DNA from: Bacteroidaceae bacterium
Lineage (GTDB): Bacteria > Bacteroidota > Bacteroidia > Bacteroidales > Bacteroidaceae
Direction of reading: 5' to 3'
DNA: 64,000 nucleotides
NCBI GenBank assembly: GCA_017470425.1
Contig: JAFUYT010000026.1
Location: 54,291 to 118,290 of the forward strand
In this document: positions 1 to 64,000 of the stretch, in pieces
How the letters are laid out: each line of letters starts with the position of its first letter
Numbering within the stretch: position 1 is the first letter of the stretch
Position numbers and translations under genes: made by a program
Notes under the pieces: generated by a model
The model's input: only the letters and a program-made list of their open reading frames with translations
What the model was told of the DNA's origin: nothing
Databases searched by the model: none

Positions 1-745
1 TGGCGTCGGCGCCGGCCTCCACGAGGGCTTTGATGCGGTCGAGGGTGTCGGTGGTCACGCCCACGCCAGCAGCCACGCGCAGGCGTCCTTTCTCATCCTT
101 GCAGGCCATCGGCTTGTCTTTGGCCTTGGTGATGTCCTTGTAGGTGATGAGTCCGATGAGGTGGTTCCGGTCATCGACGACGGGGAGCTTCTCGATCTTG
201 TTCTCCTGCAGGATCTGCGCGGCAGCGAAGAGGTCGGTCTGCTGGTGGGTCGTCACCAGGTTCTCGCGCGTCATCACCTCGGCGATGGGACGCTCCACGC
301 GGCGCTCGAAGCGCAGGTCGCGGTTCGTCACGATGCCCACCAGCACGTTCTGCGCATCGACCACGGGAATGCCGCCGATGTGGTACTCAGCCATGAGGTT
401 GAGGGCGTCGGCCACGGTGGCGTCGCTCTGGATGGTGACGGGGTGGTAGATCATGCCGTTCTCGGCGCGCTTGACGATGGCCACCTGGCGGGCCTGTTCC
501 TCAATGCTCATGTTCTTGTGGATCACGCCGATGCCGCCTTCGCGGGCGATGGCGATGGCCATTGGCGCCTCTGTGACGGTGTCCATGGCTGCGGTGACGA
601 AGGGCACCTTCAGCTCGATGTGGCGCGAGAAGCGGGTGGTGAGATCTACGCTGCGGGGCAGCACTTCGGAGTAAGCGGGTACGAGGAGGACGTCGTCAAA
701 CGTGAGTCCGTCCATGACGATGCGGTCAGCAATAAAATTGGCCAT
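1..745 (-). CDS. guaB: IMP dehydrogenase, N-terminal part (gene continues past the window start)
   Basis: Absent from the ORF track because it has no stop in the window. Manual minus-strand translation from the ATG (complement of 743-745) gives [31 protein letters not shown]...[37 protein letters not shown], followed by CBS-like segments ([17 protein letters not shown]). The + ORFs at 144-835 are antisense shadows. Confidence 0.85.
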
Positions 746-774
746 AGGAAAAACGTTTTGTCTTTTATTGCGCG

Positions 775-782
775 CAAAAGTA
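775..782 (-). promoter_or_regulatory. -7 promoter box TACTTTTG (minus strand) upstream of guaB
   Basis: Plus-strand CAAAAGTA is the reverse complement of TACTTTTG and fits the Bacteroidota TAnnTTTG consensus. It lies about 30 nt upstream of the guaB ATG. Confidence 0.5.
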
Positions 783-859
783 CTGCTTTTCCGTCACATG
801 GCCAAAACGATAAGGCTTTTTTACGCTCTGATTAACGCGGATTAACGCACGCAGGCCGC

Positions 860-3031
<2,172 letters not shown>

Positions 3032-3050
3032 GCAAATTTCCTTTTCGTTA

Positions 3051-3058
3051 CAAAGATA
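3051..3058 (-). promoter_or_regulatory. -7 promoter box TATCTTTG (minus strand) upstream of recQ
   Basis: Plus-strand CAAAGATA is the reverse complement of TATCTTTG (TAnnTTTG), 20 nt upstream of the recQ ATG. Confidence 0.5.
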
Positions 3059-3122
3059 TAAACAAAATGGCCTATTTGCCAAGTTTTTTTCTGCTTTTCT
3101 CCACAAAACACTGCATTTTTCT

Positions 3123-3168
3123 CATAAAAAAGACTCCAAAAGCTGTTTCTTACAACTTTTGGAGTCTT
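3123..3168 (-). terminator. Rho-independent terminator after clpX
   Basis: 13-bp perfect stem (AAGACTCCAAAAG / CTTTTGGAGTCTT, 3130-3142 and 3156-3168). On the minus strand it is followed by a TTTTTTAT run, 8 nt downstream of the clpX stop. Confidence 0.8.
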
Positions 3169-3175
3169 CTTTTAT

Positions 3176-4432
3176 CTATCCTTGCATCGCATTGAGCGTG
3201 GATTTCTCCAGTTGCTGTCGTGCGTAGTCAAGCGTCACCCGGAATGTCTTCTCGCCCGATGATGGAAGCTCAAATTGCGGCGTCATCATGATGGCCTCGA
3301 CGATGCTCCGCAGGCCGCGTGCACCCAGCTTGTACTCCACGGCCTTATCCACCATGTACTCCAGTGCTGCCTCGTCGAACGTCAACCGGATGTCGTCCAT
3401 CAGGAACAGTTTCTCCTGCTGGCGGATGAGTGAGTTCTTGGGCTCCGTCAGGATGGCGCGCAGCGCCTTGCGGTCGAGCTGGTTCAGGTAGGTCAGCACC
3501 GGCAGACGGCCGATGATCTCCGGAATCAGTCCGAAGCTCTTCAGATCCTGTGGCACGATGTATTTCATCAGGTCGTTGCGGTCGATGCGCGCTACGTTCT
3601 GCACAGAGTTGTAGCCCACCACGTGGGTGTTCAACCGCTGTGCAATCTTGCGCTCGATGCCGTCGAAGGCGCCGCCGCAGATGAACAGGATGTTGCGCGT
3701 ATCGACGTGCACGTAGTCCTGATCCGGGTGCTTGCGGCCGCCCTTGGGCGGCACGTTCACGATGGAGCCTTCCAGCAGCTTCAGCAGACCCTGCTGCACA
3801 CCCTCGCCGCTCACGTCGCGCGTGATGCTCGGGTTGTCGGTCTTGCGTGCGATCTTGTCGATTTCATCAATGAATACGATGCCGCGCTGTGTGGCCTCCA
3901 CATCGAAGTCGGCCACCTGCAACAGGCGCGAGAGGATGCTCTCGACGTCCTCGCCCACGTAGCCTGCCTCCGTGAAGATCGTCGCATCGACGATCGTGAA
4001 CGGCACTTTCAGCAGCTTTGCGATGGTGCGTGCCATGAGCGTCTTGCCCGTGCCCGTGGGACCCACCATGATGACGTTGCTCTTCTCGATCTCCACGCCG
4101 TCGTCGCCAACGGACTGGCACAGCCGCTTGTAGTGGTTATAGACGGCCACGGAGAGATAGCGTTTCGCGTCGTCCTGACCGATCACGTACTGGTCCAGAT
4201 ACGCTTTGATGTCGGCCGGGCGCGGCAGCGTCTTCCAGTTCATCGACCGCGACCATTGCGATGAGCTCTGGCCGTTCGCCGCTCCCTCAGCCTTCCCTGC
4301 GGCCTCCGTCACAATCTGGTGGGCCTGCTCGATGCAGTCGTTGCAGATGAAACCGCTGATGCCGCTCACGAGCAGCGCCACCTCATCGTCGGAGCGCCCA
4401 CAGAAGGAACAGTAGTTCTTTTTCTTTGCCAT
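3176..4432 (-). CDS. clpX: ATP-dependent Clp protease ATP-binding subunit ClpX
   Basis: N-terminal C4 zinc finger (CSFCG..CNDC), Walker A GPTGTGKT, 418 aa, located directly downstream of clpP. Confidence 0.96.
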
Positions 4433-4465
4433 GTATAATATATAAGGTACGCGCGAGCGCGAGAC

Positions 4466-5137
4466 TTATTGTTTACGGGTGAGCACCTGGTCGATCATGC
4501 CGTACTCGCGGGCTTCCTCGGCCGTCATCCAGTAGTTGCGGTCGCTGTCGGCCCACACCTTGTCGTAGGGCGTGTGGCTGTGGTCGGCGATGATCTGGTA
4601 GAGCTCTTTCTTCAGCTTCTGGATCTCGCGTGCCTCGATCTCGATGTCGCTTGCCTGACCTTGCACGCCGCCCAGCGGCTGGTGGATCATCACGCGGCTG
4701 TGGGGCAGCGCACTGCGCTTGCCCTCAGTGCCCGACACCAGCAGCACCGCAGCCATCGAGGCAGCCATACCCGTGCAAATCGTGGCTACGTCGGACGAGA
4801 TGAACTGCATCGTGTCGTAGATGCCCAGACCCGCACTCACGCTCCCGCCGGGGGAGTTCAGATACACGTTGATGTCCTTGCCCGGATCTACGCTGTCCAG
4901 ATACAGAAGCTGTGCCTGCAGCGTGTTCGCCGTGTAGTCGTCGATGGCCGTGCCCAGGAAGATGATGCGGTCCATCATCAGGCGTGAGAACACGTCCATC
5001 TGCGTCACGTTCAGCTGACGCTCCTCCAGGATGTAGGGGTTCAGGTACTGGTTCTGTACGCTCACGTAGTCGTCCAGCGCCTGACCGTTCAGCCCGAGGT
5101 GCCCGGTGGCAAATTTCCTGAAATCCGTCTGTCTCAT
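4466..5137 (-). CDS. clpP: ATP-dependent Clp protease proteolytic subunit ClpP
   Basis: ClpP family sequence (LNSPGGSVSAGLGIYDTMQF, GMAASMAAVLL, MIHQPLGG), 223 aa. Confidence 0.96.
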   Translation of the reverse strand: MRQTDFRKFATGHLGLNGQALDDYVSVQNQYLNPYILEERQLNVTQMDVFSRLMMDRIIFLGTAIDDYTANTLQAQLLYLDSVDPGKDINVYLNSPGGSVSAGLGIYDTMQFISSDVATICTGMAASMAAVLLVSGTEGKRSALPHSRVMIHQPLGGVQGQASDIEIEAREIQKLKKELYQIIADHSHTPYDKVWADSDRNYWMTAEEAREYGMIDQVLTRKQ

Positions 5138-5149
5138 AGTCTCTGCCGG

Positions 5150-6505
5150 TTATTTCTCCTGGAACAGCTTGTTGAACTCTTCGAGCGTGACGCTCTTCTT
5201 CGTGAGCTTCACCACATCCTTCAGCGCCAGGCCGAGCTTCTCCTCGACGCAGCGTGCCACGAGTGCCTCCGTCTGTTCGCGCTTCTTCAGCTGCTCGTTG
5301 GCGTAGTTCGTGATGATGTCGTCGGGCACGTTGCCCATGCCGTACTGTGCGAACTGCATACGCGTCTGGCGCTTGGCGGTCTCCAGGACATCCTCCTGCT
5401 CCACCTTGATGCCCGTCTGGTCAGCCAGCTGCTCCTTGGCCAGGTGCCACAGCAGCTCCTTGATGCTGCCCTCGTAGTTCTGTTCCACGTACTCCTCGCC
5501 CTTGTCCGGGTTGTTGGCACGCATGATGCGCTTGAGCAGTGCGTCAGGCCATTCGAGTTGCCCGATGCGTCCTTCGAGGTACTTGCGGACGTCGATCATG
5601 AAGCGCAGCTGAGCATCCTCTGCGAACTGGTTCTCCAGCTGCTGCTTGATGGCAGCGCGGAACTCTGCCTCACTCGTCACTTTGCCCTCGCCCAGCACCT
5701 GGTCGAAGAGCTCCTGTGTAAGGTCGGAGGCCACGTAGCGTGTGATCTCCGTAATCTGGTAGCTGAAGTCGCCCGTGATGGTCTCCGCTTCCTCCTTCGA
5801 GATGCCCAGCAGGCTCGAGAGCTCGATGGTGCTGTGGTCGTAGGCCACGGCGGGGTTCCACGTGATAACGGTGTTCACCTGTACGCCGTCGAACTTCTTC
5901 TTCTCGTCCTCGTTCTTGAAGTAGCCGGGCAGGATCACGGCGTCCTCCTTCTGGAAACCATCCTCCTTCACGCTGCCCGTGGCATCGAGCTCCGCCAGAT
6001 GACCCTTGATCATGTCACCTTCCTGGTAGCTCTCCACCTGGTCGTAGTGGCCGGCGCGCTGTGCGTAGGCCTTCACCTGGCCGTCCACCATCTCGTCAGT
6101 GACCTTGATGCTGTAGTATGGAATCTTGTCGTCGGCGGACAGCTTCGCGTCGAACTGCGGTGCCAGCGCGATGTCGAAGATGAAGCGCAGCTCCTCTGCA
6201 TCGAAGTCCAGAGGCTCCTGCTTCTCGCTTGCGAGAGGGTCGCCCAGCATATCCACTTTATTCTCGCGCAGGTAGCCATAGAGCTTCTCGCTCAGCAGCT
6301 TCTGCACCTCCTCGGCAGTGACCTCGTTGCCGAAGCGCTTCTTCATCAGACTCAGGGGCACCTGCCCCGGACGGAAGCCCGGCAGCGAGGCCTTCTTGCG
6401 GTAGTCTTTGAGCGCTTTCTCCACGCGCTCCTGATAGTCAGCTTTCTCGAAGGTGATGGTCAGTTCTGCGGCCACACCCGATGTCTTCTCAAATTGAATG
6501 TTCAT
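5150..6505 (-). CDS. tig: Trigger factor
   Basis: 451 aa with the N-terminal ribosome-binding signature GFRPGQVP. The tig-clpP-clpX order is conserved. Confidence 0.93.
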   Translation of the reverse strand: MNIQFEKTSGVAAELTITFEKADYQERVEKALKDYRKKASLPGFRPGQVPLSLMKKRFGNEVTAEEVQKLLSEKLYGYLRENKVDMLGDPLASEKQEPLDFDAEELRFIFDIALAPQFDAKLSADDKIPYYSIKVTDEMVDGQVKAYAQRAGHYDQVESYQEGDMIKGHLAELDATGSVKEDGFQKEDAVILPGYFKNEDEKKKFDGVQVNTVITWNPAVAYDHSTIELSSLLGISKEEAETITGDFSYQITEITRYVASDLTQELFDQVLGEGKVTSEAEFRAAIKQQLENQFAEDAQLRFMIDVRKYLEGRIGQLEWPDALLKRIMRANNPDKGEEYVEQNYEGSIKELLWHLAKEQLADQTGIKVEQEDVLETAKRQTRMQFAQYGMGNVPDDIITNYANEQLKKREQTEALVARCVEEKLGLALKDVVKLTKKSVTLEEFNKLFQEK

Positions 6506-6544
6506 AATGTTATTTTACGATTTTATGATTTGCAATTTATTTCG

Positions 6545-7402
6545 TTATTTCGACATTTCGATATTTCCCGCCTGTTGTCGTTCCCGCTCCATACTCTCAA
6601 AGTCCTTCGGGCGCAGCACGAAGCTGTTCGTCAGGTACTTGGCACGTACCACCTCGTTGGCTGCCAGTTCCTCCGGCGTGCCCTTGAAGTGGATGCGGCC
6701 CTCGAAGAGCATATAGGCGCGGTCCGTGATGCACAGCGTCTCCTCCACGTTGTGGTCCGTGATCAGTACGCCGATGTTCATCCGCTTCAGCTTCCACACG
6801 ATGAGCTGGATGTCCTCCACTGCGATCGGATCGACACCTGCGAAAGGCTCGTCCAGCATCACGAACTTGGGGTCGATAGCCAGACAACGTGCAATCTCCG
6901 TGCGCCGACGCTCGCCGCCCGAGAGGCGGTCACCCAGGTTCTTGCGCACCTTCTCGAGGCGGAACTCGCTGATGAGCGCCTCCAGCTTCTCGCGCTTGTA
7001 GGCCTCGCTGCAGTCCGTGCGCAGCTCCAGCACGCTGGCGATGTTGTCCTCCACCGTCATCTTGCGGAACACCGAAGCCTCCTGCGCCAGATAGCCGATA
7101 CCCTTGTGCGCACGCTTATACACCGGCAGGCTCGTGATCTCCTCATGTCCGATGAACACCTGGCCCTCGTTCGGGATGACCAGACCCGTCGTCATGTAGA
7201 ACGATGTCGTCTTGCCCGCACCGTTCGGCCCCAGCAACCCCACGATCTCCCCTTGATCCACGTGGAAGTTCACGTCATCCACCACCGTGCGCTTGCCGTA
7301 GATCTTCTTCAGATGTTCGGCGCACAGGCGCAGGGGCTCCTCCTGATGAGGGGCCACATAAGCGGTGCTCTGGGGGCTGATCTGTGTCGTAGTGTCGGCC
7401 AT
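6545..7402 (-). CDS. lptB: LPS export ABC transporter ATP-binding protein LptB
   Basis: Walker [10 protein letters not shown], signature LSGGERRR, Walker [13 protein letters not shown]. The start is moved to MADTTTQ (ATG complement 7400-7402), downstream of a -7 box. Confidence 0.88.
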
Positions 7403-7420
7403 AGGTGCGTTTTGAGTGCG

Positions 7421-7428
7421 CAAAAGTA
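7421..7428 (-). promoter_or_regulatory. -7 promoter box TACTTTTG (minus strand) upstream of lptB
   Basis: Plus-strand CAAAAGTA, about 19 nt upstream of the lptB ATG. It is divergent from the mlaE promoter. Confidence 0.5.
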
Positions 7429-7503
7429 CACAATTCTTGCCACTTTCTACCATTTCGGGCAAAAAAACTGCCTCCCGATGCACCTCTTTTAGCCTTTTTT
7501 GAC

Positions 7504-7511
7504 TACTTTTG
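7504..7511 (+). promoter_or_regulatory. -7 promoter box TACTTTTG upstream of the mlaE-like gene
   Basis: Exact TAnnTTTG match, 22 nt upstream of the ATG at 7533. Confidence 0.5.
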
Positions 7512-7532
7512 CACCCAAATCAAGTGAATTTC

Positions 7533-8279
7533 ATGAATTTCATCTACAAGCCCCTCGCCACTTTCGGCCGCTACATCCTCCTTATGGGCAAGGTCTTCAG
7601 CCGGCCCGAACGCTTCCGGATGTACTGGAAACAGTACCTCAAGGAGATGCAACAGCTCGGCATCGACAGCATCGGAATCGTCCTGATGATCTCCTTCTTC
7701 ATCGGAGCCGTCATCTGTATCCAGATGAAGGTCAACGTCTCCAGCCCCTGGATGCCGCGCTTCTCCACCGGGTTCACTACCCGCGAGATTCTCCTTCTGG
7801 AGTTCTCCAGTTCCATCATGTGTCTCATCCTCGCAGGAAAGGTAGGCTCCAACATCGCTTCTGAGATTGGGACCATGCGCGTCACACAGCAGATCGACGC
7901 CCTTGAGATCATGGGCGTCAACTCAGCTTCCTTCCTCATCCTGCCCAAGATCCTCGGCCTCGTCACGATGATTCCTTTCCTCGTCGTATTCTCTATGGTT
8001 GCAGGATTCGGGGGGGCGTATGGCATCAGCCTGATGGGTATCATCACGCCTGAGGACCTCACCTATGGACTCCAACATTCCTTCAACCAGTGGTATCTCT
8101 GGATGGGCATCATCAAGAGTTTCTTCTTTGCCTTCATCATCGCCTCCGTCTCCGCCTTCTATGGCTACACCGTCGAGGGTGGCAGCGTCGAGGTCGGCAA
8201 GGCCAGCACCGACAGCGTCGTACACTGCTCCATGCTCATCCTCTTCGCCGACATCTTCCTTACGCAGCTCTTGAGTTGA
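7533..8279 (+). CDS. mlaE: MlaE-family ABC transporter permease
   Basis: Multi-pass membrane protein with an MlaE/Ttg2B-like sequence (LGIDSIGIVLMISFFIGAV, MRVTQQIDALEIMG). The start is moved from the TTG at 7509 to the ATG at 7533. Confidence 0.8.
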   Translation: MNFIYKPLATFGRYILLMGKVFSRPERFRMYWKQYLKEMQQLGIDSIGIVLMISFFIGAVICIQMKVNVSSPWMPRFSTGFTTREILLLEFSSSIMCLILAGKVGSNIASEIGTMRVTQQIDALEIMGVNSASFLILPKILGLVTMIPFLVVFSMVAGFGGAYGISLMGIITPEDLTYGLQHSFNQWYLWMGIIKSFFFAFIIASVSAFYGYTVEGGSVEVGKASTDSVVHCSMLILFADIFLTQLLS

Positions 8280-8325
8280 GAGTTGAAAGTTGACAGTTGA
8301 GAGTTGAAAGTTTGAATATTGCCAA

Positions 8326-9081
8326 ATGATAGAAATCAAGAACCTCTATAAATCCTTCGAGGACAAGGATGTCCTCAAGGGCATCACCACCACCTTTCCT
8401 GCTGGGCAGACCAACCTCATCATCGGGCAGTCCGGCTCTGGAAAGACCGTTCTCATGAAGTGTATCGTGGGACTGCTGACGCCTACGAGCGGCGAGATCC
8501 TCTACGACGGCCGCGACTTCGTCAGCATGAACAAACGCGAGAAAGCCATGCTTCGCCGTGAGATGGGTATGATTTTCCAGTCCGCCGCTCTCTTTGACAG
8601 CATGACTGTTCTCGAGAACGTCATGTTCCCCCTTGATATGTTCTCGTCCATGACGCTCCGCGACCGCACGCGCCGCGCACAGCAGTGCCTCGACCGTGTC
8701 AACCTCTCCGACGCCCAGCATAAGTTCCCCGACGAGATATCGGGAGGTATGCAGAAGCGCGTGGCCATCGCACGTGCCATCGCTCTCAACCCCAAGTACC
8801 TCTTCTGCGACGAACCCAACAGCGGTCTCGACCCCAAGACTTCCCTCGTCATCGATGCGCTCATCCACGACATCACCGTGGAGTTCAATATGACCACCAT
8901 CATGAACACCCACGACATGAACTCCGTCATGGGCATTGGCGACAGCATCATCTTCATCAAGGAAGGTCTCCAGGAGTGGACGGGTGACAAGTCGCAGGTC
9001 GCCGTCTCCGACAACCAGGCCCTCACCGACTTCATCTTCGCCTCCGACCTCCTCAAGAAAGCTCGCCAAGCCTTCGTCTGA
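8326..9081 (+). CDS. ABC transporter ATP-binding protein (MlaF-like)
   Basis: Walker A GQSGSGKT, signature ISGGMQKR, Walker B LFCDEPNSGLDP. It is adjacent to the MlaE-like permease. Confidence 0.85.
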   Translation: MIEIKNLYKSFEDKDVLKGITTTFPAGQTNLIIGQSGSGKTVLMKCIVGLLTPTSGEILYDGRDFVSMNKREKAMLRREMGMIFQSAALFDSMTVLENVMFPLDMFSSMTLRDRTRRAQQCLDRVNLSDAQHKFPDEISGGMQKRVAIARAIALNPKYLFCDEPNSGLDPKTSLVIDALIHDITVEFNMTTIMNTHDMNSVMGIGDSIIFIKEGLQEWTGDKSQVAVSDNQALTDFIFASDLLKKARQAFV

Positions 9082-9089
9082 ACCCGCGC

Positions 9090-9138
9090 ACAAGAAAGCC
9101 GGAAGCCTTGCGATCTGCAAGGCTTCCGGCTTTCTTGT
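9090..9138. terminator. Long perfect hairpin, a bidirectional terminator between the ABC ATPase gene and tRNA-Met
   Basis: 22-bp perfect arms ACAAGAAAGCCGGAAGCCTTGC / GCAAGGCTTCCGGCTTTCTTGT with a 5-nt loop, sitting between convergent genes. Confidence 0.7.
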
Positions 9139-9139
9139 G

Positions 9140-9212
9140 TTGCGGAGGTCCGACTCGAACGGGCGACCTCCAGGTTATGAGCCTGGCGAGCTACCAACTG
9201 CTCCACTCCGCG
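9140..9212 (-). tRNA. tRNA-Met (CAT), initiator-like
   Basis: The minus strand folds as a cloverleaf: acceptor CGCGGAG/CTCCGCA, D stem GAGC/GCTC, anticodon stem CCAGG/CCTGG with loop CTCATAA, T loop TTCGAGT. C1-A72 mismatch and A11:T24 are initiator hallmarks. One C-A mismatch in the T stem. CCA is not encoded. Confidence 0.85.
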
Positions 9213-9246
9213 ATGTTGTGACAGGCGTTTCTGTCATTTGCGGGTG

Positions 9247-9254
9247 CAAAGGTA
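9247..9254 (-). promoter_or_regulatory. -7 promoter box TACCTTTG (minus strand) upstream of tRNA-Met
   Basis: Plus-strand CAAAGGTA, about 35 nt upstream of the tRNA 5' end. Confidence 0.5.
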
Positions 9255-9370
9255 CGACATTCTTTTGAATTGACCAAACGAAACGGAAGAAAAATGATAG
9301 AGAAGTAGCTTTTTTGCACACATGCGCAAAAAGTGTGCGGCGTTTTCTTGGGGAAATCGCACAAATCGCC

Positions 9371-9378
9371 TACTTTTG
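9371..9378 (+). promoter_or_regulatory. -7 promoter box TACTTTTG upstream of the TetR gene
   Basis: Exact TAnnTTTG match, 25 nt upstream of the ATG at 9403. Confidence 0.5.
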
Positions 9379-9402
9379 CATCGCATTTCAGCACGAGAGA
9401 TT

Positions 9403-9987
9403 ATGCCACAACTCAAGACTCGCCAACTGCTGGTGGATGTCGCCCGACAACTCTTTGCCAAGCAAGGCTTCGAGGATACGACGATGAACGACATCGCCGA
9501 AGCTTCTGGAAAGGGGCGGCGCACCCTCTACACCTATTTTAAAAATAAGGAGGAGGTCTATTCCGCGGTCATCGACGCGGAACTGATGCGTATCTCTTCG
9601 ACCTTCCTTGCCGTGGCGCGGCGACAGCTGCCGCCGCTGGAGAAACTCGTGGAGCTGCTCTTCGCCCACCTCAGCCTGATGAAGGAGGCGGTGGAGCGCA
9701 ACGGGAACCTGCGTTCGGCCTTCTTCCGTAACATCTGGAAGGTGGAGAGCGTGCGCAAGAAGTACGACAAGAAGGAGCACGACATCTTCGCCAAGACGCT
9801 CGAAGAGGGCCGTCAGGCTGGAGCCTTCGACATCGACGATGTGGTGTTCTACACCGACATCATCCAGGCTACGGCCAAGGGTCTCGAGGTGCCCTACATC
9901 TACGGGCGACTCGGCGTAGGCATGAACATCGAAGTCACGCGCCCCATGGTCACCAAGATCCTCTTCCGGGCACTCGGGATGAGGTGA
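9403..9987 (+). CDS. TetR/AcrR family transcriptional regulator
   Basis: N-terminal TetR HTH region (ARQLFAKQGFEDTTMNDIAEASGKGRRTLYTYF). The start is moved to MPQLKTRQ. Confidence 0.85.
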   Translation: MPQLKTRQLLVDVARQLFAKQGFEDTTMNDIAEASGKGRRTLYTYFKNKEEVYSAVIDAELMRISSTFLAVARRQLPPLEKLVELLFAHLSLMKEAVERNGNLRSAFFRNIWKVESVRKKYDKKEHDIFAKTLEEGRQAGAFDIDDVVFYTDIIQATAKGLEVPYIYGRLGVGMNIEVTRPMVTKILFRALGMR

Positions 9988-10096
9988 AACTCGAAGAGCC
10001 AACAGTCGAAATGCCGAAATATCGATATATCGATACATCGACATGACAAAAGAATTAAATTGTAAATTGTAAATCGTCAAATCATCAAATAGAATA

Positions 10097-10834
10097 ATGG
10101 GACTCTTAACTGGAAAGACGGCGCTGATCACTGGCGCCGCACGGGGCATCGGCAAGGCCATCGCCCTGAAGTTCGCCGCTGAAGGCGCTAACATTGCATT
10201 TACAGACCTCGCTGTCAACGAGGAGACGGAGGCGGAGATCGCTGCCCTCGGCGTCAAGGCCAAGAGCTACGCCAGCAACGCTGCCGACTTCGCCGAGAGC
10301 GAGGCCGTGGTACAGCAGGTGAAAGCTGACTTCGGAACGATTGACATCCTCGTGAACAATGCGGGTATCACGAAGGACGGACTGATGTTGCGCATGAGCG
10401 AGCAGCAGTGGGACGCCGTGATTGCGGTCAACCTGAAATCGGCCTTCAACTTCATCCATGCCGTCGTGCCCGTGATGATGCGTCAGCGTGGAGGATCCAT
10501 CATCAACATGGCCAGCGTCGTGGGCGTTCACGGCAATGCCGGGCAGGCCAACTATGCCGCCTCCAAGGCTGGCCTCATCGCCCTCGCAAAATCCATAGGG
10601 CAGGAGATGGGTCCGAAGGGCATCCGTGCTAACGCCATTGCTCCAGGTTTCATTGACACAGCCATGACACAGGCGCTGTCCGAGGAAGTTCGGAAGGAAT
10701 GGTGCAACAAGATTCCCCTTCGCCGCGGCGGCACTGTTGAGGATATTGCCAACTGCGCTCTCTTCCTCGCCTCTGACTTGTCCAGCTACATCAGCGGCCA
10801 GGTCATTCAGGTTGACGGCGGCATGAATATGTGA
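10097..10834 (+). CDS. fabG: 3-oxoacyl-[ACP] reductase FabG (SDR family)
   Basis: TGAARGIGKA cofactor motif, NNAG, and catalytic YAASKAG. 245 aa. Confidence 0.9.
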   Translation: MGLLTGKTALITGAARGIGKAIALKFAAEGANIAFTDLAVNEETEAEIAALGVKAKSYASNAADFAESEAVVQQVKADFGTIDILVNNAGITKDGLMLRMSEQQWDAVIAVNLKSAFNFIHAVVPVMMRQRGGSIINMASVVGVHGNAGQANYAASKAGLIALAKSIGQEMGPKGIRANAIAPGFIDTAMTQALSEEVRKEWCNKIPLRRGGTVEDIANCALFLASDLSSYISGQVIQVDGGMNM

Positions 10835-10872
10835 TAGTTGACAGTTGACAATTGACAGTTGATAGTTGACAA

Positions 10873-11541
10873 TTGACAGTTCTCTACGAAGATAACCACG
10901 TCATCATCGTCGCGAAGCGTGCGGGTGAGATCGTCCAGGGCGACAAGACTGGCGACACCCCACTCTCCGAGACGGTGAAGGCGTACATCAAGGAGAAGTA
11001 CGCGAAGCCGGGAGACGTTTTCCTCGGCGTCGTGCACCGTCTGGACCGCCCCGTGAGCGGGGTGGTGCTGTTTGCGCGCACCAGCAAGGCGCTCACGCGT
11101 CTCAACGAGATGTTCCGCACCCAGGCGGTGCAGAAAACCTACTGGGCACTCGTGCAAAACGAGCCCCCGCAGCCGGAGAACACGCTGACGCACTATCTCG
11201 TGCGCAACGAGAAGCTGAACAAGAGCTACGCCTACGACCACGAGCGGCCTGCTGCCAAGCGCGCCGAACTCGATTACCGCGTCATCGGCCACACTGAGCG
11301 CTACACGCTCCTCGAGATTCACCTTCACACCGGCCGCCATCATCAGATCCGCTGCCAGCTCGCTGCCATCGGCTGCCCCATCCGTGGAGACCTGAAATAT
11401 GGAGCCCCGCGCAGCAACCCCGACGGCAGCATCAGCCTCCATGCCCGCAGCATCCGCTTCGAGCACCCCGTGTCGCACAAGATCATCGAGGTCGTGGCAC
11501 CGCTGCCCGAGGAAGGACCGTGGAGCGTATCAAGAAAATGA
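10873..11541 (+). CDS. RluA-family pseudouridine synthase
   Basis: Catalytic HRLDRPVSG motif. The only in-frame start is the TTG at 10873, because a stop lies at 10867-10869. This start sits inside the 7-bp tandem spacer. Confidence 0.8.
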   Translation: MTVLYEDNHVIIVAKRAGEIVQGDKTGDTPLSETVKAYIKEKYAKPGDVFLGVVHRLDRPVSGVVLFARTSKALTRLNEMFRTQAVQKTYWALVQNEPPQPENTLTHYLVRNEKLNKSYAYDHERPAAKRAELDYRVIGHTERYTLLEIHLHTGRHHQIRCQLAAIGCPIRGDLKYGAPRSNPDGSISLHARSIRFEHPVSHKIIEVVAPLPEEGPWSVSRK

Positions 11542-11594
11542 GGGGAAAACGAAAAAAACTTTCAACTTTCAACATTCAACTACAAACTTTTTAT

Positions 11595-11602
11595 TACCTT
11601 TG
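11595..11602 (+). promoter_or_regulatory. -7 promoter box TACCTTTG upstream of tRNA-Ser
   Basis: Exact TAnnTTTG match, about 40 nt upstream of the tRNA 5' end. Confidence 0.5.
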
Positions 11603-11641
11603 CCGCGCAAAACCACCTACGTGTGGTTAGAGCACCCTTCT

Positions 11642-11726
11642 GGAAGGATGGTAGAGTGGTCGATTACATCGGTCTTGAAAACCGACGTGCCGCAAGGCAC
11701 CGGGGGTTCGAATCCCTCTCCTTCCG
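11642..11726 (+). tRNA. tRNA-Ser (TGA anticodon), class II with a long variable arm
   Basis: Acceptor GGAAGGA/TCCTTCC, anticodon stem TCGGT/ACCGA with loop CTTGAAA, variable arm GTGCC-GCAA-GGCAC, T loop TTCGAAT, discriminator G. Confidence 0.92.
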
Positions 11727-11816
11727 CTTGGAGACACCTCTCCTTCCGCACAAGCCCCCTCGGGATTCTCTCCCCCGGGGGGCTCTTTCATCTTCGTAAA
11801 CTGCATCATGAAGCGT

Positions 11817-11878
11817 TGTCTCACGCGTGAGACACATTTGTCTCACCTGTGAGACACAACTGTCTCACGCGTGAGACA
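11817..11878. repeat. Three 18-bp palindromes (TGTCTCAC-NN-GTGAGACA) spaced exactly 22 bp apart
   Basis: Units at 11817-11834, 11839-11856 and 11861-11878. Units 1 and 3 are identical perfect palindromes. A related triplet lies at 47764-47825. Confidence 0.85.
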
Positions 11879-11930
11879 GCCACAGCCTTTTGGCATAATT
11901 GCTAGCAAAATCGATATAAAACCGTCACCA

Positions 11931-12007
11931 CCCTCACCTGCCGTCACCCGAACCCTCACCTGCCGTCACCCGAACCCTCACCTGCCGTCACCCGAACCCT
12001 CACCTCG
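11931..12007. repeat. 22-bp tandem repeat (CCCTCACCTGCCGTCACCCGAA), about 3.5 copies
   Basis: Identical units start at 11931, 11953 and 11975, with a partial fourth. The array is bracketed by inverted AAACCGTCACC (about 11919) and GGTGACGGTTT (about 12041-12058). Confidence 0.85.
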
Positions 12008-12076
12008 AAACGTACGCGTTATCAGCGTGTTATCTCTAAAGGTGACGGTTTGACGGTTTATAATAGAAAATTTCCT

Positions 12077-12114
12077 AAGACAAAAGTCCCGCCGATTGGC
12101 AGGACTTTTGTCTT
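12077..12114 (-). terminator. Terminator hairpin downstream of valS
   Basis: 13-bp arms AAGACAAAAGTCC / GGACTTTTGTCTT with an inner GCC/GGC extension, 20 nt after the valS stop. Confidence 0.65.
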
Positions 12115-12133
12115 GGGGTGTGTTGATGCGGGT

Positions 12134-15052
12134 TTATAGGCTCGCGAGTGTCTCGCGGATGGAGGCGATCTTCTGCTGGGCATCGGCCTGCTTCTTGCGC
12201 TCCATCTCAACGACGGCGGCGGGGGCGTTCTGCACGAAGCGTTCGTTGCTGAGCTTCTTCTCGATAGAAACGAGGAAGCTTTCGATGCGCTGGAGCTCGC
12301 CTTCGAGCTTCTTGCGCTCTGCCTCCACATCGATGAGGTCGCCGAGAGGTACGGCATACTCATTGGTACCGATGAGGAAGCTGACGCTGCCCTTGGACTT
12401 CTCCGCGACAACGTTGACAGCAGAGAGGTTGGCCATCTTCATGAGGGCATCCACGCCGCTCTGCGGCAGCGGGTGCTGGTCGGCGGCATCCACGACTTCG
12501 AGCGTGAGTTTCTCTTTGGGAGCGATGTTCTTCTGCGAGCGCACGGCACGGACGTTGGTGACGATCTCCTTCAGTTCATCCACGGCGGCGCAGAGCTGCT
12601 GGTCGTACTCTGTGGAGGCGGCCACATGCAGCTCGGAGCGCATGATGCTCTCGCCCGGCTGGCGGTCGTAGAGGGCCTGCCAGAGTTCCTCGGTGATGAA
12701 GGGCATGAAGGGGTGCAGCATCTTCAGCAGCACCTCGAAGAACTGGAGCGTCGCATCGTAGGTGGCGCGGTCTATGGGTTGCGGCTTGCCATCCACGTAG
12801 GCAGGCTTGATCATCTCAAGATACCAGCTGGAGAACTCGTCCCAGAAGAGCTTATAAACGGTCATGAGGGCTTCGGAGAGGCGGTACTTCGAGAAGTCGT
12901 CGGCCAGCTCCTCGGCGGCGAGGCGCAGCTTGGCGGCGAACCAGTTGGTGGCAAGGGAGGCCCCGCTCCCCGCTCCCCCCGTGGGGGGAAGAGCCGCCGA
13001 GCCTATGTTATCTTTTCCTCCAGAGGATAGGGAATCCTCCCCCCCACGGGGGGAGTTAGAGAGGGGCTGTACCTCCCACCCCTTGACCAATCGGAAGGCG
13101 TTCCAGATCTTGTTGTTGAAGTTGCGACCCTGCTCGCAGAGGCTCTCGTCGAAGAGGATATCGTTGCCGGCAGGGGCACTGAGCATCATACCCATGCGGA
13201 CACCGTCGGCACCGAAGCGGTCGATGAGGTCGAGCGGGTCGGGGCTGTTGCCCAGAGACTTGGACATCTTGCGGCCGAGCTTATCGCGCACGATACCTGT
13301 GAAATAAACGTGCTTGAACGGCATCTTGCCTTCGTACTCATAGCCTGCCATGATCATGCGGGCCACCCAGAAGAAGATGATGTCCGGGCCTGTCACCAGG
13401 TCGGCGGTGGGGTAGTAATACTTGATTTCCTCGTTGCCGGGGTTGCGGATGCCGTCGAAGAGGCTGATGGGCCAGAGCCATGAGCTGAACCAGGTGTCGA
13501 GGGCGTCCTCGTCCTGACGCAGGTCGGCAAGCTGCAGGTCGGCCTTGCCGCTCTTCTCGCGTGCCAAGGGCAGGGCTTCGTCGATATTCATGGCCACGAC
13601 GAAATCCTCCATGGGGAAGGTCCATTCGTCGCCCAGACGGGAGAGCTGCTCGGGCTTGAGGCTGCGGTTGCAGCTCACCTCACGTGCCTTGGCCAGGGCC
13701 TCACGCTCGTCTGCCGCCTGCACACGGCCTTCTGTGGCGTAGTAGTAGGCAGGGATGCGATGACCCCACCAGAGCTGGCGGCTGATGCACCAGTCCTGGA
13801 TATTGGAGAGCCAGTTCTTGTACGTGTTGACGTACTTCTCAGGATAGAAGCGCAACTCGCCGTTCAGCACCGGCGGGAGAGCGATGTCAGCAAAGTGCTG
13901 CATCCGCAGGAAGAACTGCAGACACAGACGCGGCTCCACAGCCGTATCTGGGTTGCGCTCGGAATAGCCGACCTTGTTGTCATAGTCTTCCACCTTCTCC
14001 ATCAGCCCGGCAGCTTCCAAGTCGATAGCAATCTGTTTGCGGCAGACCATGCGATCCATGCCCACGTAGAGCGGGCTCTCGTCGGAGATGGTGGCATCCG
14101 GGTTGAAGATGTCGATGGTCTCCAGGTGATGGGTCTTGCCGAGCATGTTGTCGTTCTTGTCGTGAGCAGGTGTCACCTTCAGACAGCCTGTACCGAACTC
14201 GATTTCCACGTAACGGTCCTCGATGACAGGTATCTCACGCCCCACGAGCGGCACAATCACCTTACGCCCCTTCAGCCACTGGTTCTTCGGATCCTTGGGG
14301 TTGATGCACATGGCCGTATCACCCATGATGGTCTCGGGGCGCGTGGTGGCCACGACGGCGTAATATCCTTTCTGGTCCTTATGAATCACGTTGCCGTCGG
14401 CTTTCAACGCCTCCTCGTTGTCCAGACGTTCAAGACCTACGACATAATACTTTAAGTAATACAGCTTCGACTTCTCTTCCTTATAGACCACCTCCTCGTC
14501 GCTGATGGCCGTCAGCGCCTTGGGGTCCCAGTTGACCATGCGGACATCGCGGTAGATGAGGCCCTTGCGGTAGAGATCGACGAAGACGCGGATGACGCTC
14601 TCGCTGCGGGGCTCGTCCATCGTGAAAGCGGTGCGGTCCCAGTCGCAGGAGCAACCCAGCTTGCGTAGCTGCTTGAGGATGATGCCGCCGTGCTCCTCGG
14701 TCCATGCCCAGGCGTGCTTGAGGAACTCTTCGCGGGTGAGGTCAGTCTTCTTGATGCCCTGCTCTGCGAGCCGTCTGACCACCTTCGCCTCGGTGGCGAT
14801 GCTGGCGTGGTCGGTGCCCGGCACCCAGCAGGCGTTCTTGCCCTCCATGCGGGCGTGGCGCACGAGGATATCCTGAATGGTCTCGTTCAGCACGTGTCCC
14901 ATGTGGAGAACACCCGTCACGTTGGGGGGCGGGATGACGACGGTGTAAGGCTCGCGGCCGTCGGGCTTCGAGCTGAACAGCTTGTTATCTAACCAGTACT
15001 GGTACCATTTCCCCTCCACTTCGGAGGGAGAATACTTACTACTTATTTCCAT
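12134..15052 (-). CDS. valS: Valine--tRNA ligase
   Basis: 972 aa with a HIGH-type motif (VLHMGHVLN), a KMSKS motif (RKMSKSLGN) and a C-terminal coiled coil. It contains an in-frame repeat-element insertion (see 12959-13067). Confidence 0.96.
12959..13067. mobile_element. MITE-like palindromic element (about 110 bp) inserted in frame within valS
   Basis: Near-identical to 15515-15623. Imperfect terminal inverted repeats of about 30 bp each contain CCCCCC-GT/AC-GGGGGG hairpins. It is translated as [29 protein letters not shown]. Confidence 0.8.
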
Positions 15053-15055
15053 ATA

Positions 15056-15943
15056 TTATTCTTGTTTCTTTGCTTCGTTCCAAATCTCATCCATCTCAGC
15101 CAGTGTCATCTCGGTGAGCGGCTTGCCGATGCGGATGCTGTGCTCTTCCAGGTAGGTGAAGCGGCGGATGAACTTGCGGTTCGTGAGTTCCAGGGCGTTG
15201 TCGGGGTTGAGCTTGTAGAGGCGTGCGGCGTTGATGACGGCGAAGAGGAAGTCACCCAGCTCCTGGGTGCTCTTCTCCTTGTCGTCGCGGTTCAGTTCCA
15301 CCTCCAGCTCGGCCAGCTCCTCGTGTACCTTATCCCACACCTGCTCGCGTGTCTCCCAGTCGAAGCCCACGCCGCGGGCCTTGTCCTGGATGCGGTAGGC
15401 CTTGATGAGTGAGGGCAGGGCATCAGGTACACCGCTGAGCACACGCTTGTTGCCGTCTTTCTCCTTCACCTTCAGCTGTTCCCAGTTCTTGAGAACCTGA
15501 TCCACGGAAGGGGCGGCCCCGCTCCCCGCTCCCCCCGTGGGGGGAAGAGCCGCCGAGCCTGTGTTATCTCTTTCTCTATAGGATAGGGAGTCCTCCCCCC
15601 CACGGGGGGAGTTAGAGAGGGGCTTTGGTGGATACACATGCGGATGCCTGTAGATCAACTTATCGCAGAGCTTGTTGCAGACGTCGGCGATGTCGAAATC
15701 GCCCGTCTCGGAGCCGATCTTGGCGTAGAAGACGATGTGGAGGAGCACATCGCCGAGCTCCTTGCAGATCTCCGCCTTGTCGTCGCGGATGAGGGCGTCG
15801 GCCAGCTCGTAGGTCTCCTCAATGGTGTTCGGACGCAGGCTTTCGTTGGTCTGCTTGCGGTCCCACGGACACTTCTCGCGGAGGTCATCCATGATGTCGA
15901 GTAGCCGCCCGAACGCCGCTATTTTTTCTTCTCGTGTATGCAT
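15056..15943 (-). CDS. mazG: Nucleoside triphosphate pyrophosphohydrolase MazG
   Basis: MazG motifs (CPWDRKQT, EETYELADAL) and a tandem MazG-domain layout. The start is moved to MHTREEK (ATG complement 15941-15943). The gene ends 3 nt before the valS start. It contains the same in-frame element. Confidence 0.88.
   Translation of the reverse strand: MHTREEKIAAFGRLLDIMDDLREKCPWDRKQTNESLRPNTIEETYELADALIRDDKAEICKELGDVLLHIVFYAKIGSETGDFDIADVCNKLCDKLIYRHPHVYPPKPLSNSPRGGEDSLSYRERDNTGSAALPPTGGAGSGAAPSVDQVLKNWEQLKVKEKDGNKRVLSGVPDALPSLIKAYRIQDKARGVGFDWETREQVWDKVHEELAELEVELNRDDKEKSTQELGDFLFAVINAARLYKLNPDNALELTNRKFIRRFTYLEEHSIRIGKPLTEMTLAEMDEIWNEAKKQE
15515..15623. mobile_element. Second copy of the MITE-like palindromic element, in frame within mazG
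   Basis: Same orientation and same reading frame as the valS copy. The arms are identical and the central roughly 30 bp diverge. Confidence 0.8.
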
Positions 15944-15962
15944 ACGTGTAAGAATTTGGGCG

Positions 15963-15970
15963 CAAAGGTA
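15963..15970 (-). promoter_or_regulatory. -7 promoter box TACCTTTG (minus strand) upstream of mazG-valS
   Basis: Plus-strand CAAAGGTA, 20 nt upstream of the mazG ATG. Confidence 0.5.
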
Positions 15971-16157
15971 GTAATTTCTATTCAAATACGCGTCAAAAAC
16001 GGCCATCATTTTTCGTGCAGAGTGTAATGGAGAATAATTTTCTGCGAAAGCACGGTAAATCCCATCCTCGCGTAAAACGGTTCTCCCTTTTTCCTGTTAT
16101 TGTAGTTTTGTTTTCTTTCTTTGTAATTGATGCTTGGAAGATATGCCTAAAAGTCCG

Positions 16158-16165
16158 TACCTTTG
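16158..16165 (+). promoter_or_regulatory. -7 promoter box TACCTTTG upstream of the O-acetylhomoserine sulfhydrylase gene
   Basis: Exact TAnnTTTG match. It is embedded in a 26-nt block (16145-16170) that is nearly identical to 23168-23193. Confidence 0.55.
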
Positions 16166-16221
16166 CAGCGGATTTCCAAAGAAAAGACTTAATTCATATT
16201 CAACTTAAAAATACTACAACT

Positions 16222-17514
16222 ATGGCAACAGACAAGAAATTCCGCTTTGAGACGCTCCAGCTGCATGTTGGACAAGAGCAACCCGATCCCGCTACCGACG
16301 CCCGCGCGGTACCTATTTATCAGACGACCTCCTACGTCTTCCGCAACTCACAGCACGCTGCCGACCGCTTCGGCCTGCGCGACCCGGGGAATATCTACGG
16401 CCGTCTGACCAACTCCACACAGGGCGTCTTCGAAGACCGTGTGGCTGCCCTCGAAGGCGGCGTGGCAGGACTGGCAGTGGCCAGCGGTGCCGCTGCTGTG
16501 ACCTACGCCCTGCAGAACATCGCGCAGGCCGGTGACCATATCGTAGCAGCCGACGACCTCTACGGCGGCAGCTTCAACCTCATCACCCACACCCTCGCCA
16601 CGCAGGGCATCTCGAACACCATCGTGCACGTCAACGACCTCGAAGCCCTGGAAGCTGCGATACAACCCAACACAAAAGCGATATACGCCGAGACCTTCGG
16701 CAATCCCAACTCTGGCGTCACCGACATCGAAGGCGTCGCTGCCGTGGCACACAAGCACGGCATCCCCTTCATCATCGACAACACGTTCGGCACACCCTAT
16801 CTGATCCGGCCCATCGAGCACGGCGCCGACATCGTCGTGCACTCCGCCACGAAGTTCCTGGGCGGCCACGGCAGCTCCCTCGGCGGCGTCATCGTGGATG
16901 GCGGTACCTTCGACTGGAAGGCCAATCCGGATAAGTTCCCGACACTGGCGAAGCCCGATCCCTCCTATCATGGCGCGGTCTTCGCTGACGTGGCAGGCGC
17001 TGCTGCCTTCGTCACCCGCATCCGTGCGGTGATTCTGCGCGACACGGGCGCTGCCATCTCACCCTTCAATGCGTTCATCCTGCTACAGGGCGTCGAGACG
17101 TTGTCACTGCGCGTGGAACGCCACGTGGAGAACGCTCTGAAAGTGGTTGATTTCCTGCAGCGGCACCCGAAGGTGGCAAAGGTGAATCACCCCTCCCTCG
17201 CCGACCACCCCGACCACGCTCTCTACCAGAAGTACTACCCGCAGGGCGGCGGCAGCATCTTCACCTTCGAGGTCAAGGGCGGACAGGAAGAGGCTTGGAA
17301 GTTCATCGATGCCCTCCAGATCTTCTCGCTGCTGGCCAATGTGGCCGACGTGAAGAGCCTCGTCATCCATCCCTATACCACCACCCACTCGCAGATGAGC
17401 CCCGAGGAGCTGGAAGAGCAGCACATCACACCTGCCACCGTGCGCCTGAGCATCGGCACCGAGCACATCGATGACATCCTCGAAGACATCGCACAAGCGC
17501 TCGATAAGATTTAA
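16222..17514 (+). CDS. metY: O-acetylhomoserine aminocarboxypropyltransferase / sulfhydrylase (PLP-dependent)
   Basis: Cys/Met-metabolism PLP family ([44 protein letters not shown]). The start is moved to MATDKK at 16222. Confidence 0.88.
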
Positions 17515-17543
17515 AATATTGCAAACATAAAATAAACCGCACT

Positions 17544-18491
17544 ATGCCACACATCGCAAAGCAACTGACAGACCTTATTGGTCGTACTCCCCTCGTGGAG
17601 CTGAATAAATATTCCCAGCTGAAGGGCCTCGCTACGCCCATCATTGCCAAGGTGGAGTTCTTCAACCCCGGCGGCAGTGTGAAGGACCGCATCGCCCTCG
17701 CCATGATCGAGGACGCTGAGCAGCGCGGACTTCTGAAGCCCGGCGCCACCATCATCGAGCCCACCAGCGGCAACACGGGCGTTGGCCTGGCGCTGGTCAG
17801 CGCCGTGAAGGGCTATAAGCTCATCCTGACGATGCCCGAGACGATGAGCGTGGAGCGCCGCAACCTCGTGAAAGCCTATGGCGCCGAGGTGCGCCTGACG
17901 TCCGGCAAGGACGGCATGAAAGGCGCCATCGCCGCCGCTGAGGCGCTGCGCGACAGCATCCCCGGTAGCATCATCCTGCAGCAGTTCGAGAACCCCGCGA
18001 ACCCCGCCAAGCACTACGCCACGACGGGCGTGGAGATCTGGGACGACACCGACGGACAGGTGGATATCTTCGTGGCGGGCGTCGGCACCGGTGGCACCGT
18101 CTCCGGCGTGGGCAAGCGCCTGAAGGAGAAGAACCCGCAGGTGAAGGTCATCGCCGTAGAGCCCAAGGCCAGCGCGGTCCTCAACGGACAGCCCAGTGGG
18201 CCGCATAAGATCCAGGGTATCGGTGCCGGTTTCATCCCCAAGACCTACAACGGCGACATCATCGACGAGGTCTTCGACGTGGAGAACGACGACGCCCTGC
18301 GCACGGGTCGCCAGCTGGCCGCCCAGGAGGGACTCCTCGTGGGTATCTCCGCCGGCGCCGCTGCCTTCGCCGCAGCAGAGGTGGCCAAGCGTCCCGAAAA
18401 CAAAGGCAAGAAGATCGTGGTCCTCTTGCCTGATACGGGTGAGCGCTATTTCTCGACGCAGCTCTATGCCTTCGAGGATTATCCGCTTTAG
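17544..18491 (+). CDS. cysK: Cysteine synthase A
   Basis: PLP-lysine region NPGGSVKDR and the GVGTGGT loop. 315 aa. Confidence 0.92.
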
Positions 18492-19264
18492 TTCTCGATG
18501 TTCCGGCGAATCCGGGTGAGGTAGGTCGTCATGGCCTCCTCATCGCGGTCGTCGATGATCTGAATGAGTTCCTTCAGCTCCGTGCGGATACGCTCCACCT
18601 TGGGCTTCGTGTGCGGGTTGAACAGTATTTCGCGCAGCAGCGTGTCGTCTTCAGAGAGCACGCCGCGCGCGATTTTCATGTGGCGCTTGAAGGTCGTACC
18701 CGGCGTGTCCTGATGCTTCATGACGGCGGAGAATACGAAGGTCGATACGAAGGGGATGGACAGCGAGTAGGACATCGTCTCGTCGTGCTCCGCGAAGGTC
18801 AGCTCCTTCACGTTCAGCCCCAGACGGGCGTAGAGGTCACGGAAGAAGATGCGACCCATGTAGTCTCCCTCGGAGATGATGATGGCGTTCTCATTGCTGA
18901 GCTGCCCCAGGTTGGCGAAGGTGGGGCCGAACATCGGGTGCGACGAGGCGTAGCGGCGTCCCGTCTGCTCGTAGTATTCCCGGAAGCCGGTCTTGACGCT
19001 GCTGATGTCGGAGAGGATGCAGTCCTTGCCGACATGCGGCAGCAGCTCATCAAACACCTGCAACGTGTATTTCAGCGATACGGCGTTGATGACGAGTTCG
19101 GGATTGAAGGCATCTACCTCGTCGAGCGAGGTGAAGCGCTGGGTGTTGTAGAGGAAGCGCATACGGCGCGGGTCGTTGTCATACACCGCCACTTCGTGGT
19201 CAAACGAAAGCAGGTCCGTGAAGAACGACCCCATCTTGCCGGCGCCGAGGATGAGGATTCGCAT
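18488..19264 (-). CDS. tyrA: Prephenate dehydrogenase
   Basis: N-terminal Rossmann motif ILGAGKMG. It is the last gene of the aromatic operon. Its stop overlaps the cysK stop. Confidence 0.8.
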
Positions 19265-19272
19265 ATCTGTAA

Positions 19273-20340
19273 TTACTTATTCATAATCTCAATCTGCTGC
19301 CGCACACTCTCTTCGTGGATGTGCTCGTAGATGTCGCGGACGAAGTCGGGGCTCATGCCGCAGAGAGCGCCTTGTGCGCCGCGCTTGTCCAGGATCTCGC
19401 TGTAGCGCGTGGTCTGCACGACCGTCATGTTGTGCAGCTTCTTGTACTCTGCAATCTCGCGGCTGACGCGCATACGCTTCGTGAGCAGGTCCATGAGGGC
19501 GTTGTCGAGCTCGTCGATCTGCTTGCGCAGCTGGCTGATGCTCTCGGTGACCTCCATCTCGTCGCGGATGACGAGGCGGTCTAGGATGAAGTCCAGCACC
19601 TCCGGCAGCACCTGTTGCTTGGCGTCGCTCCACGCGCAGTCGGGGTTGCAGTGGCTCTCGATCATCAGGCCGTCCATGCCCAGGTCCATCGCCTGCTGTG
19701 ACAGCGGTGCCACCAGGTCGCGGCGGCCGCCCATGTGGCTGGGGTCGGTGATGATGGGTAGGGTGGGGAAGCGGCGCTTCAGCTCGATGGGCAGGTGCCA
19801 CATCGGCGGGTTGCGGTAGAGCTTGCTGTCGGCGCTGGAGAAGCCGCGGTGGATGGCGCCGAGGCGCTGGATTCCGGCGTTGTTGATGCGCAGGAGGGCA
19901 CCCGTCCACAGTTCGATGTCGGGGTTCACGGGGTTCTTCACCAGCACGGGAACATCCACGCCGCGCAGCGCATCGGCGATGGCCTGCACCGAGAACGGGT
20001 TGGCCGTCGTGCGGGCACCCACCCACAGGATGTCAATGCCCGCCGCGAGGGCGGCCTCCACGTGTTCGGGCGTGGCCACCTCGGTGGCCAGCAGCATACC
20101 TGTCTCTTCCTTCACGCGCTGCATCCAGGGCAGCGCCTCCACGCCTTTACCCTCGAAGCCGCCTGGCTTCGTGCGGGGCTTCCATACGCCGGCGCGGAAG
20201 ATGCGGATGCCGTTGTTGGCCAGTTGGCGCGCGGTGTCCATCACTTGTTCCTCGGTCTCTGCCGAGCACGGCCCTGCAATCACCAGCGGCCGCTTCTGTT
20301 CGATGCCCGGGAGGGCAAGGGGGGAAAGTTCTAAGTCCAT
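19273..20340 (-). CDS. Bifunctional 3-deoxy-7-phosphoheptulonate (DAHP) synthase / chorismate mutase type II
   Basis: Class I-beta DAHPS/KDO8PS-like barrel (VIAGPCSAE, RAGVWKPRT, ITDPSH) plus a C-terminal chorismate-mutase helix region (LRKQIDELDNALMDLLTKRMRVSREIAEYK). Confidence 0.85.
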   Translation of the reverse strand: MDLELSPLALPGIEQKRPLVIAGPCSAETEEQVMDTARQLANNGIRIFRAGVWKPRTKPGGFEGKGVEALPWMQRVKEETGMLLATEVATPEHVEAALAAGIDILWVGARTTANPFSVQAIADALRGVDVPVLVKNPVNPDIELWTGALLRINNAGIQRLGAIHRGFSSADSKLYRNPPMWHLPIELKRRFPTLPIITDPSHMGGRRDLVAPLSQQAMDLGMDGLMIESHCNPDCAWSDAKQQVLPEVLDFILDRLVIRDEMEVTESISQLRKQIDELDNALMDLLTKRMRVSREIAEYKKLHNMTVVQTTRYSEILDKRGAQGALCGMSPDFVRDIYEHIHEESVRQQIEIMNK

Positions 20341-20360
20341 ATAATGAAGATTGTTTTTAG

Positions 20361-20467
20361 TAATTCTTGGTTCTTCTAGGTTCTCCTAGGAACTCCAAGG
20401 TTTTCCTAGGCATTCCTATGTTTTCCTAGGCATTCATAGGTTTTCCTAGGCTGCCTTAGATCCTAGG
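20361..20467. repeat. 10-bp periodic tandem repeat (TTYTCCTAGG-like, about 10 units, five exact CCTAGG sites)
   Basis: Consecutive 10-nt blocks end in AGG or a near variant. CCTAGG occurs at 20385, 20405, 20425, 20445 and 20462. The repeat spans the aminotransferase stop and the spacer before the DAHPS gene. Confidence 0.8.
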
Positions 20468-21759
20468 CTTTGTATCCTTTTGAGCGCCTCGCGCATCCGC
20501 TCCTCCTTGGCGCAGAGCGAGATACGGATGTAGCGGGCGCCGTTGCTGCCGAAGATGAAGCCGGGGGTGATGAAGACGCGTGCCCCGTGGAGCACGCGCT
20601 CCGTAAGCACCTCGACATCGGCGTAGGCATCGGGGATGCGGCCCCACAGGAACATTCCCGTCTGTGCCGGGTCGAAGGTACAGCCCAGCGCTGTCATGAT
20701 TTCCTCGGCGATGTGGCGCCGGCGTCCGTAGGTGACCTCGTTCATCTCGTGGTGCCACTCCTCGCTGTTCGCCGTCAGCGCCTCGGCGGCAGCCAGCTGA
20801 ATGGCGCGGAACGTGCCGTTCTCGACGTTCGTCTTCACCTTCAGGATCCATTGCACAAACTGCGCGTTGGTGCAGAGCATCGCCACGCGCCAGCCTGGCA
20901 TATTGTGCGACTTCGAGAGCGAGTTGAACTCGATACAGCAGTCCTTGGCGCCAGGCACCTGGAGAATGGAGAGCAGGCTCTGATCACTCTGATTATTCAG
21001 ATTACTCTGATTACTCTGATTACTCTGATTACTCTGATTACTCTGATTACTCAGATTATTCAGATTACTCAGATCACTCTGATGATTCTGAGGCCTGATA
21101 AAGCTATACGGATTATCATTCACCACCACGATGGCGTGGCGCTGCGCGAAGGCCACGAGCTGCTCGTAGGTCTCGCGGCGGGCGGGGGCGCCGGTCGGCA
21201 TGTGGGGATAGTTGGACCACAGCAGGCGGATGCGCTTACCCTCGGCGGCGCTCTGCTGCACGAGGGCCTCCAGCTGCTTGAAGTCGGGCTGCCAGCCGCC
21301 CTCGGCTGTGAGGTCGTAGTTGATGACCTCGGCTCCTAACAGGCGCGACAGCGAGGTGTAGGTGGGGTAGCCGGGGTTCGGCACCAGCACGCGGTCGCCG
21401 GGGTTCACGAAGGCCAGGGTGGCGTGCAGGATGCCCTCCTTGGAGCCGATGAGCGGCTGCACCTCTGTGGCTGGATCCAGTTCCACACCGTACCAGCGGC
21501 GGTAGAACGTGGCCATCGCCTGACGCAGCTCCGGCGTGCCCACCGTGGGTTGGTAGCCGTGGCCGTCGGCCTTGCGCGCCTCGCGGCACAGCACCTCGAT
21601 GGTATGCTCCGAGGGCGGCATATCGGGGCTGCCGATAGCCAGCGAGATGATGTCCTTGCCCTCGGCGTTCAGCTGTGCCACCTCCTTCAGCTTGCGGCTG
21701 AAGTAGTATTCCTGTACGAGCGAGAGGCGCTCGGCGGGTTCAAATGCTTTCTTTTCCAT
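20446..21759 (-). CDS. Class I/II PLP-dependent aminotransferase (aromatic/prephenate aminotransferase candidate)
   Basis: PLP-lysine motif SLSKSHNMPGWR and an aromatic-operon context. It carries a 36-aa in-frame microsatellite insertion. Confidence 0.85.
   Translation of the reverse strand: MEKKAFEPAERLSLVQEYYFSRKLKEVAQLNAEGKDIISLAIGSPDMPPSEHTIEVLCREARKADGHGYQPTVGTPELRQAMATFYRRWYGVELDPATEVQPLIGSKEGILHATLAFVNPGDRVLVPNPGYPTYTSLSRLLGAEVINYDLTAEGGWQPDFKQLEALVQQSAAEGKRIRLLWSNYPHMPTGAPARRETYEQLVAFAQRHAIVVVNDNPYSFIRPQNHQSDLSNLNNLSNQSNQSNQSNQSNQSNLNNQSDQSLLSILQVPGAKDCCIEFNSLSKSHNMPGWRVAMLCTNAQFVQWILKVKTNVENGTFRAIQLAAAEALTANSEEWHHEMNEVTYGRRRHIAEEIMTALGCTFDPAQTGMFLWGRIPDAYADVEVLTERVLHGARVFITPGFIFGSNGARYIRISLCAKEERMREALKRIQSLGSKAA
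20982..21089. repeat. 9-bp microsatellite, 12 units, in frame within the aminotransferase
   Basis: GATTACTCT-type units start every 9 bp from 20982 to 21081. They are translated on the minus strand as SNQ/SNL-type triplets (..SNLNNLSNQSNQSNQSNQSNQSNLNNQSDQS..). Confidence 0.9.
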
Positions 21760-22582
21760 GTTGGTATTCTCCTAAGATTTTAAGTCCGCTGGTCAGGGGA
21801 CGGATCGCGTCGATGCCCTGGCTGTAGCGGGTGTAGTCGCTGAATTGGATATCCACGTAGAACATATATTCCCACTCGCGGCCGATGATGGGCAGCGACT
21901 GGATCTTCGTCAGGTTCAGCTTGTAGAACGACAGGATGGAGAGCACCTGCGAGAGCGAGCCCTCTTCGTGGGGCAGTGAGAACACGATGCTCGCCTTGTC
22001 TGCCGCCAGGATGTTCCGGAGCAGGTTGGCGCGGGAGGGCGATGAGAACACGAGGAAGCGCGTGAAGTTGTGTTTGTTTGTCTCGATGCCCTGTTCCAGC
22101 ACCTTCAGGCCGTAGAGCTCTGCCACGTGGGCCGAGCCGATGGCGGCATGTCCGTGGAGCTGGCCGTCGGCGATGGTGCGCGCAGCACCGGCCGTGTCGC
22201 TGGCCTCCACCACCTTCAGCGTCTCGTGGCGCTCCAGGAACTCGCGGCACTGCATGAGTGCCACGGGGTGGGAGTGCACTTCCGTCAGATCCGCCCAGTC
22301 GTCGGAGGGCAGGCACATGAACGAATGTTTGATGCGTAGCTTATGCTCGCCCACGATGGCGGCGCCCGAGTCGCGCAGCAGCTCATAGTTGTGGAGCAGT
22401 GAGCCCGCAATTGTGTTCTCGATGGCCACCATGCCGATGACCGTCGGGTCCTGGCGCAGCGTCGCGAACACCTGCTCGAAAGTGCTGCAGCAGATCAGCT
22501 CGATCTCCTCGTCGCCGAAGAACTGGTGGGCTGCGATGTCGTGGAAGCTGCCCTCAATACCTTGTATGGCTATACGTTTCAT
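21740..22582 (-). CDS. pheA: Prephenate dehydratase
   Basis: PDT domain (IAIQGIEGSF, TRF motif in NFTRFLV) plus a C-terminal ACT-like region. The track start at 22591 is a TTG. The ATG (complement 22580-22582, MKRIAIQG) is preferred. Confidence 0.88.
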   Translation of the reverse strand: MKRIAIQGIEGSFHDIAAHQFFGDEEIELICCSTFEQVFATLRQDPTVIGMVAIENTIAGSLLHNYELLRDSGAAIVGEHKLRIKHSFMCLPSDDWADLTEVHSHPVALMQCREFLERHETLKVVEASDTAGAARTIADGQLHGHAAIGSAHVAELYGLKVLEQGIETNKHNFTRFLVFSSPSRANLLRNILAADKASIVFSLPHEEGSLSQVLSILSFYKLNLTKIQSLPIIGREWEYMFYVDIQFSDYTRYSQGIDAIRPLTSGLKILGEYQHGKESI

Positions 22583-22590
22583 ATTTGTCA

Positions 22591-22625
22591 ATTAAAAACA
22601 AATCCCGCCTCTTTGTGAAGCGGGA
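22591..22625 (-). terminator. Attenuator terminator immediately upstream of pheA
   Basis: Minus-strand RNA UCCCGCUU-CACAAAG-AGGCGGGA forms an 8-bp stem including one G-U pair. It is followed by UUUGUUUUU and sits 9 nt before the pheA ATG. Confidence 0.7.
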
Positions 22626-22680
22626 CCCTATCTTTCAATTACCAATTTTCAATGTCAGTTTTGAATTTGTGCGTGGCCGA

Positions 22681-22689
22681 CCGCTTCAC
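22681..22689 (-). promoter_or_regulatory. Antiterminator segment GUGAAGCGG, complementary to the terminator 5' arm
   Basis: Plus-strand CCGCTTCAC (22681-22689) is a perfect inverted repeat of GTGAAGCGG (22615-22623). It overlaps the leader-peptide stop codon. Confidence 0.6.
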
Positions 22690-22742
22690 CTTGTCTGGGT
22701 AAAGTAAAAATAAAACCAGTAATAGGAGTTGCGGTGTTGCAT
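22686..22742 (-). CDS. Aromatic-rich leader peptide MQHRNSYYWFYFYFTQTR (18 codons)
   Basis: Verified codon by codon on the minus strand. ATG is the complement of 22740-22742 and TGA the complement of 22686-22688. It forms the 3' end of the artefactual 122-aa ORF 22686..23054. Confidence 0.65.
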   Translation of the reverse strand: MQHRNSYYWFYFYFTQTR

Positions 22743-22770
22743 GTTTTCTGTTTTTGTTTGTTTTGCGCTG

Positions 22771-22778
22771 CAAAGTAA
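22771..22778 (-). promoter_or_regulatory. Imperfect -7-like box TTACTTTG (minus strand) upstream of the leader peptide
   Basis: Plus-strand CAAAGTAA, about 29 nt upstream of the leader ATG. One mismatch to TAnnTTTG. Confidence 0.35.
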
Positions 22779-22837
22779 CACATTTTTTACGAAACCGCCA
22801 ACTATTTCACGCTCTTTTTGCATTTCCCCTTGCATTT

Positions 22838-23047
22838 TTCTTCCGTTTCTTCCGTTCCCCCTCTCCCCTTTCCCTCCTTCCTTCCTCCCTCCCTTCTTCT
22901 CCCTTCTCCCTTCCCCTTTCCCTCCTTCCTTCCTTCCTCCCTTCTTCTCCTTCTCCTCCGTCCCCTTCTTTCTCCCGCCCCCTCCTGCCTTCCCCCTGCC
23001 CCCCGCCCCGTTTCCGGCGGTTCGTCCGTCGGCTCCTCCCTCCCTCG
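22838..23047 (+). repeat. Polypyrimidine (C/T) tract of about 200 bp on the + strand
   Basis: 22855-22959 is pure C/T (105 nt) and the flanks have only scattered G. It has an internal duplication of roughly 50 bp (CCCCTTTCCCTCCTTCCTTCC...CTTCTTCTCC). Confidence 0.9.
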
Positions 23048-23180
23048 CGTACATTATTTATATAAAGGCACCCCAGAATAAGTGTACAAAATGTCCTCCA
23101 AAGATTAACAAATGTTAAAATCGGGGGGGGGTAATGAAGCCGCCCTGTTAAAAAGTCTTGGCGGTTTGCCTGAAAGTCCG

Positions 23181-23188
23181 TACCTTTG
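23181..23188 (+). promoter_or_regulatory. -7 promoter box TACCTTTG upstream of the surface-structure locus
   Basis: Exact TAnnTTTG match inside the shared 26-nt block. It lies 172 nt upstream of the ATG at 23360. Confidence 0.55.
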
Positions 23189-23359
23189 CAGCGAACAACA
23201 AATAAGGACTAAGAAGACCCTTTCAACTTGACCGCGTGAGCCAGAGCAACGAGGAGGCCAAATGCCTTCCGGTAGTGAGCTACGGACTCCGCGGAAATCG
23301 CGAAACGGGCAACACGATACAAACTAACACCCGAGCCGCACGAAGGCAGAAAGTAGCAG

Positions 23360-24934
23360 ATGAAGAATAGTAGAGGCATACGACTTTTGTGGACGCTGAT
23401 TCTCATGGTGTGGGGATTGCCGGGCTGCTCCTTTGCTCTCGTCAAGGTGGCTCCGCCGCCGGTCGTTGGTGTGTTATTGAGCGGCGATTTGCCGCTGGAC
23501 ACGCTTGGCTTCTACGACCGTTATCCCTTCATCCGTTTTGTGGGCAGTCAGGAGGATGCCAGCCTCGTGCAGCTGAGCGACGACGAGATCCTCGACCAGG
23601 CCGGAAAGGTAGTGTTCCGCGTGAACCGCTACGATGTCTTTACCAACGATTCCCTTTTACATGAACTGGAGACACTCATCTTGCCCCGGATCAACCGGGA
23701 CAGCCTGAGGCTGTGCCGTATCGTGGTGCGTGGTGCCGCGTCGCCCGAGGGTCCTGTGCCCAACAACCGTATGCTCGGACGTCGTCGTGTGGCTACGCTC
23801 ACTAATTTTTTACGCGCGCGTATGAGCGTGCCCGTGGACGAGCGCAACTTTACTACCGAGGCCGTCACCGAGGATTACCGCCTGTTGCTGACCATGATGC
23901 GGCGCGCCGCAGATCCCGACCTCGATGCCGTGCAGCGGCTCTGCAACCGCCACCTGCCCCGCTATGAATACACCCTTCTGAAGCGAGAACTGCAGCGCCT
24001 GCAGGGTGGCCGCCTCTGGCGCCGCCTCCTCAAGGACTACTTCCCCGAGCTGCGTGCAGCGAGGGTGGTGCTGTTCTTCGAAGAAGCTAAGCCCCAGAAG
24101 GAAACACCAGAAGCTATAGAAACGCCAGAAGCTCCAATGATTATAGAAGCTGTGGAAGTTCCGGAAACGCCAGAGCTCCCCCTTGCCCCCCGCGTCCTCA
24201 GCATCCCGCGCCGCGAGCTGCTCTCGGTGAAGACCAACCTGCTGTTGGATTTCGCCTATGTGCCGGGCTACGACCGGTGGTGTCCCATCCCCAACGTGGC
24301 CATCGAGTACTACCCGCTGCGGGGGCACTTCACGTATGGCGCCTCGCTGGACTTCCCCTGGTGGCAGCACTACAGCGACCATAAGTTCTTCCAGATCCGC
24401 AACTACCAGCTGGAGGCCCGCTATTATCTGCGTTCCGGCAGCATCGAGCGTCGCACGCCCGGCGAGGGCGCCGCCTTCCGCGGACTCTACTTCTCTGCCT
24501 ACGCACATGCCGCCCTCTTCGGTATCTGCTTCGATGCAGACCGTGGCTGGGAGGGTGAGGCGCTGGGCGGCGGCCTCGGCGTAGGCTATGTGCTGCCCCT
24601 CGGCCGCAAGGGCCACTGGCGCATGGAGTTCTCCGCGCAGGTCGGCGTCTTCTTCAGCGGCTACGACCCCTATCAGTACGAGAACCCCGTGAACCCCTAC
24701 TACCGCGACGGCCTCTATTACTACAAGTGGACGGGCCGCAAGGCTGACTTCCGCGAGCGTCAGTACCGCTTCACGTGGTTCGGTCCCACCCGCGCGGGCA
24801 TCACCATCTCCTATGACATCCTCTACCGGCGCTGGCGCAAGAAAAGCGAACGGCAGCTCCCCGCCAGCTCCATCGGCACCGAGGGATGGCGCGGCGCCAG
24901 CTTCCGAGACCACGAGCTCGTGGTGGAGGAGTGA
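23360..24934 (+). CDS. Outer-membrane protein of fimbrial loci (OmpA-like ASPEG region plus a DUF3575-like C-terminal beta-barrel region)
   Basis: Signal/lipobox-like N-terminus (LMVWGLPGCS), motif RGAASPEGPVPNNRMLGRRR, a Pro/Glu-rich linker, and an aromatic-rich C-terminal half (LLLDFAYVPG.., YYLRSG, FSAQVGVFFSGY). Family recognition is from memory and is not a search result. Confidence 0.55.
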   Translation: MKNSRGIRLLWTLILMVWGLPGCSFALVKVAPPPVVGVLLSGDLPLDTLGFYDRYPFIRFVGSQEDASLVQLSDDEILDQAGKVVFRVNRYDVFTNDSLLHELETLILPRINRDSLRLCRIVVRGAASPEGPVPNNRMLGRRRVATLTNFLRARMSVPVDERNFTTEAVTEDYRLLLTMMRRAADPDLDAVQRLCNRHLPRYEYTLLKRELQRLQGGRLWRRLLKDYFPELRAARVVLFFEEAKPQKETPEAIETPEAPMIIEAVEVPETPELPLAPRVLSIPRRELLSVKTNLLLDFAYVPGYDRWCPIPNVAIEYYPLRGHFTYGASLDFPWWQHYSDHKFFQIRNYQLEARYYLRSGSIERRTPGEGAAFRGLYFSAYAHAALFGICFDADRGWEGEALGGGLGVGYVLPLGRKGHWRMEFSAQVGVFFSGYDPYQYENPVNPYYRDGLYYYKWTGRKADFRERQYRFTWFGPTRAGITISYDILYRRWRKKSERQLPASSIGTEGWRGASFRDHELVVEE

Positions 24935-25023
24935 GGAATGAAGAATCCTTCGAAATATCGAAATATCGAAATAACGAAATGCCGAAATAACGAAATATCG
25001 AGAATTAAGAATTGAAAACTGAA

Positions 25024-26247
25024 ATGAGATTGAATAGAATCATAGCAAACGTGACAGTACTACTTCAGAGCATCCGTTCTGAAGCACGCCGTTTACTATG
25101 CATTCTTTCCATCTTTCAATTTTTCAGTCTTTCAATTTTATCAACCTCCTGCGAACGCAAGCCGCTGCTCCACCTCTACGACGAGGGCGATGTGTCGCTC
25201 GATCTGCCCATCGTGGATCTCGACCTCCAGGTCTATTGGGACTACGAGATCGGCTACGACATCACCTACGACTGGCGCGCCGAGTGGTACTACGGCTGGG
25301 ACGAGACCGACCAGTCCATCTTCGGTCCCATCGGCTACACCGAGCCCAGCATCTTCGAGCTGCGCCGCTACTACACCGGCGACACACCCCTGGCACCCCA
25401 CAACAGCGTCCTCGCCACCACCATCGCCGGCCACAGCTTCCAAGGGCAGTACGAATGGGGCTTCTGGGACATCCTCGTATGGAACCAGGTCTATACCCTC
25501 GACGGCGTGCAGAGCCTCCACTTCGACGAGGAGAGCACCCTCGACCAGGTCACCGCCTACACCAACCCCTCCATGCACGCCTCCCGCTACCACGCACCCC
25601 GCTACACGCAGGCCTTCTACGAGCCCGAGCCCCTCTTTGCCGCCTACGACCGCGCCATCGAGATCAACCGCAACCTCGACGGCTTCATCTTCGACGAGGA
25701 GCGCAACGTGTGGGTCAAGACACTCGGCATGGAACTCCTCCCCATCACCTATATATACCTCCCGCAGATCATCCTGCACCACAACAACGGGCGCATCACC
25801 TCCGTGCAGGGCGACGGCAACATCTCCGGGATGGCACGCACCACCGTCGTCAACACCGGCCAGGCCGGCCCCGACGCCATCGCCGTCTATTTCCACACCC
25901 GCATGAAGCCGCACTGCGACAAGGCCGGTGAGGATGTCGATATCATCGGCGGGCGCCTCATGACCTTCGGCATCACCAACACCGCCGCCAACCGCATCTC
26001 GCGCGCCGACGACCTCGCGGATGCCAACCGTCACTACCTCGACGTGACGATGCAGTTCAACAACGGCATGGACTCCACCTTCGTCTTCGACGTCACCCGC
26101 CAGGTGCGTCAGCGCTACAAGGGCGGCGTCATCACCGTGGAGCTCGACATGGACACCGTCCCCATCCCCCGCCGCCGCGGCGGCTCCGGCTTCGACGCCG
26201 TCGTCAAGGACTTCGAGGATGGCGGCACACACGAATTTGAAATGTAA
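25024..26247 (+). CDS. Fimbrial-locus lipoprotein (DUF5119 / Mfa2-FimB anchor-like candidate)
   Basis: Lipobox LSILSTSC followed by ERKPLL, typical of these families. It follows a DUF3575-like gene. The track start at 25012 is a TTG, and the ATG at 25024 is preferred. Confidence 0.45.
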   Translation: MRLNRIIANVTVLLQSIRSEARRLLCILSIFQFFSLSILSTSCERKPLLHLYDEGDVSLDLPIVDLDLQVYWDYEIGYDITYDWRAEWYYGWDETDQSIFGPIGYTEPSIFELRRYYTGDTPLAPHNSVLATTIAGHSFQGQYEWGFWDILVWNQVYTLDGVQSLHFDEESTLDQVTAYTNPSMHASRYHAPRYTQAFYEPEPLFAAYDRAIEINRNLDGFIFDEERNVWVKTLGMELLPITYIYLPQIILHHNNGRITSVQGDGNISGMARTTVVNTGQAGPDAIAVYFHTRMKPHCDKAGEDVDIIGGRLMTFGITNTAANRISRADDLADANRHYLDVTMQFNNGMDSTFVFDVTRQVRQRYKGGVITVELDMDTVPIPRRRGGSGFDAVVKDFEDGGTHEFEM

Positions 26248-27583
26248 CTCTCACATAAATTACTCATAAATTAAGCCATAAATTATTCATAAATTAAAAG
26301 TTACATAAATTAGAAGATACACCAAGAGTAAATAATTCATGATCAATTCGTGATTAAATTCATGGATAATTCATGTAAAACATAAAACCTTCTCACACAA
26401 ATTACTCATAAATTAAGCCATAAATTATTCATAAATTAAAAGAAACACTTGAGATAATAATTCATGATCAATTCGTGATTAAATTCATGGATAATTCATG
26501 TAAAACATAAAACCTCTCTCTCACACAAATTACTCGTAAATTTAACCATAAATTACTCATAAATTAAAGATACAAATATATGAACCCTAAGGACTATTCA
26601 GATATTGTGTACAATGTAATTGGCGCAGCCATGAAAGTTCACAGCGAACTGAACTGGGGGCTATTGGAGCCGCTTTATACTGAAGCACTCCACATGGAAC
26701 TGGAAGAATGTGGCATCCCCAACGAAATGGAAGCCCATCTGCCATGCTATTACAAAGACAAGCAGATGAAGAAATCCTACCAACCAGACCTATCTGTCGA
26801 GGGGATCATTATTGAACTGAAATCCACGAGTGACCTGATTCCTGCACACCGGGCACAACTCTTCAACTATATGCGACTGACCAAGTCGCCCATCGGGCTT
26901 CTGATTAACTTCGGAAGAAAAAGCCTTCAAGGCGAACGATATGCCTATTTAGAAGAAACAAACGAATGTGTGCTTCTTGACCGAAACATGAATATGCTCT
27001 ATCCGGCCGACTCTGAACCGGACACCGATGACTATTGGAGATTCATGGAAGAGGAGCAGAGCTACATAAATAATCATTCATGATCCATTCAAGAAAAATA
27101 ATTCATGATCAATTCGTGATTAAATTCATGGATAATTCATGTAAAACATAAAAACTTCTCACACAAATTACTCATAAATTAAGCCATAAATTATTCATAA
27201 ATTAAAAGAAACACTTGAGAAAATAATTCATGATTAATTTGTGATTAAATTCATGGATAATTCATGTAAAACATAAAACCTCTCTCTCACATAAATTACT
27301 CATAAATTAAGCCATAAATTATTCATAAATTAAAAGAAATACTTGAGATAATAATTCATGATCAATTCGTGATAAAATTCATGGATAATTCATGTAAAAC
27401 ATAAAACCTTCTCACAAATTACTCATAAATTAAACCATAAATTATTCATAAATTAAAAGATACACTTGAGAAAATAATTCATGATCAATTCGTGATTAAA
27501 TTCATGGATAATTCATGTAAAACATAAACCTCTCTCTCACATAAATTACTCATAAATTAAGCCATAAATTATTCATAAATTTA
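26248..27583. repeat. AT-rich (about 24% GC) tandem array of 125-128 bp units (one 142 bp), interrupted by the GxxExxY gene
   Basis: Unit starts (TCACA[C/T]AAATTACTC) at 26251, 26393 and 26521, then the gene, then 27159, 27287, 27412 and 27537. Each unit holds 3x CATAAATT-type sub-repeats followed by 4x AATTCATG-type sub-repeats. Confidence 0.9.
26580..27083 (+). CDS. GxxExxY family protein (PD-(D/E)XK-like fold family)
   Basis: Signature GLLEPLYTEAL and a family-typical core (PDLSVEGIIIELKS, AHRAQLFNYMRLT, GLLINFG). 167 aa. Confidence 0.8.
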   Translation: MNPKDYSDIVYNVIGAAMKVHSELNWGLLEPLYTEALHMELEECGIPNEMEAHLPCYYKDKQMKKSYQPDLSVEGIIIELKSTSDLIPAHRAQLFNYMRLTKSPIGLLINFGRKSLQGERYAYLEETNECVLLDRNMNMLYPADSEPDTDDYWRFMEEEQSYINNHS

Positions 27584-27746
27584 ATTTTCCGCGGCCACCG
27601 CGACGACGAACCAGACAGACAACAACGCCCAGCGATTTCCGTGCCTTTGCGCACCCTGACCGCGACATTCCGCGGTCCCGATCAAACCAGATCAAAGTAC
27701 AAAACAATTTTTAATTCATTTATTTATTCACCAAATTCAAATCATT

Positions 27747-29645
27747 ATGAAAACAAAGTATTTTTTCCTCGCAGCCCTCGGCGCCCTCGCGCTGACCAGC
27801 TGCGTCAATGACGAGTTCGTCGGAGCTGACAGCTCGCCGGCCGCTGAGGCTGCTGACGGTGCCATCAACTTCGGATTCAATTTCCAAAATGTCACTCGTG
27901 CTGACCAAGTGGGTGTTGATGCTGCCACCACTCTGCAGAACCAGTTTATCGTCTATGGAACCAAGCATGCTTCCGCTGAAGCAGCTGATGCAAGTAACGA
28001 TGAAGTCGTATTCCAGAACTATGTAGTAGAATATGAGGAAAATTCAGCTGGTCACACGGCATCCAATACTCACAACTGGGAGTATGTTGGAAAGACTCAT
28101 TATGATGCAGCGAAAGTATCCCCAGCTATCACAGGTTCTCAGGCTATTAAGTATTGGGACTACAGTGCAGTTCAGGGTTACACTTTCTACGGAATTGCAT
28201 CAAAGGCTGACATCGCAACTAACAACAAGGTTACTGTTACTAAGACAACCACAGGTACTACCGTTTATGACAAGGGTTATAGTGTTGTGCTGTCTTCTGG
28301 TGCTAATTTGGATCAGTTGTTCGTCGCTGACCGTAAGCCTGTTGCAAAGACAGACTTCAACAAGCCTGTAACGCTGACCTTCCGCAACTTTGGTGCACGT
28401 GTCCGTGTTGGTTTCTATGAGACTATTCCCGGATACACGGTTACTATTAACAAGTTTTATGCAGATGATGATGCAGCTACAGCTATCACATCATTTGCAC
28501 CGATGGCTGACGCTAAGACGACTTTTACGGCTGCCCTGCAAAACATCAGTACAACTCCTACTTCTCCGGCAACAAACACAATGACCGTTTCATATTATGA
28601 TAATACTGATGCTTCTATTGAGAATCATGTTAAATTAACGGCCTCAACTGTTGATTACGATTACAATTTTGCACTTGGAAATGGTGTTGTAGGTTCAGTG
28701 CTGGGAACTTCAGCAGCTTCACCGACATGGGACAACAGCGGCAATTACACCACTGTTTATCCATTTGAGGCAAATACCAACCCCATGCTGATAAAGGTCG
28801 ATTATACTCTAACAGCAGAGGATGGTGCTAGCGAGACTATTGTGGTTCAAGGTGCTAATGTGGTGGTACCCACTCAGTACGTTAAATGGAAGAGCAACTT
28901 TGCCTATACCTATCTTTTCAAGATTAGCGACAACACGAATGGCACGACAGATGGTACGACACAGGGACTCTATCCCATTACCTTTGATGCCGTTACTGTT
29001 GCTGTTGCTGATGATAATACTCAGGAGACAGTTACTACCTTTGAGGATTATTCAGTCACGACCTATGCTAATGGTTCCAAGGTTACAACCAATGATGAAT
29101 ATAAGGCTGGAGAAGATATTTATGTTGTAAAGACCAACAATTCTACGGGTGCTGTTATAGCTCCAACTGCTATTGGAGCGTCAGCTAACAATGCACAAGT
29201 ATATGTTGCTACGACTACTGGTGATGTTATCTCGGAAGCTACAGTTAAGGCTCGTCTCACAGGTTCTCCCAATGGCATTACTTTAACAGCTACGACATCG
29301 GACGAAATCGCTACACTTGTGCAGAATGTTCCTGCTGCAGATGGTACTAATTATGACTTCGGCACTAATGGTGCTGTTAAGTTTACACCTTCACCTGCTG
29401 CAGCCGCTACCTATGTATATGTGTTTACTCGCACGGCTAATGTAGCCCCAGGTTATAATCCTGTTGGTTCTGGTACATATAGTGGTGGCACGACTTACTA
29501 TTTCAAGACTACAGGCGATGTTTATTATCCTGCTGAGGGTATCAATGCAGGAAACTTCGATACCTACAAGGCAAGTCTATATACTCAGACTTCTGCCGGT
29601 ACAGCTGGAGAATATGATATCAAGGTCATAAAGGTTAATCCCTAA
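27747..29645 (+). CDS. Large fimbrillin-like (type V pilin, Mfa1/FimA superfamily) lipoprotein, paralog A
   Basis: Lipobox LALTSC (Cys19), a conserved TRAD site at Arg51, the core motif WKSNFAYTYLFKISDNTNG..GLYPITFDAVTV, and a C-terminal strand EYDIKVIKVNP. It is a paralog of 30308-32242. Confidence 0.65.
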   Translation: MKTKYFFLAALGALALTSCVNDEFVGADSSPAAEAADGAINFGFNFQNVTRADQVGVDAATTLQNQFIVYGTKHASAEAADASNDEVVFQNYVVEYEENSAGHTASNTHNWEYVGKTHYDAAKVSPAITGSQAIKYWDYSAVQGYTFYGIASKADIATNNKVTVTKTTTGTTVYDKGYSVVLSSGANLDQLFVADRKPVAKTDFNKPVTLTFRNFGARVRVGFYETIPGYTVTINKFYADDDAATAITSFAPMADAKTTFTAALQNISTTPTSPATNTMTVSYYDNTDASIENHVKLTASTVDYDYNFALGNGVVGSVLGTSAASPTWDNSGNYTTVYPFEANTNPMLIKVDYTLTAEDGASETIVVQGANVVVPTQYVKWKSNFAYTYLFKISDNTNGTTDGTTQGLYPITFDAVTVAVADDNTQETVTTFEDYSVTTYANGSKVTTNDEYKAGEDIYVVKTNNSTGAVIAPTAIGASANNAQVYVATTTGDVISEATVKARLTGSPNGITLTATTSDEIATLVQNVPAADGTNYDFGTNGAVKFTPSPAAAATYVYVFTRTANVAPGYNPVGSGTYSGGTTYYFKTTGDVYYPAEGINAGNFDTYKASLYTQTSAGTAGEYDIKVIKVNP

Positions 29646-29719
29646 TCACTCCACATCCCCGAATCTATGTCAAAACAGAGCGTATCACTCATGATTTGAC
29701 ACTACGATGAGCAACAGAA

Positions 29720-29749
29720 GCCTACCGAGGTTCGACTCCTCGGTAGGCA
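29720..29749 (+). other. tRNA-like acceptor/T-arm minihelix
   Basis: GCCTACCGAGG-TTCGACT-CCTCGGTAGGC-A: an 11-bp stem capped by a canonical T-loop sequence (TTCGAnT) plus an unpaired A. Confidence 0.5.
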
Positions 29750-29808
29750 ACAAAGAAAAAGACAGCATGAGGCCGGTGCCTCGGAAGAAAGGAATAAAAA
29801 TACACTCG

Positions 29809-30258
29809 ATGAGCAGGAAAGAAGCATTAAAACTGTTTGAAGACAGGAAAGTCCGCGTCGCCTGGGACGACGAACTGGAGAAATGGTATTTCTCCATCGT
29901 GGATGTATGTGGTATTCTTACTGAAAGTAAAGATGCCCTAACCGCTCGTAAGTATTGGAATAAACTGAAGCAGAGACTGAAAGAGGAAGGAAATGAAACG
30001 GTGACAAATTGTCACCAGTTGAAACTTCATGCCGCCGATGGTAAGATGCGTCTCACGGATGTCGCAGACACCGAGCAACTCTTCCGCATCATGACCAATG
30101 TGGAACTCCTGTTAAACTCGCTCGCCGAGGCCTCTGCTACTGAAATCTCCAAGCAAGAGAATCCCAAAGGATTCACTCGTAATGCCGACGTGGCTAAGCG
30201 TGGTGGCCAGGTGGCAAAAGCTGCCCGCAATCAGTTGGAGACTCAACTTGGCCATTAA
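29809..30258 (+). CDS. Bro-N / DinD-like DNA-binding protein, apparently internally shortened
   Basis: N-terminal KVRVAWDDELEKWYFSIVDVCGILTES...KYWNKLKQRLKEEGNETVTNCHQLKLHAADGKMRLTDVADTEQL is typical of Bro-N/DinD-like proteins. The C-terminal tail (LNSLAEASATEISK...AKRGGQVAKAARNQLE) follows directly without the usual middle region. The start at 29809 is preferred over 29707. Confidence 0.5.
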   Translation: MSRKEALKLFEDRKVRVAWDDELEKWYFSIVDVCGILTESKDALTARKYWNKLKQRLKEEGNETVTNCHQLKLHAADGKMRLTDVADTEQLFRIMTNVELLLNSLAEASATEISKQENPKGFTRNADVAKRGGQVAKAARNQLETQLGH

Positions 30259-30307
30259 GCACAGACGATTAATTAATATGAATAACAAATATCAATTTTA
30301 CACAGTT

Positions 30308-32242
30308 ATGAAAAAGAAACATTTTATTCTTGCAGCTACCGCCATCGCCCTGATGGCCAGCTGCGCCGACGAGAGCTACGTCGGCGACCAGAATGCACTC
30401 GACGCCGCTAATGGCGAAAAAGCCATCAGCTTCGGCTTCGATGTGCCGGCTGCTACGCGTGCTGATAACGTAGGTGCCGACGCCGCCAGTGCGCTGGGCA
30501 ATTATTTCATTGTTTATGGTGAGAAAAAAGAGACTGCACAGACAAAGTACGAAGATGGTAATCTCGTTTTCCCAAACTACACGGTACATTATGGAACCAA
30601 CACTGCATACACCACTACCAGCAACACCAAGGACTGGGAGTATGTGGGTGAGACACCCATCTCAACTACCAATGTGAAGATGAATGACGGCAGCTCAGAT
30701 GAAACGGCTCCTTCAGAACAGACCATCAAGTATTGGGACTATGCAGCTGCCACCTATACCTTCACTGCTGTGTCAGCTCTAAAGGAGGATATAGAGAATG
30801 GACGCGTTGTGATACAGAAGAATACCGTTGGTGCTGATAACGTTTATCAGAAGGGTTATACCATCACTTTGGCTAAGACAGGTAGTGACCCTTATACTTA
30901 TCCGGTCCTTAATAAGCTGTATTTTGCAGACCGTAAGGTGATTTCCCAAAGTGCAGGCACCGACCGCAATGCTTCCGATGCCTATGGTGGCAACGTGACC
31001 CTTCGTTTCCGCAATCTCGTATCACAGATTCGTGCTGGATTATATGAGACTATTCCCGGTTATGACATCACTGAGATCAAGTTCTATGTAACAGGAGATA
31101 GTGAAGCTCAAGTAAGCAGTACATCTGCTTTCGGCGCTATCTGTCCCAACACCAAGACATCCAACTATGAAGGTACTATCACAGTTAATTACTACACAAA
31201 CTCCGATGGTTCTCTTGAGAATCAACCGAAGGTGACTCATTCTGTATCTCCAGCCGCAGACCTGATTCTGGGCACCAACTTAAGCACAATATCCACATCG
31301 TCTGTATTGGGCAAATCCGCTTCATCCCCGACCTGGGAAACCAGTGGCGGCACTTTCACAGAAGTTCTGCCTCAGATAGAGAACAACACAAATCTTAAGC
31401 TAAAAGCTAATTATAAGTTGTATAACAGTGTAACTCACGAAACCATCAACGTCACCGGCGCCACCGCCGAGATTCCTGCTGAGTACCTCAAGTGGAAGCC
31501 CAACTACAAGTACACGTACCTCTTTAAGATCAGTGACAATACTAACGGCTCTACTGGGCAGGACGTTACGGGTCTCTATCCCATCACCTTCGACGCTGTC
31601 GAAGTGGTCGCTGAGGACGGCGTGGCAGAGTACATCACCACGGTTAGCGAGCCCAGCATCACAACGTTTGGTGTAAAGGATAGCAAGTATGTGACAGGCA
31701 GTAGTGACTATCCTGCAAGCACAGATGTCTATGCGACAGTAGAGGATGCAAGCAGTATGCCTACGCTTTCAGCTTCTAACATGCAACTCTATACAGTCAC
31801 CACCTCCGACGCTACCAACTTCCCCATCACGGAGGCATCTGTGGCCGAAGCGCTCATAGAAGGCCCGACATGGACTAAGGCTCAGACGGACAACAAGAAA
31901 ATCACATGCACTGTAAGTTCGTTTACTTACCAGAACTCAGTTCCTGCAGAGGATGGTACAACCAAGACGCTCCATGCAACAGAGGATAAAGCTGCCAAGT
32001 TCACGACAGCAGCCTCCACGACCTACGCCATCGTCTATCAGAAGACAGCGGCAACATATACAACGGATGGTGGTAAGAACGACTACACTAGCGAGAGTTT
32101 CACCGCTGCAGGAATGCTTTATACTGATGCCGAATGCACTTCCGTTGCTGCCTCTTGGACAGATGGCATAACATACTACAAGCGCACTGCTGTCAGCAAT
32201 AAGGGCGTGTATGCTATCAAGATAGTGACAGTCGCCCCCTAA
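30308..32242 (+). CDS. Large fimbrillin-like (type V pilin) lipoprotein, paralog B
   Basis: MKKKHFILAATAIALMASC lipobox (Cys19), TRAD at Arg51, WKPNYKYTYLFKISDNTNG..GLYPITFDAVEV, and a C-terminal GVYAIKIVTVAP. The start is moved from 30182 to 30308. Confidence 0.65.
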   Translation: MKKKHFILAATAIALMASCADESYVGDQNALDAANGEKAISFGFDVPAATRADNVGADAASALGNYFIVYGEKKETAQTKYEDGNLVFPNYTVHYGTNTAYTTTSNTKDWEYVGETPISTTNVKMNDGSSDETAPSEQTIKYWDYAAATYTFTAVSALKEDIENGRVVIQKNTVGADNVYQKGYTITLAKTGSDPYTYPVLNKLYFADRKVISQSAGTDRNASDAYGGNVTLRFRNLVSQIRAGLYETIPGYDITEIKFYVTGDSEAQVSSTSAFGAICPNTKTSNYEGTITVNYYTNSDGSLENQPKVTHSVSPAADLILGTNLSTISTSSVLGKSASSPTWETSGGTFTEVLPQIENNTNLKLKANYKLYNSVTHETINVTGATAEIPAEYLKWKPNYKYTYLFKISDNTNGSTGQDVTGLYPITFDAVEVVAEDGVAEYITTVSEPSITTFGVKDSKYVTGSSDYPASTDVYATVEDASSMPTLSASNMQLYTVTTSDATNFPITEASVAEALIEGPTWTKAQTDNKKITCTVSSFTYQNSVPAEDGTTKTLHATEDKAAKFTTAASTTYAIVYQKTAATYTTDGGKNDYTSESFTAAGMLYTDAECTSVAASWTDGITYYKRTAVSNKGVYAIKIVTVAP

Positions 32243-32253
32243 CACCCAGCTCT

Positions 32254-32287
32254 CACCCCGCCAGAGAGCGCGCTCTTTGGCGGGGTG
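32254..32287 (+). terminator. GC-rich hairpin after pilin paralog B (possible partial terminator)
   Basis: CACCCCGCCAGAGAGCG / CGCTCTTTGGCGGGGTG arms with one mismatch and no clear U-tract. Confidence 0.4.
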
Positions 32288-32345
32288 GGGTCAATGGGGC
32301 CAGAAGCCCTAAGAAAGAAATAAGAAACATTAAACTGAGCAGACA

Positions 32346-33575
32346 ATGACAACACTGCAAGGATTCCTTCAGAAGAAAGGTAACTATCAGAATCTCGCCG
32401 TCTATAGGAAGGTGGAGGTGATCTATGGTATTGCCTGTCTGATGGTCTCCTTGCTGATGGTCTCCTTGCTGCTCGCTGCCTGCTCTTCCACGGAGGAGCC
32501 TGTGCCTGCCCCGACGCCTGAGCCGGTGCCGGAGGTGGTGGCGGAGACGCCCATCACCTTCAGCGGACAGGAGAGCGAGGAACAGGTGGTGACGAGGGCT
32601 CGGGGAGCACGGGGCGATGGCGCCATGACCCGTGCCGCCACGCCGCTGAGCGAGTCGGCAACATCTTTCCAAGTGTGGGGCTATAAGGACATGACGTTCG
32701 AGGACGGTGTCTATGGCGGCAACCAGACGGTATTCCCGGGCTACGACGTCAAATGGCAGACGGGCAGCGCCGCCACCACGACTACGAACAGCAGCGGCTG
32801 GGAGTATATCCTGCTCTCGAACCCCGAGCAGACCATCAAGTACTGGGACTGGAGCGCTGCGGCGTACCGCTTCTTCGCGGTGACGGGCTACACCTCCCAT
32901 GAGGCCCATGAGCCCAATGGACCCCATGAGTTCAGCATCGTGGCCGATGTCACCGACATGGCTGCCACGCCGTTCTTCACGAACCTGTGGTTCTCGACGG
33001 GTGATCCGGTGCTCTACGCTGACCGACAGTTCGGCAAGCCGGTGACGCTGGTGTTCCTGAAGCCTTACGCGCGCGTGCGGTTCCTATTTAAATATGTGTT
33101 CCCGCGCGAGGGCATCCTCTTGGAGAACAAATGCTTCAAGCCGACAGCCGACTACATGGCGGCTGAGGTGGATAAGGTGAAGATCGCCACTGCCGGCACA
33201 TTCACCGTCTCCTACCCCCTGACGGGGGCGGCAACGCGCGAGTCGTTCACGGTCACGGACATCACTGCCCGGCTGGAACAGTTCCGTGAGGACGCCGACC
33301 CCGACGACGACAGTAAGATCTACACCGAGACCACCGACGGGTGGTACATGGTGCTACCGAACAACACCCAGGGCAGCTTCACGCTGTCCGTGGATGTCAA
33401 CAAGACGACCAGGACCTGCGTGGTGCCTGCCGAATACATGCAGTGGCTGCCCGGCTACGGCTACACCTACATCTTCAAGATCACCGAGGAAGGTGGCGTG
33501 GAGATTGAACTGGTGGAGTCGGCGGTAACGCCCTGGCAGGAGATGGAAGGTAACCGCACAGTATATAATTGGTAA
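32346..33575 (+). CDS. Fimbrillin-like lipoprotein C
   Basis: Lipobox LLLAACSS, VVTRA/MTRA Arg sites, and the pilin-core motif WLPGYGYTYIFKITEEG. The N-terminal start is uncertain. A 15-bp tandem duplication lies in the signal region. Confidence 0.55.
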   Translation: MTTLQGFLQKKGNYQNLAVYRKVEVIYGIACLMVSLLMVSLLLAACSSTEEPVPAPTPEPVPEVVAETPITFSGQESEEQVVTRARGARGDGAMTRAATPLSESATSFQVWGYKDMTFEDGVYGGNQTVFPGYDVKWQTGSAATTTTNSSGWEYILLSNPEQTIKYWDWSAAAYRFFAVTGYTSHEAHEPNGPHEFSIVADVTDMAATPFFTNLWFSTGDPVLYADRQFGKPVTLVFLKPYARVRFLFKYVFPREGILLENKCFKPTADYMAAEVDKVKIATAGTFTVSYPLTGAATRESFTVTDITARLEQFREDADPDDDSKIYTETTDGWYMVLPNNTQGSFTLSVDVNKTTRTCVVPAEYMQWLPGYGYTYIFKITEEGGVEIELVESAVTPWQEMEGNRTVYNW

Positions 33576-33580
33576 ATGGT

Positions 33581-33646
33581 AAATTGAAAGAGATAAGGAC
33601 CATAGAGAGAGGAAGGAGACCCGGCCTGACGGCCGGGGCACTGCGG
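33581..33646 (+). repeat. 66-bp intergenic element, copy A (AAATTGAAAGAGATAAGGA...GACCCGGCCTGACGGCCGGGGCACTGCGG)
   Basis: Near-identical to 35062-35127. It contains the hairpin CCCGGCC-TGAC-GGCCGGG and is followed by 18-bp-type GC-rich tandem repeats (GGCCGGGGCGCTGSGGTT). Confidence 0.85.
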
Positions 33647-33700
33647 TTGGCCGGGGCGCTGCGGCTGGGCGGGGTGCTGCGGTTGGCCGGGGCGCTGGGG

Positions 33701-35002
33701 TTGGCCGGGGCGCTGGGGCGCAAGGCGACCAGGGTCCTGGGGCTCTTGGGGCTGATAGGGCTCGTGGGGCTCGTGGGGTGCTCTGCTGAGGTGGAGGAGC
33801 CGGTGACGGCGGAGGACACACAGGGGATGCCTGTGGAGGTCCGGAGCTCCGTGACCGCCTTCGAGGAGGTGGTCAGGGGGGCGGCGGCTGCGAAGGCGGA
33901 TGGGACCTGGCCTGACGGCCAGGGCACTGCGGCGGGACAGGGCACTGCGGCGGGACAGGGCACTGGGGCGGCTGGGGCTGCGGTGACACGGGCTTGGTTG
34001 CCGCCCAGCGGGTACTCGCTCTATGATGGCGCGGACAGCAAGACGATAGGCGTGCGCTTCACGCAGAACGGGGAAGAGCCGTTGCAGGGCTACTTCTTCA
34101 AGAGCAGCGGGCAGTGGCGCGTGAGTCTGCTGGAGGGCGCTGAACTGGCGGCTGAGACGTACTACCTCTATGGCTATATCCCCCACACTACGGGTATGTC
34201 GAGCGAGATCTCCTCGACGGTGACGCCCGGCGACAACAGCGCCTACAGCAGCAAGGCCGTGATGAAGCTCAAGAACGTGCCGACCGTCATGCCCTCGGAC
34301 CTCTGCGTGGTCATCGGGGCCAAGAACGGCAGAACGGACTACCGTGAAGCCTCCGACTACAGCGTCACGGGGCTGACGCGCGGAAACTTCGAGTATGTGG
34401 CCACTGCCACCTCGGGCGAGGGCACTGGCAACTATGTCTATATGCTCTTCGACCACCTCTACTCAGCGCTGCGCATCCAGATGAAGGTGCACTCCGAATA
34501 CACGGCGCTGCGCACCATCAAGCTGAAAGAGCTTCGTCTGCAGACCGCCACCGACGACGGCGCTGCAAAGGCGAAAACAGATATCACCGTCGCGCTGGCC
34601 GCCAACGGCACCGGCAGCGACCCCATCACCAGCGTCACCTTCACACCCGACGCGACAAGCGGCGACAGCGACGGCGTGGTCTTCACGTCGGGTGCAGGCC
34701 AGACGCTGACGACCGACTACAGCACGTTCCAGAGCCACTTCATGCCTCACGGCGTGACGAAGCTGCTGCTGACGAGCACCTACGACGTCTATGACAATAA
34801 CCGGACGCCAGAACACCCCGACGGCAATCTCGTCCGTCAGGACTGCCAAGCAACTAACGCCCTCGAGATCAGCAAGCTGTTTGACCGACAGACAGAAGCG
34901 AGACGGGGCTTCAGATATACCATTAACATCACCATCCGCCCGACATACCTCTATATGTTGTCGGAGCCGGATCTGAACAATCCGACGATGGAGGTGGAGT
35001 GA
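33701..35002 (+). CDS. Fimbrillin-like accessory lipoprotein D (start uncertain)
   Basis: No in-frame ATG lies before the lipobox. The TTG at 33701 gives (M)AGALGRKATRVLGLLGLIGLVGLVGCS. The track ORF starts at the TTG at 33569 inside the repeat element. The C-terminal motif RGFRYTINITIRP is reminiscent of a pilin core. Confidence 0.45.
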   Translation: MAGALGRKATRVLGLLGLIGLVGLVGCSAEVEEPVTAEDTQGMPVEVRSSVTAFEEVVRGAAAAKADGTWPDGQGTAAGQGTAAGQGTGAAGAAVTRAWLPPSGYSLYDGADSKTIGVRFTQNGEEPLQGYFFKSSGQWRVSLLEGAELAAETYYLYGYIPHTTGMSSEISSTVTPGDNSAYSSKAVMKLKNVPTVMPSDLCVVIGAKNGRTDYREASDYSVTGLTRGNFEYVATATSGEGTGNYVYMLFDHLYSALRIQMKVHSEYTALRTIKLKELRLQTATDDGAAKAKTDITVALAANGTGSDPITSVTFTPDATSGDSDGVVFTSGAGQTLTTDYSTFQSHFMPHGVTKLLLTSTYDVYDNNRTPEHPDGNLVRQDCQATNALEISKLFDRQTEARRGFRYTINITIRPTYLYMLSEPDLNNPTMEVE

Positions 35003-35061
35003 GACTGCACCCCCTCCCGGCCTCCCCAAGGGGAGGAGAGAGGAAGGTAAAAAGGAAAAGG

Positions 35062-35127
35062 AAATTGAAAGAGATAAGGAACATAGGTAAAGGAAGGAGA
35101 CCCGGCCTGACGGCCGGGGCACTGCGG
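35062..35127 (+). repeat. 66-bp intergenic element, copy B
   Basis: Matches 33581-33646 except for about 4 positions. It lies between the stop of gene D and the start of giant gene 1. Confidence 0.85.
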
Positions 35128-35230
35128 CGCGGGGCTGCAAAGATGACCAAGGCGGCCGGGGCTGCTAAGGCGGCCGGGGCACTGCGGCGCGGGGCTGCAA
35201 AGATGACCAAGGCGGCTGGGCTGTGGGGGC
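35111..35230 (+). repeat. 60-bp direct duplication that includes the giant-gene start codon
   Basis: CGGCCGGGGCACTGCGGCGCGGGGCTGCAAAGATGACCAAGGCGG occurs at 35111-35155 and 35171-35215. This gives two in-frame ATGs (35143 and 35203). Confidence 0.9.
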
Positions 35231-38200
35231 TGTTGTGGCTGTTGCTGCTGTGGCCGCTGGGATTGGCTGCGCAGATCAAGGTGGGTGGCAGCATTTACGG
35301 CGGTGGTAACATGGGCCAGGTGCACGGCAGCACGACCGTGACCGTGAAGGAAGGTGACCTGAACAAGGTGTTCGGCGGTGCGCGCATGGCCAACGTGGGC
35401 GGCAATGCCTACGTGAACATCGACGGCGCCCACGCCACCGGCTACACCGTCATCAACTATGTCTTCGGCGGTAACGACATCGCCGGCAACATCGGCACAG
35501 CCGAGGCTGTGGGCGAGGCTCTGCCCGCAGAACTCGAGGGCAACGCCGACGGCGTGGATAACACCTGGAACACCTATGTCCACCTCTCTTCTAAGATGAC
35601 GGATGCCGTCCCCGCCACCCTCGCCTCCGACAACCAGAAGACCTACATCGGTCAGCTCTATGCCGGCGGCAATGGTGATTACTTCTACGACTCCTCGACC
35701 GCGGACGGGAAGACCACACACTACATCTACACGAAAGATCCCCTCGAAGGCGGCACGCTTCTGGAGACCATCGTCACCGACGAGGGTGATGTGGGCTTCC
35801 AGACACCTCACTTATCCAAAGCCTACCTCGACATGCAGGGCGGCTCCATCGTGTATGCCTACGGCGGCGGCAACAAAGCCACTGTGACGGAGAAGACCGT
35901 CATCCACGTGGATAACCCCAGCGAGGTCGTGAACCACCTCTTTGTCGATGAGAACGGTGTGGAGGCTGCGTCGTCGGTCTATGACGATTATGAGACTTCA
36001 GAGCCCAAGACCCTCGCCGCCGGCTACACAGAACTGCTGACCAACACCCGCTTCAAGGAGGGCATGGGCATCAACCTCGGTTTCTCGCGACCGAGCAGCG
36101 GTGACTTCCAGGTGGGCCGTCTCTTCGGTGGTAACAACCTTGAGGAAATGGCTATCCGTCCGACGTGGAACCTGCAGAGCGGCAAGATCCGTAACCTATA
36201 CAGCGGTGGCAACAAGGGTGCGATGACATCTCCCGAGGGCCTGCTGCTGGAGATCCCAGCCACTTCTTCCATCGTCGTGGATAACCTTTTTGGCGGCTGC
36301 CGTATGGCCGACGTGCGACCGTCGGTGAACGGCGTCTATACGCCGACCGTGAACCTGCCCGGCTACTACTTCCCGAATGAGCTGTCTGCGCGCGTGCTCG
36401 TGCGCGGGGGCGATATTAATAATGTATATGGCGGTAACGACGTGACGGGCCAGGTCTATGGCGGCAACGCCGTCGGCGTCTATGCCACCATCCGTGGCGA
36501 CATCTACGGCGGTGGCAACGGCGACTACCCCTACACCGACAATGAAGACCTCCGGGAGAGTAGCATCTATGGTGACCTCTACTATTCCACGAGCGGCTAC
36601 ACCACGTCCTACGACGCGCTGAACGCCTTCCGTCCCAACGCCGAGCAGGTGTCCATCCGTGTGGCGGGCGAGACCCGTCCGACCATCATCAAGGGTAGTA
36701 TCTACCTGGGTGGTAACTGCGCGTCGCTGGCCACGCACAAGGAGAATCCGATGGTGGAACTGAAGATCGGTTCCAACGTGCTTGCCGACAATGTCTATCT
36801 GGGCAACAACGGCGCAGGCATGGTCGATAAGGACTTCCTGAAGCTCTATGCCGGCTACGTGGATGAGAATGATGAGTACAACGCCAGCGAGGGCACGAAG
36901 TTCAGCAGCCTGAACCTGCGCGGCAGCTCCGAGTTTGCCGAGTACATGGAGGGCGTGGCGATGAACCTGATGCCCGCCGTGGTCTTCGACAACACCGCCA
37001 ACGGCGACCCCGCCACCTATACGCCGAACTCGAGCTACATCGGCTCCTTCTTCTGCGGCGGTAACGTGGGCAGCATGGCCGTCGAGGGCAAGGAGACCTT
37101 CACCTTCGACGAGCAGTTGAATATCTTCAATAAACTTGTCGGCGGATGCAACAATGCCAACGTGGCGGCGAGCGAGTGGAACGCGGCCTACGAGGGCGGC
37201 GTCCTCGGCAGCAAGGCCGAGCGCGCCAGCTACACCGAGGGCGGCAAGATCAAGGATCGTCTGGAAATCAATCTGGAGAAGCTGACTATCACGCCGCTGC
37301 GCTGGAACGAGGAAATGACCTATCCCGTCTGGAATACCAACAAATTCGTCACCTACCAAGCCGTGGAGAACGGCACGACCCTGACAGCAGGCGAGACCTA
37401 TTATACCTCTGACAGTGGCGCAGGCGAGTTCACGGCCGTGGGCAGTGAAGTCGCCGACGGCACAAACTATTATGAGTTCATCAATGACTTCGTGCAGGTT
37501 TCCAGCAGTGCTGTCGATAAGGATGCGCGCCTGCTCGACGGCAACGTGTATGGCGGCTGCTACAACAGCGGCCACGTGAACGGTAATGTCATCATCAACA
37601 TCAACGAAGATTTGTTGAAGAAGGACGAAATCTTCGGCACGGGCATCAGTGATTTCTACGGCAGGGCAAAGTCGGGCGTAGATTTCGAGGGGCAGCGCGA
37701 CGACCTGATGGCCGTGGCCCTCGCCGTCTTCGGCGGCGGCTATGGTGCGGACACCGAGATCTGGGGCAGCACGACCGTGAACCACAACAAGGGCTACGCC
37801 TTCCAAATCTATGGCGGCGGCGAGGAAGGAGTCGTGGGCCGGAAGGTCGCCCACACCGATGACCACGGTGAGGTCACGCAGGAGTATGAGTTCAACCCTG
37901 CCTACAGCAGCACCGTGAACCTCAACGGCACCACGCCTGTCTATTCCTCCGACGGCACCGTCGAAGGTCTTGCCGAGACCGAGTATATCTACGGCGGCGG
38001 CAACGAGGGCGATGTCTGCGGCAACACCCTCGTCAACCTGGGTAACGGCCGCATCTTCGATGCCTTCGGCGGCGCCAGCGATGCCGACGTCCTCGGTCAC
38101 ACCGAGGTCTATATCGGTCGCCAGCCCAAGGGCGACGGCACCTACAAGGCCGGCTTCCCGTGGGTGCGTGACATCGTCTATGGCGGTAATGACTTCGGCG

Positions 38201-41200
38201 GCAAGATATGGGGCGAGTACGAGACGGGCTACGACTTCACGAAGCGCCTCCGCAACTTCAGCACCGACCGCGTCTCGCTGCATGGCACGCCGACCGCCGG
38301 TGCCCCGGGCCTGCTGAAGTCCTCGTCCTACGTCGAGTACCTCGAAGGTCGTGTCGATACCATCTTCGGCGGCGGCTACGGCTTCTATGACTATTCCAAC
38401 GAGACGCTTTATGGTGCCGGCAATTCCATGCCCGTTCAGGAGAGCGCCTTTGTCAACATTCGTCCTGTGACGCACGACCACAACCTCGTCAACTACGTCT
38501 TCGGCGGCGGCACGGGCTATCCCCGCAACCGCGTGGGCGACAACGCCCAGGATCGCAGTTACGTGCTCATCGACATCCCCGACGGCGTGGAGCGCTTCGG
38601 TGCGATGGAGGTCTTCGGTGCCGGAGCCTTCAACGGCCTGGGTATGGGCTTCACCAAGGAGGAGACCTTCGCCGCCGGCTTCAATCTGGACAACGCCTCC
38701 GCCGTCGTCGATCTGCTCCACGGACAGATAGGCAACGTCTATGGCGGCAGCTACAACGAGGGCAACACGCGCCGCACGGTCGTCAACGTGCCTGCGGCAT
38801 CTACCATCCAGGTCGGCCGCATCTTCGGCGGTGCCTATGGCACGCAGATCCTGCCGCCCTGTGACGTCTATGAGACCCACGTGAACTACTTGAACACGAG
38901 TGAGAACGCCCGCGTGAGCGCCATCTACGGTGGCAACAACAACGAGCGCCGCTCGCTCTACACCCATGTCAACATCTCCTCGCCCGTATGGTCCAACAAG
39001 GAGAAAGGCTATATGGCCAAGGTCTATGGTGCCGGGCGCGGTATCGACACTTGGTCGGAATACACCGAAGTGAACCTGCTCAGCGGCGCCAAGGTCTATG
39101 AGGCCTACGGCGGCGGCGAGATGGGTCACGTGCTCAATGCCGAGAGCGTACAGCGGTATATGCAGCTGTACCATGATACGCCCTCGTCACAAATCTCCCA
39201 TCAGGATCCCTTCTGGAGCCAGACCGGGAACTGGGTCGGCGGAACGGTCGGCGGTACGCTGATAGACGATGCCGATCTCCGTGACCGCTGGGATCGCGAG
39301 TGGAAGGATGCCTGGACGTTCGGCGATTACTATACGCCGACGGCGACGGACGCCGAAGATGCTGATGGCGACGGTGATACCGAAGAAATCTCTTTCACCG
39401 ACTATGCCACCAACGCTGCCACGAACCTCACCAACAGCCTGCAGGTGCGCACGGCCGAGCTGGACGAACGCGACTACAGCGGCTACGCTGACGACGACAA
39501 AGCACGTAACTATCAGAAATACAACACCAACGTCATTATCCACGAGGGAGCCTCTGTCGGGAACTACGCCTATGGCGGCGGCTATGGTGAGGTCGCGACC
39601 CACCTGAGCGGCGACACCTACGGCAACACCTATATCGCCCTGCTCGGCGGCTCCGTCACCAAGGACCTCTACGCCTCTGGTTCGGCTGGTAATGTCAACG
39701 ACCTCTTCGGCGTGGGTGCCTACAATGCCAGCACGAACCCCACCGGCTTCACAGCCACCGCCACGGCCTACGTGAAGGGCGGCACGTGCCGCAACGTCTA
39801 TGGCGGCGGATGGAAGGGCGATGTCGGAACCCACTCGGGCACCATCGCAGACGATCCCTCCGGTGACATCCCCGGCGAGACGCACGTCGTCATCGGCGAC
39901 CTCGCAGGCACCAGCTTCACCAACGGTATCCCCGCCATCCAGCGCAACGCCTATGGCGGCGGCGAGGGTGAGGATGAAGACGGCGGCGCCGTCTATGGCA
40001 CCACCCATCTGACCCTTAACAACGGCTACATAGGCTATGCCTACAATGCTGAGGGCAGCGATAACCCCAAGACCACAGACTTCGACGAGCGCTACGAGGA
40101 GAAGATCGAGGACGAGACCCGCACCATGCCCAACACGTGGCTCACGGAGGCTGGCTGTCTGTTCGGCGGCGGCTATACCGACAACAGCTTCGTCGATAAG
40201 ACGCAGGTGAACATTTATGGCGGTCACGTCCGCAACAGCGCCTTCGGCGGCGGCGAGGTGGCTCCCATCGGGCGCGGTGACATGAAGGAGAAGGCGGGCG
40301 GCAGCGACTATGAACTGAAGGGCATCTACCGTCCCGGCAAGACGCTGGTCAAGATGTTCGGCGGTCATGTTCATCAGAACGTCTTCGGCGGCGGCCGCGG
40401 CTTCGACAACCTGGCCCGCGTCGGCTCGCTCCACTGTCCCGGCTACATCTTCGGACAGACGGAGGTGCGCATCCACGGCGGCGAGATCGGCACGGCTGAG
40501 GGCGTGGAGGACGGCGACGGCAACGTCTTCGGCGGCGGCGACGTAGGCTTTGTGTATAGTGCCTACGAGAATCCCGACGGCAGTTTTGCTCAGGGTAAGA
40601 AAGACGGTGTCAGATACGACGGCATCTACCAGGGCTACTATTACAAACACAATGGAGAGGATTTCGTAACCCTCACTGTAGATAGGGATGAAGACGGTGT
40701 AGCAGATACAGACGGTGAAGGGAACCAGATCAAAGAGCGCCAGTTCACCGAGGACTGCAAGGTGCTCGTCGAGCCCAACATGAAGGTCATCACTCCCGTC
40801 ACCATCAACGGGCACAGCTATGAGCCGGGCGCCTTCGTACCCATTGCCGACCTGAATACGCTGAAGAACAAGACACTGGATGCTTCCACCTGGGAGTGCC
40901 TGGATCCCACCGGCATCATCATCCATAACGCCGTCTTCGCGGGCGGTAATATGCCTTCGGGCTCAAAGGCCACCAGCGCCAACACCGCCTCAGTCTATGG
41001 CAACGCCACCGCTTCGGTAGAAGACATCTTCCACCGCGACATGATCACGCTCGGTACCCGCCACACCGGCGGTCTCTACGGCGATGGCAACCTGACCCTC
41101 GTGGATGGTTACCGCGAACTGAACATCACCAACTACGGCACCGACTACTACAGTATCGCTCAGGAAATCAGCATCGGCGACTATCATAACCTGCCCGACC

Positions 41201-44200
41201 GCGAGGCCGACTACTACGAACTGCGCTACACCTGTCTGCGACCCTGTCAGGACAAGGATGGCACGCGCTACCGTCCAGAAAGCGTGGAGGACGGTGTCAC
41301 CATCAAGGCCTCGACGATCACGGCCGACGAGATGCAGAACCTCTTCCTCGAGCAAGTGAATGGCAAATGGGAATCGGTCAAGGATAACGGAATAGCCATC
41401 CTCAAGTATGACGAGGATGAGCACGAGTGGGTGCCAAACCCCAACGATGACAATCCCTACTGGAAGGAGAGCGGTGTGCTGCCCATCTATGCGGGCCGCC
41501 TGATGAACAGCATCCAGCGTGCCGACTTCTGCGGTGTCTTCGGCAGTCGCATGGTGATGCAGGGTGCCAAGGACCGCGTGCCTGAGGAGGCCGACTTCAC
41601 CAATTATACGATTAACCGCGTGCGTGAGGTGTCGCTGAACAAGAAGGAGTCGGTGATTACGAGCGATCAGACTATTCCCGCCACCAGTGGCGAATACTAC
41701 AAGTTCCGCGTCCACGGCAACTACTTCGGCATCTATAACATCGTGAACTACTTAGGTGCCCTGACCAGCGACGTGGATTTCGGTGATGTGCGCAAGACCG
41801 ACAACACCACGGATAATACCCGGTACAAGTCTGCAATCACCATTGACGCGAACACCTACGACTACGAAAGCGCAAATGCCACCTACTACAACTGGAAGCG
41901 CGCTCACATCAAGGATAAGACACGCAACAACGGCAGCAGCTACAACAAGGTGGCCCTGGCCTCCGGCGTCTATCTGGAGCTGACCACCGAGGAGAGCACG
42001 GGCGACGGCCTCTACGAGAAGGTGTGGGGACCCATCACGGGTGTCGTAGAGCTCGACCTCATCAACGTCTCCACTGGTATCGGCGGCGGCTTCGTCTATG
42101 CCAAGAACCAGCACGGCACACGAGCTGCCACCAAGCAACCGCCGCTTCACCAGAACACCACGCTGACAGCCCTGAACAGGACGGCCGTCACCCAGTGGGA
42201 CTACGAATATCCAACGGCCGACGGCAGCAAGGTGGAGTGGGAGACCTCCGGCAACTTCGTACACAGCACCCAGACCATCATCGACGACTGCTATAACATC
42301 AGCAACAAGTACCTGGGCTCCGTCAACCCCGACGGCTCGGGGGCTATGCCCGCCCACTTCTGGTACATCAAGGGCTCCACCTACGTCTATGACCAGTACA
42401 TCTCGGCCTACACGGGTACCACCAATGCCTACAGCGAGACCGTCGATATCCCGCTGACCATCGCCGCTGCCTCCCACGGACGCATGAAGCTCCTGGATGT
42501 GCAGCCCAACCTCTACGCCTACTACGCCTCCGAGGGTGTGCCCTTGGAGAGCGGCAAGCGCATCATCATCAACGACAAGACTTACTACCTGAACGACCCC
42601 ATCAGCTACTGGGATTGGTATCTGCTGAGCAAGTCGGAGCAGAAGCTGTTCGTGCCGCAGACCTATACCAACTGCGTGACCTACCAGCTGGGTGGTGAGC
42701 TCCATGAGGCCGGCACCGTCGTGATGACTCCCGGAGAGTTCGAAGACTTCATGGATGATGACCATGTATATCTGGATGCCGACGGCGATCCCATCAAGAA
42801 AGCCGACACGAGCGCTGCCGACGACGAATACATCTTCCGTTCGTCCAACAACGTCAGCCACGACACCGGCTATCTGCTGACCTACGAGCTGAACAACCCC
42901 AGCCAGTGGGATAACTGGTTTACCCTCAAGAGCGGCTCCTACAGGGATAAGAAGACACTCGCCGAGTACGGGGCAATGAGTGCCAGCGACAAGGAGAAAT
43001 ACTACGACGGTCCCACCTATCGCATCGACCCGACGAAGGTGACCGGCGACGGCATCCTGCTCGGACAGCGCTCCTACAAGGAGGGTCAGCTCATCACGGA
43101 GAGTGTGGAGACGACCTATCAGGCCGCAAAGACGGCACATTCCACAGCCATCCCCGGCGATCAGGCCACCTTCGTCCCGGCATTCATCGTCACCGAGAAG
43201 ATCACCGTCACCGATCCGGAGACAGGCAGAGAGACCCATTACAACGAGGGCGTGGCCGTCTCCTCGACCTTTGCTGCAGCCCATTCCACCAGCACCGAAG
43301 CTGCCTACCTCTGCACCAGCTCCATCCAGCTCACGAAGGAGAACGTCATCTACAAGGACTCCAAGGTGACAGCCTCCGAGCGTACTGCCTATATCAATGA
43401 TGTGAAGAGTAAGATGGGTGCCACCTATCAGGATATGACGCTCGACGCCATCAAGGACTTACCCACTACAGGAGCAGGCGCTATCACTGCCGAGAAGAAG
43501 AACCAGCTGATCCAGCAGGCCACCCTGCGCGATGAACTGACAAACAACATCGTTCCTGCCTACTACTGTACTGCCGAGGGCTACTACGGCGGTAACTACT
43601 ACGAGAAAGACCACAACTACCGTGGCCTCGAGGCCTGGAGCTCGCTCTCGGAGGATGATCACAAGAAGTTCGTCTTCAACTACGACGCCCTTGACCTGCT
43701 CATCGACTCGGACTATGATAACCCGGAAGGCGAGAAGTACCAGTACGACGGCAACTATCTGACCGAAGAGGCCGTCCGCAACGCCGATACGGGCAACAAG
43801 GCCGGTTACTCCGTCACAACGAGTGTGGATTACACCGCATCGTACAACGACAGTGAACACCCATTGCCCGTCACCAGTATGACTGTCAACCGCGATGGCA
43901 CACCGACGACCACCACCTCACTGGAGGAAGGCGATGAGCTCACCCGCGAACAGTACGAGAGTCTGCCCAACGAGCAACGCCACTTCTCGCCCATCGCCGT
44001 GAAGAGCGGAACTGACACCTACTACATCGTCCACACCGCCTTCCAGGTGGGCAGCACGCCTTACGCTGTCGGTGAGACGATCAGCTCCGAAACGTACAGC
44101 AGCCTGCCAACGACGGAACAGGGCTATGTCACGCAGCTTAAGTTCACCAGCGCCCCTGAGGACCAGACCATCTACTATTGCCGCGAGAGTTATGAAGGCA

Positions 44201-47200
44201 AGACAGAGGTAACAGCCATCCCCGGCACTACGGTGACAGGTGGAACGGCCCACACCGATGGCGGCAAGAGCGTGGCTCAGGGAACCATCATCACCAGCGG
44301 ACAGTACGAAGTTCTTCCCAACGACCAGAAGAACTTCACCATCCACGGCGTCTCGCCCACCGAGACATCGACGCTTTATGTCAGCCGCGAGAGCGACATC
44401 TACGACCTCTCCAAGGACAAAATCATCACCGTCATCTACCAGTATGACTACGACGAGACCGACGGCTCAGGCAACGTCACGCCCATCAGCGAGCGCCACG
44501 TGGTGAACATCCACCTGACGTTCAAGAGCGGCGTGCCCACCGTGGAGGACATCACCGCGCCCGAGATCATCCTGCCCGGTAACTTCATCACCCTGCGCGA
44601 ACCCGCCGTGACACCCGGTGCCTATGAGATCACGGGCGGCGGATGGGAGCTCTTCGAGTCGCAGCGCGATGCTGAGAGCCACACCAACGGCATCGATTAC
44701 GACCCGAACTTCGATGCGCTCTACTGGTACCAAGACGGCCACTATGTCGCCTACTACGCCAAGAGCTATCTCGGCCGCACCTACTCCAACGCCGTGCCCG
44801 TATCCGTGGCCAACTACCACGACCTGAAGCGCGTGATGGACGACACGGATCACCACTACTACATCGACAACGCCAACGTCAAGCGCGATCCGAAAATCTA
44901 CATCAACGACTACAGTGGCAGCACACCCGAGCAGAACGGCCTTGACCTCTTCAAGAAGCTCTACGACTTGAGTGTGCTCGACGGTTCCGTCGTCGAGGGC
45001 GATCCCCTCTATGGTCACGCCCTCCTCAACTCCCGCGTCCGTGCAGGTGATAACCTCGAGTTCTTCCTGCGCACCGATATCGACCACAGCACCAAGCCGA
45101 ATCCTGCCTATGATGCCGAAGACCCGGAGAGCCCCGCACGCATCGCGGCACCCTGGACATCCATCGCCCCCGCCGACGGCGCCACCTGCTTCGAGGGTGT
45201 CCTCCACGGCGACGGCCACACCCTCAGCGGCCTCGACCACTCGCTCTTCGGCAAGCTCTGCGGCTCGGTCTATAACCTCGGCATCACCGGCTCCTTCAAC
45301 ACGGCCGGCGTGGCCGACACGGGCGATGGCTACGTGGAGAGCTGCTGGGTGAAGACGACTGCCACCACGCCGCTTGAGACCAAGCCCTACGCCGTCTTCG
45401 GCAATCCCACCGCCGAGAGCGGCTATCAGGTGGTCAATAGCTACTTCTGCGACAGCAATAATAATCTCTATAACACCACGACTGCTGACGGTATCACGAC
45501 CTCCGGCGGCGCCCGCGGCACCGCCACGGCCATGTCCGCCCGCGCATTCTACAACGGCACCGTGGCCTACGACCTGAACAACTTCTACCTCTACAAGCGC
45601 TACAGCGACCACACTACGCCCGCCGGTTCCACCGTCGAGTACCAGTACCTCCTGCCCGACAATCCCGACGTGCAGACCGGCCGCTACGGCAGCAACCCGT
45701 CGCTCTGCTCCTCGGGCTATGAGCGCAAGCTGAAGTACGTCGAAGACCGCTATGCCGACGGTGACTTCCGCTATGCCGGCGGCACCATCCCCTCCACCGA
45801 CGACGAGCGCTACTGGATAGCCGTCAGCGAAGATCCCGAGACGCACAAGGACATCGAGACCGTGCGCTTCTCACCCCTCTGGCCCGACGACTACATCTTC
45901 TTCGGACAGAAGCTGACCTACGGTTACTCGGCCACCTATGCTCATCAGGATGTGCCTACGGCTGTCGTGCGCGACGGCGGACGCCTCTCCCTGAACCCCG
46001 ACGCCAATCGCGTCTATCGCGCTCCCGCCTACTATCGCAACAGCACGATGGGTGTCGCCCACTTCAACCCCGCCGTCTTCCTGGCGCAGAAGGAGAAGCT
46101 GACTCCCGAGCAGATCGCAGCCAGCGCTGTTGCCCGCACGGCATACCCCGGCATGACCGCCATCGACTTCGCCGGCCACAATGACATCGTCGATGCCGGC
46201 GGCACCCGCAAGGCTTATCAATTGGGCAGTGTGTCCGTCGGCTTCCCCGCCGGAAGCCCGGCCTTCTACCCGCCGCTCCTCGACGACGGCGGCCTCACCG
46301 CCATCAGCAACTGCGACGAGACACAGAACCTCCTCGCCTATGTACCCGCCGCTGCCCCGGCCGCCGAGGGCGCCTATGCCAACGCCGCCACCCACGGCGT
46401 GCTGACCTCCTACTTCGGCGATGCCGCCTTCGACAGCTCCTATGACAACAGCGATGGCTACCGCCTCGTAGCGGAGAACGACGTCATCATCAATGGCCAT
46501 CTCGTGCAGAGCGACCTGACCGCCACCAACGACCATCTCCTCGTGGATATGCAGGACTTCAACGCACCGCTCGCCTACACCTTCGACGGCGACCACCGCA
46601 TGTGGTACCAGCGCAAGCCCCTTGACTCGGAATATGTCGATACGGGCAGCGGCTGGCAGGGCATCAGCATCCCGTTCACCGCAGAGCTCGTGACCACCGA
46701 CGTGAAGGGTGAGATCACCCACTTCTACGGCGGCAGCGAGACCAGCAAGAACGGCACCAGCACCAAGATCGGCCACGAGTACTGGCTGCGTCAGTTCGAT
46801 GCCATCGCCAAAGAGGACGGCGAGGGCAAGAAGGCGATGGCCACCTTCAACTATCCCGCCGCAGGCGACGGCACTTCGGTCATCGCTGACAAGAACGTCA
46901 CCAACACCTTCCTCTGGGATTACTACTACCAGAACGAGGACATCCACGACCAGAAGGACCTCAACAAGGACATCTACCTCCAGTACAGGCAATATTATAA
47001 GAACGCGCGCACGTACGCGAACTACGCCTTCCTGACGGCTGCCACGCCGTATCTCCTCGGACTCCCGGGCAAGACCTACTACGAGTTCGACCTCAGCGGT
47101 AAGTTCACGGCTGCGAACACCGCCGCCGCCATCCCGTCGCTCGCCAAGCAGACCGTCACCTTCGCCTCCGCCACGGGTGCCACCATCGGCGTGAGCGACA

Positions 47201-47700
47201 GCGAGATGGCGGGCGTCACGAGGAACCTGAGCAAGGGCAAGGACTACGTCTTCACCTTCAAGCCCAACTACCTCACCGAGGACCTGACGACGGAGCACTA
47301 CACCCTGGCGGCCGACGGTAGCCAGTACGACCACGTCACCGCCGCAGGCGGCTCTGCGGTCAGCGGCGGCGCCACCGTCCTGCCCTTCCGTCCTTACTTC
47401 GAGGCCAGCGCCAGCGCCGGCGTCAAGGAGATGATGCCCGGCACCATCCTCTTCACCCGTGCAGGCAGCGAGCTCGAGGAAGGACCCGAAAGCGCCCTTG
47501 ACGGTACCATCGAGATCTACGCACGCGGACGCACCATCATCACCCGCTCCCACATGAAGGAGCCCACCACCGTCCGCATCGTCAACATCGGCGGCATCAC
47601 CGTCACCAACTACGTCCTGCAGCCTGGACAGACCATCGAGACCCCCGTCCAGGCCCACGGCGCCTACATCGTCAACAAGAAAAAGATCTTTATCCACTAA
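35203..47700 (+). CDS. Giant secreted surface protein 1 (4165 aa): signal peptide, YGGGN-repeat beta-helix-like region, large non-repetitive middle, GLUG-like segment, T9SS C-terminal domain
   Basis: Single uninterrupted ORF (track 34999..47700). The ATG at 35203 gives MTKAAGLWGLLWLLLLWPLGLAAQ. There are dozens of (V/I)(Y/F)GGG(N) repeat motifs in the N-terminal 1700 aa or so. FEGVLHGDGHTLSGLDHSLFGKLCGSVYNLGITG resembles GLUG-motif domains. See the CTD feature. Confidence 0.85.
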   Translation: MTKAAGLWGLLWLLLLWPLGLAAQIKVGGSIYGGGNMGQVHGSTTVTVKEGDLNKVFGGARMANVGGNAYVNIDGAHATGYTVINYVFGGNDIAGNIGTAEAVGEALPAELEGNADGVDNTWNTYVHLSSKMTDAVPATLASDNQKTYIGQLYAGGNGDYFYDSSTADGKTTHYIYTKDPLEGGTLLETIVTDEGDVGFQTPHLSKAYLDMQGGSIVYAYGGGNKATVTEKTVIHVDNPSEVVNHLFVDENGVEAASSVYDDYETSEPKTLAAGYTELLTNTRFKEGMGINLGFSRPSSGDFQVGRLFGGNNLEEMAIRPTWNLQSGKIRNLYSGGNKGAMTSPEGLLLEIPATSSIVVDNLFGGCRMADVRPSVNGVYTPTVNLPGYYFPNELSARVLVRGGDINNVYGGNDVTGQVYGGNAVGVYATIRGDIYGGGNGDYPYTDNEDLRESSIYGDLYYSTSGYTTSYDALNAFRPNAEQVSIRVAGETRPTIIKGSIYLGGNCASLATHKENPMVELKIGSNVLADNVYLGNNGAGMVDKDFLKLYAGYVDENDEYNASEGTKFSSLNLRGSSEFAEYMEGVAMNLMPAVVFDNTANGDPATYTPNSSYIGSFFCGGNVGSMAVEGKETFTFDEQLNIFNKLVGGCNNANVAASEWNAAYEGGVLGSKAERASYTEGGKIKDRLEINLEKLTITPLRWNEEMTYPVWNTNKFVTYQAVENGTTLTAGETYYTSDSGAGEFTAVGSEVADGTNYYEFINDFVQVSSSAVDKDARLLDGNVYGGCYNSGHVNGNVIININEDLLKKDEIFGTGISDFYGRAKSGVDFEGQRDDLMAVALAVFGGGYGADTEIWGSTTVNHNKGYAFQIYGGGEEGVVGRKVAHTDDHGEVTQEYEFNPAYSSTVNLNGTTPVYSSDGTVEGLAETEYIYGGGNEGDVCGNTLVNLGNGRIFDAFGGASDADVLGHTEVYIGRQPKGDGTYKAGFPWVRDIVYGGNDFGGKIWGEYETGYDFTKRLRNFSTDRVSLHGTPTAGAPGLLKSSSYVEYLEGRVDTIFGGGYGFYDYSNETLYGAGNSMPVQESAFVNIRPVTHDHNLVNYVFGGGTGYPRNRVGDNAQDRSYVLIDIPDGVERFGAMEVFGAGAFNGLGMGFTKEETFAAGFNLDNASAVVDLLHGQIGNVYGGSYNEGNTRRTVVNVPAASTIQVGRIFGGAYGTQILPPCDVYETHVNYLNTSENARVSAIYGGNNNERRSLYTHVNISSPVWSNKEKGYMAKVYGAGRGIDTWSEYTEVNLLSGAKVYEAYGGGEMGHVLNAESVQRYMQLYHDTPSSQISHQDPFWSQTGNWVGGTVGGTLIDDADLRDRWDREWKDAWTFGDYYTPTATDAEDADGDGDTEEISFTDYATNAATNLTNSLQVRTAELDERDYSGYADDDKARNYQKYNTNVIIHEGASVGNYAYGGGYGEVATHLSGDTYGNTYIALLGGSVTKDLYASGSAGNVNDLFGVGAYNASTNPTGFTATATAYVKGGTCRNVYGGGWKGDVGTHSGTIADDPSGDIPGETHVVIGDLAGTSFTNGIPAIQRNAYGGGEGEDEDGGAVYGTTHLTLNNGYIGYAYNAEGSDNPKTTDFDERYEEKIEDETRTMPNTWLTEAGCLFGGGYTDNSFVDKTQVNIYGGHVRNSAFGGGEVAPIGRGDMKEKAGGSDYELKGIYRPGKTLVKMFGGHVHQNVFGGGRGFDNLARVGSLHCPGYIFGQTEVRIHGGEIGTAEGVEDGDGNVFGGGDVGFVYSAYENPDGSFAQGKKDGVRYDGIYQGYYYKHNGEDFVTLTVDRDEDGVADTDGEGNQIKERQFTEDCKVLVEPNMKVITPVTINGHSYEPGAFVPIADLNTLKNKTLDASTWECLDPTGIIIHNAVFAGGNMPSGSKATSANTASVYGNATASVEDIFHRDMITLGTRHTGGLYGDGNLTLVDGYRELNITNYGTDYYSIAQEISIGDYHNLPDREADYYELRYTCLRPCQDKDGTRYRPESVEDGVTIKASTITADEMQNLFLEQVNGKWESVKDNGIAILKYDEDEHEWVPNPNDDNPYWKESGVLPIYAGRLMNSIQRADFCGVFGSRMVMQGAKDRVPEEADFTNYTINRVREVSLNKKESVITSDQTIPATSGEYYKFRVHGNYFGIYNIVNYLGALTSDVDFGDVRKTDNTTDNTRYKSAITIDANTYDYESANATYYNWKRAHIKDKTRNNGSSYNKVALASGVYLELTTEESTGDGLYEKVWGPITGVVELDLINVSTGIGGGFVYAKNQHGTRAATKQPPLHQNTTLTALNRTAVTQWDYEYPTADGSKVEWETSGNFVHSTQTIIDDCYNISNKYLGSVNPDGSGAMPAHFWYIKGSTYVYDQYISAYTGTTNAYSETVDIPLTIAAASHGRMKLLDVQPNLYAYYASEGVPLESGKRIIINDKTYYLNDPISYWDWYLLSKSEQKLFVPQTYTNCVTYQLGGELHEAGTVVMTPGEFEDFMDDDHVYLDADGDPIKKADTSAADDEYIFRSSNNVSHDTGYLLTYELNNPSQWDNWFTLKSGSYRDKKTLAEYGAMSASDKEKYYDGPTYRIDPTKVTGDGILLGQRSYKEGQLITESVETTYQAAKTAHSTAIPGDQATFVPAFIVTEKITVTDPETGRETHYNEGVAVSSTFAAAHSTSTEAAYLCTSSIQLTKENVIYKDSKVTASERTAYINDVKSKMGATYQDMTLDAIKDLPTTGAGAITAEKKNQLIQQATLRDELTNNIVPAYYCTAEGYYGGNYYEKDHNYRGLEAWSSLSEDDHKKFVFNYDALDLLIDSDYDNPEGEKYQYDGNYLTEEAVRNADTGNKAGYSVTTSVDYTASYNDSEHPLPVTSMTVNRDGTPTTTTSLEEGDELTREQYESLPNEQRHFSPIAVKSGTDTYYIVHTAFQVGSTPYAVGETISSETYSSLPTTEQGYVTQLKFTSAPEDQTIYYCRESYEGKTEVTAIPGTTVTGGTAHTDGGKSVAQGTIITSGQYEVLPNDQKNFTIHGVSPTETSTLYVSRESDIYDLSKDKIITVIYQYDYDETDGSGNVTPISERHVVNIHLTFKSGVPTVEDITAPEIILPGNFITLREPAVTPGAYEITGGGWELFESQRDAESHTNGIDYDPNFDALYWYQDGHYVAYYAKSYLGRTYSNAVPVSVANYHDLKRVMDDTDHHYYIDNANVKRDPKIYINDYSGSTPEQNGLDLFKKLYDLSVLDGSVVEGDPLYGHALLNSRVRAGDNLEFFLRTDIDHSTKPNPAYDAEDPESPARIAAPWTSIAPADGATCFEGVLHGDGHTLSGLDHSLFGKLCGSVYNLGITGSFNTAGVADTGDGYVESCWVKTTATTPLETKPYAVFGNPTAESGYQVVNSYFCDSNNNLYNTTTADGITTSGGARGTATAMSARAFYNGTVAYDLNNFYLYKRYSDHTTPAGSTVEYQYLLPDNPDVQTGRYGSNPSLCSSGYERKLKYVEDRYADGDFRYAGGTIPSTDDERYWIAVSEDPETHKDIETVRFSPLWPDDYIFFGQKLTYGYSATYAHQDVPTAVVRDGGRLSLNPDANRVYRAPAYYRNSTMGVAHFNPAVFLAQKEKLTPEQIAASAVARTAYPGMTAIDFAGHNDIVDAGGTRKAYQLGSVSVGFPAGSPAFYPPLLDDGGLTAISNCDETQNLLAYVPAAAPAAEGAYANAATHGVLTSYFGDAAFDSSYDNSDGYRLVAENDVIINGHLVQSDLTATNDHLLVDMQDFNAPLAYTFDGDHRMWYQRKPLDSEYVDTGSGWQGISIPFTAELVTTDVKGEITHFYGGSETSKNGTSTKIGHEYWLRQFDAIAKEDGEGKKAMATFNYPAAGDGTSVIADKNVTNTFLWDYYYQNEDIHDQKDLNKDIYLQYRQYYKNARTYANYAFLTAATPYLLGLPGKTYYEFDLSGKFTAANTAAAIPSLAKQTVTFASATGATIGVSDSEMAGVTRNLSKGKDYVFTFKPNYLTEDLTTEHYTLAADGSQYDHVTAAGGSAVSGGATVLPFRPYFEASASAGVKEMMPGTILFTRAGSELEEGPESALDGTIEIYARGRTIITRSHMKEPTTVRIVNIGGITVTNYVLQPGQTIETPVQAHGAYIVNKKKIFIH
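47497..47697 (+). other. T9SS C-terminal sorting domain-like segment of giant protein 1
   Basis: LDGTIEIYARGRTIITRSHMKEPTTVRIVNIGGITVTNYVLQPGQTIETPVQAHGAYIVNKKKIFIH follows the type A Por-secretion-tail pattern (I.IY.., V.I.N..G..V, L..G.YIV...K). This is pattern recognition only. Confidence 0.6.
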
Positions 47701-47763
47701 AGAACGTAACATGATACAAGATATGTATTGCAAGATAAGAGAACACATTGCGAAGCGTAATTT

Positions 47764-47825
47764 TTTCTCATGCATGATAAAAGCGTTTCTCACGCGTGAG
47801 AAAACGTTTTCTCATACATGGGAAA
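47764..47825. repeat. Three 18-bp (near-)palindromes TTTCTCA-YRYR-TGAGAAA spaced 22 bp apart
   Basis: Units at 47764, 47786 (perfect: TTTCTCACGCGTGAGAAA) and 47808. The core TCTCACGCGTGAGA is identical to the units at 11817 and 11861. The flanking GCAT(C)ATGA..AGCGTT is also shared. Confidence 0.85.
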
Positions 47826-47866
47826 CGGCGGAAGAACGGCAGGCGTTGCGTCGCACGTCGCGTCGC

Positions 47867-50800
47867 ATGTCATGGGCTGTGGTATCGCTTCACACGTTAT
47901 GTGCGGTGATGATGATGTTGTGCTTTGGCACCACGAGGGCGTGGGGGCAGGTGGCAGACGGTGTGTATTACATCCAATATTCAGGTAATAGTTACTATCT
48001 GTGGCCTACTGCTCCGACGAGCAGCGGCTGGCCATGCCTGACCTCATTCTCGGGAACAGATGTCCCTGAGACAGGGTTGGACTATAACTTCGGTGCTTTC
48101 GACTCATCGTATTGTACATGGATTGTCGTCACTGACGGGGATTATCAGAACATCATCAATGCCCGCTACGGGAAGTATGTCATTTGGTTGAGTAATGGAA
48201 ATGCAGGCCGTAATGTCGTGCTGGAGGATAATGGGCAAGACCCTTCTACCGGGCAGACCAGGGCTGATGCGACCCGTGCCCAGTTCAATATCACAGGAAC
48301 AGGCAACAAGGTATTGGTTAAGCCCTATACAGGTTCTAATTCATTCAATATTAAAGGGAGCCATTATGATTATATCACGGCATTCCAGAATGTCGTAGGA
48401 TCAAATCAGTCCCTCCTTCAGTTCTCTACTTCAAACAATGAATGGACATTTACAGAGCATAAGTTAGCCGCCCCCACCATCAGCTGCCCCGAGGGTACTG
48501 CCACGGTGACAGACAATGTGGGGCTGCCAGCGGGCTACAATGTGCGCTATACGGTTGACGGTACGACCCCGACGGCATCCAGTCCGATCCTTCCCGTTGG
48601 TGGGTATGAGGTCAGTGATGTATGTACGATGAAGGCTGTGATTGAGCGCTATGGTGTGGTGCTGACAGCTGTCGCTTCACAAGAGGTGGAGCCCAGTGTG
48701 CGGAAACCGGGATTCACGCTAAGCGCCGACGGCTCCGTCACCATCACGGCTGAAACGGGCCAGACCATCTATTATACGTTAGACGGTACTGATCCAACGA
48801 CCTCGACCCCGACTTCTGCTACAATGTCAAAGACCATTCCAGAGGCAGACGTGCAGTCGGCAACAGCCATCAAGGCCATTGCCTACGACTCAGGTGAAGA
48901 CCTCTCTTCCGGTGTCGCCACTCAATCCTTGGCCAGCTACAACTATCAGATTGTCAACCGCTCGAGCGCAGTGGGCGTGAGCCTCTCGGTGAAGCGGGCC
49001 GTGGGCGCTCCGCTGAGCAGCTATACCAGCATCCCTGCTGCCATCCGCAGCGAGTATATCAGCGACGAGACGGTGCGCTTCTACACGTTCGGCGGCGACT
49101 TCGCTGCTGCGAACCTCATCGAGGAGAACAGGATTACGCAGACGCCGGAGAGCGCCGCGAACATCTATGTCACCTACACGACCGAACACCTCAGCGAGAA
49201 GTTCCTGCCGCTGACCATTGCCAACTCGTACAACATCAAGGCAGGCGGTGAATACCTGTATTACACGGGCAGCGCCCTGGGAACCATCTCTGATGCCGCC
49301 ACATCGAAGACCGACAATGAATACATCTGGAATATTACAGGCGAGGATCCCTACAATATGGTGCTCCGCAATATCGGTGCAAGCCAGTACTTCCGCTATG
49401 ACGGGTCAACCCGCTCACTCAATGCCTCCTCGCAGCCATTTATCCTGAAGGGCACTGCCAACCACGCGACGATTACCACAGGCGTCGTTGCCGAGGATGT
49501 CACGCTGAGAACCATCGATGGTGCGGAGCTCACGTTGAAGGTGAACACTGTGGTGCTCCCGTTATCCTTCACGCTGATTGACAAGGCAGGAAAGGTCATC
49601 AAAGCTGGAATCACATATGAGGGAAGCTTTGCGCTGCCGACAGCCTGGCGCAGCCCTCTTGTCTCGCAATACAAGTATTATAAGAAGTATAGCACACTGA
49701 CAGCGGGTGTCTATGCCTTTGACGAGGAAGACCGGATTACAGAAGTAGGGCAGAGAGAATCTAACGTCATCTATGTCACCTACGACGTCAACGACCTGCT
49801 GGACCTCGACGGTCGCAACCTGCTTGGTGCCGTGGGCAAGGAGGGCGGCAAGACGTATATGCTGAAGTTCGCCAGTGGCACCGCTTTTAACCAAGAGAAC
49901 GGCAGCGACGGCGTGATGGACGCCGCACGCACGCCCGTCTATCCCTACAGCAACGGCGATGCCCACCTCTATGTCTATGGCGAGGAGCGGTGGCAGGAGC
50001 AGCTGGCCAGCGGCGCCAGCACCCGCGCGCGCTGGCTCTGGTATCTGGAGCCGGCCGGCGGACAGCTCGACCCGTACCACGTGAGGATCTCGTCGTACTC
50101 GACACAGACGAGCTATAAGGATACCGAAGCGGGAACCACCACCAACTTCCACTCCTATCTGCGCACCTACAAGCCCGAGGGCTACGCTTCCGTAGTGACG
50201 GGCGTCACCAACGACAACCCGTTGGCACATGGCGGGGTGGAAGGCGGTCCGGCCGACAAGAGCGATGCCACCGAGTATATGCTCATCGGCACATCGCTCG
50301 GCAGCCTGAAGCTGATCACCACCAGCGAGATCGACGGCGCGCCCGCGAACAGCGTGGCGGCGTATGGCATGCGACAGACCGTGAACAGCTTCGAGCAGTA
50401 CTGGAAGAACAACCCCACGGCCTACAATATCATCAAGGACGCCACCGGCGCTGGCGTGCTGGAAGGCACCAGCGTCAATGCCGATCTTCCCTCAGATCAG
50501 CAAGCGGCGCTGACAGCCAAGGGCTGGCACGTCTATAGCGCATGGGCCAATGCAGCCGACTGGTCTTCCAACTCCAAGCTGAGCAAGCACGTCGGCGATG
50601 GCAAGCACTGGTTCCAGACAGTGGCGATGGGCGACGGCTCGATGACCTTCGTGGATACCGAACTGGCCACGATGCTCATTCTGCTCGACCAGCACGGCTG
50701 GGAGATTGCCCGTGTTCACCTGCCCAGCGGCCCCACCGACCCGAACCGTGCCGCCCGCTATCGCGAGATCCACAAGTACAGCAGCCCGATGGTGGCGCGC

Positions 50801-53800
50801 TACCACTTCTGGAAGACCGGCTCCAAGGTGCCCGGCTATCATAAATACAAGGTGTCGGACTATGCCACCGTGAGCGACGTTGATCTGACGGAATACACAG
50901 CCGATGAGCTGGGTCGTGAGGACATTACGGTGAAGGCGCCGAACCTCCCGAACTACGAGACGCAGGCCAAGGTGGGCAACGCGGAGCGCGACTGGTATGT
51001 CACCTACGACGTGAAGCCCGAGTACGCCAACGCCTACGGCGCCTTGCCTACCTCGGCGGGCTCCGCTTCGCCCTTCCTGCTGAAGCAGGGCGGCAAGTAT
51101 GCCAAGATCAACGGCACATCGATTGACAAAGAATCATCGGCCGACCTGGAGAACACCGCCTACCACTGGTTCCTGAAGCCCAACTTCGAGATCGACGAGG
51201 AGATGGGCTACCTCTACGATGTCGAAGACGAGGGAGGTACCCCCATCAGCAAGGACGACACGAACCAGGGCTATTACGACGACGGCAAGGCCGGCTTCGA
51301 CCCCTACAACCTCCAGATCCAGAGCGTAGCGAACACTGCCCGCTACTTCACGGCCAACACCAGCGGCTCGACACCATCGAGCGGCGTATGGGCCGGCACC
51401 TCGTCGGCCATCACCCTTGAGAACCTGGGCACCCAGCAGGCTCACGTCATGGGTCATGACCAGGCTGACATGAACATCACCAACGCCACGTTCATGGTTG
51501 TCGATGACGGCAATGGCAATATGCGCTTGATGCCGCGCTTCGACCACGGCGTGGTCATGGACTTGTTCACTGGCCTCGCCGGTCAGGATGCCAAGGCTCC
51601 GGAGGGCGATGATGGCGCTGCCGACCAGTCGCTGGCGATCGAGTTGGTGCCCAAGGTCGTCCACAACTCCTCGGAGATGGGCGCGATGGGCGGCACCTAC
51701 GTGCTGGCCTCCGACTTCACCTCCACGGCTCCCATCGGCACTGCTACGAATCCCTTCGTGGGAAGCATCGACGGCCAGTTGAACCCCATCGCCCTGTCCA
51801 ATCCTCTGGTGGCCTACGCTGACGGCGCCGTTATCAAGAACGTCATCGTGGAGAGCGCCACCATCAGCGGCGGCAACGACGAGGACGACGTCGGTGCTAT
51901 CTGCTGTGCCGCCACGGGCGACACCCGCATCTACAATTGCGGCATCCTGAGCGGCAGCGTCAGCGGAACGCGCTATACCGGCGGCATCGTGGGTCGGCTC
52001 GCCGACTATTCGCGTGTCATCAACTGCTACAGCTACGCCAACATCACGGGCGGCTCGGAAGTAGGTGGAATAGTGGGCTATAATGTATTTGCAAGCACGG
52101 CTGCTAACCTTCACACAATGGTGATGAACTGTATGTTCTATGGCAACATCTCCGGCGCTACCACCGTAGCTCCGGTCTATGGCGGACAGAACATCAACAA
52201 CCTGAAAAGCGGTGGTTTGAACACCTTCAACTACTATGCTTACGATATCCTGAAGGGCTCTACAATCAACAAATACAACTGCGCCCTGGGCGTGGAGGAG
52301 AAGTTCCTGACGCGCTTCGAGTTCTATCGTCAGCTGCTGAACAGCAACCACCCCTTGGCCGCCTATTATGCCACCGGCAGCAAGGACAACGCCGATGAGA
52401 TGGCCAAATGGGTATTGGAGACGGCAGACAGAAGCATCAGCAATCCCAAACCTTATCCCGTGCTCCGCGCCAAGGAGACGGGTCGGAAGGATCCCTCCAT
52501 CATCAACTATGACATCACGAATGCCCCAGACAGCGTGACCGTGGGACGCAACCACGGCGGCAAACTGGGCAAGACACTCTCTGTCACCATCAGCGGCGTG
52601 GGCACCGGTGCCCCGGACGGAGCCAGCATCACGGCAGTAAGCCCTCTCTCCCTGCAGCGCACCGACAAGGACTTCGACCGCTTCAACTTCAACTACGACA
52701 AGGTGCAGTTGCCCTACTACAACGACGTGGGTACAGGCAACTATACAAAGAACAAGGTGGTGACCGGCTGGAAGATTACCGGCTTCACGGGCGGCACGGC
52801 AGGCACTTACACAGTTGGCGATGTCTGGGGCGGCTACAACTTTGCCGACCGCAAGAGCACCAACAAGGATCTCTATGGCACGGGCGGCAGCAACCGTGTG
52901 TTCTCGCAGGGAGCCTACTTCGATGTGCCCTACGGCGTGACCGGCATCACGATTGAACCCTACTGGGGTACGGCTGCCTATGTGAGCGATGAGTATATGG
53001 ACGTCGTGCACGACACGGGTTATGGCGTAGAGAATGTCACTCAGTTGGGTCACCATTACGGTGTCAATAAGACGAAGGTCTCCATCAACGGCGATCTTCA
53101 GGAGGTACATACCTCCATCAGTAGTGCCGTGGGAACCTTGAGCGGCGCCACCGTCTATGACAATGCTGTTGTGCTGGTTGGCAATGTGCATCAGGGTGCT
53201 TCGCCGTCCACCGGTGCTACGCCCTTTACCCTGATGTCAGCCGACCTGGACTTCGATAACGAGCCTGACAATAGTCTCATACTGAGCCATAATGGCCGTG
53301 ACAACGGTACCGTGTCGCCCATCCGCTTCGACTTCCTGAATGTACCCGGTATCGCGATGGCTCAGAAACCCAATGGTGCCACGTCGTTCCGAAACGTAAG
53401 TATCTACAAGCCGAAGGGATGGTTCGAGGTTACGAACACCTGCAACATCTACTTCGTGCAGTTTGAGTGTGACAACGGCGGCAAGTCTGCCGCGCCCGTC
53501 ATTCTCCTGGGCGGACTGTATGACCAGTTCGTGTCCACGCAGAAGAGCAACCCTGGTACCAACACATCCTACATCCACATCGGCGGTAATGCCTGGTTCA
53601 AGGACTTCGGAAACGGCACCCACAGTGATGGTGCCAACTTCACTCCTCACATTCCTGTTTCCGTGACGGGCGGCGACTTCGAGGGCTTCTATCTATCAGG
53701 TACATACAAACCCGACGCTGCCGTCAAGGCCGACAATGCGGAGTGCTACATCAGCGGCGGCCGCTTCATCGAGGTGGCCGGTGCAGCTCAGCAGCAGGTC

Positions 53801-56800
53801 AACGGCAATGTGCAGTGGCAGATCTATAATGCCGACATCACCGACTTCTACGGTGGTGGTGTCAACGCCGACAAGCCCGTGACAGGCAATATCACCATCG
53901 ACATCACGGGCAGCCACGTGGGCACCTTCTGCGGTGGCCCGAAGTTCGGCAACATGGCCACGGGCAAGGAAGTCACCACCCGCGCCGTGGGATGCACCTT
54001 CGACTACTTCTTTGGTGCTGGCTACGGCGGTATCTCCTACAACCGTGTGAGAACGCAGGATGCTACCAGTCCTAATTTCAGCTCATGGCAAGGTAACTAC
54101 ACGGGCAATCGGGGTAAATACCTGTCGGGGAACAAGGGTGTGGCCACTGATTTCGACTATGAGTTCTTCGTGTGGTCAACGGGTGCTACGGGCGGCCGCT
54201 TCTACGTGAAGTACTCTTCGCTCTCTACAGCCCAGACCAAGAATGTCTCTTCCACGCTCACCGGTTGCCTGATCAATCGTCATTTCTATGGCGGCGGTAA
54301 GCTGGGTAATGTGGATGGTACAGCCACCTCAGTGCTCAACGGCTGCACCGTAGAGGGCAATGTCTTCGGCGGCGGCTATTCTGCCGAGCATCCTACGGTT
54401 CCCATCCGCTCGGGCGGCTTTGCGACGGTTCCTAAGATTGATACGAATGCCGGTGTGTTTGATATGGGTGAGATGACAGCCACGGAAGACTACACCCTCG
54501 TTGCGGGCACCCTGGTCAATAACCAGTCTGCCATCAACGCCACCGCCAAGACCATCATCACGGATGTCGATCTGAACTCGCTGGGCCAGGTGACCCATGC
54601 CGACCTCACCATCAGCGGCAATACCATTGTCCGCGGTAAGATCTTCGACGAGAATGGTGATATCATCGAAACGACTGGCGGAGTCTTCGGCGGAGGTGAT
54701 ATGTCGGCCGTCAATGGAAATACGAGGGTCGATGTCCAGAACACTGAAGACACGGAGGGCATTCTGAATGTCTTCGGCGGCGGTAATACGGCCGATGTTG
54801 TGGGTAACACCGAAGTGTTCCTGACGGCTGGTACTGTCCTTCAGGATGTCTATGGCGGCGGTAAGGGTCAGACGACCATCGTCGGCGGTGACGTCGTGGT
54901 GAACATCGGCACGAAGACTGGCGAATCAGCACCTTATACCTATACTGGCACGGCTACCGTAAACGGCAGCGTCTATGGTGGTAGTGCCTTTGGCGCGGTC
55001 AACACCACCGGCGGACAGACCGTAGTCAATCTCTATGGCTGCACGAGTGTCAGCAACGTCTATGGCGGCGGCTTGGGCCAGCTCGCAACGGGCACCCCAG
55101 GTGATCCCGGCTATGTAGCAGCCATCGCGGCGCAGAACTTCGGTAACACGTCGGTCAACATGGAGAGTGCTGCTGCGGAAAGTGCCACCGTGAAGTTCAG
55201 CAACGTGACAGGAGCCATCTATGGCGGCGCGAACGTCAACGGCGTACTGAAGCAGGATGCCACGGTGACGCTCCTCGGCGGCACCGTGGGCACGGTGCCG
55301 GGCGAGGGCGAACGTACGAAGGATGTCGTCTTCGGCGGCGGTAAGGGTGAACCTACGCTCGTCGAGGGCAACGTGACGGTGAATATCGGCACGAAGACAG
55401 GCGAAGTGTACGCTGGCAATGCCACTATCAACGGTAGCGTTTATGGCGGCTCGGCGCTGGGCAACACCAATGCTGAGAGCTCGTCGAGCTACCATACCGA
55501 CAAGACTACGACCGTCAACCTCTTCGGCGGCACCATCTACGGCGATGCCTACGGCGGCGGTCTCGGTCAGAAGAACAGCGTGAACGGCGCCATGAGCGAC
55601 ATCGTGTCCTACGTGGGCGGCGATGTCCTGGTGCTGCTCGACGGCGCCAAGATTACGGGCAACGTCTTCGGCTGCAACAACCTCAACGGTACGCCGAAGG
55701 GCCATGTGAAGGTCTGGGTGATGCGGACGAACAACATCACCAGCAACGAATACAAAGGCAACAGCGCGACAGCGCTGTCCGGCCGCACCACCTACGATGT
55801 CGCTGCCGTCTATGGCGGCGGCAACCAGGCGGACTATGACCCGACGGATGCTCACATTGTCTTAGACAAGGAAGATCCGAAATATGAGGAGAAGCTCGCC
55901 AATTTCAATGGAGCCTTCGCCGAGGTGCTCATCGAAGGCTGCGCCGAGACCAGCATTCAGTATGTTTATGGCGGCGGTAATGCCGCTGCCGTGCCGGCCA
56001 CGGAGATTACTATCAACAGCTGCTATATCATTGACCAGGTGTTTGGTGGCGGTAACGGTGCGGGCACGGGTAACCCGGGTGCCAATGTGGGCATCTATGA
56101 CAATAATGGTACGCCTACGGACTATGGCACAGGTATTGCTAAGACCAAACTCATTGGTGGCCAGATTCACTACGTCTATGGAGGTAGTAACACGCTGGGT
56201 AATGTGCGCGGCGGCACATCATTGGAGCGCAAGGAGTCCAACACGTGCGAACTGAAGATAGGAGAGATCTATGGTGCGGGACAGGTGGCGCCGATGGACG
56301 GCGATGTGAACATCGAGTTGGATTGTATGCCCGAGGAATTTGTCGAAGCTGTATATGGCGGTGCCAAGAACGCCACCATCAACGGCAACGTCAGTCTGAC
56401 GGTGAGAAGCGGTAAGTTCGGCCGCGTGTTCGGCGGCAACAACCTGGGCGGCAGCATCAACGGTTCCATTACGGTGAACGCCTACGAAGGAGGCTGCGAC
56501 CCCCTCATCATCGGTGAGCTCTATGGCGGCGGCTATAATGCTCCGTACTCTATTTATGGTTGTAATGACGATGACGAGGATGGCATCTGGACACCCAATG
56601 CCGAGGCCGGAGAGCCCCATGTCGTTCAGGATGCCGAGCATCCCGCAGTAGGAGTCTATGTATGGTCATGTACCTCTATCGGCAAGGTGTTCGGTGGCGG
56701 CTACGGTGCCACGGCTGATGTGGTCGGCAACACCCGTGTCTGGATTAACCTGCAGAAGGGTCGTGTGAACGAGGTTGAACAAGACCATATCGGCAAGATT

Positions 56801-59800
56801 GGACAGGTGTTCGGTGGCGGCAATATGGGTAAGGTGAAGGGCAATGTCTCCATCGAGATTGGCACGGAGACGTCATCAGAGGATATCGGTGTTAACATCA
56901 TCGACGGGGATGACTACCTCAAGCCGGATGGCTCTTCCATCTCGATTGAAGCTGGCATCTATGGCGGCGGCAATGAAGCCGACGTGGATGGCGATGTGGC
57001 GCTCCATATCGGAACAGAGAACCAAAAGATTGATGGCGACCCCTCTGTCACCATCGAAGGCGACATCTTCGGCGGCGGCTATGGTGAGGCGACCACCGTC
57101 ACGGGCAATGTCGAGGTGAATATCGGTAAGGACAATGCAGGAACGCCCGTGGGATACGCCAACATCACCGGCGATGTCTATGGTGGCAGCGCCAAGGGTA
57201 AGGTGAATGCCACGAAGGGCGTGAGCCCAGCCTTCTCCGCAACAGCAGGGAAGGAAACACATGTCAACTTCTATGGCGGCTCCATCACGGGTAACATCTA
57301 TGGTGGCGGTCTGGGCGACAATGTTGGCTCTCATGCCGCCGATGTCTATGGCCCCGTCACGGTGACCGTCGAGGGCGGCAGCGTCACGAATGTCTTTGGC
57401 TGTAACAATGTGCTGGGCTCTCCGAAGAGCACGGCCGCGGTGACCTTCAACGGGGGAACCGTTGCAGAGAATATCTATGGCGGCGGCAAGGATGCTGCCT
57501 ATGATACCGGCGACAGCAGCACCGGCAGCGTCAGCGTGACCCTCAACGGGGGAACCGTTGCGCACGCTGTGTTTGGCGGCGGCCTGGGTGAGACGGCTGT
57601 TGTGAATGGCGCTACGACGGTGACGCTCAACGGGGGCACCGTTGAGAACACTGTCTATGGCGGCGGCAGCCTGGGTGATGTGACCGGGGCTGTCACGGTG
57701 GCTCTCAACGGGGGCACCGTTTCGCACGATGTCTATGGCGGCGGTGCGCTGGCCAGTACCAATACAGAATATACAGCAGGCAGCGCGCCCGCAAATACCT
57801 ATGTAACGAATGTGACGCTGGCAGGCGCCACCGTCACGGGTGACGTCTATGGTGGCGGCTTAGGGCAGTTAGCGGCAGCAGCCGTTCTTTATACCGCAGA
57901 AGACGCGGAAGTCATTGCAGGCACGAAGTCCGTCGGGGACGTGAAGACACCGGCCACGACAGCGGTAGCCGCCAACGTCGGCGGTCCCGTCACGGTGACC
58001 GTCACTAACGGTTCGGCCACGAATGTCTATGGCTGTAACAATGTCAACGGTGCGCCGCAGCAGACGGTGGCTGTCGTCATCGGTACGAAGACGGGCGCAT
58101 CGGCTCCCTACACCTACGGCGGCACGGGCATCATCTCCGGCAGTGTCTATGGCGGCGGCAATGTGGCCGCCTACACGGGCAATCCTACGGTGACGCTCTA
58201 CGGCGGCACCGTCAACACCAATGTCTTTGGTGGTGGTCTCGGTGCTACGGCCATCGTGACGGGCAACACCGCTGTCACCATGGAGGGCGGCACCGTCCGC
58301 AACGACGTCTATGGCGGCGGCAGTCAGGCCGATGTCACGGGCAGCGTGGCTGTCACCATTGCTGGCGGAACTGTCACCAATGATGTCTATGGCGGCGGTG
58401 CGCTGGCCAATACGAACACGGCGAACTGGGATGAGGCAAATCTTTCCACGACGTATGAAAAGATTACGGCCACGCTGACAACTGGTGTCAGTGATGTTGC
58501 TGGACTCTATAAAAAGGATGGCGTTAATTACATCATACAAGGAGCCAATGCAACAGCAGAAGGAGGTGCCGAGTATTACAGACGTTTCGATACGGCTTGG
58601 GCAGAAGGCAAGACTTCAGCCAGCAACACAACTACAGTTATACTCATCGGAGGAACCATCGGCAATGTCTTTGGTGGTGGTCTGGGTAACGATGAGACGC
58701 CTGTATATGTCTATGGCGATGTCACTGTCCATCTTAATAATGCTACCGAGAGAACCACTTATGGTGGCACAGGTGCATCTTTTACGCGAGAGATTGCACA
58801 GAATATTGTTGTTGCAGGTACGAATTACCCAACTATACCTACGACAGGCAAGATCTTTGGAGCTAATAACTTCAATGGTTCGCCTAAGGGCAATGTCACA
58901 GTAGAAATCTGGGCTACAAAACGAGTTGACGGAAAAGCTCATGTCCTCGGCGAATATGAAGTTCATGGCGTCTATGGTGGCGGTAATCTGGCAGACTATT
59001 TACCCGCTACAGCTAAAGAGACGAAGGTGATTATTCATGGTTGTGATGAGACTTCTATTGAGTACGTCTATGGCGGCGGTAATTCTGCTTCTGTACCCTC
59101 TACCGATGTTACAATCTATGGCTCCTTTGATATCGGTTATGCCTTTGGTGGTGGTAATGGTAGTAAGCCCGTTAAGAACAGCGCCGGCACTTGGGTTGCC
59201 AATGGCGGTGCTATGGTGACGGGTGACGCCAATATTTCTGCTCGTGGCGGCAGAATCGGTCAGGTCTTTGGTGGCAGTGATGCAAAGGGCGATATCCTTG
59301 GCAACTCGAATGCCGATATAACGACAACTACAGACCAGGAATGTTCATTGACGCTGACCCGATTCTTCGGAGCTGGTAATGAGGCAAACGTAGCAGGAGA
59401 TGTGAATCTGATTCTCTCCGGATGTGCCTCAGATAATATCCAGTTCGTACACGGAGGCTCTTATAATGCTCATATTACAGGTAATGTGAATCTGACTATT
59501 ACCAGCGGCTACTATACCAATGTCTTTGGTGGCAATGATGCGCGCGGCAGTATTGGCGGGAACATTACGGTCAATATAGAAGAGACGGATGCCTGTAAGC
59601 CTATTGTCATCCAGAATCTTATTGGTGGTGGTAATGAAGCCCCTTATCCTGGCAAGAAGAAAGACGGCACCGAATATTCCGAGCCTGGAAAAGTCACGGT
59701 AAACATCAAGTCGGCTACGCGTATAGACAAAGTCTATGGTGGTGGCTACAAAGCCGATGTTAAAGGTGATACCGAAGTCAATATCAATATGATGAAGGGT

Positions 59801-62800
59801 TCAATGGCAAATACCGAACTGACGCGTCCAGCCAGTTATACGGGAGAAACCATACCCAACGTACATATCACAGAAGGTAAAACATATATTAATGATGCCA
59901 TTGGAACCATTGGCGATGTCTTTGGCGGTGGCAACGAAGGTAATGTCATCGGCAGTACTACCGTAAACATAGGAACAGCTTCTACAATAAAGATTCTGAA
60001 GCGAGTAGGCGGTAACGCTGGCGGAGCCCTTATAGATGCAAGCGACAGACCTGTCTATGATGGAGAAGGCAAGATTATCAAGGATGGTGACGTACCCCGT
60101 ACTGTTGCAGAAGTCGATGCGGATGTTCTTGGCGCGCACATCACAGGCGATGTGTTTGGCGGTGGCAATCTGGCCTATGTTACGGGAAATACTACGGTGA
60201 ATATCAGTACGGTGGATTTGTCCGACAAAGAAGATGTCAAGATAGACTCTGGCAGCGTCTATGGCGGTGGCAGCCAGGCCGACGTACATGGCAATACCAC
60301 GGTGACAATGTCGGGCGGCTACGTCTTCAATGGTATCTTTGGCGGTGGTCTGGCTGGTTCGGTGGGAACGTTCACCAGAGATTATGGGCAAACGATCGAT
60401 GGGTTTGACCACTCTACACATACGTGTATCGGTAAGCCCACCGATTGTGCTGATGGTACGGGTAAATGTACGGTGGTGGTTAACGGCGGCCAGATAGGTC
60501 CCGTGACGGTGGCAACACAGGGTATGACCCGGGCGGCAGCCAGCGGCGGCCCTGTAGCTGAAGGCTGGGTATGGGGCGGCGGCTGTGGTATGATGGAAGA
60601 CCCGGCGGTTGATCCTGACACCCACTTCAAGACCTACGTCGGAAGTACCGATGTCACCATCGGTGGCTCGGCCTTCATCCTGGAGTCCATCATCGGCGGT
60701 GGCGAGTTCGGACGTGTGCTGGGCAATACCTTGGTGAAGATTGAAGGTGGTCAGATAGGCGTAGGAGAAAACTCTCTTGATGGAAGCGGTAATCCTAAGC
60801 CATATTCTGAAGATTTGTGGGAAGCGGCAGCTGCGGCTATCACATCGGGCAATGCTGATGACATTGCAACGGTGGCAGCACAGATGCCCGAATGTTCGCA
60901 TTTCGATTACGGAAGGGACACTAATAGCGACGGCGTAAAAGACGAATTCGTGGTTTACGACCCATACTATGAAGATCCCCAATATGCATCGACACATATC
61001 GGTCCGGCCAGCACTTCCAATCCTTCCGACGGACACACGTGGATAGGCTGCGTGTTCGGCGGCGGCTCCGGCTATATGCCCTACAAGAAGGCAGACGGTA
61101 CCGGCTATGACTGGCACCCCTCTGCAGGTCTGGTAGAAGGAAATACCGAGGTCCGCATCACCGGCGGCCATATCCTGACGAATGTGTATGGCGGCAACGA
61201 ATATACTGACGTGGTGGGTTCCTGTACGGTCACGATGTCTGGTGGCACCATTGGCGTGCCGCGCACACTGCCCCAGATTGCTAACCACCCGGTCACGTGC
61301 TACCTCTTCGGTGGTGGCAAGGGCGACCAGCGTACACATTTCAATAAGATGACGAACGTCGGCAGCACGAATGTCACGGTCAGCGGCGGTATCATCTATG
61401 GCTCAGTCTTCGGCGGTGCCGAGGATGGTCACGTCCTGGGCAACGCTGCTGTCACCATCAGCGGCGGCACCATCGGCACCTGGGGTACCTCCTATGTCGA
61501 TGGCAACGTCTTCGGCGGCGGCCGCGGCTTCTCAGGCGAATCCTTGACAGCCGGTAGCATCGGTGGCAACGTGGATGTCACGATCAGCGGTGGCACGATG
61601 CTCGGCAGCATCTATGGCGGCGGCCGTATGGCGGCCGTGGGCATTGACTTCACCCCAGTTTCTGATCCCTCCTACGGTCAGCTCGTAGATGAAGAAGATG
61701 GTGGCCCGACTCATGGCCATGTCACCGTCAACATCACGGGCGGCACCATCGGCCGGGACTTTGGCACGACTCCGCCAGAGGGTGCCGAACACAGCGGCAA
61801 CGTCTTCGGCGGCAGCATGGGACGTAACACGCTCCTCAACGGTTCAATCAATGAGCTGTGGCCGAAGATTGGTGTGGTGAAGGTGACCGACGTCAGCATC
61901 AGTGGCACTGCCGACATCAAGCGGAGTGTCTATGGCGGCAGTGAGTTTTCCGTCGTGCGCAACCGGGCCACTGTGAATATCTTGGGTGGCACCGTAGGTG
62001 GCAGCGTCTATGGCGGTGGCTACGGCAGCGACGACCACGCAACGAGGACGGTCATCACGGCGGGCGGCTACGCCAGCATCCCCACGATCTATTACACCTT
62101 CACGCCGATGGTGTGGAATGGCTGCGTGTCTGGCAACACCCATGTCAATATCTCCGGCGGCACGGTGAAGAAGAACGTCTATGGCGGCGGCTATCTGGCC
62201 TCCGTGGGCCTCATTAACTTTAACAGCGATGCCGCAGGCAACTTCAACTATGTGAAGAAGCATGAGGACTTGTCGAACAGCTTTGCCCTGAGCTGGCCTT
62301 ACGAACACCAGTACATCGCGGCAGCACCCAACGATGCTGCTTCGGTAGATGGCGGTGCCGGAGTAGAGGGCGCGGGAATCGGCGGCAAGGCCACCGTTAC
62401 TATCACCGGCGGCCACATTGGCGACACGACTGATAACACAACCGGCTATGTCTTCGGCGGCAGCAAGGGTAAGACCATGGAGCGCTATGCCGAGGCTGCC
62501 TGCGCCAACGTGCGTGAGACGGAGGTCAATATCCGCTATTCTTCCACTGCCTCCGATTTGTCTTCTGCTGACTGCATCCAGGGTGCCGTCTATGGTGGTG
62601 GCGAGGACGGTCACGTCTATGAGAATGCCGTTGTCAACATCACTGGCGGTCTCATCGGCATGAGCGTCTATGGCGGCGGAAAGGGTATCACCCCCTATGC
62701 AGGCAAGAAACGGAACACCACCGCTCCCTATGCTGAAGTCGATGCCGAGATCAACAGTTGGACAGCCGGCAAGGTCTATGGCAACGCCACGGTGACGATG

Positions 62801-64000
62801 AGCGGTGGCCACGTCATGCGCAACATCTTCGGTGGCGGCTACTACGCCTCCGTGGGTAAGGGCAACTATGCCGGCGGTGCCGATGACTACTTCACAAGCG
62901 GCTTCGGCGAGACGCTCACCGGCAACCTGTGGACCAGTGAAACGGTGGCTGCCGGTTTGCCCGACAGCGAACGCGACAACGCCTGGCACTTCCTCAACAG
63001 CGGTCTGACCACCGTCACCGTGACGGACGGCACCGTGGGTACGCCCGACGGCACCTACGACGGCAACGCTACCGGGCAGATCTATGGCGGCAGCCGCGGT
63101 GCGGCAGCCATGGACTTAGGCACCACGGAGTTGGGTTCCCATCCCCGTTACGAATTTACCCCTGACTTCTATCTGGGCTATACTAATCAGACCAGTGTCA
63201 CCATCGGTGATGCCGAACACGCTCCCACCATCTATGGCTCTGTCTATGGCGGTGGCCGTGACGGACTGGTGCGCCGCCACGCCCATGTCACCATCAACAA
63301 CGGTACCATCGGACTGGCATACAGCAGTAGTGATGCTTACCGTCGTGACCGCGGCAACGTCTATGGCTCGGGCTCGGGCCTCAGCACATGGGACGGTACG
63401 CACCATGGCACGTCGTCCGGCACCATTGCCTACAACACGACCGTCACCATCAACGGCGGTACCATCCACCAGAATGTCTATGGTGGCGGTGCCATGGCCA
63501 GCGTCGGTCCCCCGCTGTTCGGCGACGACTATGCCAGCAAAGCGCAGTCGCTCTGCACAGTCAACATCAATGGTGGCACCATCGGTTCGACAACAGACCA
63601 CGACACCAATAAATATGGCGGCAATGTCTTCGGCTCCAGCCGAGGTGGCGATTTCGCCGCAGGTGAGTCGCCCGAAGTGCTGGCCACCACGCTCTGGACA
63701 CAGGTCAACGTCAATGGTGGCACCATCGCCGGCAATGTCTATGGCGGTGGTGAGGCTGGTATCGTGCGCAAGAGCGCTGAGGTCAACCTGAAGGGTGGCG
63801 AAATCAAGCACACTGCCTACGGCGGTGGCCAGGGTACGACGGCCATTGCAGCCAATGTGGGCGGCAACACTACCGTGCTGCTGAATCAAGGCGTAGCTGC
63901 CACTGCCAAGGGTTGTATCGTGGATAAAATCTTCGGTTGCAACGACCAGAACGGCACGCCGAAGGGTCATGCCCTCGTACATGTCTATGCCACGCAGAAT
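47867..64000 (+). CDS. Giant secreted surface protein 2 (at least 5378 aa, open at the window end): signal peptide, CHB_HEX_C-like YTxDG(T/S)xPT motifs, GLUG-like repeats, very long YGGG-repeat beta-helix-like region
   Basis: Not in the ORF track because there is no stop. I translated frame 2 by hand from 47822 to 64000 and saw no stop. None of the listed + ORFs in this span is in that frame. MSWAVVSLHTLCAVMMMLCFGTTRAWGQ is a signal-like N-terminus. Other motifs are VRYTVDGTTPTASSP and IYYTLDGTDPTTSTP, then YTGGIVGRL..EVGGIVGYN (GLUG-like, about 51.9-52.1 kb). The exact start is uncertain (in-frame ATGs also at 47711, 47723 and 47774). Confidence 0.8.
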   Translation, partial: MSWAVVSLHTLCAVMMMLCFGTTRAWGQVADGVYYIQYSGNSYYLWPTAPTSSGWPCLTSFSGTDVPETGLDYNFGAFDSSYCTWIVVTDGDYQNIINARYGKYVIWLSNGNAGRNVVLEDNGQDPSTGQTRADATRAQFNITGTGNKVLVKPYTGSNSFNIKGSHYDYITAFQNVVGSNQSLLQFSTSNNEWTFTEHKLAAPTISCPEGTATVTDNVGLPAGYNVRYTVDGTTPTASSPILPVGGYEVSDVCTMKAVIERYGVVLTAVASQEVEPSVRKPGFTLSADGSVTITAETGQTIYYTLDGTDPTTSTPTSATMSKTIPEADVQSATAIKAIAYDSGEDLSSGVATQSLASYNYQIVNRSSAVGVSLSVKRAVGAPLSSYTSIPAAIRSEYISDETVRFYTFGGDFAAANLIEENRITQTPESAANIYVTYTTEHLSEKFLPLTIANSYNIKAGGEYLYYTGSALGTISDAATSKTDNEYIWNITGEDPYNMVLRNIGASQYFRYDGSTRSLNASSQPFILKGTANHATITTGVVAEDVTLRTIDGAELTLKVNTVVLPLSFTLIDKAGKVIKAGITYEGSFALPTAWRSPLVSQYKYYKKYSTLTAGVYAFDEEDRITEVGQRESNVIYVTYDVNDLLDLDGRNLLGAVGKEGGKTYMLKFASGTAFNQENGSDGVMDAARTPVYPYSNGDAHLYVYGEERWQEQLASGASTRARWLWYLEPAGGQLDPYHVRISSYSTQTSYKDTEAGTTTNFHSYLRTYKPEGYASVVTGVTNDNPLAHGGVEGGPADKSDATEYMLIGTSLGSLKLITTSEIDGAPANSVAAYGMRQTVNSFEQYWKNNPTAYNIIKDATGAGVLEGTSVNADLPSDQQAALTAKGWHVYSAWANAADWSSNSKLSKHVGDGKHWFQTVAMGDGSMTFVDTELATMLILLDQHGWEIARVHLPSGPTDPNRAARYREIHKYSSPMVARYHFWKTGSKVPGYHKYKVSDYATVSDVDLTEYTADELGREDITVKAPNLPNYETQAKVGNAERDWYVTYDVKPEYANAYGALPTSAGSASPFLLKQGGKYAKINGTSIDKESSADLENTAYHWFLKPNFEIDEEMGYLYDVEDEGGTPISKDDTNQGYYDDGKAGFDPYNLQIQSVANTARYFTANTSGSTPSSGVWAGTSSAITLENLGTQQAHVMGHDQADMNITNATFMVVDDGNGNMRLMPRFDHGVVMDLFTGLAGQDAKAPEGDDGAADQSLAIELVPKVVHNSSEMGAMGGTYVLASDFTSTAPIGTATNPFVGSIDGQLNPIALSNPLVAYADGAVIKNVIVESATISGGNDEDDVGAICCAATGDTRIYNCGILSGSVSGTRYTGGIVGRLADYSRVINCYSYANITGGSEVGGIVGYNVFASTAANLHTMVMNCMFYGNISGATTVAPVYGGQNINNLKSGGLNTFNYYAYDILKGSTINKYNCALGVEEKFLTRFEFYRQLLNSNHPLAAYYATGSKDNADEMAKWVLETADRSISNPKPYPVLRAKETGRKDPSIINYDITNAPDSVTVGRNHGGKLGKTLSVTISGVGTGAPDGASITAVSPLSLQRTDKDFDRFNFNYDKVQLPYYNDVGTGNYTKNKVVTGWKITGFTGGTAGTYTVGDVWGGYNFADRKSTNKDLYGTGGSNRVFSQGAYFDVPYGVTGITIEPYWGTAAYVSDEYMDVVHDTGYGVENVTQLGHHYGVNKTKVSINGDLQEVHTSISSAVGTLSGATVYDNAVVLVGNVHQGASPSTGATPFTLMSADLDFDNEPDNSLILSHNGRDNGTVSPIRFDFLNVPGIAMAQKPNGATSFRNVSIYKPKGWFEVTNTCNIYFVQFECDNGGKSAAPVILLGGLYDQFVSTQKSNPGTNTSYIHIGGNAWFKDFGNGTHSDGANFTPHIPVSVTGGDFEGFYLSGTYKPDAAVKADNAECYISGGRFIEVAGAAQQQVNGNVQWQIYNADITDFYGGGVNADKPVTGNITIDITGSHVGTFCGGPKFGNMATGKEVTTRAVGCTFDYFFGAGYGGISYNRVRTQDATSPNFSSWQGNYTGNRGKYLSGNKGVATDFDYEFFVWSTGATGGRFYVKYSSLSTAQTKNVSSTLTGCLINRHFYGGGKLGNVDGTATSVLNGCTVEGNVFGGGYSAEHPTVPIRSGGFATVPKIDTNAGVFDMGEMTATEDYTLVAGTLVNNQSAINATAKTIITDVDLNSLGQVTHADLTISGNTIVRGKIFDENGDIIETTGGVFGGGDMSAVNGNTRVDVQNTEDTEGILNVFGGGNTADVVGNTEVFLTAGTVLQDVYGGGKGQTTIVGGDVVVNIGTKTGESAPYTYTGTATVNGSVYGGSAFGAVNTTGGQTVVNLYGCTSVSNVYGGGLGQLATGTPGDPGYVAAIAAQNFGNTSVNMESAAAESATVKFSNVTGAIYGGANVNGVLKQDATVTLLGGTVGTVPGEGERTKDVVFGGGKGEPTLVEGNVTVNIGTKTGEVYAGNATINGSVYGGSALGNTNAESSSSYHTDKTTTVNLFGGTIYGDAYGGGLGQKNSVNGAMSDIVSYVGGDVLVLLDGAKITGNVFGCNNLNGTPKGHVKVWVMRTNNITSNEYKGNSATALSGRTTYDVAAVYGGGNQADYDPTDAHIVLDKEDPKYEEKLANFNGAFAEVLIEGCAETSIQYVYGGGNAAAVPATEITINSCYIIDQVFGGGNGAGTGNPGANVGIYDNNGTPTDYGTGIAKTKLIGGQIHYVYGGSNTLGNVRGGTSLERKESNTCELKIGEIYGAGQVAPMDGDVNIELDCMPEEFVEAVYGGAKNATINGNVSLTVRSGKFGRVFGGNNLGGSINGSITVNAYEGGCDPLIIGELYGGGYNAPYSIYGCNDDDEDGIWTPNAEAGEPHVVQDAEHPAVGVYVWSCTSIGKVFGGGYGATADVVGNTRVWINLQKGRVNEVEQDHIGKIGQVFGGGNMGKVKGNVSIEIGTETSSEDIGVNIIDGDDYLKPDGSSISIEAGIYGGGNEADVDGDVALHIGTENQKIDGDPSVTIEGDIFGGGYGEATTVTGNVEVNIGKDNAGTPVGYANITGDVYGGSAKGKVNATKGVSPAFSATAGKETHVNFYGGSITGNIYGGGLGDNVGSHAADVYGPVTVTVEGGSVTNVFGCNNVLGSPKSTAAVTFNGGTVAENIYGGGKDAAYDTGDSSTGSVSVTLNGGTVAHAVFGGGLGETAVVNGATTVTLNGGTVENTVYGGGSLGDVTGAVTVALNGGTVSHDVYGGGALASTNTEYTAGSAPANTYVTNVTLAGATVTGDVYGGGLGQLAAAAVLYTAEDAEVIAGTKSVGDVKTPATTAVAANVGGPVTVTVTNGSATNVYGCNNVNGAPQQTVAVVIGTKTGASAPYTYGGTGIISGSVYGGGNVAAYTGNPTVTLYGGTVNTNVFGGGLGATAIVTGNTAVTMEGGTVRNDVYGGGSQADVTGSVAVTIAGGTVTNDVYGGGALANTNTANWDEANLSTTYEKITATLTTGVSDVAGLYKKDGVNYIIQGANATAEGGAEYYRRFDTAWAEGKTSASNTTTVILIGGTIGNVFGGGLGNDETPVYVYGDVTVHLNNATERTTYGGTGASFTREIAQNIVVAGTNYPTIPTTGKIFGANNFNGSPKGNVTVEIWATKRVDGKAHVLGEYEVHGVYGGGNLADYLPATAKETKVIIHGCDETSIEYVYGGGNSASVPSTDVTIYGSFDIGYAFGGGNGSKPVKNSAGTWVANGGAMVTGDANISARGGRIGQVFGGSDAKGDILGNSNADITTTTDQECSLTLTRFFGAGNEANVAGDVNLILSGCASDNIQFVHGGSYNAHITGNVNLTITSGYYTNVFGGNDARGSIGGNITVNIEETDACKPIVIQNLIGGGNEAPYPGKKKDGTEYSEPGKVTVNIKSATRIDKVYGGGYKADVKGDTEVNINMMKGSMANTELTRPASYTGETIPNVHITEGKTYINDAIGTIGDVFGGGNEGNVIGSTTVNIGTASTIKILKRVGGNAGGALIDASDRPVYDGEGKIIKDGDVPRTVAEVDADVLGAHITGDVFGGGNLAYVTGNTTVNISTVDLSDKEDVKIDSGSVYGGGSQADVHGNTTVTMSGGYVFNGIFGGGLAGSVGTFTRDYGQTIDGFDHSTHTCIGKPTDCADGTGKCTVVVNGGQIGPVTVATQGMTRAAASGGPVAEGWVWGGGCGMMEDPAVDPDTHFKTYVGSTDVTIGGSAFILESIIGGGEFGRVLGNTLVKIEGGQIGVGENSLDGSGNPKPYSEDLWEAAAAAITSGNADDIATVAAQMPECSHFDYGRDTNSDGVKDEFVVYDPYYEDPQYASTHIGPASTSNPSDGHTWIGCVFGGGSGYMPYKKADGTGYDWHPSAGLVEGNTEVRITGGHILTNVYGGNEYTDVVGSCTVTMSGGTIGVPRTLPQIANHPVTCYLFGGGKGDQRTHFNKMTNVGSTNVTVSGGIIYGSVFGGAEDGHVLGNAAVTISGGTIGTWGTSYVDGNVFGGGRGFSGESLTAGSIGGNVDVTISGGTMLGSIYGGGRMAAVGIDFTPVSDPSYGQLVDEEDGGPTHGHVTVNITGGTIGRDFGTTPPEGAEHSGNVFGGSMGRNTLLNGSINELWPKIGVVKVTDVSISGTADIKRSVYGGSEFSVVRNRATVNILGGTVGGSVYGGGYGSDDHATRTVITAGGYASIPTIYYTFTPMVWNGCVSGNTHVNISGGTVKKNVYGGGYLASVGLINFNSDAAGNFNYVKKHEDLSNSFALSWPYEHQYIAAAPNDAASVDGGAGVEGAGIGGKATVTITGGHIGDTTDNTTGYVFGGSKGKTMERYAEAACANVRETEVNIRYSSTASDLSSADCIQGAVYGGGEDGHVYENAVVNITGGLIGMSVYGGGKGITPYAGKKRNTTAPYAEVDAEINSWTAGKVYGNATVTMSGGHVMRNIFGGGYYASVGKGNYAGGADDYFTSGFGETLTGNLWTSETVAAGLPDSERDNAWHFLNSGLTTVTVTDGTVGTPDGTYDGNATGQIYGGSRGAAAMDLGTTELGSHPRYEFTPDFYLGYTNQTSVTIGDAEHAPTIYGSVYGGGRDGLVRRHAHVTINNGTIGLAYSSSDAYRRDRGNVYGSGSGLSTWDGTHHGTSSGTIAYNTTVTINGGTIHQNVYGGGAMASVGPPLFGDDYASKAQSLCTVNINGGTIGSTTDHDTNKYGGNVFGSSRGGDFAAGESPEVLATTLWTQVNVNGGTIAGNVYGGGEAGIVRKSAEVNLKGGEIKHTAYGGGQGTTAIAANVGGNTTVLLNQGVAATAKGCIVDKIFGCNDQNGTPKGHALVHVYATQN

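Follow-up and report, generated by a model that had tools for sequence, protein, structure and literature searches.

The valS and mazG genes of the window, by which we mean the whole 64,000-nt stretch of DNA analyzed, both contain the same palindromic element, inserted in frame, and the two copies belong to a repeat family that is confined to one clade of rumen Prevotellaceae. We propose that the element is a 108-bp GC-rich doublet repeat that spreads in genes, with DUF559 as a possible partner, an explanation to which, taken as a whole, we assign a probability of about 0.7. The original prediction, of a peptide-coding, selfish palindromic repeat in Bacteroidota resembling the Rickettsia palindromic elements (RPEs), is supported by our results, since the segment is neither shared by orthologs nor limited to two copies exchanged by gene conversion between neighbors.

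The element of about 110 bp that had been described in both genes is present in both. Its segments had been located correctly, but the 109-nt span given for them included one flanking base; the exact unit, GCCCC...GGGGC, is 108 nt long in both copies. The features to which we refer are the following.

12134-15052, minus strand: valS host gene, encoding ValS (972 aa)
12960-13067, minus strand: element copy 1, 108 nt (36 codons), inside valS
12975-12988: arm core of copy 1, CCCCCCGTGGGGGG, pairing with 13040-13053
13040-13053: arm core of copy 1, CCCCCCACGGGGGG, the inverted partner, pairing with 12975-12988
15056-16009, minus strand: mazG host gene, encoding MazG (ORF of 317 aa)
15516-15623, minus strand: element copy 2, 108 nt, inside mazG
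15531-15544: arm core of copy 2
15596-15609: arm core of copy 2, the inverted partner

Read on the minus strand, the coding one, copy 1 consists of GCCCCTCTCTAACT, an arm, the center, an arm and AGCGGGGAGCGGGGC, and the conceptual translation of each full copy is 36 residues long. Alignment of the two copies yielded eight mismatches, all within the central ~32 nt, with the rest identical and a sharp loss of identity beyond both outer ends, in agreement with the identical arms and divergent ~30-bp center originally reported. Also as reported, both copies lie on the same strand and in the same reading frame, within unbroken ORFs. Counting its complement as well, the 14-mer CCCCCCGTGGGGGG is present four times in the window, always within the two copies, compared to 0.05 occurrences expected by chance. 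A long hairpin is predicted for each copy, with a dG between −64 and −69 kcal/mol and a z between −3.9 and −4.9; none of 200 shuffled sequences was as stable. Matches of the element in Rfam were to microRNA precursors and fell below threshold (31 bits, where the gathering score is 72); we rejected them as a consequence of the generic hairpin shape. No DUF559 gene and no other arm families were found within the window itself.

Both copies occupy positions between protein domains, as had been proposed from the sequence. In ValS the insert covers residues 663-698, between the Pfam domains tRNA-synt_1, which ends at 634, and Anticodon_1, which begins at 704, and thus separates the catalytic from the anticodon-binding domain. 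In MazG, for which the true start is probably at position 15943 because homologs begin at MHTREEK, Pfam places the insert in the linker just past the first MazG domain and well ahead of the second, PRA-PH-like, domain. Conservation of the frame suggests that the insert is translated as part of the host protein. An AlphaFold2 model of MazG built with 90 close homologs was too poor to use (mean pLDDT 43), with the insert appearing as coil at the lowest confidence (24-28). The description of both host genes as essential does not hold in general for mazG.

Orthologs with 73-83% identity lack the element, and in its place the native loop residues FGPEAERIEKGEIT and KGWEVADGEQPEAAR are seen in most of 120 MazG homologs and at eight mazG-valS loci that are syntenic in related Prevotellaceae. 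The idea of an insertion therefore stands insofar as the element is foreign to the orthologs, but comparison with them indicates that it takes the place of ~10-13 native loop residues in ValS and MazG and is not a clean addition. A metagenome scan for a near-identical empty allele returned one close relative (L115, 93% amino acid identity), whose allele was filled, and it yielded no clean empty site at high identity. The MazG protein of the window has no exact match on record; a 99% relative (P0002) is represented by two contigs, each with both copies.

The element is far from being restricted to this locus. A first scan found complete elements at 34 loci beyond the two window copies, and after a second scan the count stood at 56 for distinct full elements and at 94 for solo arms, all from Prevotellaceae/Bacteroidales metagenome-assembled genomes (MAGs) from the rumen, with at least 15 rumen Prevotellaceae MAGs bearing elements; except for those of E. 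coli, all data in this study are MAGs or metagenome contigs. Long open frames contained 52 of the 56 full elements (93%), compared to 79.5% of 2080 random windows (p = 0.006). The in-frame hosts belong to about 25 unrelated housekeeping gene families, whose products include AsnB, PFL, AcrB, TruA, Lpd, PheT, UvrB, PurL, IspG, CbiD/J and GH97 in addition to ValS and MazG. In 1.3 Mb of sequence around mazG from 160 Prevotellaceae loci, C-run/G-run hairpins were clustered in a few lineages and were not Prevotellaceae-wide, and no copy of the element was found on viral contigs. A peptide-profile census of a 5.8-billion-protein set with a padded 44-aa profile gave one match among 7057 candidates, because a low-complexity profile of 44 aa cannot reach significance at such a database size.

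The two window copies share unique variants and are mutually the closest of all copies found, forming the only non-orthologous pair with centers more than 90% alike; one of them was probably derived from the other recently, by local copying or gene conversion over 2.5 kb. Their adjacency and close relationship are what would be expected if the segment were not mobile at all, being either an ancestral or functionally selected peptide module or the product of a one-off gene conversion between neighbors. We regard that reading as extremely improbable, and refuted, given that orthologs lack the element, that more than 50 further copies occur in unrelated genes and genomes, that copies are found in several reading frames and both orientations, and that the element evolves at an about neutral rate between strains. 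Strains 99.25% identical carry it at both sites, with substitutions amounting to 3.2% in the elements versus 0.6% in the flanks (p = 8 × 10−4). Most copies that share a genome have centers with less than 90% identity to one another, so current activity is low. Between species, orthologous copies were observed to be near-identical although the flanking codons had diverged by 20%; the neutral or faster rate of element change in close strains rules out purifying selection as what keeps orthologous copies identical. In a separate observation, the same loop was held by different element families in sister lineages.

Structurally, a doublet has a family-specific center of ~50 nt enclosed by two arms of ~30 nt in inverted orientation, each arm being a C6-loop-G6 hairpin with a GGAGAGGGGC-type tail, and the family is present both as such doublets and as solo arms (~33 nt, 11 codons). 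Total length is a multiple of three in 22 of 23 canonical elements and core length is 1 mod 3 in 48 of the 56 full elements; the four non-genic copies have lengths that are not multiples of three. The conserved unit is DNA and not peptide, because one and the same element is read in four or more modes of frame and orientation, one of which reads SPSPRSPRGGEG. Each doublet has two to four stop-free frames, about three on average, which is no excess over shuffled sequence (2.8 in elements versus 2.7 of 6), and the element is therefore not specially built to be open. Orientation relative to the host gene is biased, about 24 to 6 (p = 0.002, obtained with a previous count of 27 to 8). Neither a target-site duplication nor a direct repeat was found at the ends of 23 unique copies, and the flanks are instead inverted-symmetric (AAR before the element and YT after it), with R at −1 and Y at +1 in 23/23 copies each.

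The arms themselves point to a candidate enzyme. The DUF559 family is very widespread, has no assigned function and is represented in E. coli by YcjD. At ispG-cysS, an ORF of ~125 aa sits between perfect 33-44-nt inverted arms of the window-element family in RUG12444, Tb.RUG.375 and RUG14659, and core arms are also present in RGIG6660 and RGIG3292. Its matches to PF04480 (E = 1.1 × 10−30) and PDB 3hrl (E = 2.8 × 10−18) assign the predicted product to DUF559, a Vsr-like PD-(D/E)XK nuclease family; its match to NCBIfam PRK09767 was below that family's cut-off. A second DUF559 lineage has arms of another family and is found next to argG, in the cluster for arginine biosynthesis, between argG and argC in L291-L303 and between a GNAT gene and argG in L226, and RGIG3292 holds two enzyme-repeat pairs (L289 and L226). 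Across Bacteroidota and Proteobacteria, 31 of 70 DUF559 loci had flanking inverted arms scoring at least 18, a score that the best of 20 control window pairs reached at only 3 of the 70. Arm sequence shifts with the DUF559 lineage while the plan of a hairpin plus a G-box is retained. The DUF559 genes occupy conserved positions and none was seen multiplying, and many element-bearing MAGs gave no DUF559 match in a search by exact 8-mer peptides of MAGs that are incomplete. The link between DUF559 and the arms is one of association.

These data bear on how the repeat may move. The label "MITE-like" applied in the original prediction suits the small size, terminal inverted repeats and dispersal of the element, but it holds only loosely because there is no target-site duplication. 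A classical MITE would be an internally deleted IS derivative moved in trans by a DDE transposase acting on the ~30-bp terminal inverted repeats, and the dispersed small element without coding capacity of its own fits that description. We nevertheless consider this origin very unlikely: the ends have symmetric flanks in place of a direct duplication, solo arms are units in their own right, and just one longer unit, of ~470 bp, shares the termini, and it codes for DUF559 and no transposase. No parent IS with these termini was found, in a search directed at HUH and not systematically at DDE transposases. The bacterial MITEs ERIC, QMITE1 of Coxiella and those of Anabaena are likewise small, non-autonomous and inverted at their ends, and in some cases they lengthen or fuse ORFs of the host (PMC10969869). 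Those families usually have target-site duplications and IS relatives, and genic in-frame copies are exceptional in them, whereas in our family such copies predominate and neither a duplication nor an IS relative was found.

In architecture the family more closely resembles REP singlets and REPIN doublets than a MITE, while its outcome resembles that of Rickettsia RPEs. The REP/REPIN-RAYT system consists of hairpin singlets, spaced inverted doublets and a small enzyme gene at a conserved position bracketed by inverted repeats (Bertels and Rainey 2011; PMC3116915). Our family likewise has solo arms and doublets without target-site duplication, a bracketed small enzyme gene in a conserved place, repeats that co-vary with the enzyme lineage, and the possibility of two enzyme-repeat pairs in one genome. 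If it were a true REPIN, a RAYT/IS200-type HUH tyrosine transposase encoded elsewhere would move its hairpins via single-stranded DNA, with DUF559 unrelated and merely attracting or tolerating the arms; such a strand-specific mechanism would predict the orientation bias. We think this unlikely, since the gene that is truly bracketed by arms, repeatedly and across phyla, is DUF559, a Vsr-like PD-(D/E)XK nuclease and not an HUH tyrosine transposase. The arms also lack the GTAG/CGTC heads that characterize REP superfamilies (PMC3733652), and a tblastn search with RayT and IS608 TnpA gave no match in 1.05 Mb of arm-bearing loci, which is a weak test. The family further differs from REPs, which are extragenic, in having 93% of its doublets in ORFs, and its within-genome copy identity is low.

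Decay is seen in a deletion remnant (KPTGGAGSG) in P0017/L368 and in native ValS and CysS segments bracketed by solo arms. Terminal tandem duplications of 12 and 33 nt and a C-run deletion are slippage-type events, and in orthologous pairs high identity stops at the element edges, which fits recombination inside the arms. It is improbable, however, that such processes alone (hairpin-stimulated replication slippage, recombination in identical arms and uptake of foreign DNA), with the arms flanking DUF559 being transcription or termination signals or accidental accumulations, explain the whole. Slippage and recombination make no copies at new, unrelated sites such as the about 25 different gene families, and the placement of DUF559 between two inverted arms recurs across phyla with differing arm sequences, far above controls.

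We therefore return to a doublet repeat with DUF559 as its possible partner. We tentatively suggest, at somewhat less than even odds, that the arms are recognition sites of the DUF559 nuclease and that repair of its breaks by copying has spread the repeats. Breaks made by the nuclease and repaired with another copy as template would spread or exchange repeats and leave no target-site duplication; a PD-(D/E)XK nuclease alone cannot join DNA. Because doublet length is a multiple of three and two to four frames are stop-free, a copy landing in a tolerant gene loop would simply be translated, as a ~36-residue peptide rich in Pro, Gly and Ser, and the gene would survive, the same outcome as for RPEs. 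Copies would then drift at an about neutral rate, lose or gain whole codons, become solo arms when a deletion joins two C-runs, or yield to other families. A nuclease of related kind is I-Bth0305I, a Vsr-like PD-(D/E)XK homing endonuclease grouped with Vsr/DUF559 (PMC3424549). It shares the fold family of the arm-bracketed gene, and break-and-copy spread of its kind would likewise leave no target duplication and permit repeated use of one site. In contrast to that system, our family involves no intron or intein, its dispersed units lack the nuclease gene, and co-conversion of flanks was not seen.

A similar arrangement may exist in E. coli. The motif CCCCTCGCCCCTCTGGGGAGAGGGTTAGGGTGAGGGG, which has the hairpin-plus-G-box plan of arms flanking DUF559 genes elsewhere, lies 170 nt from the DUF559 gene ycjD, and E. 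coli genomes have a median of 18 occurrences each. This repeat may correspond to "Box C", which has a history beside envM/fabI. In E. coli the repeat is extragenic and does not cleanly enclose ycjD from both sides, whereas the window element lies inside genes. More speculatively, and with considerable doubt, DUF559/YcjD-family nucleases could be the partners of phylum-spanning bipartite GC-rich repeats (hairpin plus G-rich box), the Box C-like repeat included. They would then form a second, independently evolved partnership of the REPIN-RAYT type, with PD-(D/E)XK instead of HUH enzymes, that has colonized coding sequence in one rumen Prevotellaceae clade as exchangeable in-frame cassettes. Nuclease-triggered cassette exchange, if true, would account both for the different families in the same loop of sister lineages and for the near-identity of orthologous copies despite the divergence of their flanks.

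The closest functional parallel is with RPEs, palindromic sequences of about 100-150 bp in several families that lie in frame in unrelated housekeeping genes, are tolerated as an extra peptide and have no known transposase (Ogata et al. 2000, 2002; PMC10969869). The window family is likewise palindromic, at 108 bp with hairpin z-scores of about −4 to −5, and in frame in unrelated genes. It differs in having free-living rumen Bacteroidota as hosts instead of obligate intracellular Alphaproteobacteria, in its GC-rich C-run/G-run arms, solo arms as units and candidate partner gene, and in a genic fraction of doublets well above the roughly half reported for RPEs (PMC10969869). We liken the element to RPEs by features and not by sequence; because its host is a member of the Prevotellaceae, it is an analog of RPEs and not a member. 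Our literature searches found no description of such repeats in Bacteroidota, in line with the original remark that no such description was known, and the phylum is absent from a review of prokaryotic MITEs published in 2024.

For gut and rumen Bacteroidota, these findings imply the same outcome as in Rickettsia, at comparable or higher density, in free-living cells and in proteins that include aminoacyl-tRNA synthetases and central metabolic enzymes. To our knowledge, palindromic repeats that lie in frame within essential genes have been regarded for 25 years as peculiar to Rickettsia, and no enzyme that mobilizes them is known. Remodeling of protein loops by repeats is therefore not limited to reduced intracellular genomes. 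The inserts enlarge and diversify conserved marker proteins in MAGs and can cause errors in alignments, phylogenies and the typing of strains. DUF559, to which the arms lead, is a testable candidate enzyme, and with E. coli YcjD and structure 3hrl at hand, the movement of these repeats, the role of Box C-type repeats and the function of DUF559 become approachable in a model organism.

The window carries two copies of a GC-rich hairpin repeat, each with two inverted arms (~30 nt) around a family-specific centre.

Copies of the element in the window
12960-13067, minus strand: element copy 1, 108 nt, inside valS
15516-15623, minus strand: element copy 2, 108 nt, inside mazG

Both copies lie in intact minus-strand ORFs (ValS, 972 aa; MazG, 317 aa) and are read in the same frame, in agreement with the original prediction of one palindromic element inserted in frame in both genes. 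Across the region examined (12800-15800) they align without gaps, and all 8 mismatches fall inside the central ~32 nt, confirming the predicted identical arms and divergent centre of ~30 bp; similarity is cut off sharply at either outer end. Comparing all the other copies fixed the boundaries (GCCCC...GGGGC, 108 nt). Within the window, the 14-mer CCCCCCGTGGGGGG or its complement is found at four positions, all in the two copies (0.05 expected). Each copy is predicted to fold as an extended hairpin (-64 to -69 kcal/mol; z -3.9 to -4.9). An Rfam search with the element returned no family. Pfam domain placement agrees with the predicted insertion sites, between the catalytic and anticodon-binding domains of ValS and, in MazG, in the interdomain linker after the first MazG domain. 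Variants common to the two window copies occur in no other copy, and in no other non-orthologous pair do the centres agree by more than 90%; one is recently derived from the other by local copying or conversion.

The window contains several other repeats. Very large ORFs at 35000-41000 and 54000-64000 consist of dozens of degenerate 78-84-nt repeats ending ..N(V/I)(Y/F)GGG and resemble giant, repetitive proteins of the surface or adhesin type. Seven AT-rich 57-nt repeats (TCTCACATAAATTACTCATAAATTAAGCCATAAATTATTCATAAATTAAAAG), spaced ~123-142 nt apart in two clusters, occupy 26249-27591 together with a 239-nt repeat pair of 96% identity. About twelve tandem 9-nt units (CTCTGATTA) at 20960-21118 would encode a three-residue repeat if coding, GC-rich tandem repeats of 18 nt (GGGCACTGCGGYTGGCCG-like) form two blocks and have a third, related site (33618-33986 and 35099-35163), and an 8-nt unit (CGAAATAT and variants) forms short runs in two distant, intergenic-looking places (10007-10068 and 24935-25020).

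The insertions are lineage-specific, as had been proposed. Eight syntenic mazG-valS loci of related metagenome-assembled genomes (MAGs; 73-81% amino acid identity) lack the segment and have HPHVFGPEAERIEKGEITVDQV and KGWEVADGEQPEAARIATQWF at the element positions, and most of 120 MazG homologues are likewise without it. The element substitutes for 10-13 native residues and is not a clean addition; a search for a near-identical empty allele of the window sites found none. Two MazG database proteins, P0003 (411 aa) and P0040 (352 aa), contain long internal self-duplications that are probably assembly artefacts of their source metagenomes. Both element copies are present in two strains 99.25% identical to the window (L366 and L367), where 7 of 29 substitutions in 3876 nt fall within the 216 nt of the elements (3.2% versus 0.6% in the remainder; p = 8e-4); the inserts therefore drift at an approximately neutral rate once in place. 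In a 93% identical relative (L115), the arms of the MazG copy are decaying and there is a 6-nt indel.

The element is not restricted to these two neighbouring genes, a possibility that the original prediction had raised. A first scan, covering one genome per species and requiring a spacing of 35-65 nt between the two arm cores, recovered 34 loci, every one of them in rumen Prevotellaceae/Bacteroidales MAGs (goat, sheep, cattle, and deer), with at most 9 loci per MAG. With two exceptions, core length was 73, 76, 79, 82, 85 or 88 nt, and an open frame of 200-1300 codons surrounded every copy. Hosts identified by Pfam included asparagine synthase, SpoU methylase, pyruvate formate-lyase, AcrB, TruA, dihydrolipoamide dehydrogenase (two sites), agmatine deiminase (one gene with two copies), PheT, a TrmB-like methyltransferase, UvrB, a GltD-like oxidoreductase, a sodium:solute symporter/NanM protein, CbiD/CbiJ, a TonB-dependent receptor, SF1 helicase, PurL, a biotin-lipoyl protein, IspG, and GH97. 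A second, single-arm scan added at least ~70 Bacteroidales loci, along with at least ~20 chance matches in other phyla. De-duplicated, the two scans comprise at least 56 full elements and at least 94 solo arms (~33 nt), a dispersed, lineage-restricted, hairpin-forming repeat family with singlet and doublet architecture that resides overwhelmingly in frame inside housekeeping genes. Among the matches listed, 52 of 56 full elements (93%) lie in long open frames, compared with 79.5% of 2080 random 108-nt windows (p = 0.006), as do 72% of the 94 solo arms; core length is 1 mod 3 in 48 of the 56, total length is 3n in 22 of 23 canonical copies (p = 5e-10), and the four non-genic full elements have cores of 77, 112, 112 and 113 nt, none of them 3n.

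The coding-sense sequence of the canonical copy is R/GCCCCTCTCTAACT-CCCCCCGTGGGGGG-G AGGAYTC...centre...CTCTC-CCCCCCACGGGGGG-AGCGGGGAGAGGGGC/Y, with outer ends unequal by one base (14 versus 15 nt). Among the 23 canonical copies the flanking bases are a purine at -1 (23/23), A at -2 (18/23) and a pyrimidine at +1 (23/23); these flanks show inverted symmetry rather than a direct repeat, so the element lacks a target-site duplication. In some copies, terminal pieces of 12 nt and 33 nt occur in tandem. The remnant in the MazG orthologue P0017/L368 (AAG CCC/ACG GGG GGA GCG GGG AGC), a 27-codon deletion between C-runs, illustrates how a solo arm can originate, and solo arms bracket native protein segments in ValS (L223 and L260) and CysS (L027).

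The conserved unit of the element is DNA, not peptide. It is read in several modes: the commonest one, a second on the opposite strand and a further one that ends ...PPRGEREEG, with SPSPRSPRGGEG...PPTGGVREG probably another. At unique genic sites, the TAACT end comes first in ~24 cases and the reverse in 6 (counted by hand). Stop-free frames are in no excess over shuffled sequence (2.8 versus 2.7 of six), and compatibility with genes comes from 3n length and post-insertion selection, not special design. Conservation of frame and 3n length suggests that the inserts are translated; the predicted structure model was too poor to inform on the translated insert.

Orthologous copies in different species-level MAGs can be 98-100% identical over the whole element.

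Near-identical orthologous copies (identical positions)
asnB (L001/L014/L024): 115-116/117
truA (L007/L032): 111/111
gltD-like gene (L013/L030): 119/120

Codons flanking these copies are just 79-91% identical (p = 2e-9), and the high identity stops within 10-20 nt of the element; other orthologous pairs diverge as fast as their flanks or faster. Because the between-strain rate is approximately neutral, the identical sets seem to reflect elements newly arrived or exchanged at a fixed site, and not constraint. Some sites also differ in content between orthologues. In MazG orthologues otherwise ~80% identical (P0002-P0021; L039, L116, L115, and L368), the linker after RHPHVYPP is filled by palindromic, peptide-coding inserts of at least five unrelated families, and a 27-nt 5' flank is common at the DNA level to the window, L115 and L039, with inserts of different families. 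The ValS site in L039 is occupied by a different family, and two families share one position in agmatine deiminase (L009 versus L019), which suggests cassette-like turnover.

Element arms also bracket a small gene for DUF559, a Vsr-like PD-(D/E)XK nuclease family. In the MAG RUG12444, a ~470-bp unit between ispG and cysS (L211:4427-4897) encodes a ~125-aa DUF559 protein (PF04480, 1e-30; PDB 3hrl, 3e-18; E. coli YcjD model below cut-off) and is bounded by two perfect 33-44-nt inverted arms of the element family. There and at L234:2850-3330 and L027:5270-5810, the ispG frame stays open across one arm and joins DUF559 in an IspG-DUF559 fusion ORF, and the cysS ORF starts within the other arm, its start codon thus being supplied or displaced by the element. 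Tb.RUG.375 and RUG14659 share the arrangement, and core arms are present in RGIG6660 and RGIG3292 as well. In RGIG3292 another DUF559 gene (64% identical) sits with a GNAT gene on one side and argG on the other, and its arms are of a different family (core CCCCCCGAAGGGGGG); in relatives of this lineage the neighbours are argG and argC. A scan for DUF559 relatives yielded 80 loci (L285-L364) from Prevotellaceae, Paludibacter, Capnocytophaga, Flavobacteriaceae, Sphingobacteriaceae, and several Proteobacteria. Inverted arms scoring ≥18 surround the gene at 31 of 70 analysable loci, versus 3 of 70 in controls (best of 20 control window pairs), and a second repeat search verified them at four loci. 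Arm sequence varies with DUF559 lineage; the plan, a C-run/loop/G-run hairpin plus a G-rich box, is fixed. Our literature search found no paper tying DUF559 or YcjD to repeats.

In E. coli K-12 (ycjD-fabI, L365:16030-16840), the ycjD stop codon overlaps CACCCTCTCCCTGAAAGAGCGAGGGGG, and CCCCTCGCCCCTCTGGGGAGAGGGTTAGGGTGAGGGG lies ~170 nt beyond it on the fabI side. The latter motif, probably 'Box C', a repeat originally spotted next to envM/fabI, has a median of 18 occurrences per genome (5426 complete E. coli genomes); the chance of one of 18 copies falling within 200 nt of a given gene is ~0.002.

The element resembles Rickettsia palindromic elements (RPEs) in outcome and REPIN-RAYT systems, doublets of REP repeats with their HUH transposase partner, in organisation, and belongs to neither: its host, and probably its sequence, differ from those of RPEs, and it departs from REPINs in its apparent lack of an HUH transposase and in not being extragenic. 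No RayT/IS608-like gene was found in 1.05 Mb of arm-bearing loci, a weak negative, and a literature search found no description of such elements in Bacteroidota. DUF559 genes are confined to a few conserved gene contexts and so are vertically inherited, as RAYTs are. DUF559 is classed in reviews with Vsr and with a Vsr-like homing endonuclease (PMC3424549). We infer that the arms are recognised by DUF559, which drives their copying or exchange through break repair; such a mechanism would fit elements without target duplication, sites used more than once, and identity that ends abruptly.

Follow-up and report, generated by a model that had tools for sequence, protein, structure and literature searches.

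Ribosome-mediated attenuation is a classic mechanism and is already known in the phylum Bacteroidetes. In the pheL-pheA system of E. coli, a leader ORF rich in codons for the end product lies directly 5' of pheA, and mutually exclusive hairpins are read out by the ribosome. Other E. coli attenuators are multivalent: that of thr responds to Thr and Ile, and that of ilvGMEDA to Ile, Leu and Val. Attenuators in Bacteroidetes/Chlorobi were reportedly covered by Vitreschak et al. in FEMS Microbiol Lett in 2004.

The closest described systems in the phylum come from three sources. For F. psychrophilum, a mapped transcription start, an FY-rich ORF of 27 aa and read-through that varies with condition have been described ahead of pheA-aspC3 (Guérin et al. 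2021, PMC9723704, Table S7, Appendix D9). This 27-aa leader ORF (MNTNNTFYSNNSFYFYWNIGRDCYMVI) mixes F, Y and W; the strand corresponding to region 2 below (GGGAUUGU) begins 4 nt past its last aromatic codon, and ACAAUCCC takes the place of region 3, with a terminator and U-run behind it. For B. thetaiotaomicron, the entry in the Merino attenuator database (Song et al. 2005, PMC1173090, Table 7) places a putative attenuator before pheA > hisHb > aroA-aroQ > tyrA. The Bacteroid-trp leader (RF01692) is a Bacteroidetes leader motif 5' of the trp operon (Weinberg et al. 2010, PMC2864571). A full-text search of the literature turned up no specific account of the leader analysed below from Bacteroides or Prevotella; no YFYF peptide and no pheA entry appear in the supplements to the transcriptome paper on B. 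thetaiotaomicron, and Bacteroidetes go unmentioned in Naville & Gautheret 2010 and Seliverstov 2005.

Here we analyse the region ahead of pheA in the window, by which we mean the whole 64,000-nucleotide stretch of DNA, from a rumen Bacteroidaceae bacterium. An earlier note on this DNA had proposed a hidden aromatic-codon leader peptide in the layout of ribosome-mediated attenuation. Elements of this kind are not new to the phylum: comparable leaders have already been predicted in B. thetaiotaomicron and F. psychrophilum. The proposed layout is supported by conservation, by covariation of both alternative helices and by folding with ribosome masks, and on sequence and modelling grounds we put the probability at roughly 87% that the region is a ribosome-mediated transcription attenuator for the operon pheA / aminotransferase / DAHP synthase-chorismate mutase / tyrA.

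Results

The leader ORF, its putative promoter and the operon

The leader ORF consists of 18 codons, from an ATG at 22742-22740 to a TGA at 22688-22686 on the minus strand (Table 1), and its aromatic run (22724-22701) reads Y Y W F Y F Y F, giving the eight consecutive codons (4 Tyr, 3 Phe, 1 Trp) that the earlier note had counted. When six frames were scanned, this was the sole run of at least five aromatic codons in 64 kb. First-order Markov simulations (n = 200 windows) yielded a longest aromatic run of 6 with a mean maximum of 3.75, and a run of 8 was reached in 0/200. Given its uniqueness in the window and the outcome of the simulations, we discount chance as the source of the run. Scanning the window for other amino-acid-run leader ORFs (His, Trp, Leu, Ile/Val, Thr and others) returned only chance matches within coding regions.

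Bacteroidetes translation starts are usually preceded by A-rich leaders of the type seen here. A sigma-70 promoter scan detected zero sites, in line with expectation for Bacteroidetes, and we therefore searched for the -7 box instead. An exact TAnnTTTG is present in 72/76 related loci at a median of 28 nt 5' of the leader ATG; the aligned box in the window (…GTTACTTTGCAGCGC), with 1 mismatch, is ~28 nt 5' of the leader ATG. By analogy with the mapped F. psychrophilum pheA leader, from which we take the offset, transcription most likely starts near 22765, a few bases past this box. Public gene callers place a 122-aa ORF at 22686-23054. We rejected it as a genuine gene, in agreement with its earlier description as an artefact: a Pfam search of this ORF gave no match, its sequence is ~92% purine and of low complexity, and its start lies 5' of the promoter-like box. 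The downstream operon is as first described (pheA, aminotransferase, DAHPS/CM, tyrA), with all four genes on the minus strand, and its products cover both Phe and Tyr synthesis.

Table 1 Features of the candidate pheA attenuator and its operon in the window
Feature	Position	Strand	Basis
Promoter-like Bacteroidetes -7 box TTACTTTG, 1 mismatch to TAnnTTTG	22771..22778	-	motif match
Putative 5' UTR of leader ORF, A-rich, CAAAACAAACAAAAACAGAAAAC, without Shine-Dalgarno sequence	22743..22765	-	start placed from -7 box
Leader peptide ORF MQHRNSYYWFYFYFTQTR + UGA	22686..22742	-	sequence; homologous F/Y-rich ORFs in 76/80 loci
Putative regulatory run, 8 aromatic codons UAU UAC UGG UUU UAU UUU UAC UUU	22701..22724	-	sequence
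Region 1, CUUUACC (end of last Tyr-Phe codons + ACC); predicted to pair with GGUGAAG at 22690-22684	22698..22704	-	predicted 7-bp hairpin
Region 2, antiterminator 5' strand GGUGAAGCGGUCGGCCA	22674..22690	-	predicted duplex with region 3, covariation
Variable spacer between regions 2 and 3; UUGAA repeats, no conserved structure	22629..22673	-	
Region 3 GGGUCCCGCUUCAC, terminator 5' arm, partner common to regions 2 and 4	22615..22628	-	three-way covariation
Region 4 GAGGCGGGAUUU, terminator 3' arm	22600..22611	-	-18.1 kcal/mol hairpin; covariation
U-run UUUGUUUUU	22594..22602	-	sequence, terminator scan
pheA (prephenate dehydratase), first structural gene	21740..22582	-	identical to 280-aa database protein
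Class I/II aminotransferase	20446..21759	-	
DAHP synthase / chorismate mutase fusion	19273..20340	-	
Prephenate dehydrogenase (tyrA)	18488..19264	-	

Mutually exclusive helices in the window

The leader stop codon (UGA, 22688-22686) falls within the core of region 2, GUGAAGCGG (22689-22681), whose exact reverse complement, CCGCUUCAC (22623-22615), belongs to the terminator 5' arm. This confirms the original observation that the stop codon sits in a strand fully complementary to that arm. Region 2 begins 11 nt past the last aromatic codon, and its duplex with region 3 has a predicted energy of -22.0 kcal/mol. The competing terminator (22628-22600, -18.1 kcal/mol) was also picked up independently by a terminator scan. 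Its core comprises 9 bp (UCCCGCUUC/GAGGCGGGA, with one G.U pair) and is extendable to 12 pairs, and thus the hairpin first described is present with a stem of 9-12 bp rather than 8 bp. The U-run ahead of pheA is likewise present; from its end to the pheA ATG (22582) there are 11 nt rather than the 9 nt first given.

Conservation and covariation across the Bacteroidaceae

For comparison we used 80 pheA loci from other Bacteroidaceae species, including Prevotella, Paraprevotella, Phocaeicola, Bacteroides and rumen MAGs. An F/Y-rich leader ORF lies ahead of pheA in 76 of them, and the complete set of leader ORF, antiterminator strand and terminator with U-run is found in 73/80. Across these 73 loci, predicted energies range from -12.7 to -25.2 kcal/mol for the terminator hairpin and from -10.9 to -25.7 kcal/mol for the region 2/region 3 duplex.

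Covariation was evaluated on an alignment of 74 sequences (A2). The antiterminator is paired in 94.7% of cells, with 17 compensatory cells in 4 pairs; the observed value was matched by 0/500 shuffles, and slid controls were 39-58% paired. For the terminator, 95.9% of cells are paired and 65 are compensatory. At one region-3 position the three strands covary together, as regions 2, 3 and 4 change from A/U/A (49 loci) to G/C/G (7 loci). The alignment of relatives that the earlier note had put forward as a check therefore reveals an aromatic run and two alternative helices that are conserved, and helices that covary, in 73 other Bacteroidaceae species.

A hairpin between regions 1 and 2 was absent from the first description of the element. 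It is predicted at every locus with 5-10 bp, and is weak (mean -7.8 kcal/mol, modest z-scores). On A2 it has 86.5% of cells paired and 16 compensatory cells, a count matched by 3/500 shuffles, with slid controls at 37-58%. An alternative 10-bp register (columns 13-22 with 29-38) was rejected: it is 81.8% paired and was equalled by shuffles in 152/500. We dropped it as a by-product of the UACUUU repeat and prefer columns 18-24 with 32-38. The 1:2 pairing may serve for pausing or as an anti-antiterminator.

The pattern of conservation also bears on what the ORF is for. The aromatic run is kept as codons, with Phe/Tyr identity and synonymous codons interchanging among loci, and the distance from the last aromatic codon to the start of region 2 has a median of 9 nt. 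Among loci, GUGAAGCGG itself lies in differing reading frames, and the leader stop codon falls before the start of region 2, inside region 2, or up to 47 nt after its start. Because frame and stop codon both shift around a conserved RNA strand, conservation past the aromatic run is, judged from the alignment, at the level of RNA and not of peptide. This is hard to reconcile with a functional hydrophobic micro-protein whose ORF is followed by its own terminator, with pheA transcribed from a separate promoter. Retention of the ORF in 76/80 loci and the strong terminator behind it would fit such a protein, yet peptide length (17-34 aa), both termini and the frame over region 2 all vary and the run alone is conserved, a plain terminator would have no use for a covarying upstream competitor strand, and at several loci, that of the window among them, only 8-16 nt separate the start of the U-run from the pheA ATG, which leaves no room for a promoter of pheA's own. 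We regard a micro-protein as extremely unlikely.

The position of the hairpin raises a second alternative, in which ORF and hairpins would act on translation, by exposing the pheA start or by re-initiation, or via Rho, and not by intrinsic termination. The hairpin of the window ends 11 nt from the pheA ATG, and three loci have a hairpin without a U-run, as this would allow; on the other side, the hairpin and U-run are canonical in 73/76 related leaders. In addition, the U-run starts 8 to 94 nt from pheA across loci (221 nt in locus L003), and in locus L074 the leader lies ~1 kb upstream of pheA with another gene between, which argues against masking of the pheA start. An effect on translation or Rho is thus very improbable, and intrinsic termination within an attenuator is the preferred reading.

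The codon content of the leaders indicates what such an attenuator would sense. Over 73 leaders F:Y is 344:341, and Trp is found in only 7 of them. Near parity of Phe and Tyr with rare Trp codons suggests that sensing would essentially be of Phe plus Tyr, a narrowing of the mixed F/Y/W sensing originally proposed. In the clade of the window, scarcity of charged tRNA-Trp may possibly count as well.

The alignment also provides a means of recognising the element. A covariance model (R1) built from 67 sequences, with the clade of the window left out, has its sole match in the window at 22592-22715 on the minus strand (73.9 bits, E = 1.3e-12, model positions 1-122). Searches with Rfam 15 at gathering cut-offs over the window and 10 related loci returned no leader family, and at E up to 10 over 22400-23200 the only leader match was Thr_leader (RF00506), whose 16.5 bits fall short of the cut-off of 55 and whose alignment covers the terminator only.

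Folding with ribosome masks

When the complete leader was folded at equilibrium with ribosome masks, the terminator formed with P = 0.8-0.9 at every ribosome placement. If there is a switch, it must therefore be kinetic and co-transcriptional. As the equilibrium test is unable to show such a switch, we instead folded nascent RNA cut before region 4, assuming co-transcriptional, kinetically controlled folding. In these models of the window leader, P(2:3) is 0.99 with the ribosome stalled at any aromatic codon and 0.00 with the ribosome at the stop codon. Across loci, an aromatic stall gives a mean P(2:3) of 0.86-0.92, with P > 0.5 in at least 98.6% of loci. The mutually exclusive folds that the earlier note had suggested looking for appear in the models of nascent RNA but not in the equilibrium fold of the complete leader.

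Ribosome position selects the fold in the models of the window and Prevotella types and does so less clearly in the Bacteroides/Phocaeicola type. In the latter, region 2 starts 24-47 nt ahead of the stop codon, and a ribosome at the stop leaves it uncovered in our simple mask model (P(2:3) 0.55-0.99). A well-timed crossing of region 2 by the ribosome, or a steric effect, would be needed there. In models of the untranslated leader, 2:3 pairing forms despite the 1:2 hairpin in 79%. Without translation, the models suggest, the leader would in most cases be read through by default, a prediction that follows from the weakness of the 1:2 hairpin.

The lack of any effect of the masks at equilibrium might also be expected if the terminator/antiterminator switch were set by a factor acting in trans, such as an RNA-binding protein, a small molecule or uncharged tRNA, and the aromatic ORF were incidental. 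Two sequence patterns point in the same direction: CGUAUGU-type words occur in the spacer or just after region 2 in 30/74 loci (4 expected), and UUGAA repeats in 25/74 (7.7 expected). However, most loci are without UUGAA repeats, the spacer differs among loci in both length and sequence and lacks conserved structure, and the Rfam searches gave no match to a riboswitch, a T-box or a protein-binding leader family. Preservation of the run as codons through Phe/Tyr and synonymous changes, and the tight constraint on its distance to region 2, are not what an incidental ORF would show. We consider control by a trans-acting factor highly unlikely and a translating ribosome the better explanation.

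Discussion

We propose the following sequence of events for ribosome-mediated attenuation at this locus. The 18-codon leader with its eight aromatic codons would be the first ORF on the RNA. Region 3 (CCCGCUUCAC) could form an intrinsic terminator with region 4, 11 nt ahead of pheA, or could instead pair with region 2 (GUGAAGCGG…), which holds the leader stop codon. When Phe and Tyr are plentiful, the ribosome would reach the stop codon and cover region 2, 3:4 pairing would follow and RNA polymerase would terminate. When charged tRNA-Phe or tRNA-Tyr is scarce, the ribosome would stall in the run, covering region 1 and leaving region 2 free; region 2 would then capture region 3 ahead of the synthesis of region 4, and transcription would continue into the operon. 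We infer that the leader ORF is translated, that polymerase terminates at the U-run and that the supply of aromatic amino acids governs read-through. Most likely, then, this rumen Bacteroidaceae bacterium uses the leader to turn on its Phe/Tyr operon under Phe/Tyr shortage.

Such a leader would be a clearly delimited element that regulates the synthesis of aromatic amino acids in Bacteroidaceae of the gut and rumen (Prevotella, Bacteroides, Phocaeicola, Paraprevotella). It is without a public model: Rfam has no match for it, and gene callers put the spurious 122-aa protein in its place. Our alignment and model criteria could serve as a seed for an Rfam family and help to correct genome annotations. 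With Phe and Tyr codons in a near-exact 1:1 ratio, in keeping with an operon that feeds both branches, it would be a clear case of two-input attenuation. Ribosome-dependent attenuators require that translation keeps pace with transcription, and conservation of this candidate attenuator argues, indirectly, for transcription-translation coupling in a phylum that initiates without Shine-Dalgarno sequences.

A second role in trans for the terminated leader RNA (~170 nt, expected when Phe and Tyr are plentiful) or for the F/Y-rich peptide is conceivable, though we think it very improbable. In that case the conserved GUGAAGCGGG / CCCGCUUCAC strands could act as a seed against other mRNAs. In Sinorhizobium such roles belong to rnTrpL, the RNA of the trp attenuator, and to the peptide peTrpL (PMC7968998).

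As a candidate attenuator, the element shares features with each of the systems introduced above. Like the Bacteroid-trp leader, it is a Bacteroidetes leader motif ahead of an aromatic amino-acid operon; that motif is Trp-specific, precedes another operon and has no match in this region of the window at E up to 10. Like the E. coli thr and ilvGMEDA leaders, it mixes in a single leader peptide codons for several end products of a branched pathway, with other amino acids, in other lineages and with no sequence relationship. The B. thetaiotaomicron entry is closer, as it concerns the same operon in the same family and a computationally predicted terminator/antiterminator, but as it appears in that table it is a bare listing, without leader peptide, codon content, covariation or distribution.

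The F. psychrophilum leader belongs to the same phylum and has the same first genes (pheA, then an aminotransferase) and the same three-strand layout. Its helix sequences are different, its aromatic codons are interrupted whereas those of the window form a single run, and its host is of the class Flavobacteriia; the F. psychrophilum element has transcript-level support from its mapped start and condition-dependent read-through, and that of the window is a prediction from sequence. With E. coli pheL-pheA the window shares a leader ORF and a mutually exclusive antiterminator and terminator directly 5' of pheA, in the absence of sequence or profile similarity. Unlike its E. coli counterpart, the window leader has no Shine-Dalgarno sequence, has a weak 1:2 hairpin and is predicted to be read through when untranslated. 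Finally, Tyr and Phe codons are equal in the Bacteroidaceae leaders whereas E. coli uses Phe alone, and the operon of the window adds tyrA, the aminotransferase and DAHP synthase/chorismate mutase.

Leader ORF and probable attenuator strands in the window

The earlier note, made from sequence alone, had placed an aromatic leader peptide ahead of pheA, with its stop codon in an antiterminator strand and a terminator downstream. The 18-codon leader with its eight consecutive aromatic codons is present at 22742-22686 on the minus strand, and inspection of the sequence confirmed that the strand overlapping the stop codon is perfectly complementary to one in the hairpin 5' arm. Two measurements differ from those first reported: the U-run lies 11 nt, not 9 nt, from the pheA ATG (22582), and the terminator stem has 9-12 bp rather than 8. 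Folding assigns this hairpin -18.1 kcal/mol. Across all six reading frames, the 64-kb window holds no other run of at least five aromatic codons, and the longest run in 200 first-order Markov simulations was six codons versus eight in the leader, which argues that the run is not due to chance.

Features of the pheA leader region and operon in the window
Feature	Position	Strand	Remarks
Leader ORF	ATG at 22742, TGA 22688-22686	minus	18 codons, MQHRNSYYWFYFYFTQTR
Aromatic run	22724-22701	minus	codons 7-14; 4 Tyr, 3 Phe, 1 Trp
1:2 hairpin strands	22704-22698 and 22690-22684	minus	CUUUACC with GGUGAAG; last Tyr-Phe codons and next few bases
Antiterminator core	22689-22681	minus	GUGAAGCGG; overlaps leader stop codon
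Region 2-3 spacer	22629-22673	minus	two UUGAA copies (CAUUGAAAAUUGGUAAUUGAAAG)
Terminator hairpin	22628-22600	minus	independent terminator scan; 12 pairs, 6 of them G-C
Strand in hairpin 5' arm	22623-22615	minus	CCGCUUCAC; exact reverse complement of GUGAAGCGG
U-run	22602-22594	minus	UUUGUUUUU; follows terminator hairpin
-7 box	22778-22771	minus	TTACTTTG; one mismatch to TAnnTTTG
Prephenate dehydratase (pheA)	21740-22582	minus	
Class I/II aminotransferase	20446-21759	minus	
DAHP synthase/chorismate mutase fusion	19273-20340	minus	
Prephenate dehydrogenase	18488-19264	minus	
122-aa ORF	22686-23054	minus	in frame with leader
Purine tract	22836-23035	minus	200 nt, 92% purine; GGAAGG-type repeats; 105 consecutive purines at 22855-22959
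DUF3575-domain protein	23360-24934	plus	524 aa; divergent neighbour

PheA is 79-90% identical to proteins of uncultured Bacteroidaceae, and the nearest genomes are rumen MAGs. Public metagenome assemblies annotate the 122-aa ORF as a gene. We rejected it as a real gene, in agreement with the earlier view that it is an artefact burying the peptide, on the grounds that it has no Pfam match, consists mostly of the low-complexity purine tract and starts upstream of the -7 box. The tract itself begins a short way upstream of the putative leader promoter. The DUF3575 neighbour is also present in the other assemblies carrying this exact PheA.

Of 76 loci, 72 carry the Bacteroidetes -7 consensus (TAnnTTTG) ahead of the leader ATG, at a median distance of 28 nt, and the window box shares their aligned context (…TTTGCAGCGC). 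Taking the mapped F. psychrophilum start as a guide puts the predicted transcription start near 22765. Such a start would give an A-rich 5' UTR of ~23 nt without a Shine-Dalgarno sequence, with no other ORF preceding the leader on the RNA.

Distribution and leader types

A single search across species-representative genomes yielded 80 pheA loci (PheA identity 68-89%), belonging to Prevotella, Paraprevotella, Phocaeicola, Bacteroides and many rumen and gut MAGs. In 74 of them, the 260 nt upstream of pheA hold a small ORF with 6-14 aromatic residues, including six or more aromatic codons in a row. At two other loci the leader ORF is displaced: 345 nt upstream of pheA by a repeat insertion in L003, and 1,076 nt upstream with one further gene in between in L074. 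The L003 insertion (L003:1493-1705, plus strand) places a GC-rich palindromic repeat (GCCCCCCGGCCCCCTAAAGGGGG…) in three copies, ~220 nt in all, between terminator and pheA; the L074 leader and attenuator (L074:2931-3051, plus strand) score 84.5 bits against our covariance model R1. Locus L008 is truncated by a contig end. In L004 and L071 no F/Y leader is present and pheA sits immediately behind a different gene; the L071 gene (upstream of 3334) ends in a TrpA-like C-terminus. About 1.5 kb upstream of pheA, L004 carries a small ORF, MQRTANFWWWQNSRFQ (L004:2439-2489, plus strand), that resembles a Trp leader, which suggests that the Phe/Tyr genes were placed under a trp-type leader there; this ORF had no Rfam match at gathering cut-offs.

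The leaders fall into a window type (for example MQYLNSYYWFYFYFAQKG), a Prevotella type (MLNAYFYGYYFYFASNCEAGSCV) and a Bacteroides/Phocaeicola/Paraprevotella type (MKALYNTYFFFFYYFYFSNKVKREFVCVR). Summed over 73 leaders they contain 344 Phe, 341 Tyr and 7 Trp. Of the mixed Phe/Tyr/Trp sensing first proposed, codon content points essentially to Phe plus Tyr; only seven peptides contain Trp. Judging from this composition, the attenuator would respond jointly to Phe and Tyr.

Conservation lies in the RNA

In the window and 73 related loci, the aromatic codons end in …UAC UUU, after which come region 2 (antiterminator 5' strand), a spacer, region 3 (shared partner and terminator 5' arm), a loop, region 4 (terminator 3' arm) and a U-run. 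The median distance from the last aromatic codon to the start of region 2 (GUGAAGCGG[G] or GAGAGCGGG) is 9 nt, the spacer is variable at ~45 nt, and regions 3 and 4 read CCCGCUUCAC and GUGAA[A]GCGGG. The word UUGAA is enriched in the spacer (25/74 loci versus 7.7 expected), and tandem ATTGAAGA octamers occur in the spacers of L032, L033, L040 and L076, in L032 also after the terminator. Downstream of region 2, 30/74 loci carry CGUAUGU-type words versus 4 expected, irrespective of whether that stretch is translated.

The same RNA strand is read differently among the leader types: GUGAAGCGG contains the stop codon in the window type (GG UGA AGC), encodes Val-Lys-Arg in the Bacteroides type and, in a different frame, Cys-Glu-Ala in the Prevotella type. 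Measured against the start of region 2, the stop codon comes at or before that point in 16 loci, 4-24 nt downstream in 34 and further than 24 nt downstream in 23. N-termini vary, peptides range from 17 to 34 aa and, within the run, Phe and Tyr interchange and synonymous codons vary (TTT 245, TTC 60, TAC 218, TAT 96). Selection therefore acts on aromatic codons at this place and on the RNA strand just downstream, not on the protein sequence.

Both the aromatic run and the compensatory stem changes that the earlier note proposed to look for upstream of pheA in relatives were found in these loci. In our 74-sequence alignment, 94.7% of antiterminator core cells are paired, with 17 compensatory cells in four pairs (0/500 shuffles equal; slid controls 39-58%), as are 95.9% at the terminator base, with 65 compensatory cells (0/500 shuffles; slid controls 32-50%). 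One region-3 position varies in concert with both of its partners: regions 2/3/4 are A/U/A at 49 loci and G/C/G at seven, as expected of a strand with two alternative partners. In L050 a region 2 G-to-A change is matched by C-to-U in region 3, and region 4 still pairs via G.U. Energies range from -12.7 to -25.2 kcal/mol for the terminator and from -10.9 to -25.7 kcal/mol for the region 2/region 3 duplex. Three further loci (L009, L047, L055) keep the hairpin without a U-run; these may be weakened attenuators, or termination may occur by another route. They retain leader ORF, region 2 and hairpin (near 3940-3985) and score 49-91 bits against R1.

Ribosome position and the fold

At equilibrium the whole leader keeps the terminator under every mask (P = 0.8-0.9), which makes equilibrium folding uninformative here, so any switch must be kinetic. 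We therefore folded nascent transcripts truncated immediately ahead of region 4, masking 28 nt around the A site. For the window, P(2:3) is 0.99 when the ribosome sits at any one of the eight aromatic codons versus 0.00 at the stop, in line with the mechanism first proposed. Across 73 loci, stalled ribosomes give a mean P(2:3) of 0.86-0.92 (P > 0.5 in at least 98.6% of loci), and the median drops to 0.01 once the ribosome is at the stop. In the Bacteroides/Phocaeicola type, with its distant stop, P(2:3) stays at 0.55-0.99 with the ribosome at the stop; this modelling suggests that these leaders would need either a ribosome still crossing region 2 or some steric effect.

A weak upstream hairpin of the 1:2 type is predicted in every locus (mean -7.8 kcal/mol). 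Its alignment is 86.5% paired with 16 compensatory cells, a count equalled by 3/500 shuffles (slid controls 37-58%), and its innermost pair is A-U in some loci and C-G in others. An alternative register of 10 bp, shifted from this one, was no better than shuffles and was rejected. Without a modelled ribosome, this hairpin leaves 2:3 pairing possible in 79% of loci; read-through would be the probable outcome for an untranslated leader here, in contrast to E. coli trp.

Family membership and precedents

The covariance model, built from 67 sequences excluding the window's clade, matches the window once, over its full length, at 22592-22715 on the minus strand (73.9 bits, E = 1.3e-12). It also recovers all held-out relatives, and gave no match in L004, L071 or L008. 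Rfam 15 at gathering cut-offs found no family in the window and 10 related loci, and at E up to 10 only Thr_leader, aligned to the terminator (16.5 bits). This attenuator family has no Rfam entry and is mis-annotated as protein. The conserved, covarying leader and helices, together with the mask folding, support a ribosome-mediated attenuator whose family is widespread in Bacteroidaceae, a function that we infer from sequence and modelling.

Attenuators in Bacteroidetes/Chlorobi were reportedly covered by Vitreschak and colleagues in 2004. For B. thetaiotaomicron, a putative attenuator preceding pheA > hisHb > aroA-aroQ > tyrA appears in Table 7 of Song et al. 2005 (PMC1173090), with Merino's database as its source. 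Ryan et al. 2020 describe B. thetaiotaomicron small ORFs "reminiscent of leader peptides", the pheA leader not being named among them, and Weinberg et al. 2010 (PMC2864571) defined the Bacteroid-trp leader. With a textbook mechanism and precedents within the same phylum, this is not a new kind of element. The F. psychrophilum pheA leader element of Guérin et al. 2021 (PMC9723704), which has a mapped 5' region and precedes an operon induced in minimal medium, has the same three-strand layout as the window's attenuator when checked in sequence.

Follow-up and report, generated by a model that had tools for sequence, protein, structure and literature searches.

With moderate confidence, we interpret the gene run described here as a conserved chromosomal locus of ruminant-gut Prevotellaceae/Bacteroidales that joins a type V pilus or anchor gene set to giant surface proteins. 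Judging by analogy, the locus probably builds very large surface fibers. Within the 64-kb stretch of DNA that was analyzed (the window), 10 genes, all on the + strand, extend from position 23360 to the window end in the order A, B, C, D, E, F, G, H, giant 1, and giant 2. The sequence-only reading had counted eleven same-strand genes, which a recount corrected to 10, while its coordinates and + strand were confirmed for all genes that it listed, as were one promoter-like box ahead of the gene run (TAnnTTTG at 23181-23188) and giant ORFs of 4165 aa and at least 5378 aa. Its description of short gaps between genes is accurate for most junctions but not for B-C (332 bp) and C-D (663 bp), both of which are occupied by AT-rich tandem repeats of ~125 bp. 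The features of the locus are as follows.

23181-23188, + strand: promoter box of the Bacteroidetes -7 type, TACCTTTG (TAnnTTTG); gene A begins 172 nt downstream
23360-24934, + strand: gene A, outer-membrane protein of 524 aa with a C-terminal DUF3575 beta-barrel (Pfam PF12099, E 6.7e-14)
25012-26247, + strand: gene B, DUF5119-family lipoprotein (lipobox LSTSC; DUF5119 match at the family level)
26254-26568, no strand: AT-rich tandem repeat of ~125 bp, 2.1 copies, upstream of gene C
26580-27083, + strand: gene C, GxxExxY / PD-(D/E)XK_3 protein (TIGR04256, 2.7e-35; PF13366, 1.2e-32)
27095-27581, no strand: the same AT-rich repeat, ~128 bp, 3.9 copies, downstream of gene C
27747-29645, + strand: gene D, fimbrillin-like lipoprotein of 632 aa (TR|A motif at residues 50-51; WKxNxxYTYxFKI motif)
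29707-30258, + strand: gene E, small ORF that weakly matches Bro-N (PF02498, 22 bits; gathering score 25.6)
30308-32242, + strand: gene F, fimbrillin-like lipoprotein of 644 aa, D paralog (homology to D and G)
32346-33575, + strand: gene G, fimbrillin (Mfa_like_1) lipoprotein of 409 aa (PF13149, 27.7 bits; gathering score 27)
33569-35002, + strand: gene H, lipoprotein of a family without a Pfam model, predicted type V pilin fold (AlphaFold2 and Foldseek)
33581-33646, + strand: 66-nt repeated leader element with a GC hairpin, preceding the real start of H
34999-47700, + strand: giant 1 ORF of 4233 aa (4165 aa from the second, 'MTKAAG', start)
35062-35127, + strand: second copy of the 66-nt leader element, 94% identical, preceding the real start of giant 1
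44098-47442, + strand: conserved C-terminal module of giant 1, ~1100 aa (at least 212 homologs, 41-66% identity, full-module coverage)
47443-47697, + strand: C-terminal beta-sandwich of giant 1, putative T9SS type A sorting domain by homology (homolog tails; model)
47711-64000, + strand: giant 2, at least 5429 aa (5378 aa from 'MSWAVV'), with the frame still open at the window end
48710-48925, + strand: CHB_HEX_C_1 / Fn3_assoc domain, N-terminal module of giant 2 (PF13290, 3.5e-10; PF13287, 3.1e-12)
51965-52048, + strand: GLUG motif in giant 2 (PF07581, 8.8e-07)
53849-64000, + strand: Gly-rich repeats of giant 2, with 53 matches to a motif of the VYGGG..A.V.G.T.V type

The 22 kb upstream of the cluster code for housekeeping functions (RecQ, ClpX, trigger factor, ValRS, and aromatic amino-acid synthesis), and neither T9SS genes nor gingipain-type protease genes were detected within the 64-kb window. 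The TAnnTTTG box is the sole + strand match between the upstream gene and gene A, and such boxes were not enriched window-wide (18 found versus 13 expected). The box falls within an imperfect inverted repeat of 48 nt, in its right arm. An invertible promoter was considered and rejected, given that the repeat is only 73% complementary and that no comparable repeats were identified upstream of gene A in 12 relatives. A sigma-70 and terminator scan was uninformative.

The coupling of pilin genes to giant 1 was evaluated through a synteny survey of 67 species-level genomes. Gene order was conserved in 65 of the 67 loci. In each of the 63 loci that have DNA downstream of H, all from ruminant-gut Prevotellaceae/Bacteroidales MAGs, H is directly followed by giant 1, and in 61 of these the giant 1 frame is colinear and unbroken (3,300 aa or more), so that the coupling proposed in the sequence-only reading holds. 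The full order of DUF3575, DUF5119, D/F, G, H, and giant 1 was retained in ~45 of these 61 loci. The frame begins 0-230 bp after H across related loci, and the adjacency persists at H identities of 28-59% and in two versions of the upstream cluster. D/F-like genes are present in 1 to 4 copies per locus. Approximately 18 distant loci carry different genes in place of the window-type pilins other than H; one distant locus (L057) comprises DUF3575 plus OmpA (the gene A equivalent), lipoproteins, a FimA-like gene, H, and a giant. Giant 2 follows giant 1 in eight of nine visible contexts, with homologs identified after giant 1 in L004, L005, L006, L009, L078, L079, and L080. Recurrence of the arrangement in 67 species-level genomes shows that it is not due to chance. 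In some relatives, mobile elements have inserted within the locus without destroying it.

Lipoprotein signal peptides with a lipobox cysteine were read from the translations of B (LSTSC), D (LTSC), F (MASC), G (LAAC), and H (LVGC). The proposal that these lipoproteins are pilin-like is supported by G, which passes the Mfa_like_1 gathering score, by homology of D and F to G, and by the pilin fold predicted for H with AlphaFold and Foldseek. D and F are 38% identical, D matches G at an E of 1e-12, and comparison of the D/F profile with the G profile returned an hhalign probability of 100% (E 1.8e-44). Among orthologs of G (n = 45), Mfa_like_1 was matched by 6 (best 1.3e-12) and Mfa_like_2 by 11. 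Profiles of D/F, G, and B had no match among PDB sequences. A W.P.Y.YTY.FKI motif had been ascribed to four lipoproteins; it is present in D, F, and G, and is invariant in 62 and 45 homologs, but is not found in H, whose conserved C-terminus differs. T50 and R51 are invariant among the 62 D/F homologs, and G carries VTRA. The TR|A motif of D, F, G, and H is typical of pilins that are processed prior to polymerization and is consistent with membership in the type V pilin family.

Gene H probably starts near 33730, directly ahead of the signal peptide LGLLGLIGLVGLVGC, with the 66-nt leader and then 18-nt GC-rich tandem repeats lying ahead of this start. At least 1201 homologs of H were identified, and R73 is nearly invariant across 121 of them. 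No fimbrillin-clan Pfam match was found among 64 members of the family, the sole Pfam match being that of one member to Exotox-A_bind (E 1.6e-4). Likewise, no sequence relation of H to G or B was detectable, and the H profile had no match among PDB sequences. The AlphaFold2 model of H (pLDDT 84.8, pTM 0.82) nonetheless has a predicted two-domain all-beta type V pilin fold: the top 26 Foldseek matches in the PDB are all type V pilins (probability 0.93-1.0), the best being 3t2l (3.6e-09), and they also include Mfa4, FimA, Mfa2, and Mfa3. The TM-scores of these matches are low (0.2-0.48), as hinged two-domain proteins would be expected to give. At its C-terminus, H has a conserved tail, PTYLYMLSEPDLNNPT, that is disordered in the monomer model, with low pLDDT, as is expected of a donor strand.

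The start of giant 1 is probably the ATG at 35203, which gives the 4165-aa protein and yields the signal peptide MTKAAGLWGLLWLLLLWPLGLAAQ. The protein comprises an N-terminal repeat region (~aa 92-1900), a middle part, the conserved C-terminal module, and the C-terminal sorting domain, and it had no match in Pfam, NCBIfam, or PDB sequences. Homologs were sought with the last 1,232 aa as the query. Giant 1 belongs to a large, unannotated family of at least 408 clusters at 50% identity, 79 of which are 3000 aa or longer. The C-terminal module is predicted by AlphaFold2 to be well folded (pLDDT 80, pTM 0.73), and Foldseek returned nothing from the PDB at E <= 1e-3; matches to alphavirus E2 were discarded as noise (TM 0.05). 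Short homologs of giant 1 beside phage or IS genes were considered as pilin-free giants and rejected. These lack signal peptides and align to internal parts of giant 1, which indicates that they are fragments or insertion-disrupted genes.

At the family level, giant 1 appears by homology to carry a T9SS type A C-terminal domain. TIGR04183 was matched by 30 of 35 homolog tails (best 2.3e-08), and the family C-terminal-domain profile was found in 77 of the 79 full-length relatives. The window copy is sub-threshold: its tail had no match to T9SS models even at E <= 5, and is 27-57% identical to homolog tails. This tail is modeled as a sandwich rich in strands, which Foldseek matched locally to Ig-like sandwiches, and the domain profile had no match among PDB sequences.

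Giant 2 probably starts at 47864, with the signal peptide MSWAVVSLHTLCAVMMMLCFGTTRAWG. The CHB_HEX_C_1 and GLUG searches that had been recommended both returned matches in giant 2, and nothing beyond CHB_HEX_C_1, Fn3_assoc, and GLUG was found in Pfam, NCBIfam, or PDB sequences. The GLUG region resembles the N-terminal part of M26/ZmpB proteins (Peptidase_M26_N, 0.023, sub-threshold; ZmpB, 1.6e-4, with the segment alone). The repeats of the giant proteins are presumed to be beta-helix-like from their recurrent [YF]GGG-type motif. Homologs that reach 400-700 aa further than the window copy end in a beta-helix-type repeat (...VVIGKEKVE), with unrelated housekeeping genes downstream, and no same-species fragment extending giant 2 was recovered in the homolog search. 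The C-terminal-domain profile of giant 1 was found in none of 120 giant 2 homologs, nor was an internal short sorting domain found in giant 2. Of the two T9SS-exported adhesins suggested earlier, T9SS export is thus backed for one at most, namely giant 1 at the family level, since the homologs of giant 2 lack a sorting domain.

The remaining genes of the cluster differ in how closely they are tied to it. Gene A was correctly recognized as a DUF3575-like outer-membrane protein, and its orthologs occupy the equivalent position in 20 related loci. Gene B, a candidate anchor subunit, had been called a DUF5119/Mfa2-like lipoprotein; DUF5119 was matched by 24 of 24 orthologs (best 8.4e-08), although the window copy reaches only 20 of the 27 bits set as the gathering score. 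DUF5119 is a family that we take to be related to the fimbrillins. The TR|A motif is absent from gene B. Gene C, for which the GxxExxY assignment proved sound, is probably a passenger outside the system, to judge from its composition (GC3 of 0.53 versus ~0.8 for flanking genes) and from the lack of any tblastn match to it across the 67 related loci. The small ORF described as a Bro-N remnant (gene E) is present and does match PF02498, but under the gathering score. Homologs of E sit between D/F-like genes in L021, L048, and L055. A perfect hairpin resembling a tRNA T-arm lies within gene E (29720-29748), and ARAGORN made no tRNA call on it. Gene D (GC3 of 0.38) belongs to a low-GC cassette. 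Genes C-F form a block of foreign composition inside the cluster, which is also interrupted by the two long repeat-filled gaps.

By analogy with Mfa1-5 of P. gingivalis, the pilins of the locus would be exported as lipoproteins and cleaved on the C-terminal side of the conserved Arg in TR|A, and would then assemble by strand exchange on an anchor, for which B and the barrel protein A are candidates. Giant 1 would pass the outer membrane via T9SS, and H would hold it at the surface or at the pilus tip, as Mfa3 and Mfa4 hold Mfa5. Giant 2 would associate with giant 1, possibly via the alike repeats at the giant 2 C-terminus and the giant 1 N-terminus, thereby lengthening the fiber and presenting a carbohydrate-binding type head for rumen adhesion. 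A bolder version of this scheme, which we regard as speculative and rather unlikely, is that the H proteins constitute a new type V pilin class that couples T9SS cargo to a pilus or anchor, and that giants 1 and 2 are joined end to end by their repeats into fibers of ~10,000 residues or longer, with giant 2 hitch-hiking on giant 1 or using an undescribed route. If true, type V pili and T9SS would engage in cross-talk in a second case, far larger than the first and widespread, that serves the attachment of dominant rumen Prevotellaceae.

The main competing interpretation, which we consider a realistic possibility albeit one less probable than a pilus, is that the pilin-fold lipoproteins and the DUF3575 barrel form a non-polymerizing outer-membrane platform that helps to export the giant or tethers it, comparable to cargo-specific partners such as SprF for SprB in Flavobacterium. 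In favor of such an anchor or secretion-accessory module, H alone among the lipoproteins is invariably linked to giant 1, and the other window-type pilins are replaced in ~18 distant loci. It also accords with the many pilin-fold lipoproteins of Bacteroidales that are not known as filament formers (e.g., PG1881) and with the OmpA peptidoglycan-binding domain that the DUF3575 gene at times carries. However, retention of the TR|A processing motif in D, F, G, and H, variation in D/F-like copy number (1 to 4, a pattern that stalk or tip variants would be expected to show), and the lack of any detected PorP/SprF-type gene or type B C-terminal domain argue against it. That a standard type V pilus operon merely lies beside unrelated and independently expressed giant genes seems quite unlikely, since H and giant 1 are paired in 63 of 63 loci despite H identities as low as 28% and two upstream versions, and since the giant's frame begins so close to H (0-230 bp). 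No terminator or promoter evidence bears on this either way, and the separate leader elements of H and giant 1, together with the mobile elements tolerated within the locus of some relatives, would be compatible with simple adjacency.

The long Gly-rich repeat regions and very large size of the giants also bring to mind contact-dependent toxins or polymorphic effectors of the CdiA/FHA type, borne on a beta-helical stalk. The C-terminal 1,200 aa of giant 1 are conserved at 41-66% across species rather than polymorphic, neither a toxin domain (in Pfam) nor an immunity-type gene was detected, and the genes downstream of giant 2 homologs are housekeeping genes, all of which makes this function very unlikely. 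Finally, the window derives from a metagenome assembly, several database homologs are fragmentary, and the GC-rich window DNA contains many long spurious ORFs in other frames, as might be expected of a mis-assembled contig or of decaying pseudogenes. We consider such an artifact extremely unlikely, given that the same proteins are encoded on nine contigs from independent samples, that unbroken frames of at least 3,300 aa are present in 61 of 63 independent MAGs and 79 representative homologs are 3000 aa or longer, and that conserved regions yield confident structure predictions.

Prevotellaceae dominate the rumen, yet little is understood of how they adhere to feed particles or other microbes. 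The locus is present in at least 67 species-level genomes, where it devotes 30-40 kb to surface proteins that are all annotated as hypothetical. If the pilus interpretation is correct, the locus generalizes what has been studied in one case only, the incorporation of T9SS cargo (Mfa5 of P. gingivalis) into a type V pilus. It further offers experimental handles, including a pilin-fold partner (H), a confidently modeled 1,100-aa module for which the PDB holds no structural relative, and a giant with homologs that show a Sec signal and no recognizable outer-membrane export signal. Family models could be built for H (at least 1,201 members) and for giant 1 (at least 408 clusters at 50% identity).

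A literature search found no description of such a pilus-giant locus, in agreement with the earlier opinion that this is not a described system, and comparison with known systems reveals partial likenesses to several. As in streptococcal M26/ZmpB-type proteins, giant 2 includes a short GLUG/M26_N-like stretch, and M26_N matches were found in its homologs; no M26 catalytic domain was detected in giant 2 with Pfam, and the likeness is confined to the non-catalytic region. SprB is ~6,500 aa long, with a type B C-terminal domain and a neighboring PorP-like SprF. SprB and RemA of Flavobacterium johnsoniae are very large, repeat-rich, T9SS-exported surface proteins (PMC5445135). The giants reported here are likewise very large, repeat-rich proteins of Bacteroidota. 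Unlike SprB, which functions in gliding motility and is not known to be linked to pilin genes, giant 1 has a putative type A domain and is adjoined by pilin genes, and no match to TIGR04131 or PorP/SprF was detected on the giants (E <= 0.1) or on genes A-H (E <= 0.01).

The best structural matches of H are type V pilus proteins of gut Bacteroides (BF1858, 3t2l; BF1861, 3sy6; BVU_2522, 4qb7; and BACOVA_04980/04982), the operons of which share with this locus the use of lipoprotein precursors. DUF3575 genes also lie near fimbrillin genes in gut Bacteroides, as a B. thetaiotaomicron gene table indicates. To our knowledge, many gut Bacteroides lack T9SS, and we know of no giant T9SS cargo attached to their type V pilus operons.

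The closest parallel is the mfa1-mfa5 operon of P. gingivalis, in which Mfa5 is a T9SS cargo incorporated at the type V pilus tip, where this large non-pilin protein is needed (PMC8512630; PMC5445135). Both loci encode FimA/Mfa-fold lipoprotein pilins and an anchor-type subunit, putative in the present locus, and in both, accessory pilins directly precede a large non-pilin gene with a Sec signal and a T9SS C-terminal domain, which for giant 1 is assigned at the family level. Tandem large genes are also common to both, with mfa5 duplicated in some P. gingivalis strains (PMC8512630; PMC5445135) and giant 1 followed by giant 2 here. Mfa5 is ~1,000-1,200 aa long and contains a vWA domain, whereas giant 1 has no vWA and reaches ~4,200 aa, with Gly-rich repeats in its N-terminal region and a novel C-terminal module of 1,100 aa. 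Pfam and NCBIfam searches identified no vWA domain in either giant, and a search of PDB sequences that included the Mfa5 N-terminal structure returned no match to it, indicating, from comparison with the N-terminal part of Mfa5, that neither giant is an Mfa5 homolog. The present locus further departs from the mfa operon in its second giant of at least 5,400 aa, whose homologs lack a C-terminal sorting domain, in opening with a DUF3575 barrel and a DUF5119 protein, in its stalk-like genes of ~600 aa in 1-4 copies, and in H, which represents a pilin family without a sequence model. The suggestion that the locus follows the logic of Mfa5 therefore stands as to the position of giant 1 and the type A domain of its family, but not as to homology. 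Taken as analogy, the locus is an expanded counterpart of the P. gingivalis mfa1-5 logic.

Ten plus-strand genes were identified between position 23360 and the end of the window, one fewer than the eleven counted when the sequence was read without database searches (the sequence-only reading). The sizes given there for the two giant proteins (4165 aa and at least 5378 aa) were exact. The observation of a lipoprotein cluster followed by giants is confirmed with small corrections.

Features of the window
9139-9212, minus strand: tRNA-Met, upstream housekeeping region
11642-11727, plus strand: tRNA-Ser, upstream housekeeping region
23360-24934, plus strand: gene A, DUF3575 (E = 6.7e-14)
25012-26247, plus strand: gene B, DUF5119-type lipoprotein (20 bits, under the gathering score of 27)
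26580-27083, plus strand: gene C, GxxExxY/TIGR04256 (2.7e-35); PDDEXK_3
27747-29645, plus strand: gene D, pilin-type lipoprotein, 632 aa
29707-30258, plus strand: gene E, Bro-N (22 bits, sub-threshold)
30308-32242, plus strand: gene F, pilin-type lipoprotein, 644 aa
32346-33575, plus strand: gene G, pilin-type lipoprotein, Mfa_like_1 (27.7 bits versus a gathering score of 27)
33569-35002, plus strand: gene H, pilin-type lipoprotein, no family match
34999-47700, plus strand: giant 1, 4233-aa ORF (4165 aa if begun at the second MTKAAG start)
47711 or 47864 to beyond 64000, plus strand: giant 2, 5429 or 5378 aa

The locus is chromosomal, since the upstream 22 kb (window 1-22600) comprises housekeeping genes, i.e., RecQ, ClpX, trigger factor, an ABC ATPase, ValRS, MazG, Cys/Met PLP enzymes, and aromatic amino-acid genes (DAHP synthase/chorismate mutase, an aminotransferase, and prephenate dehydratase); no T9SS genes are among them. 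In ENA, the window corresponds to a scaffold from a ruminant-gut metagenome, and its proteins are encoded on nine contigs. The promoter-like box noted ahead of the cluster (TAnnTTTG, 23181-23188) is indeed the only one preceding gene A. A 48-nt inverted repeat (22754-22801 and 23158-23205; 73% complementary, arms 356 nt apart) encloses a CT-rich low-complexity tract (~22850-22970) and holds the TACCTTTG promoter box of gene A in its right arm. An invertible promoter is not claimed because no comparable repeats were found upstream of gene A in 12 relatives. The 77-bp gap between A and B carries 6.5 copies of an 8-bp tandem repeat, TCGAAATA (24950-25001).

A lipobox Cys is present in B, D, F, G, and H. 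The sequence-only reading attributed a shared pilin-core motif (W.P.Y.YTY.FKI) to D, F, G, and H; D, F, G, and their homologs carry it without variation, but H lacks it. D and F are paralogs (38% identity) related to G (E = 1e-12 and 1e-14), and hhalign comparison of a D/F profile (62 homologs) with a G profile (45 homologs) yielded a probability of 100% (E = 1.8e-44). Among G orthologs, six matched Mfa_like_1 (best 1.3e-12), the pilin family that G itself matches, and 11 matched Mfa_like_2. The DUF3575 assignment suggested for A also held, as did that of B to DUF5119 at the family level, with DUF5119 matched by 24 of 24 B orthologs (best 8.4e-08).

No pilin-family Pfam model was matched by H or its 63 orthologs, the sole Pfam match being that of one member to Exotox-A_bind (E = 1.6e-4), and profile comparison revealed no similarity of H to G or to B. 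At least 1,201 database proteins belong to the H family, and virtually none of them has a precomputed Pfam domain. The predicted structure of H nonetheless points to a type V pilin fold: when an AlphaFold2 model built from 121 sequences (pLDDT 84.8, pTM 0.82) was compared to the PDB with Foldseek, the 26 best matches were all Bacteroidales type V pilins, led by BF1858 (3t2l, E = 3.6e-09) and including BF1861, BVU_2522, PG0181, Mfa4, FimA, Mfa2, and Mfa3. The model features an N-terminal strand and then a disordered loop ending at a nearly invariant Arg within TRAWxPP; the C-terminal tail (PTYLYMLSEPDLNNPT), which is highly conserved, is likewise disordered. T50-R51 is invariant in D and F, and G has VTRA. 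Cleavage after Arg and polymerization by strand exchange are established for FimA and Mfa1 (summarized in PMC8512630), and the TR-type motifs and conserved tail would be the hallmarks expected of pilins processed in this way. Collectively, the pilus-like nature of the lipoprotein set is now well founded.

An alignment of H was scanned against one genome per species (about 185,000 species). This revealed 67 loci, all from MAGs of cattle, sheep, goat, yak, buffalo, or deer that are labeled Prevotella, Prevotellaceae, Bacteroidaceae, or Bacteroidales, with H 28 to 59% identical to that of the window. Giant 1 came next after H, colinear from N- to C-terminus by tblastn, in each of the 63 loci whose sequence continues downstream of H; in 61 of these, a frame opening 0-230 bp past H ran uninterrupted through the rest of the fetched DNA (~3,300 codons). 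G and D/F-like genes (one to four of the latter) lay upstream of H in 45 loci, followed further upstream, flank length permitting, by B in 28 and A in 20, and gene order was preserved in 65 of 67. In about 18 loci that are more distant, H and the giant are accompanied by different upstream genes. In L057, for example, DUF3575+OmpA, three unassigned proteins, and a P_gingi_FimA match (2.1e-05) precede H, which is the same logic built from other parts. The full-length metagenomic relatives L079, L080, and L081 match the other loci, with L079 encoding Mfa_like_1, H, a 4251-aa giant, and a second giant of at least 7,197 aa. The proposed coupling of pilin-type genes to giants is therefore conserved and now well founded.

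Giant 1 had no sequence match in Pfam, NCBIfam, or PDB. Past the signal peptide, Gly-rich repeats (QIKVGGSIYGGGN...) lie within its first ~1,900 residues and are weakly similar to those of giant 2. At least 212 homologs (41-66% identity) cover the last 1,232 residues in full. When 1.84 billion representative proteins were searched exhaustively, 408 clusters were found; 79 of the new hits are at least 3000 aa (median 3,921, maximum 4,699), and this conserved module is invariably C-terminal. A model of the 1,200-residue C-terminal part (pLDDT 80, pTM 0.73) matched no PDB structure at E ≤ 1e-3; in it, the last ~85 residues form a beta-sandwich. No T9SS model matched the window's own giant-1 tail. 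Predicted T9SS export of giant 1 is well supported by homology, rather than demonstrated, since TIGR04183 (T9SS type A sorting domain) was detected in 30 of 35 homologous tails (best 2.3e-08) and a C-terminal-domain profile of the family matched the very end of 77 of 79 full-length relatives.

In giant 2, a Sec-type signal peptide precedes an N-terminal module that contains CHB_HEX_C_1 and Fn3_assoc (aa 334-405); next come a GLUG/M26_N-like stretch near aa 1420 and unbroken VYGGG-type repeats from ~aa 2050 to the window end. The suggested search for GLUG and CHB_HEX_C_1 thus located both here. Homologs follow giant 1 in seven loci (L004, L005, L006, L009, L078, L079, and L080). In several relatives this region is split into genes with their own signal peptides, i.e., a CHB_HEX protein of 750-1,320 aa and then one or two repeat giants. 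The separate CHB_HEX_C_1 proteins (L004 7499-9838; L005 13689-17663; L006 17413-19659) end in TGI...WYTLDGRxLxGKPxKxGLYIxNGKKxxIK, which by eye fits the 'short' T9SS sorting domains described in Prevotella intermedia (PMC11969387). In the window the CHB_HEX module is fused into giant 2 and lacks such a tail, and no internal short sorting domain was found in giant 2. Homologs reaching 400-700 aa past the window end stop in repeat (...GNVYGGGNAADVTGETNVVIGKEKVE), followed by unrelated genes, and none matched the giant-1 C-terminal-domain profile. This suggests that the giant-2 type lacks an outer-membrane export signal. The sequence-only reading, in which both giants may be exported by T9SS, accordingly finds support for giant 1, through homologous tails, but not for giant 2. 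Given the fusion/fission pattern and the likeness of giant 2's terminal repeats to those with which giant 1 starts, one might speculate that the giant proteins associate with each other. The L079 homolog (contig ERZ28613020 scaffold_1028, 18168-26729) runs off the contig end, and this family may include some of the largest bacterial proteins.

Composition varies along the cluster: GC3 is 0.78-0.85 in A, B, G, H, and giant 1, 0.68 in giant 2, and 0.38-0.54 in C, D, E, and F (26250-32250). The low GC3 of C-F, together with the 70% identity of D to its L018 and L028 counterparts where flanking genes share 48-67%, suggests that the middle of the cluster is a recently and horizontally exchanged pilin cassette of foreign composition. 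Gene C is bordered on both sides by the same AT-rich tandem repeat of ~125-128 bp, present in 2.1 copies at 26254-26568 and 3.9 copies at 27095-27581 (90-92% matches), which fills the cluster's two long intergenic gaps. No related locus has a counterpart of C, and E recurs in L021, L048, and L055 only; both were treated as passengers. At the start of E, a hairpin (29720-29748, GCCTACCGAGGTTCGACTCCTCGGTAGGC; perfect 11-bp stem, 7-nt loop) resembles a tRNA T-arm; ARAGORN called no tRNA, and the hairpin may be an integration-site relic. The real starts of H and giant 1 are preceded by 94% identical copies of a 66-nt element with a GC hairpin (33581-33646 and 35062-35127) and then GC-rich tandem repeats of 18-28 nt units (33631-33715, 33920-33971, and 35124-35216). 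The element occurs in same-species contigs only and is absent from the 67 related loci. Among relatives, L006 (15967-17220) and L079 (16768-18153) carry a 417-461-aa gene between the giants (52% identical to each other) that the window lacks; its N-terminus looks by eye like a REP-associated/IS200-like tyrosine transposase. Mobile DNA also lies in or beside the giant genes of L005 (VapE-like primase, DNA polymerase A, and ssDNA-binding protein; 1-9900), L008 (ISL3 transposase beside McrBC; 5200-9960), and L080 (VapE-like and HU-HIG genes separating the giants; 16790-22010).

The earlier interpretation is partly supported, with T9SS export backed for giant 1 only; the cluster may be co-transcribed, and its giants may be assembled on a pilus and act in adhesion. 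Giant T9SS adhesins are known, namely SprB and RemA; their C-terminal domain is of a different type, they depend on a PorP-like partner, and they are not known to be linked to pilins. Neither that domain type nor such a partner was matched in the cluster genes or giants. Literature searches turned up no account of pilin clusters coupled to giant proteins, either in Prevotella or among rumen Bacteroidales, a weak negative given incomplete coverage. The closest known system is the P. gingivalis mfa1-5 operon. Its sole non-pilin component, Mfa5, combines a vWA domain with a T9SS C-terminal domain, depends on T9SS and PorU, resides at the pilus tip with Mfa3 and Mfa4, and is highly variable in length, with tandem duplication in some strains (PMC8512630; PMC5445135). 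Neither giant is an Mfa5 homolog: a vWA domain is missing from both, and giant 1 exceeds Mfa5 in size about fourfold. What stands of the proposed expanded mfa logic is the resemblance in layout: on paper, the window locus would work likewise.

Follow-up and report, generated by a model that had tools for sequence, protein, structure and literature searches.

A probable BIME-like cluster of palindromic repeats around a GxxExxY gene, inserted in a type V pilus operon of a Bacteroidaceae bacterium

The AT-rich repeat array in the window (the whole 64,000-nucleotide stretch of Bacteroidaceae DNA analyzed here) is not a pilin control region, but consists of locally amplified, hairpin-forming repeats of a kind found in many gut and rumen Bacteroidales. 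We consider it probable that this array represents a BIME-like cluster of palindromic repeats belonging to one clade of GxxExxY genes (PD-(D/E)XK, Cas4/RecB-like) in the Prevotellaceae and other Bacteroidales. The module resembles the REP/RAYT pairs of proteobacteria, although its enzyme is another, and the literature searched contains no description of it.

The basic module consists of an L arm, an ORF and an R arm, with three to four sub-repeats in each arm (CAyrAAT(T) in L, the reverse complement in R) placed one helical turn apart. When paired, the two arms can form a stem of 35-50 bp whose loop is the ORF. Gene-less L-R hairpins would represent the miniature form of the same module, and in the window the units may have undergone tandem amplification to the left and right of the gene via unequal recombination or slippage, with gene conversion potentially keeping the units of the array alike. 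Such a module would also account for an AT-rich repeat class that probably fragments Prevotella metagenome assemblies.

Organization of the repeat array and its gene

The array is real and spans 26249-27583, with seven L half-units alternating with six R half-units in the order L R L R L, GxxExxY gene, R L R L R L R L along the window (Table 1). TRF reports a period of 125 repeated 2.1 times at 26304-26568 (90% matches) and a period of 128 repeated 3.9 times at 27095-27581 (92% matches), while a repeat search of the window recovers seven copies of the 57-nt L half and six full copies of the R half, together with one degenerate R start. Each L half-unit contains four CAyAAATT sub-repeats, the first of them a CACAyAAATT variant, and each R half-unit contains four AATTCrTG sub-repeats; the spacing of 11-12-11 bp is strictly kept in all arms of the array, and L and R are imperfect reverse complements of each other. 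The preliminary description had reported an AT-rich tandem array with a GxxExxY gene inside it and two motif types that are near reverse complements, and TRF, motif counts and shuffles confirm the array while the L/R comparison confirms the complementarity; its count of four R-type sub-repeats per unit also stands, whereas its three L-type sub-repeats are in fact four. The low GC content that it noted is likewise evident (0.23 in the left block and 0.22 in the right block, against 0.57 in the window). Every one of the paired motifs in the window (16 and 11) falls within the array, where shuffles expect 0, and the remaining 62.6 kb of the window contain no other L/R cluster or dispersed copy. 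Since whole units follow one another head to tail without unique spacers, a CRISPR array was rejected.

Table 1. Features of the repeat array and the adjoining pilus genes, in positions of the window.
Feature	Position	Strand	Basis or remark
Mfa2/DUF5119-like fimbrial anchor candidate	25012..26247	+	weak DUF5119, 20 bits, below cut-off
Left repeat block L R L R L	26249..26579	+	GC 0.23
Left-block L arms	26249-26305, 26391-26447, 26519-26575	+	
Left-block R arms	about 26329-26390, 26454-26518	+	
GxxExxY gene (TIGR04256 / PF13366 PDDEXK_3), 167 aa	26580..27083	+	HMM hits
Degenerate R-arm start (R')	27070..27098	+	overlaps the gene's last codons and stop
Right repeat block R L R L R L R L	27095..27583	+	repeat search, TRF
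Right-block R arm starts	27095, 27220, 27348, 27471	+	
Right-block L arms	27157-27213, 27285-27341, 27408-27464, 27535-27583	+	
Anchor-pilin spacer and leader	27584..27746	+	resembles the spacer of empty locus L212
632-aa lipoprotein, predicted type V pilin family	27747..29645	+	AF2 structural match

Short-read metagenome assemblies can mis-join repeats, and assembly artefact was one of the outcomes that the preliminary description named as fatal to its reading. The architecture, unit order and unit number are nevertheless the same in three independent assemblies, namely the window and two independent ENA metagenome contigs, one of which (L002) is identical to the window throughout the 1.7 kb that align. 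Five positions differ in the second contig (L001), with one substitution in the R3-L4 linker and, within one R unit, three substitutions that restore the consensus and a 1-nt deletion. Because related arrays moreover occur in many other samples and shuffles give 0 motif pairs, the probability of an assembly artefact or of chance low-complexity sequence is negligible. The L-R units of the array are 91-98% mutually identical, against 71-79% identity to units in other genomes, and the first unit of the array carries a 16-nt internal duplication (26295-26322). Folded as RNA, the right-block units reach -31.6 to -34.7 kcal/mol on the minus strand (z -4.5 to -5.4) and -17 to -19 kcal/mol on the plus strand; Rfam searches of the array at gathering and permissive thresholds returned nothing real.

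The GxxExxY gene is placed exactly at one L|R junction. Its product belongs to the GxxExxY family, with scores of 121.2 bits for TIGR04256 (cut-off 35) and 113.2 bits for PF13366 PDDEXK_3 (cut-off 22), and these are its sole NCBIfam and Pfam hits. The PD-(D/E)XK catalytic core (E...D...ExK) is conserved: E35, D70, E79 and K81, together with Q93xxxY97, are invariant in 22 relatives, leaving the D-ExK and QxxxY motifs intact. The AF2 model (pLDDT 89) has its nearest folds, weakly matched at TM 0.38-0.40, in Cas4 SSO0001, lambda exonuclease and RecE, and the gene has a dN/dS of 0.07 against its L121 relative. Searches of PADLOC, PHROG and PDB sequences gave 0 matches to the protein, and no relative of the gene was present in the viral contigs searched. 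GxxExxY/PDDEXK_3 is a large family catalogued as "function unknown" (PMC3424549), and the literature searched does not address GxxExxY biology. A degenerate R start, with 72-83% identity to the R starts, is made up of the last codons of the gene and a further 15 nt, in agreement with the earlier observation that the end of the ORF imitates the repeat; the stop codons of relatives are also frequently located in or beside the first R sub-repeat.

Repeat arms around related GxxExxY genes

In all contexts examined, which are unrelated to one another, L and R are inverted arms that flank the gene of the relatives. A Prevotellaceae MAG (L017) encodes a protein of 83% identity within the arrangement L R L, gene, R L R, and further modules occur at L121 and L122/L123, between MFS and GH77 genes (L124), and between acetyltransferase and EamA genes (L125-128). 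Across 74 metagenome loci with at least 100 nt of flank on each side (out of 80 fetched), the L-type motif occurs 1.85 times per 150 nt upstream of the gene and the R-type motif 1.36 times per 150 nt downstream, each against a background of 0.03, amounting to an enrichment of 45-66 fold adjoining the gene; the zero-scoring loci among the 74 carry variant sub-repeats. Similarly, a motif-blind count places CACGAAT at the top of the 7-mers in L arms and ATTCATG/ATTCGTG in R arms, and the pairing energy is -24.9 kcal/mol for cognate arms, -18.9 for non-cognate arms and -13.3 for shuffled arms.

Most modules of the family are solitary, with a single L and a single R around the gene within ordinary operons, and tandem LR arrays adjoin many relatives (L147, L149, L152, L168, L176, L185, L192). 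In addition, gene-less LR hairpins are found far from any GxxExxY gene, for example at prfC-mscL in four MAGs, with about 10 gene-less clusters in about 217 kb of the relatives' flanks. A survey of the orientation of gene-less units relative to their neighbors was dropped, owing to crude ORF calling and shadow ORFs in GC-rich DNA. A distant GxxExxY gene (L028, 37% identity) lacks the arms, thus the association holds for one clade and not for the whole GxxExxY family. A motif scan of genome contigs (3x CATAAATT) returned at least 118 stretches, most of which are tandem repeats of 10-13 bp without relation to the array, from organisms such as cyanobacteria, methanogens and Borreliella, and true relatives account for 15 of 123 among the matches listed, all of them Bacteroidales.

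The repeat units appear to be under constraint, as they diverge less between genomes (77% identical) than the saturated synonymous sites of the gene (pS 0.82). Signs of recent transposition, in the form of near-identical modules in different flanks, were not found, and all candidate pairs share their immediate flanks. No clear target-site duplication is present at solitary units, as the palindrome grades into the flanking sequence (TTTTGAACACG ... CGTGTTCAAAA). The preliminary description had considered a satellite used by the gene as a landing pad; a strong association between repeats and gene does exist, yet it runs in another direction: L and R belong to the gene as its inverted flanking arms, and the array is their local amplification.

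The juxtaposition of a tandem repeat array and a small nuclease gene also recalls type III toxin-antitoxin systems, in which the array RNA would neutralize the nuclease. Such a system is scarcely credible here, given that most relatives have only one L and one R, that the repeats are inverted on both sides of the gene rather than direct and upstream of it, and that the protein is PD-(D/E)XK/Cas4-like, not ToxN/AbiQ-like, with 0 PADLOC hits.

Insertion of the module into a pilus operon

The genes surrounding the array, considered here as context only, have the components of a type V pilus operon: a DUF3575 gene (52 bits), an Mfa2-like anchor candidate that comes after it, and pilin lipoproteins of the FimA/Mfa1 fold. 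The anchor candidate, whose homologues in Prevotella MAGs carry the name DUF5119 protein, has its stop codon 1 nt ahead of the first L arm, and a 409-aa protein of the window scores 27.7 bits for Mfa_like_1. The 632-aa lipoprotein downstream has no significant sequence-family match; its AF2 model matches the Bacteroides type V fimbrial protein 4qb7 (E 7.5e-9), supporting its predicted membership in the pilin family. The preliminary description had placed the array immediately upstream of the major pilin, of which the pilin-family assignment is retained, while the gene starts 164 nt after the array. The intervening sequence is the native anchor-pilin spacer, retained downstream of the insertion; in it an AT-rich leader comes after a GC-rich segment (CCGCGG...CCGCGG), and L and R motifs are absent.

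The pilin gene is a neighbor of the repeat element and not a part of it. In loci without the module, pilin homologues directly follow the anchor gene, and all seven of the closest orthologous operons (anchor 70-77% identical) lack the module and have a repeat-free spacer of 69-214 bp, which identifies the module as an insertion and not a native pilin regulator. The comparison shows that the module entered the anchor-pilin spacer in this lineage, the close orthologous operons being empty. Its presence does not track the anchor and pilin trees: L122 (anchor 58% and pilin 47% identical) has the module, and L214 (anchor 70% and pilin 69% identical) does not. For pilus operons this is a caution, as a conspicuous array would here be an inserted passenger outside the conserved regulatory design. 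Low pilin GC was rejected as a sign of co-transfer, since pilins are also at 0.43-0.49 in module-less operons.

A dedicated cis-regulatory array, acting on the pilin through phased binding sites or intrinsically curved DNA, could be suspected from the short distance to a pilin-family gene, from the phasing of the sub-repeats, and from the three related modules upstream of pilin paralogues (window, L121 and L122). It is improbable, as the repeats are missing from the seven closest orthologous operons and these units also border GxxExxY genes in other settings, among them sugar-transport and acetyltransferase loci. Moreover, a periodogram places the A/T-tract period at 11.4-11.7 bp, with almost no power at the 10.5 bp required for strong planar curvature, and the suggestion of curved DNA controlling pilin expression is not supported. 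The related proposal of an array of binding sites, of iteron, centromere or silencer type, is sustained insofar as phased sub-repeats fit protein binding, but no replication-initiator or partition genes occur near the array or elsewhere in the window, the neighbors being pilus and housekeeping genes, and the proposal is weakened by the fact that the units belong to the GxxExxY module and not to the locus.

No TAnnTTTG box is present on the plus strand of the array, and the single box on its minus strand, at 26580, is within chance expectation. Since no canonical Bacteroidetes -7 box was found between 23181 and the pilin gene, the array is likely transcribed with the operon, in which case it would be at most an incidental RNA-processing or attenuation site between anchor and pilin; it may modulate anchor-to-pilin read-through in this lineage.

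The arms could instead serve expression of the gene or RNA processing. As an RNA-level element, the L/R stems would insulate or excise the ORF in an RNase III-type manner, or stabilize or terminate the mRNA, leaving the array as a by-product and the protein without a role on the repeats. Consistent with this, modules lie inside operons and are co-oriented with their neighbors in five of five gene-called contexts (about 80% according to crude ORF calling), the loop has little room beyond the ORF, whose start codon follows the L arm after 3-45 nt and whose stop codon falls within or close to the R arm, the stems are long, and the plus strand of the array has no promoter box. We nevertheless regard this as rather unlikely, because the sense strand folds more weakly, the antisense strand being better in 31 of 47 independent clusters, with wobble-type asymmetries of 99 vs 72 favoring antisense (p about 0.02-0.05) and window folds of -17 kcal/mol for sense and -32 to -35 kcal/mol for antisense; the 10-12 bp helical phasing would also be superfluous for a plain RNA stem, and Rfam holds no such family.

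Three of the closest relatives (window, L121 and L122) are located upstream of pilin genes, which may reflect a locus preference.

Relation to known repeat systems

The system closest in kind is REP/BIME-RAYT (REPIN), which is proteobacterial and has an HUH/Y1 transposase as its enzyme (PMC2817692, PMC3116915, PMC3337134). As in that system, the extragenic palindromic units occur singly, in inverted pairs and in clusters with regular spacing and alternating orientation, and a small enzyme gene is bordered by inverted repeats; also common to both are purifying selection on the gene, stable chromosomal positions without signs of IS-like hopping, and element-specific repeat variants. The enzyme here is a PD-(D/E)XK GxxExxY protein and not an HUH/Y1 (IS200/IS605-like) transposase, and the module is thus an analogue of REP/BIME-RAYT rather than a member. 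The arms are AT-rich with three to four phased 10-12 bp sub-repeats, whereas REP has a GC-rich stem with a GTAG/CGTC head, and the host is a member of the Bacteroidota. While REP reaches tens to hundreds of dispersed copies per genome, the 62.6 kb of the window outside the array hold 0 extra copies.

By analogy with RAYT and REP/REPIN, the GxxExxY nuclease may recognize the phased sub-repeats, or the hairpin or cruciform that they form, and such recognition could maintain or propagate the repeats. We raise as a tentative possibility that in this clade GxxExxY proteins act as PD-(D/E)XK nucleases, specific for structure or sequence, that copy, home or maintain their own phased palindromic repeats, in a second partnership of the REPIN-RAYT type. 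The link to specific, apparently constrained repeats provides a concrete, testable hypothesis for the substrates of GxxExxY nucleases. If the nucleases do act in this way, the partnership would be mechanistically independent, with a Cas4/RecB-like nuclease in place of the HUH transposase, would be widespread in gut and rumen Bacteroidota, would give the large orphan family TIGR04256 its first function, and would carry the REP/RAYT concept into a further phylum and a further enzyme fold.

Arrays of imperfect palindromic sites are also formed by integron attC arrays and CALINs and by the pdif modules of Acinetobacter. A recombination-site cassette array of this kind (integron attC/CALIN or Xer pdif-module), with the hairpin units as sites for a site-specific recombinase and small ORFs (GxxExxY, toxin-antitoxin genes) as its cassettes, would match the alternating orientation of the sites, the better folding of one strand, and the small, promoterless, co-oriented ORFs between palindromic sites; another array slot in L121 holds a 113-aa ORF and a RelE-like remnant, and a PIN-toxin remnant adjoins the array of L017. 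We consider it very improbable, as the window contains no integrase or recombinase, the units have neither RYYYAAC/GTTRRRY core sites nor an Xer-type core and are often directly adjacent, and most modules are solitary L-gene-R arrangements in ordinary operons.

The Correia elements of Neisseria and the pneumococcal BOX elements, the latter with a tandemly repeated middle module, are MITE-like hairpins that are co-transcribed with their neighbors. They share with the units described here a size of roughly 100-150 bp, an intergenic inverted-repeat form, modular internal repeats and a possible effect on flanking expression, but depend on IS transposases or on no known enzyme and, unlike the module, enclose no conserved nuclease ORF. 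Automated MITE catalogues cover Bacteroidota (bioRxiv 10.1101/2024.01.18.576219), and gene-less L-R units would be expected among the MITE calls in such catalogues. No published description of the repeat family, or of its link to GxxExxY, was found in the literature searched, including catalogues, in keeping with the preliminary description's statement that no such element is described; its kind is nonetheless recognizable, in the REP/BIME clusters with a repeat-flanked enzyme gene.

The intervening sequences of 23S rRNA can likewise bear ORFs, encoding the four-helix-bundle "S23p" protein (TIGR02436/PF05635). Similarly to the module, these are insertions in a host transcript that carry a small, functionally uncharacterized ORF as the loop of a long stem; the module differs in lying outside rRNA, in its protein fold and in its sub-repeated arms. 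PF05635 genes lie between housekeeping genes in related Prevotella loci.

Anatomy and reproducibility of the array

Tandem Repeats Finder, direct reading of the sequence and repeat families all confirm the array in which the preliminary description had seen 125-128 bp units split by a GxxExxY gene, with one block of period 125 (2.1 copies, 90% matches) and one of period 128 (3.9 copies, 92% matches). The same reading and repeat families resolve each "unit" into a left half (L; 57 nt, TCTCACAyAAATTACTCATAAATTAAGCCATAAATTATTCATAAATTAAAAGAAACA, four CAyAAATT sub-repeats) and a right half (R; ~65-70 nt, including AATAATTCATGATCAATTCGTGATTAAATTCATGGATAATTCATGTAAAACATAAAACC, four AATTCrTG sub-repeats), which are imperfect reverse complements, much as had been proposed for the two motif types. 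The halves run L R L R L, gene, R' R L R L R L R L, giving seven L, six full R and one degenerate R start (R'). R' overlaps the gene's final codons and its stop, in keeping with the earlier remark that the gene's end imitates the repeat. Sub-repeats are spaced 11-12-11 bp in all arms of the array. Its GC content (0.22-0.23, vs 0.57 for the window) is as low as first described, and within the 64 kb L/R motif pairs are confined to it, with 0 in shuffles. A/T tracts peak in periodicity at 11.4-11.7 bp, and power at 10.5 bp is close to nil, which argues against strong planar curvature and thus against curved DNA, one of the roles initially suggested.

An assembly artefact, also raised at that stage, is very unlikely, because two independent metagenome contigs of the same locus (L001 and L002) carry the same unit number and order, so that three assemblies agree. 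L002 shows zero differences from the window across the aligned 1.7 kb. In L001 five positions are changed: a single substitution lies in the R3-L4 linker, and one R unit has a 1-nt deletion and three substitutions, which restore the consensus and so look like gene conversion. Units are 91-98% identical within the window and 71-79% identical to those of two related loci (L121 and L017); likeness this close inside one array points to units that were recently amplified in place, homogenised, or both.

Features of the window and of related contigs (L017, L121, L210, L211, L214)
Feature	Sequence	Positions
Repeats related to the 8-bp repeat	window	6538-6567; 25104-25136
22-bp palindromic boxes	window	11816-11878; 11930-12005; 47763-47825
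Class I/II aminotransferase gene (- strand)	window	20446-21759
9-bp tandem repeat	window	20978-21091
C/T-rich tract	window	22851-23009
-7 box (+ strand)	window	23181
DUF3575 protein gene	window	23360-24934
8-bp repeat	window	24950-25001
Mfa2/DUF5119-like (anchor) gene	window	25012-26247
Period-125 array	window	26304-26568
-7-like box (- strand)	window	26573-26580
GxxExxY gene	window	26580-27083
Degenerate R start (R')	window	27070-27098
Period-128 array	window	27095-27581
Native-looking spacer	window	27584-27746
183-aa ORF	window	29707-30258
4233-aa ORF	window	34999-47700
PIN-domain fragment	L017	230-420
113-aa ORF and RelE-like fragment	L121	799-1400
23S_rRNA_IVP genes	L210; L211; L214	1-340; 9-430; 7632-8288

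The GxxExxY protein and its repeat arms elsewhere

Judged by its sequence, the product of the enclosed gene is a bona fide GxxExxY/PDDEXK_3 protein: E35, D70, E79-x-K81 and Q93xxxY97, invariant in an alignment of 22 relatives, read as the RecB/Cas4-type motif set. Its AlphaFold model is confident (pLDDT 89), with Cas4 SSO0001, lambda exonuclease, RecE and LHK-Exo as best PDB neighbours at low TM-scores (0.38-0.40). The family, PF13366, was entered as 'Unknown' in a PD-(D/E)XK survey (PMC3424549); the protein has no match in PADLOC, PHROGs or, by sequence, the PDB, and a search of viral contigs found no close relative of the gene. Compared with an 89% identical relative, dN/dS is 0.07, and synonymous sites are saturated against all other relatives compared.

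Database relatives number 1634 at E below 1e-10, and the best 120 of these are at least 57% identical; all contexts examined of these relatives have the same module of L arm, gene and R arm. The arrangement is L R L, gene, R L R in L017 (a Prevotellaceae MAG; protein 83% identical) and L, gene, R L R L followed by a further small ORF in L121 (89%). The module is also present in L122/L123 (76%), between MFS transporter and GH77 genes in L124, and between acetyltransferase and EamA genes in L125-128. Motif density was counted in metagenome loci whose encoded relatives are 57-70% identical. Of 80 such loci, taken without selection, 74 have 100 nt or more of flank on each side, and in these L-type motifs occur upstream at 1.85 and R-type motifs downstream at 1.36 per 150 nt, against a background of 0.03. 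Where the count was zero, the loci carry sub-repeat variants built to the same plan (CAyGAATG paired with ATTCrTG, or ATTACATG). Unbiased 7-mer counting returned CACGAAT, CATGAAT and CATAAAT for L arms and the reverse complements of these for R arms, with a dominant sub-repeat spacing of 10-11 nt. Cognate arms pair at -24.9 kcal/mol, compared with -18.9 for other modules' arms and -13.3 for shuffled ones, so each element maintains the complementarity of its own arms. The units are also constrained, since between the window and L017 they remain 77% identical where the gene's synonymous sites are saturated (pS 0.82), and so evolve more slowly than neutral sites.

Window-like tandem L-R arrays flank many relatives (L147, L149, L152, L168, L176, L185, L192, L145). 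Gene-less units remote from any GxxExxY gene also occur: in at least four different MAGs an L-R hairpin lies between the prfC stop codon and the downstream mscL, and others, among the matches listed, are found in MAGs of Prevotella, Muribaculaceae and Aphodosoma. A distant GxxExxY gene (L028, 37% identity) has no such arms at its locus, making the association clade-specific. Taken together, these contexts indicate that the repeats belong to the GxxExxY gene and that the pilus locus is not their owner. Toxin-antitoxin-like remnants were seen at two of the loci, namely a 113-aa acidic ORF with a RelE-like fragment in an R-arm slot of L121 and a PIN-domain fragment upstream of the L017 array.

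The pilus operon as a host locus

The operon that contains the array resembles those of Bacteroidales type V pili. A DUF3575 protein gene and an anchor gene (weak Mfa2/DUF5119-like match; homologues annotated DUF5119 in Prevotella MAGs) precede the array, and genes for a 632-aa lipoprotein, for a phage-like protein of 183 aa and for more lipoproteins (one with a Mfa_like_1 domain) follow, together with a 4233-aa ORF with zero Pfam matches. The 632-aa lipoprotein has no sequence-family or PDB sequence match; structural matches of its AlphaFold model (pLDDT 70) are fimbrial and 'cell adhesion' proteins of Bacteroides (4qb7, E 7.5e-9, probability 1.0), which supports "pilin-family" for what had been called the major pilin, "major" being an assumption. 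Housekeeping genes (recQ, clpX, tig, valS, aro and phe genes) make up the rest of the window, and the flanking proteins have their nearest named relatives in Prevotella sp. MAGs (~70% identity).

In seven orthologous operons (L209, L210, L212, L214, L216, L217, L218), with anchor proteins 70-77% identical and pilin 69% identical where checkable, the pilin gene follows the anchor gene after 69-214 bp that contain neither L/R motifs nor a GxxExxY gene. Downstream of the array the window retains a native-looking spacer of 164 nt, similar to that of L212, and the comparison marks the module as an insertion in the operon. A dedicated pilin regulator is contradicted by these empty operons and accordingly improbable despite the array's position 5' of the pilin gene; low GC of pilin genes is found in empty operons too (0.43-0.49) and is unrelated to the array. 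Besides the window lineage, the filled sites are L122/L123 (anchor only 58%, pilin 47% identical) and L121 (pilin paralogue 34% identical). Module presence thus does not follow the operon tree, which implies that the module was gained repeatedly or was precisely lost several times. A search for recent transposition found none, near-identical modules always having common immediate flanks, and target-site duplications were not definable. Integrase, transposase, replication and partition genes are absent from the window; integron- or pdif-like cassette sites, which would lack both recombinase and core sites here, are more improbable still.

On the + strand, the canonical Bacteroidetes -7 box (TAnnTTTG) at 23181 is the only one between there and the pilin gene, and the array is probably transcribed together with the operon. 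The 183-aa ORF, directly 3' of the pilin-family gene (phrog_15286 match, E 2e-50; weak Bro-N match), is absent from the related locus L122 and so appears to be a second small insertion. The Prevotella loci L210, L211 and L214 also have small 23S_rRNA_IVP (four-helix-bundle) genes between housekeeping and pilus genes, one of them just ahead of a different short AT-rich repeat (ATTACTCATTACTA); these genes may represent a parallel family of small passenger ORFs. Upstream of the operon lies a long C/T-rich low-complexity tract (TCCC/TTCC units), and the DUF3575-anchor spacer is filled by an 8-bp repeat (TCGAAATA x6.5), a possible slippage-prone tract with related 8-mers at two other places.

Strand asymmetry and likeness to known repeat systems

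An L-R unit folds into a single long stem, and the GxxExxY gene sits exactly at one L|R junction, the loop position. Minus-strand RNA reaches -31.6 to -34.7 kcal/mol (z -4.5 to -5.4) and plus-strand RNA only -17.4 to -18.6, because CATAAATT in L corresponds to CATGAATT in the complement of R, so that the plus strand is left with A.C mismatches while the minus strand forms G.U pairs. The antisense strand is the better folder in 53 of 73 modules; with relatives collapsed the advantage is modest (31 of 47 clusters; asymmetric transitions 99 vs 72, antisense-favouring, p about 0.02-0.05). This may reflect bottom-strand function or, equally, selection, in a phylum that lacks Shine-Dalgarno sites (PMC3155529), for an A-rich, unstructured leader before the ORF. 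A stem acting purely at the RNA level, in processing or insulation, is compatible with the main reading and seems unlikely as the full account. A Bacteroidetes -7-like box on the minus strand (TATATTTG) overlaps the GxxExxY start codon and would drive antisense transcription through the left repeat block, on the best-folding strand; as a single motif it is within chance expectation.

The array anatomy and gene-repeat association are solid, and the best-supported reading, by analogy, is a repeat-enzyme association of the REP/BIME-RAYT kind. Shared traits are palindromic extragenic units, solitary or clustered with alternating orientation, a small enzyme gene, under purifying selection, between inverted copies of the same repeats, and stable chromosomal positions. 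The enzyme here, however, is a PD-(D/E)XK protein rather than an HUH transposase, and the arms are AT-rich and built of phased sub-repeats, making the module an analogue and not a member. A type III TA-like system, for which geometry and protein are both wrong, is among the least probable of the alternatives. With 3-4 phased sub-repeats per arm, set one helical turn apart and inverted from one arm to the other, the module looks like a series of protein-binding sites along one face of a duplex or stem; in this hypothetical mechanism the enclosed nuclease would be the obvious candidate binder. As the preliminary description had supposed, a full-text search of the open-access literature found no published description of the repeat-GxxExxY association; automated Bacteroidota MITE catalogues exist, and gene-less units may be anonymously among their entries.

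Two further repeats were noted in the window. A 9-bp tandem repeat (CTCTGATTA x12.7), in frame within an aminotransferase gene, encodes an inserted run (...SNQSNQSNQSNQSNQ...). Two sets of three tandem 22-bp palindromic boxes share the core TCTCAyGCrTGAGA, one downstream of a tRNA gene and adjoining 3.5 perfect copies of another 22-mer, the other just 3' of the 4233-aa ORF, and look like operator or terminator arrays.
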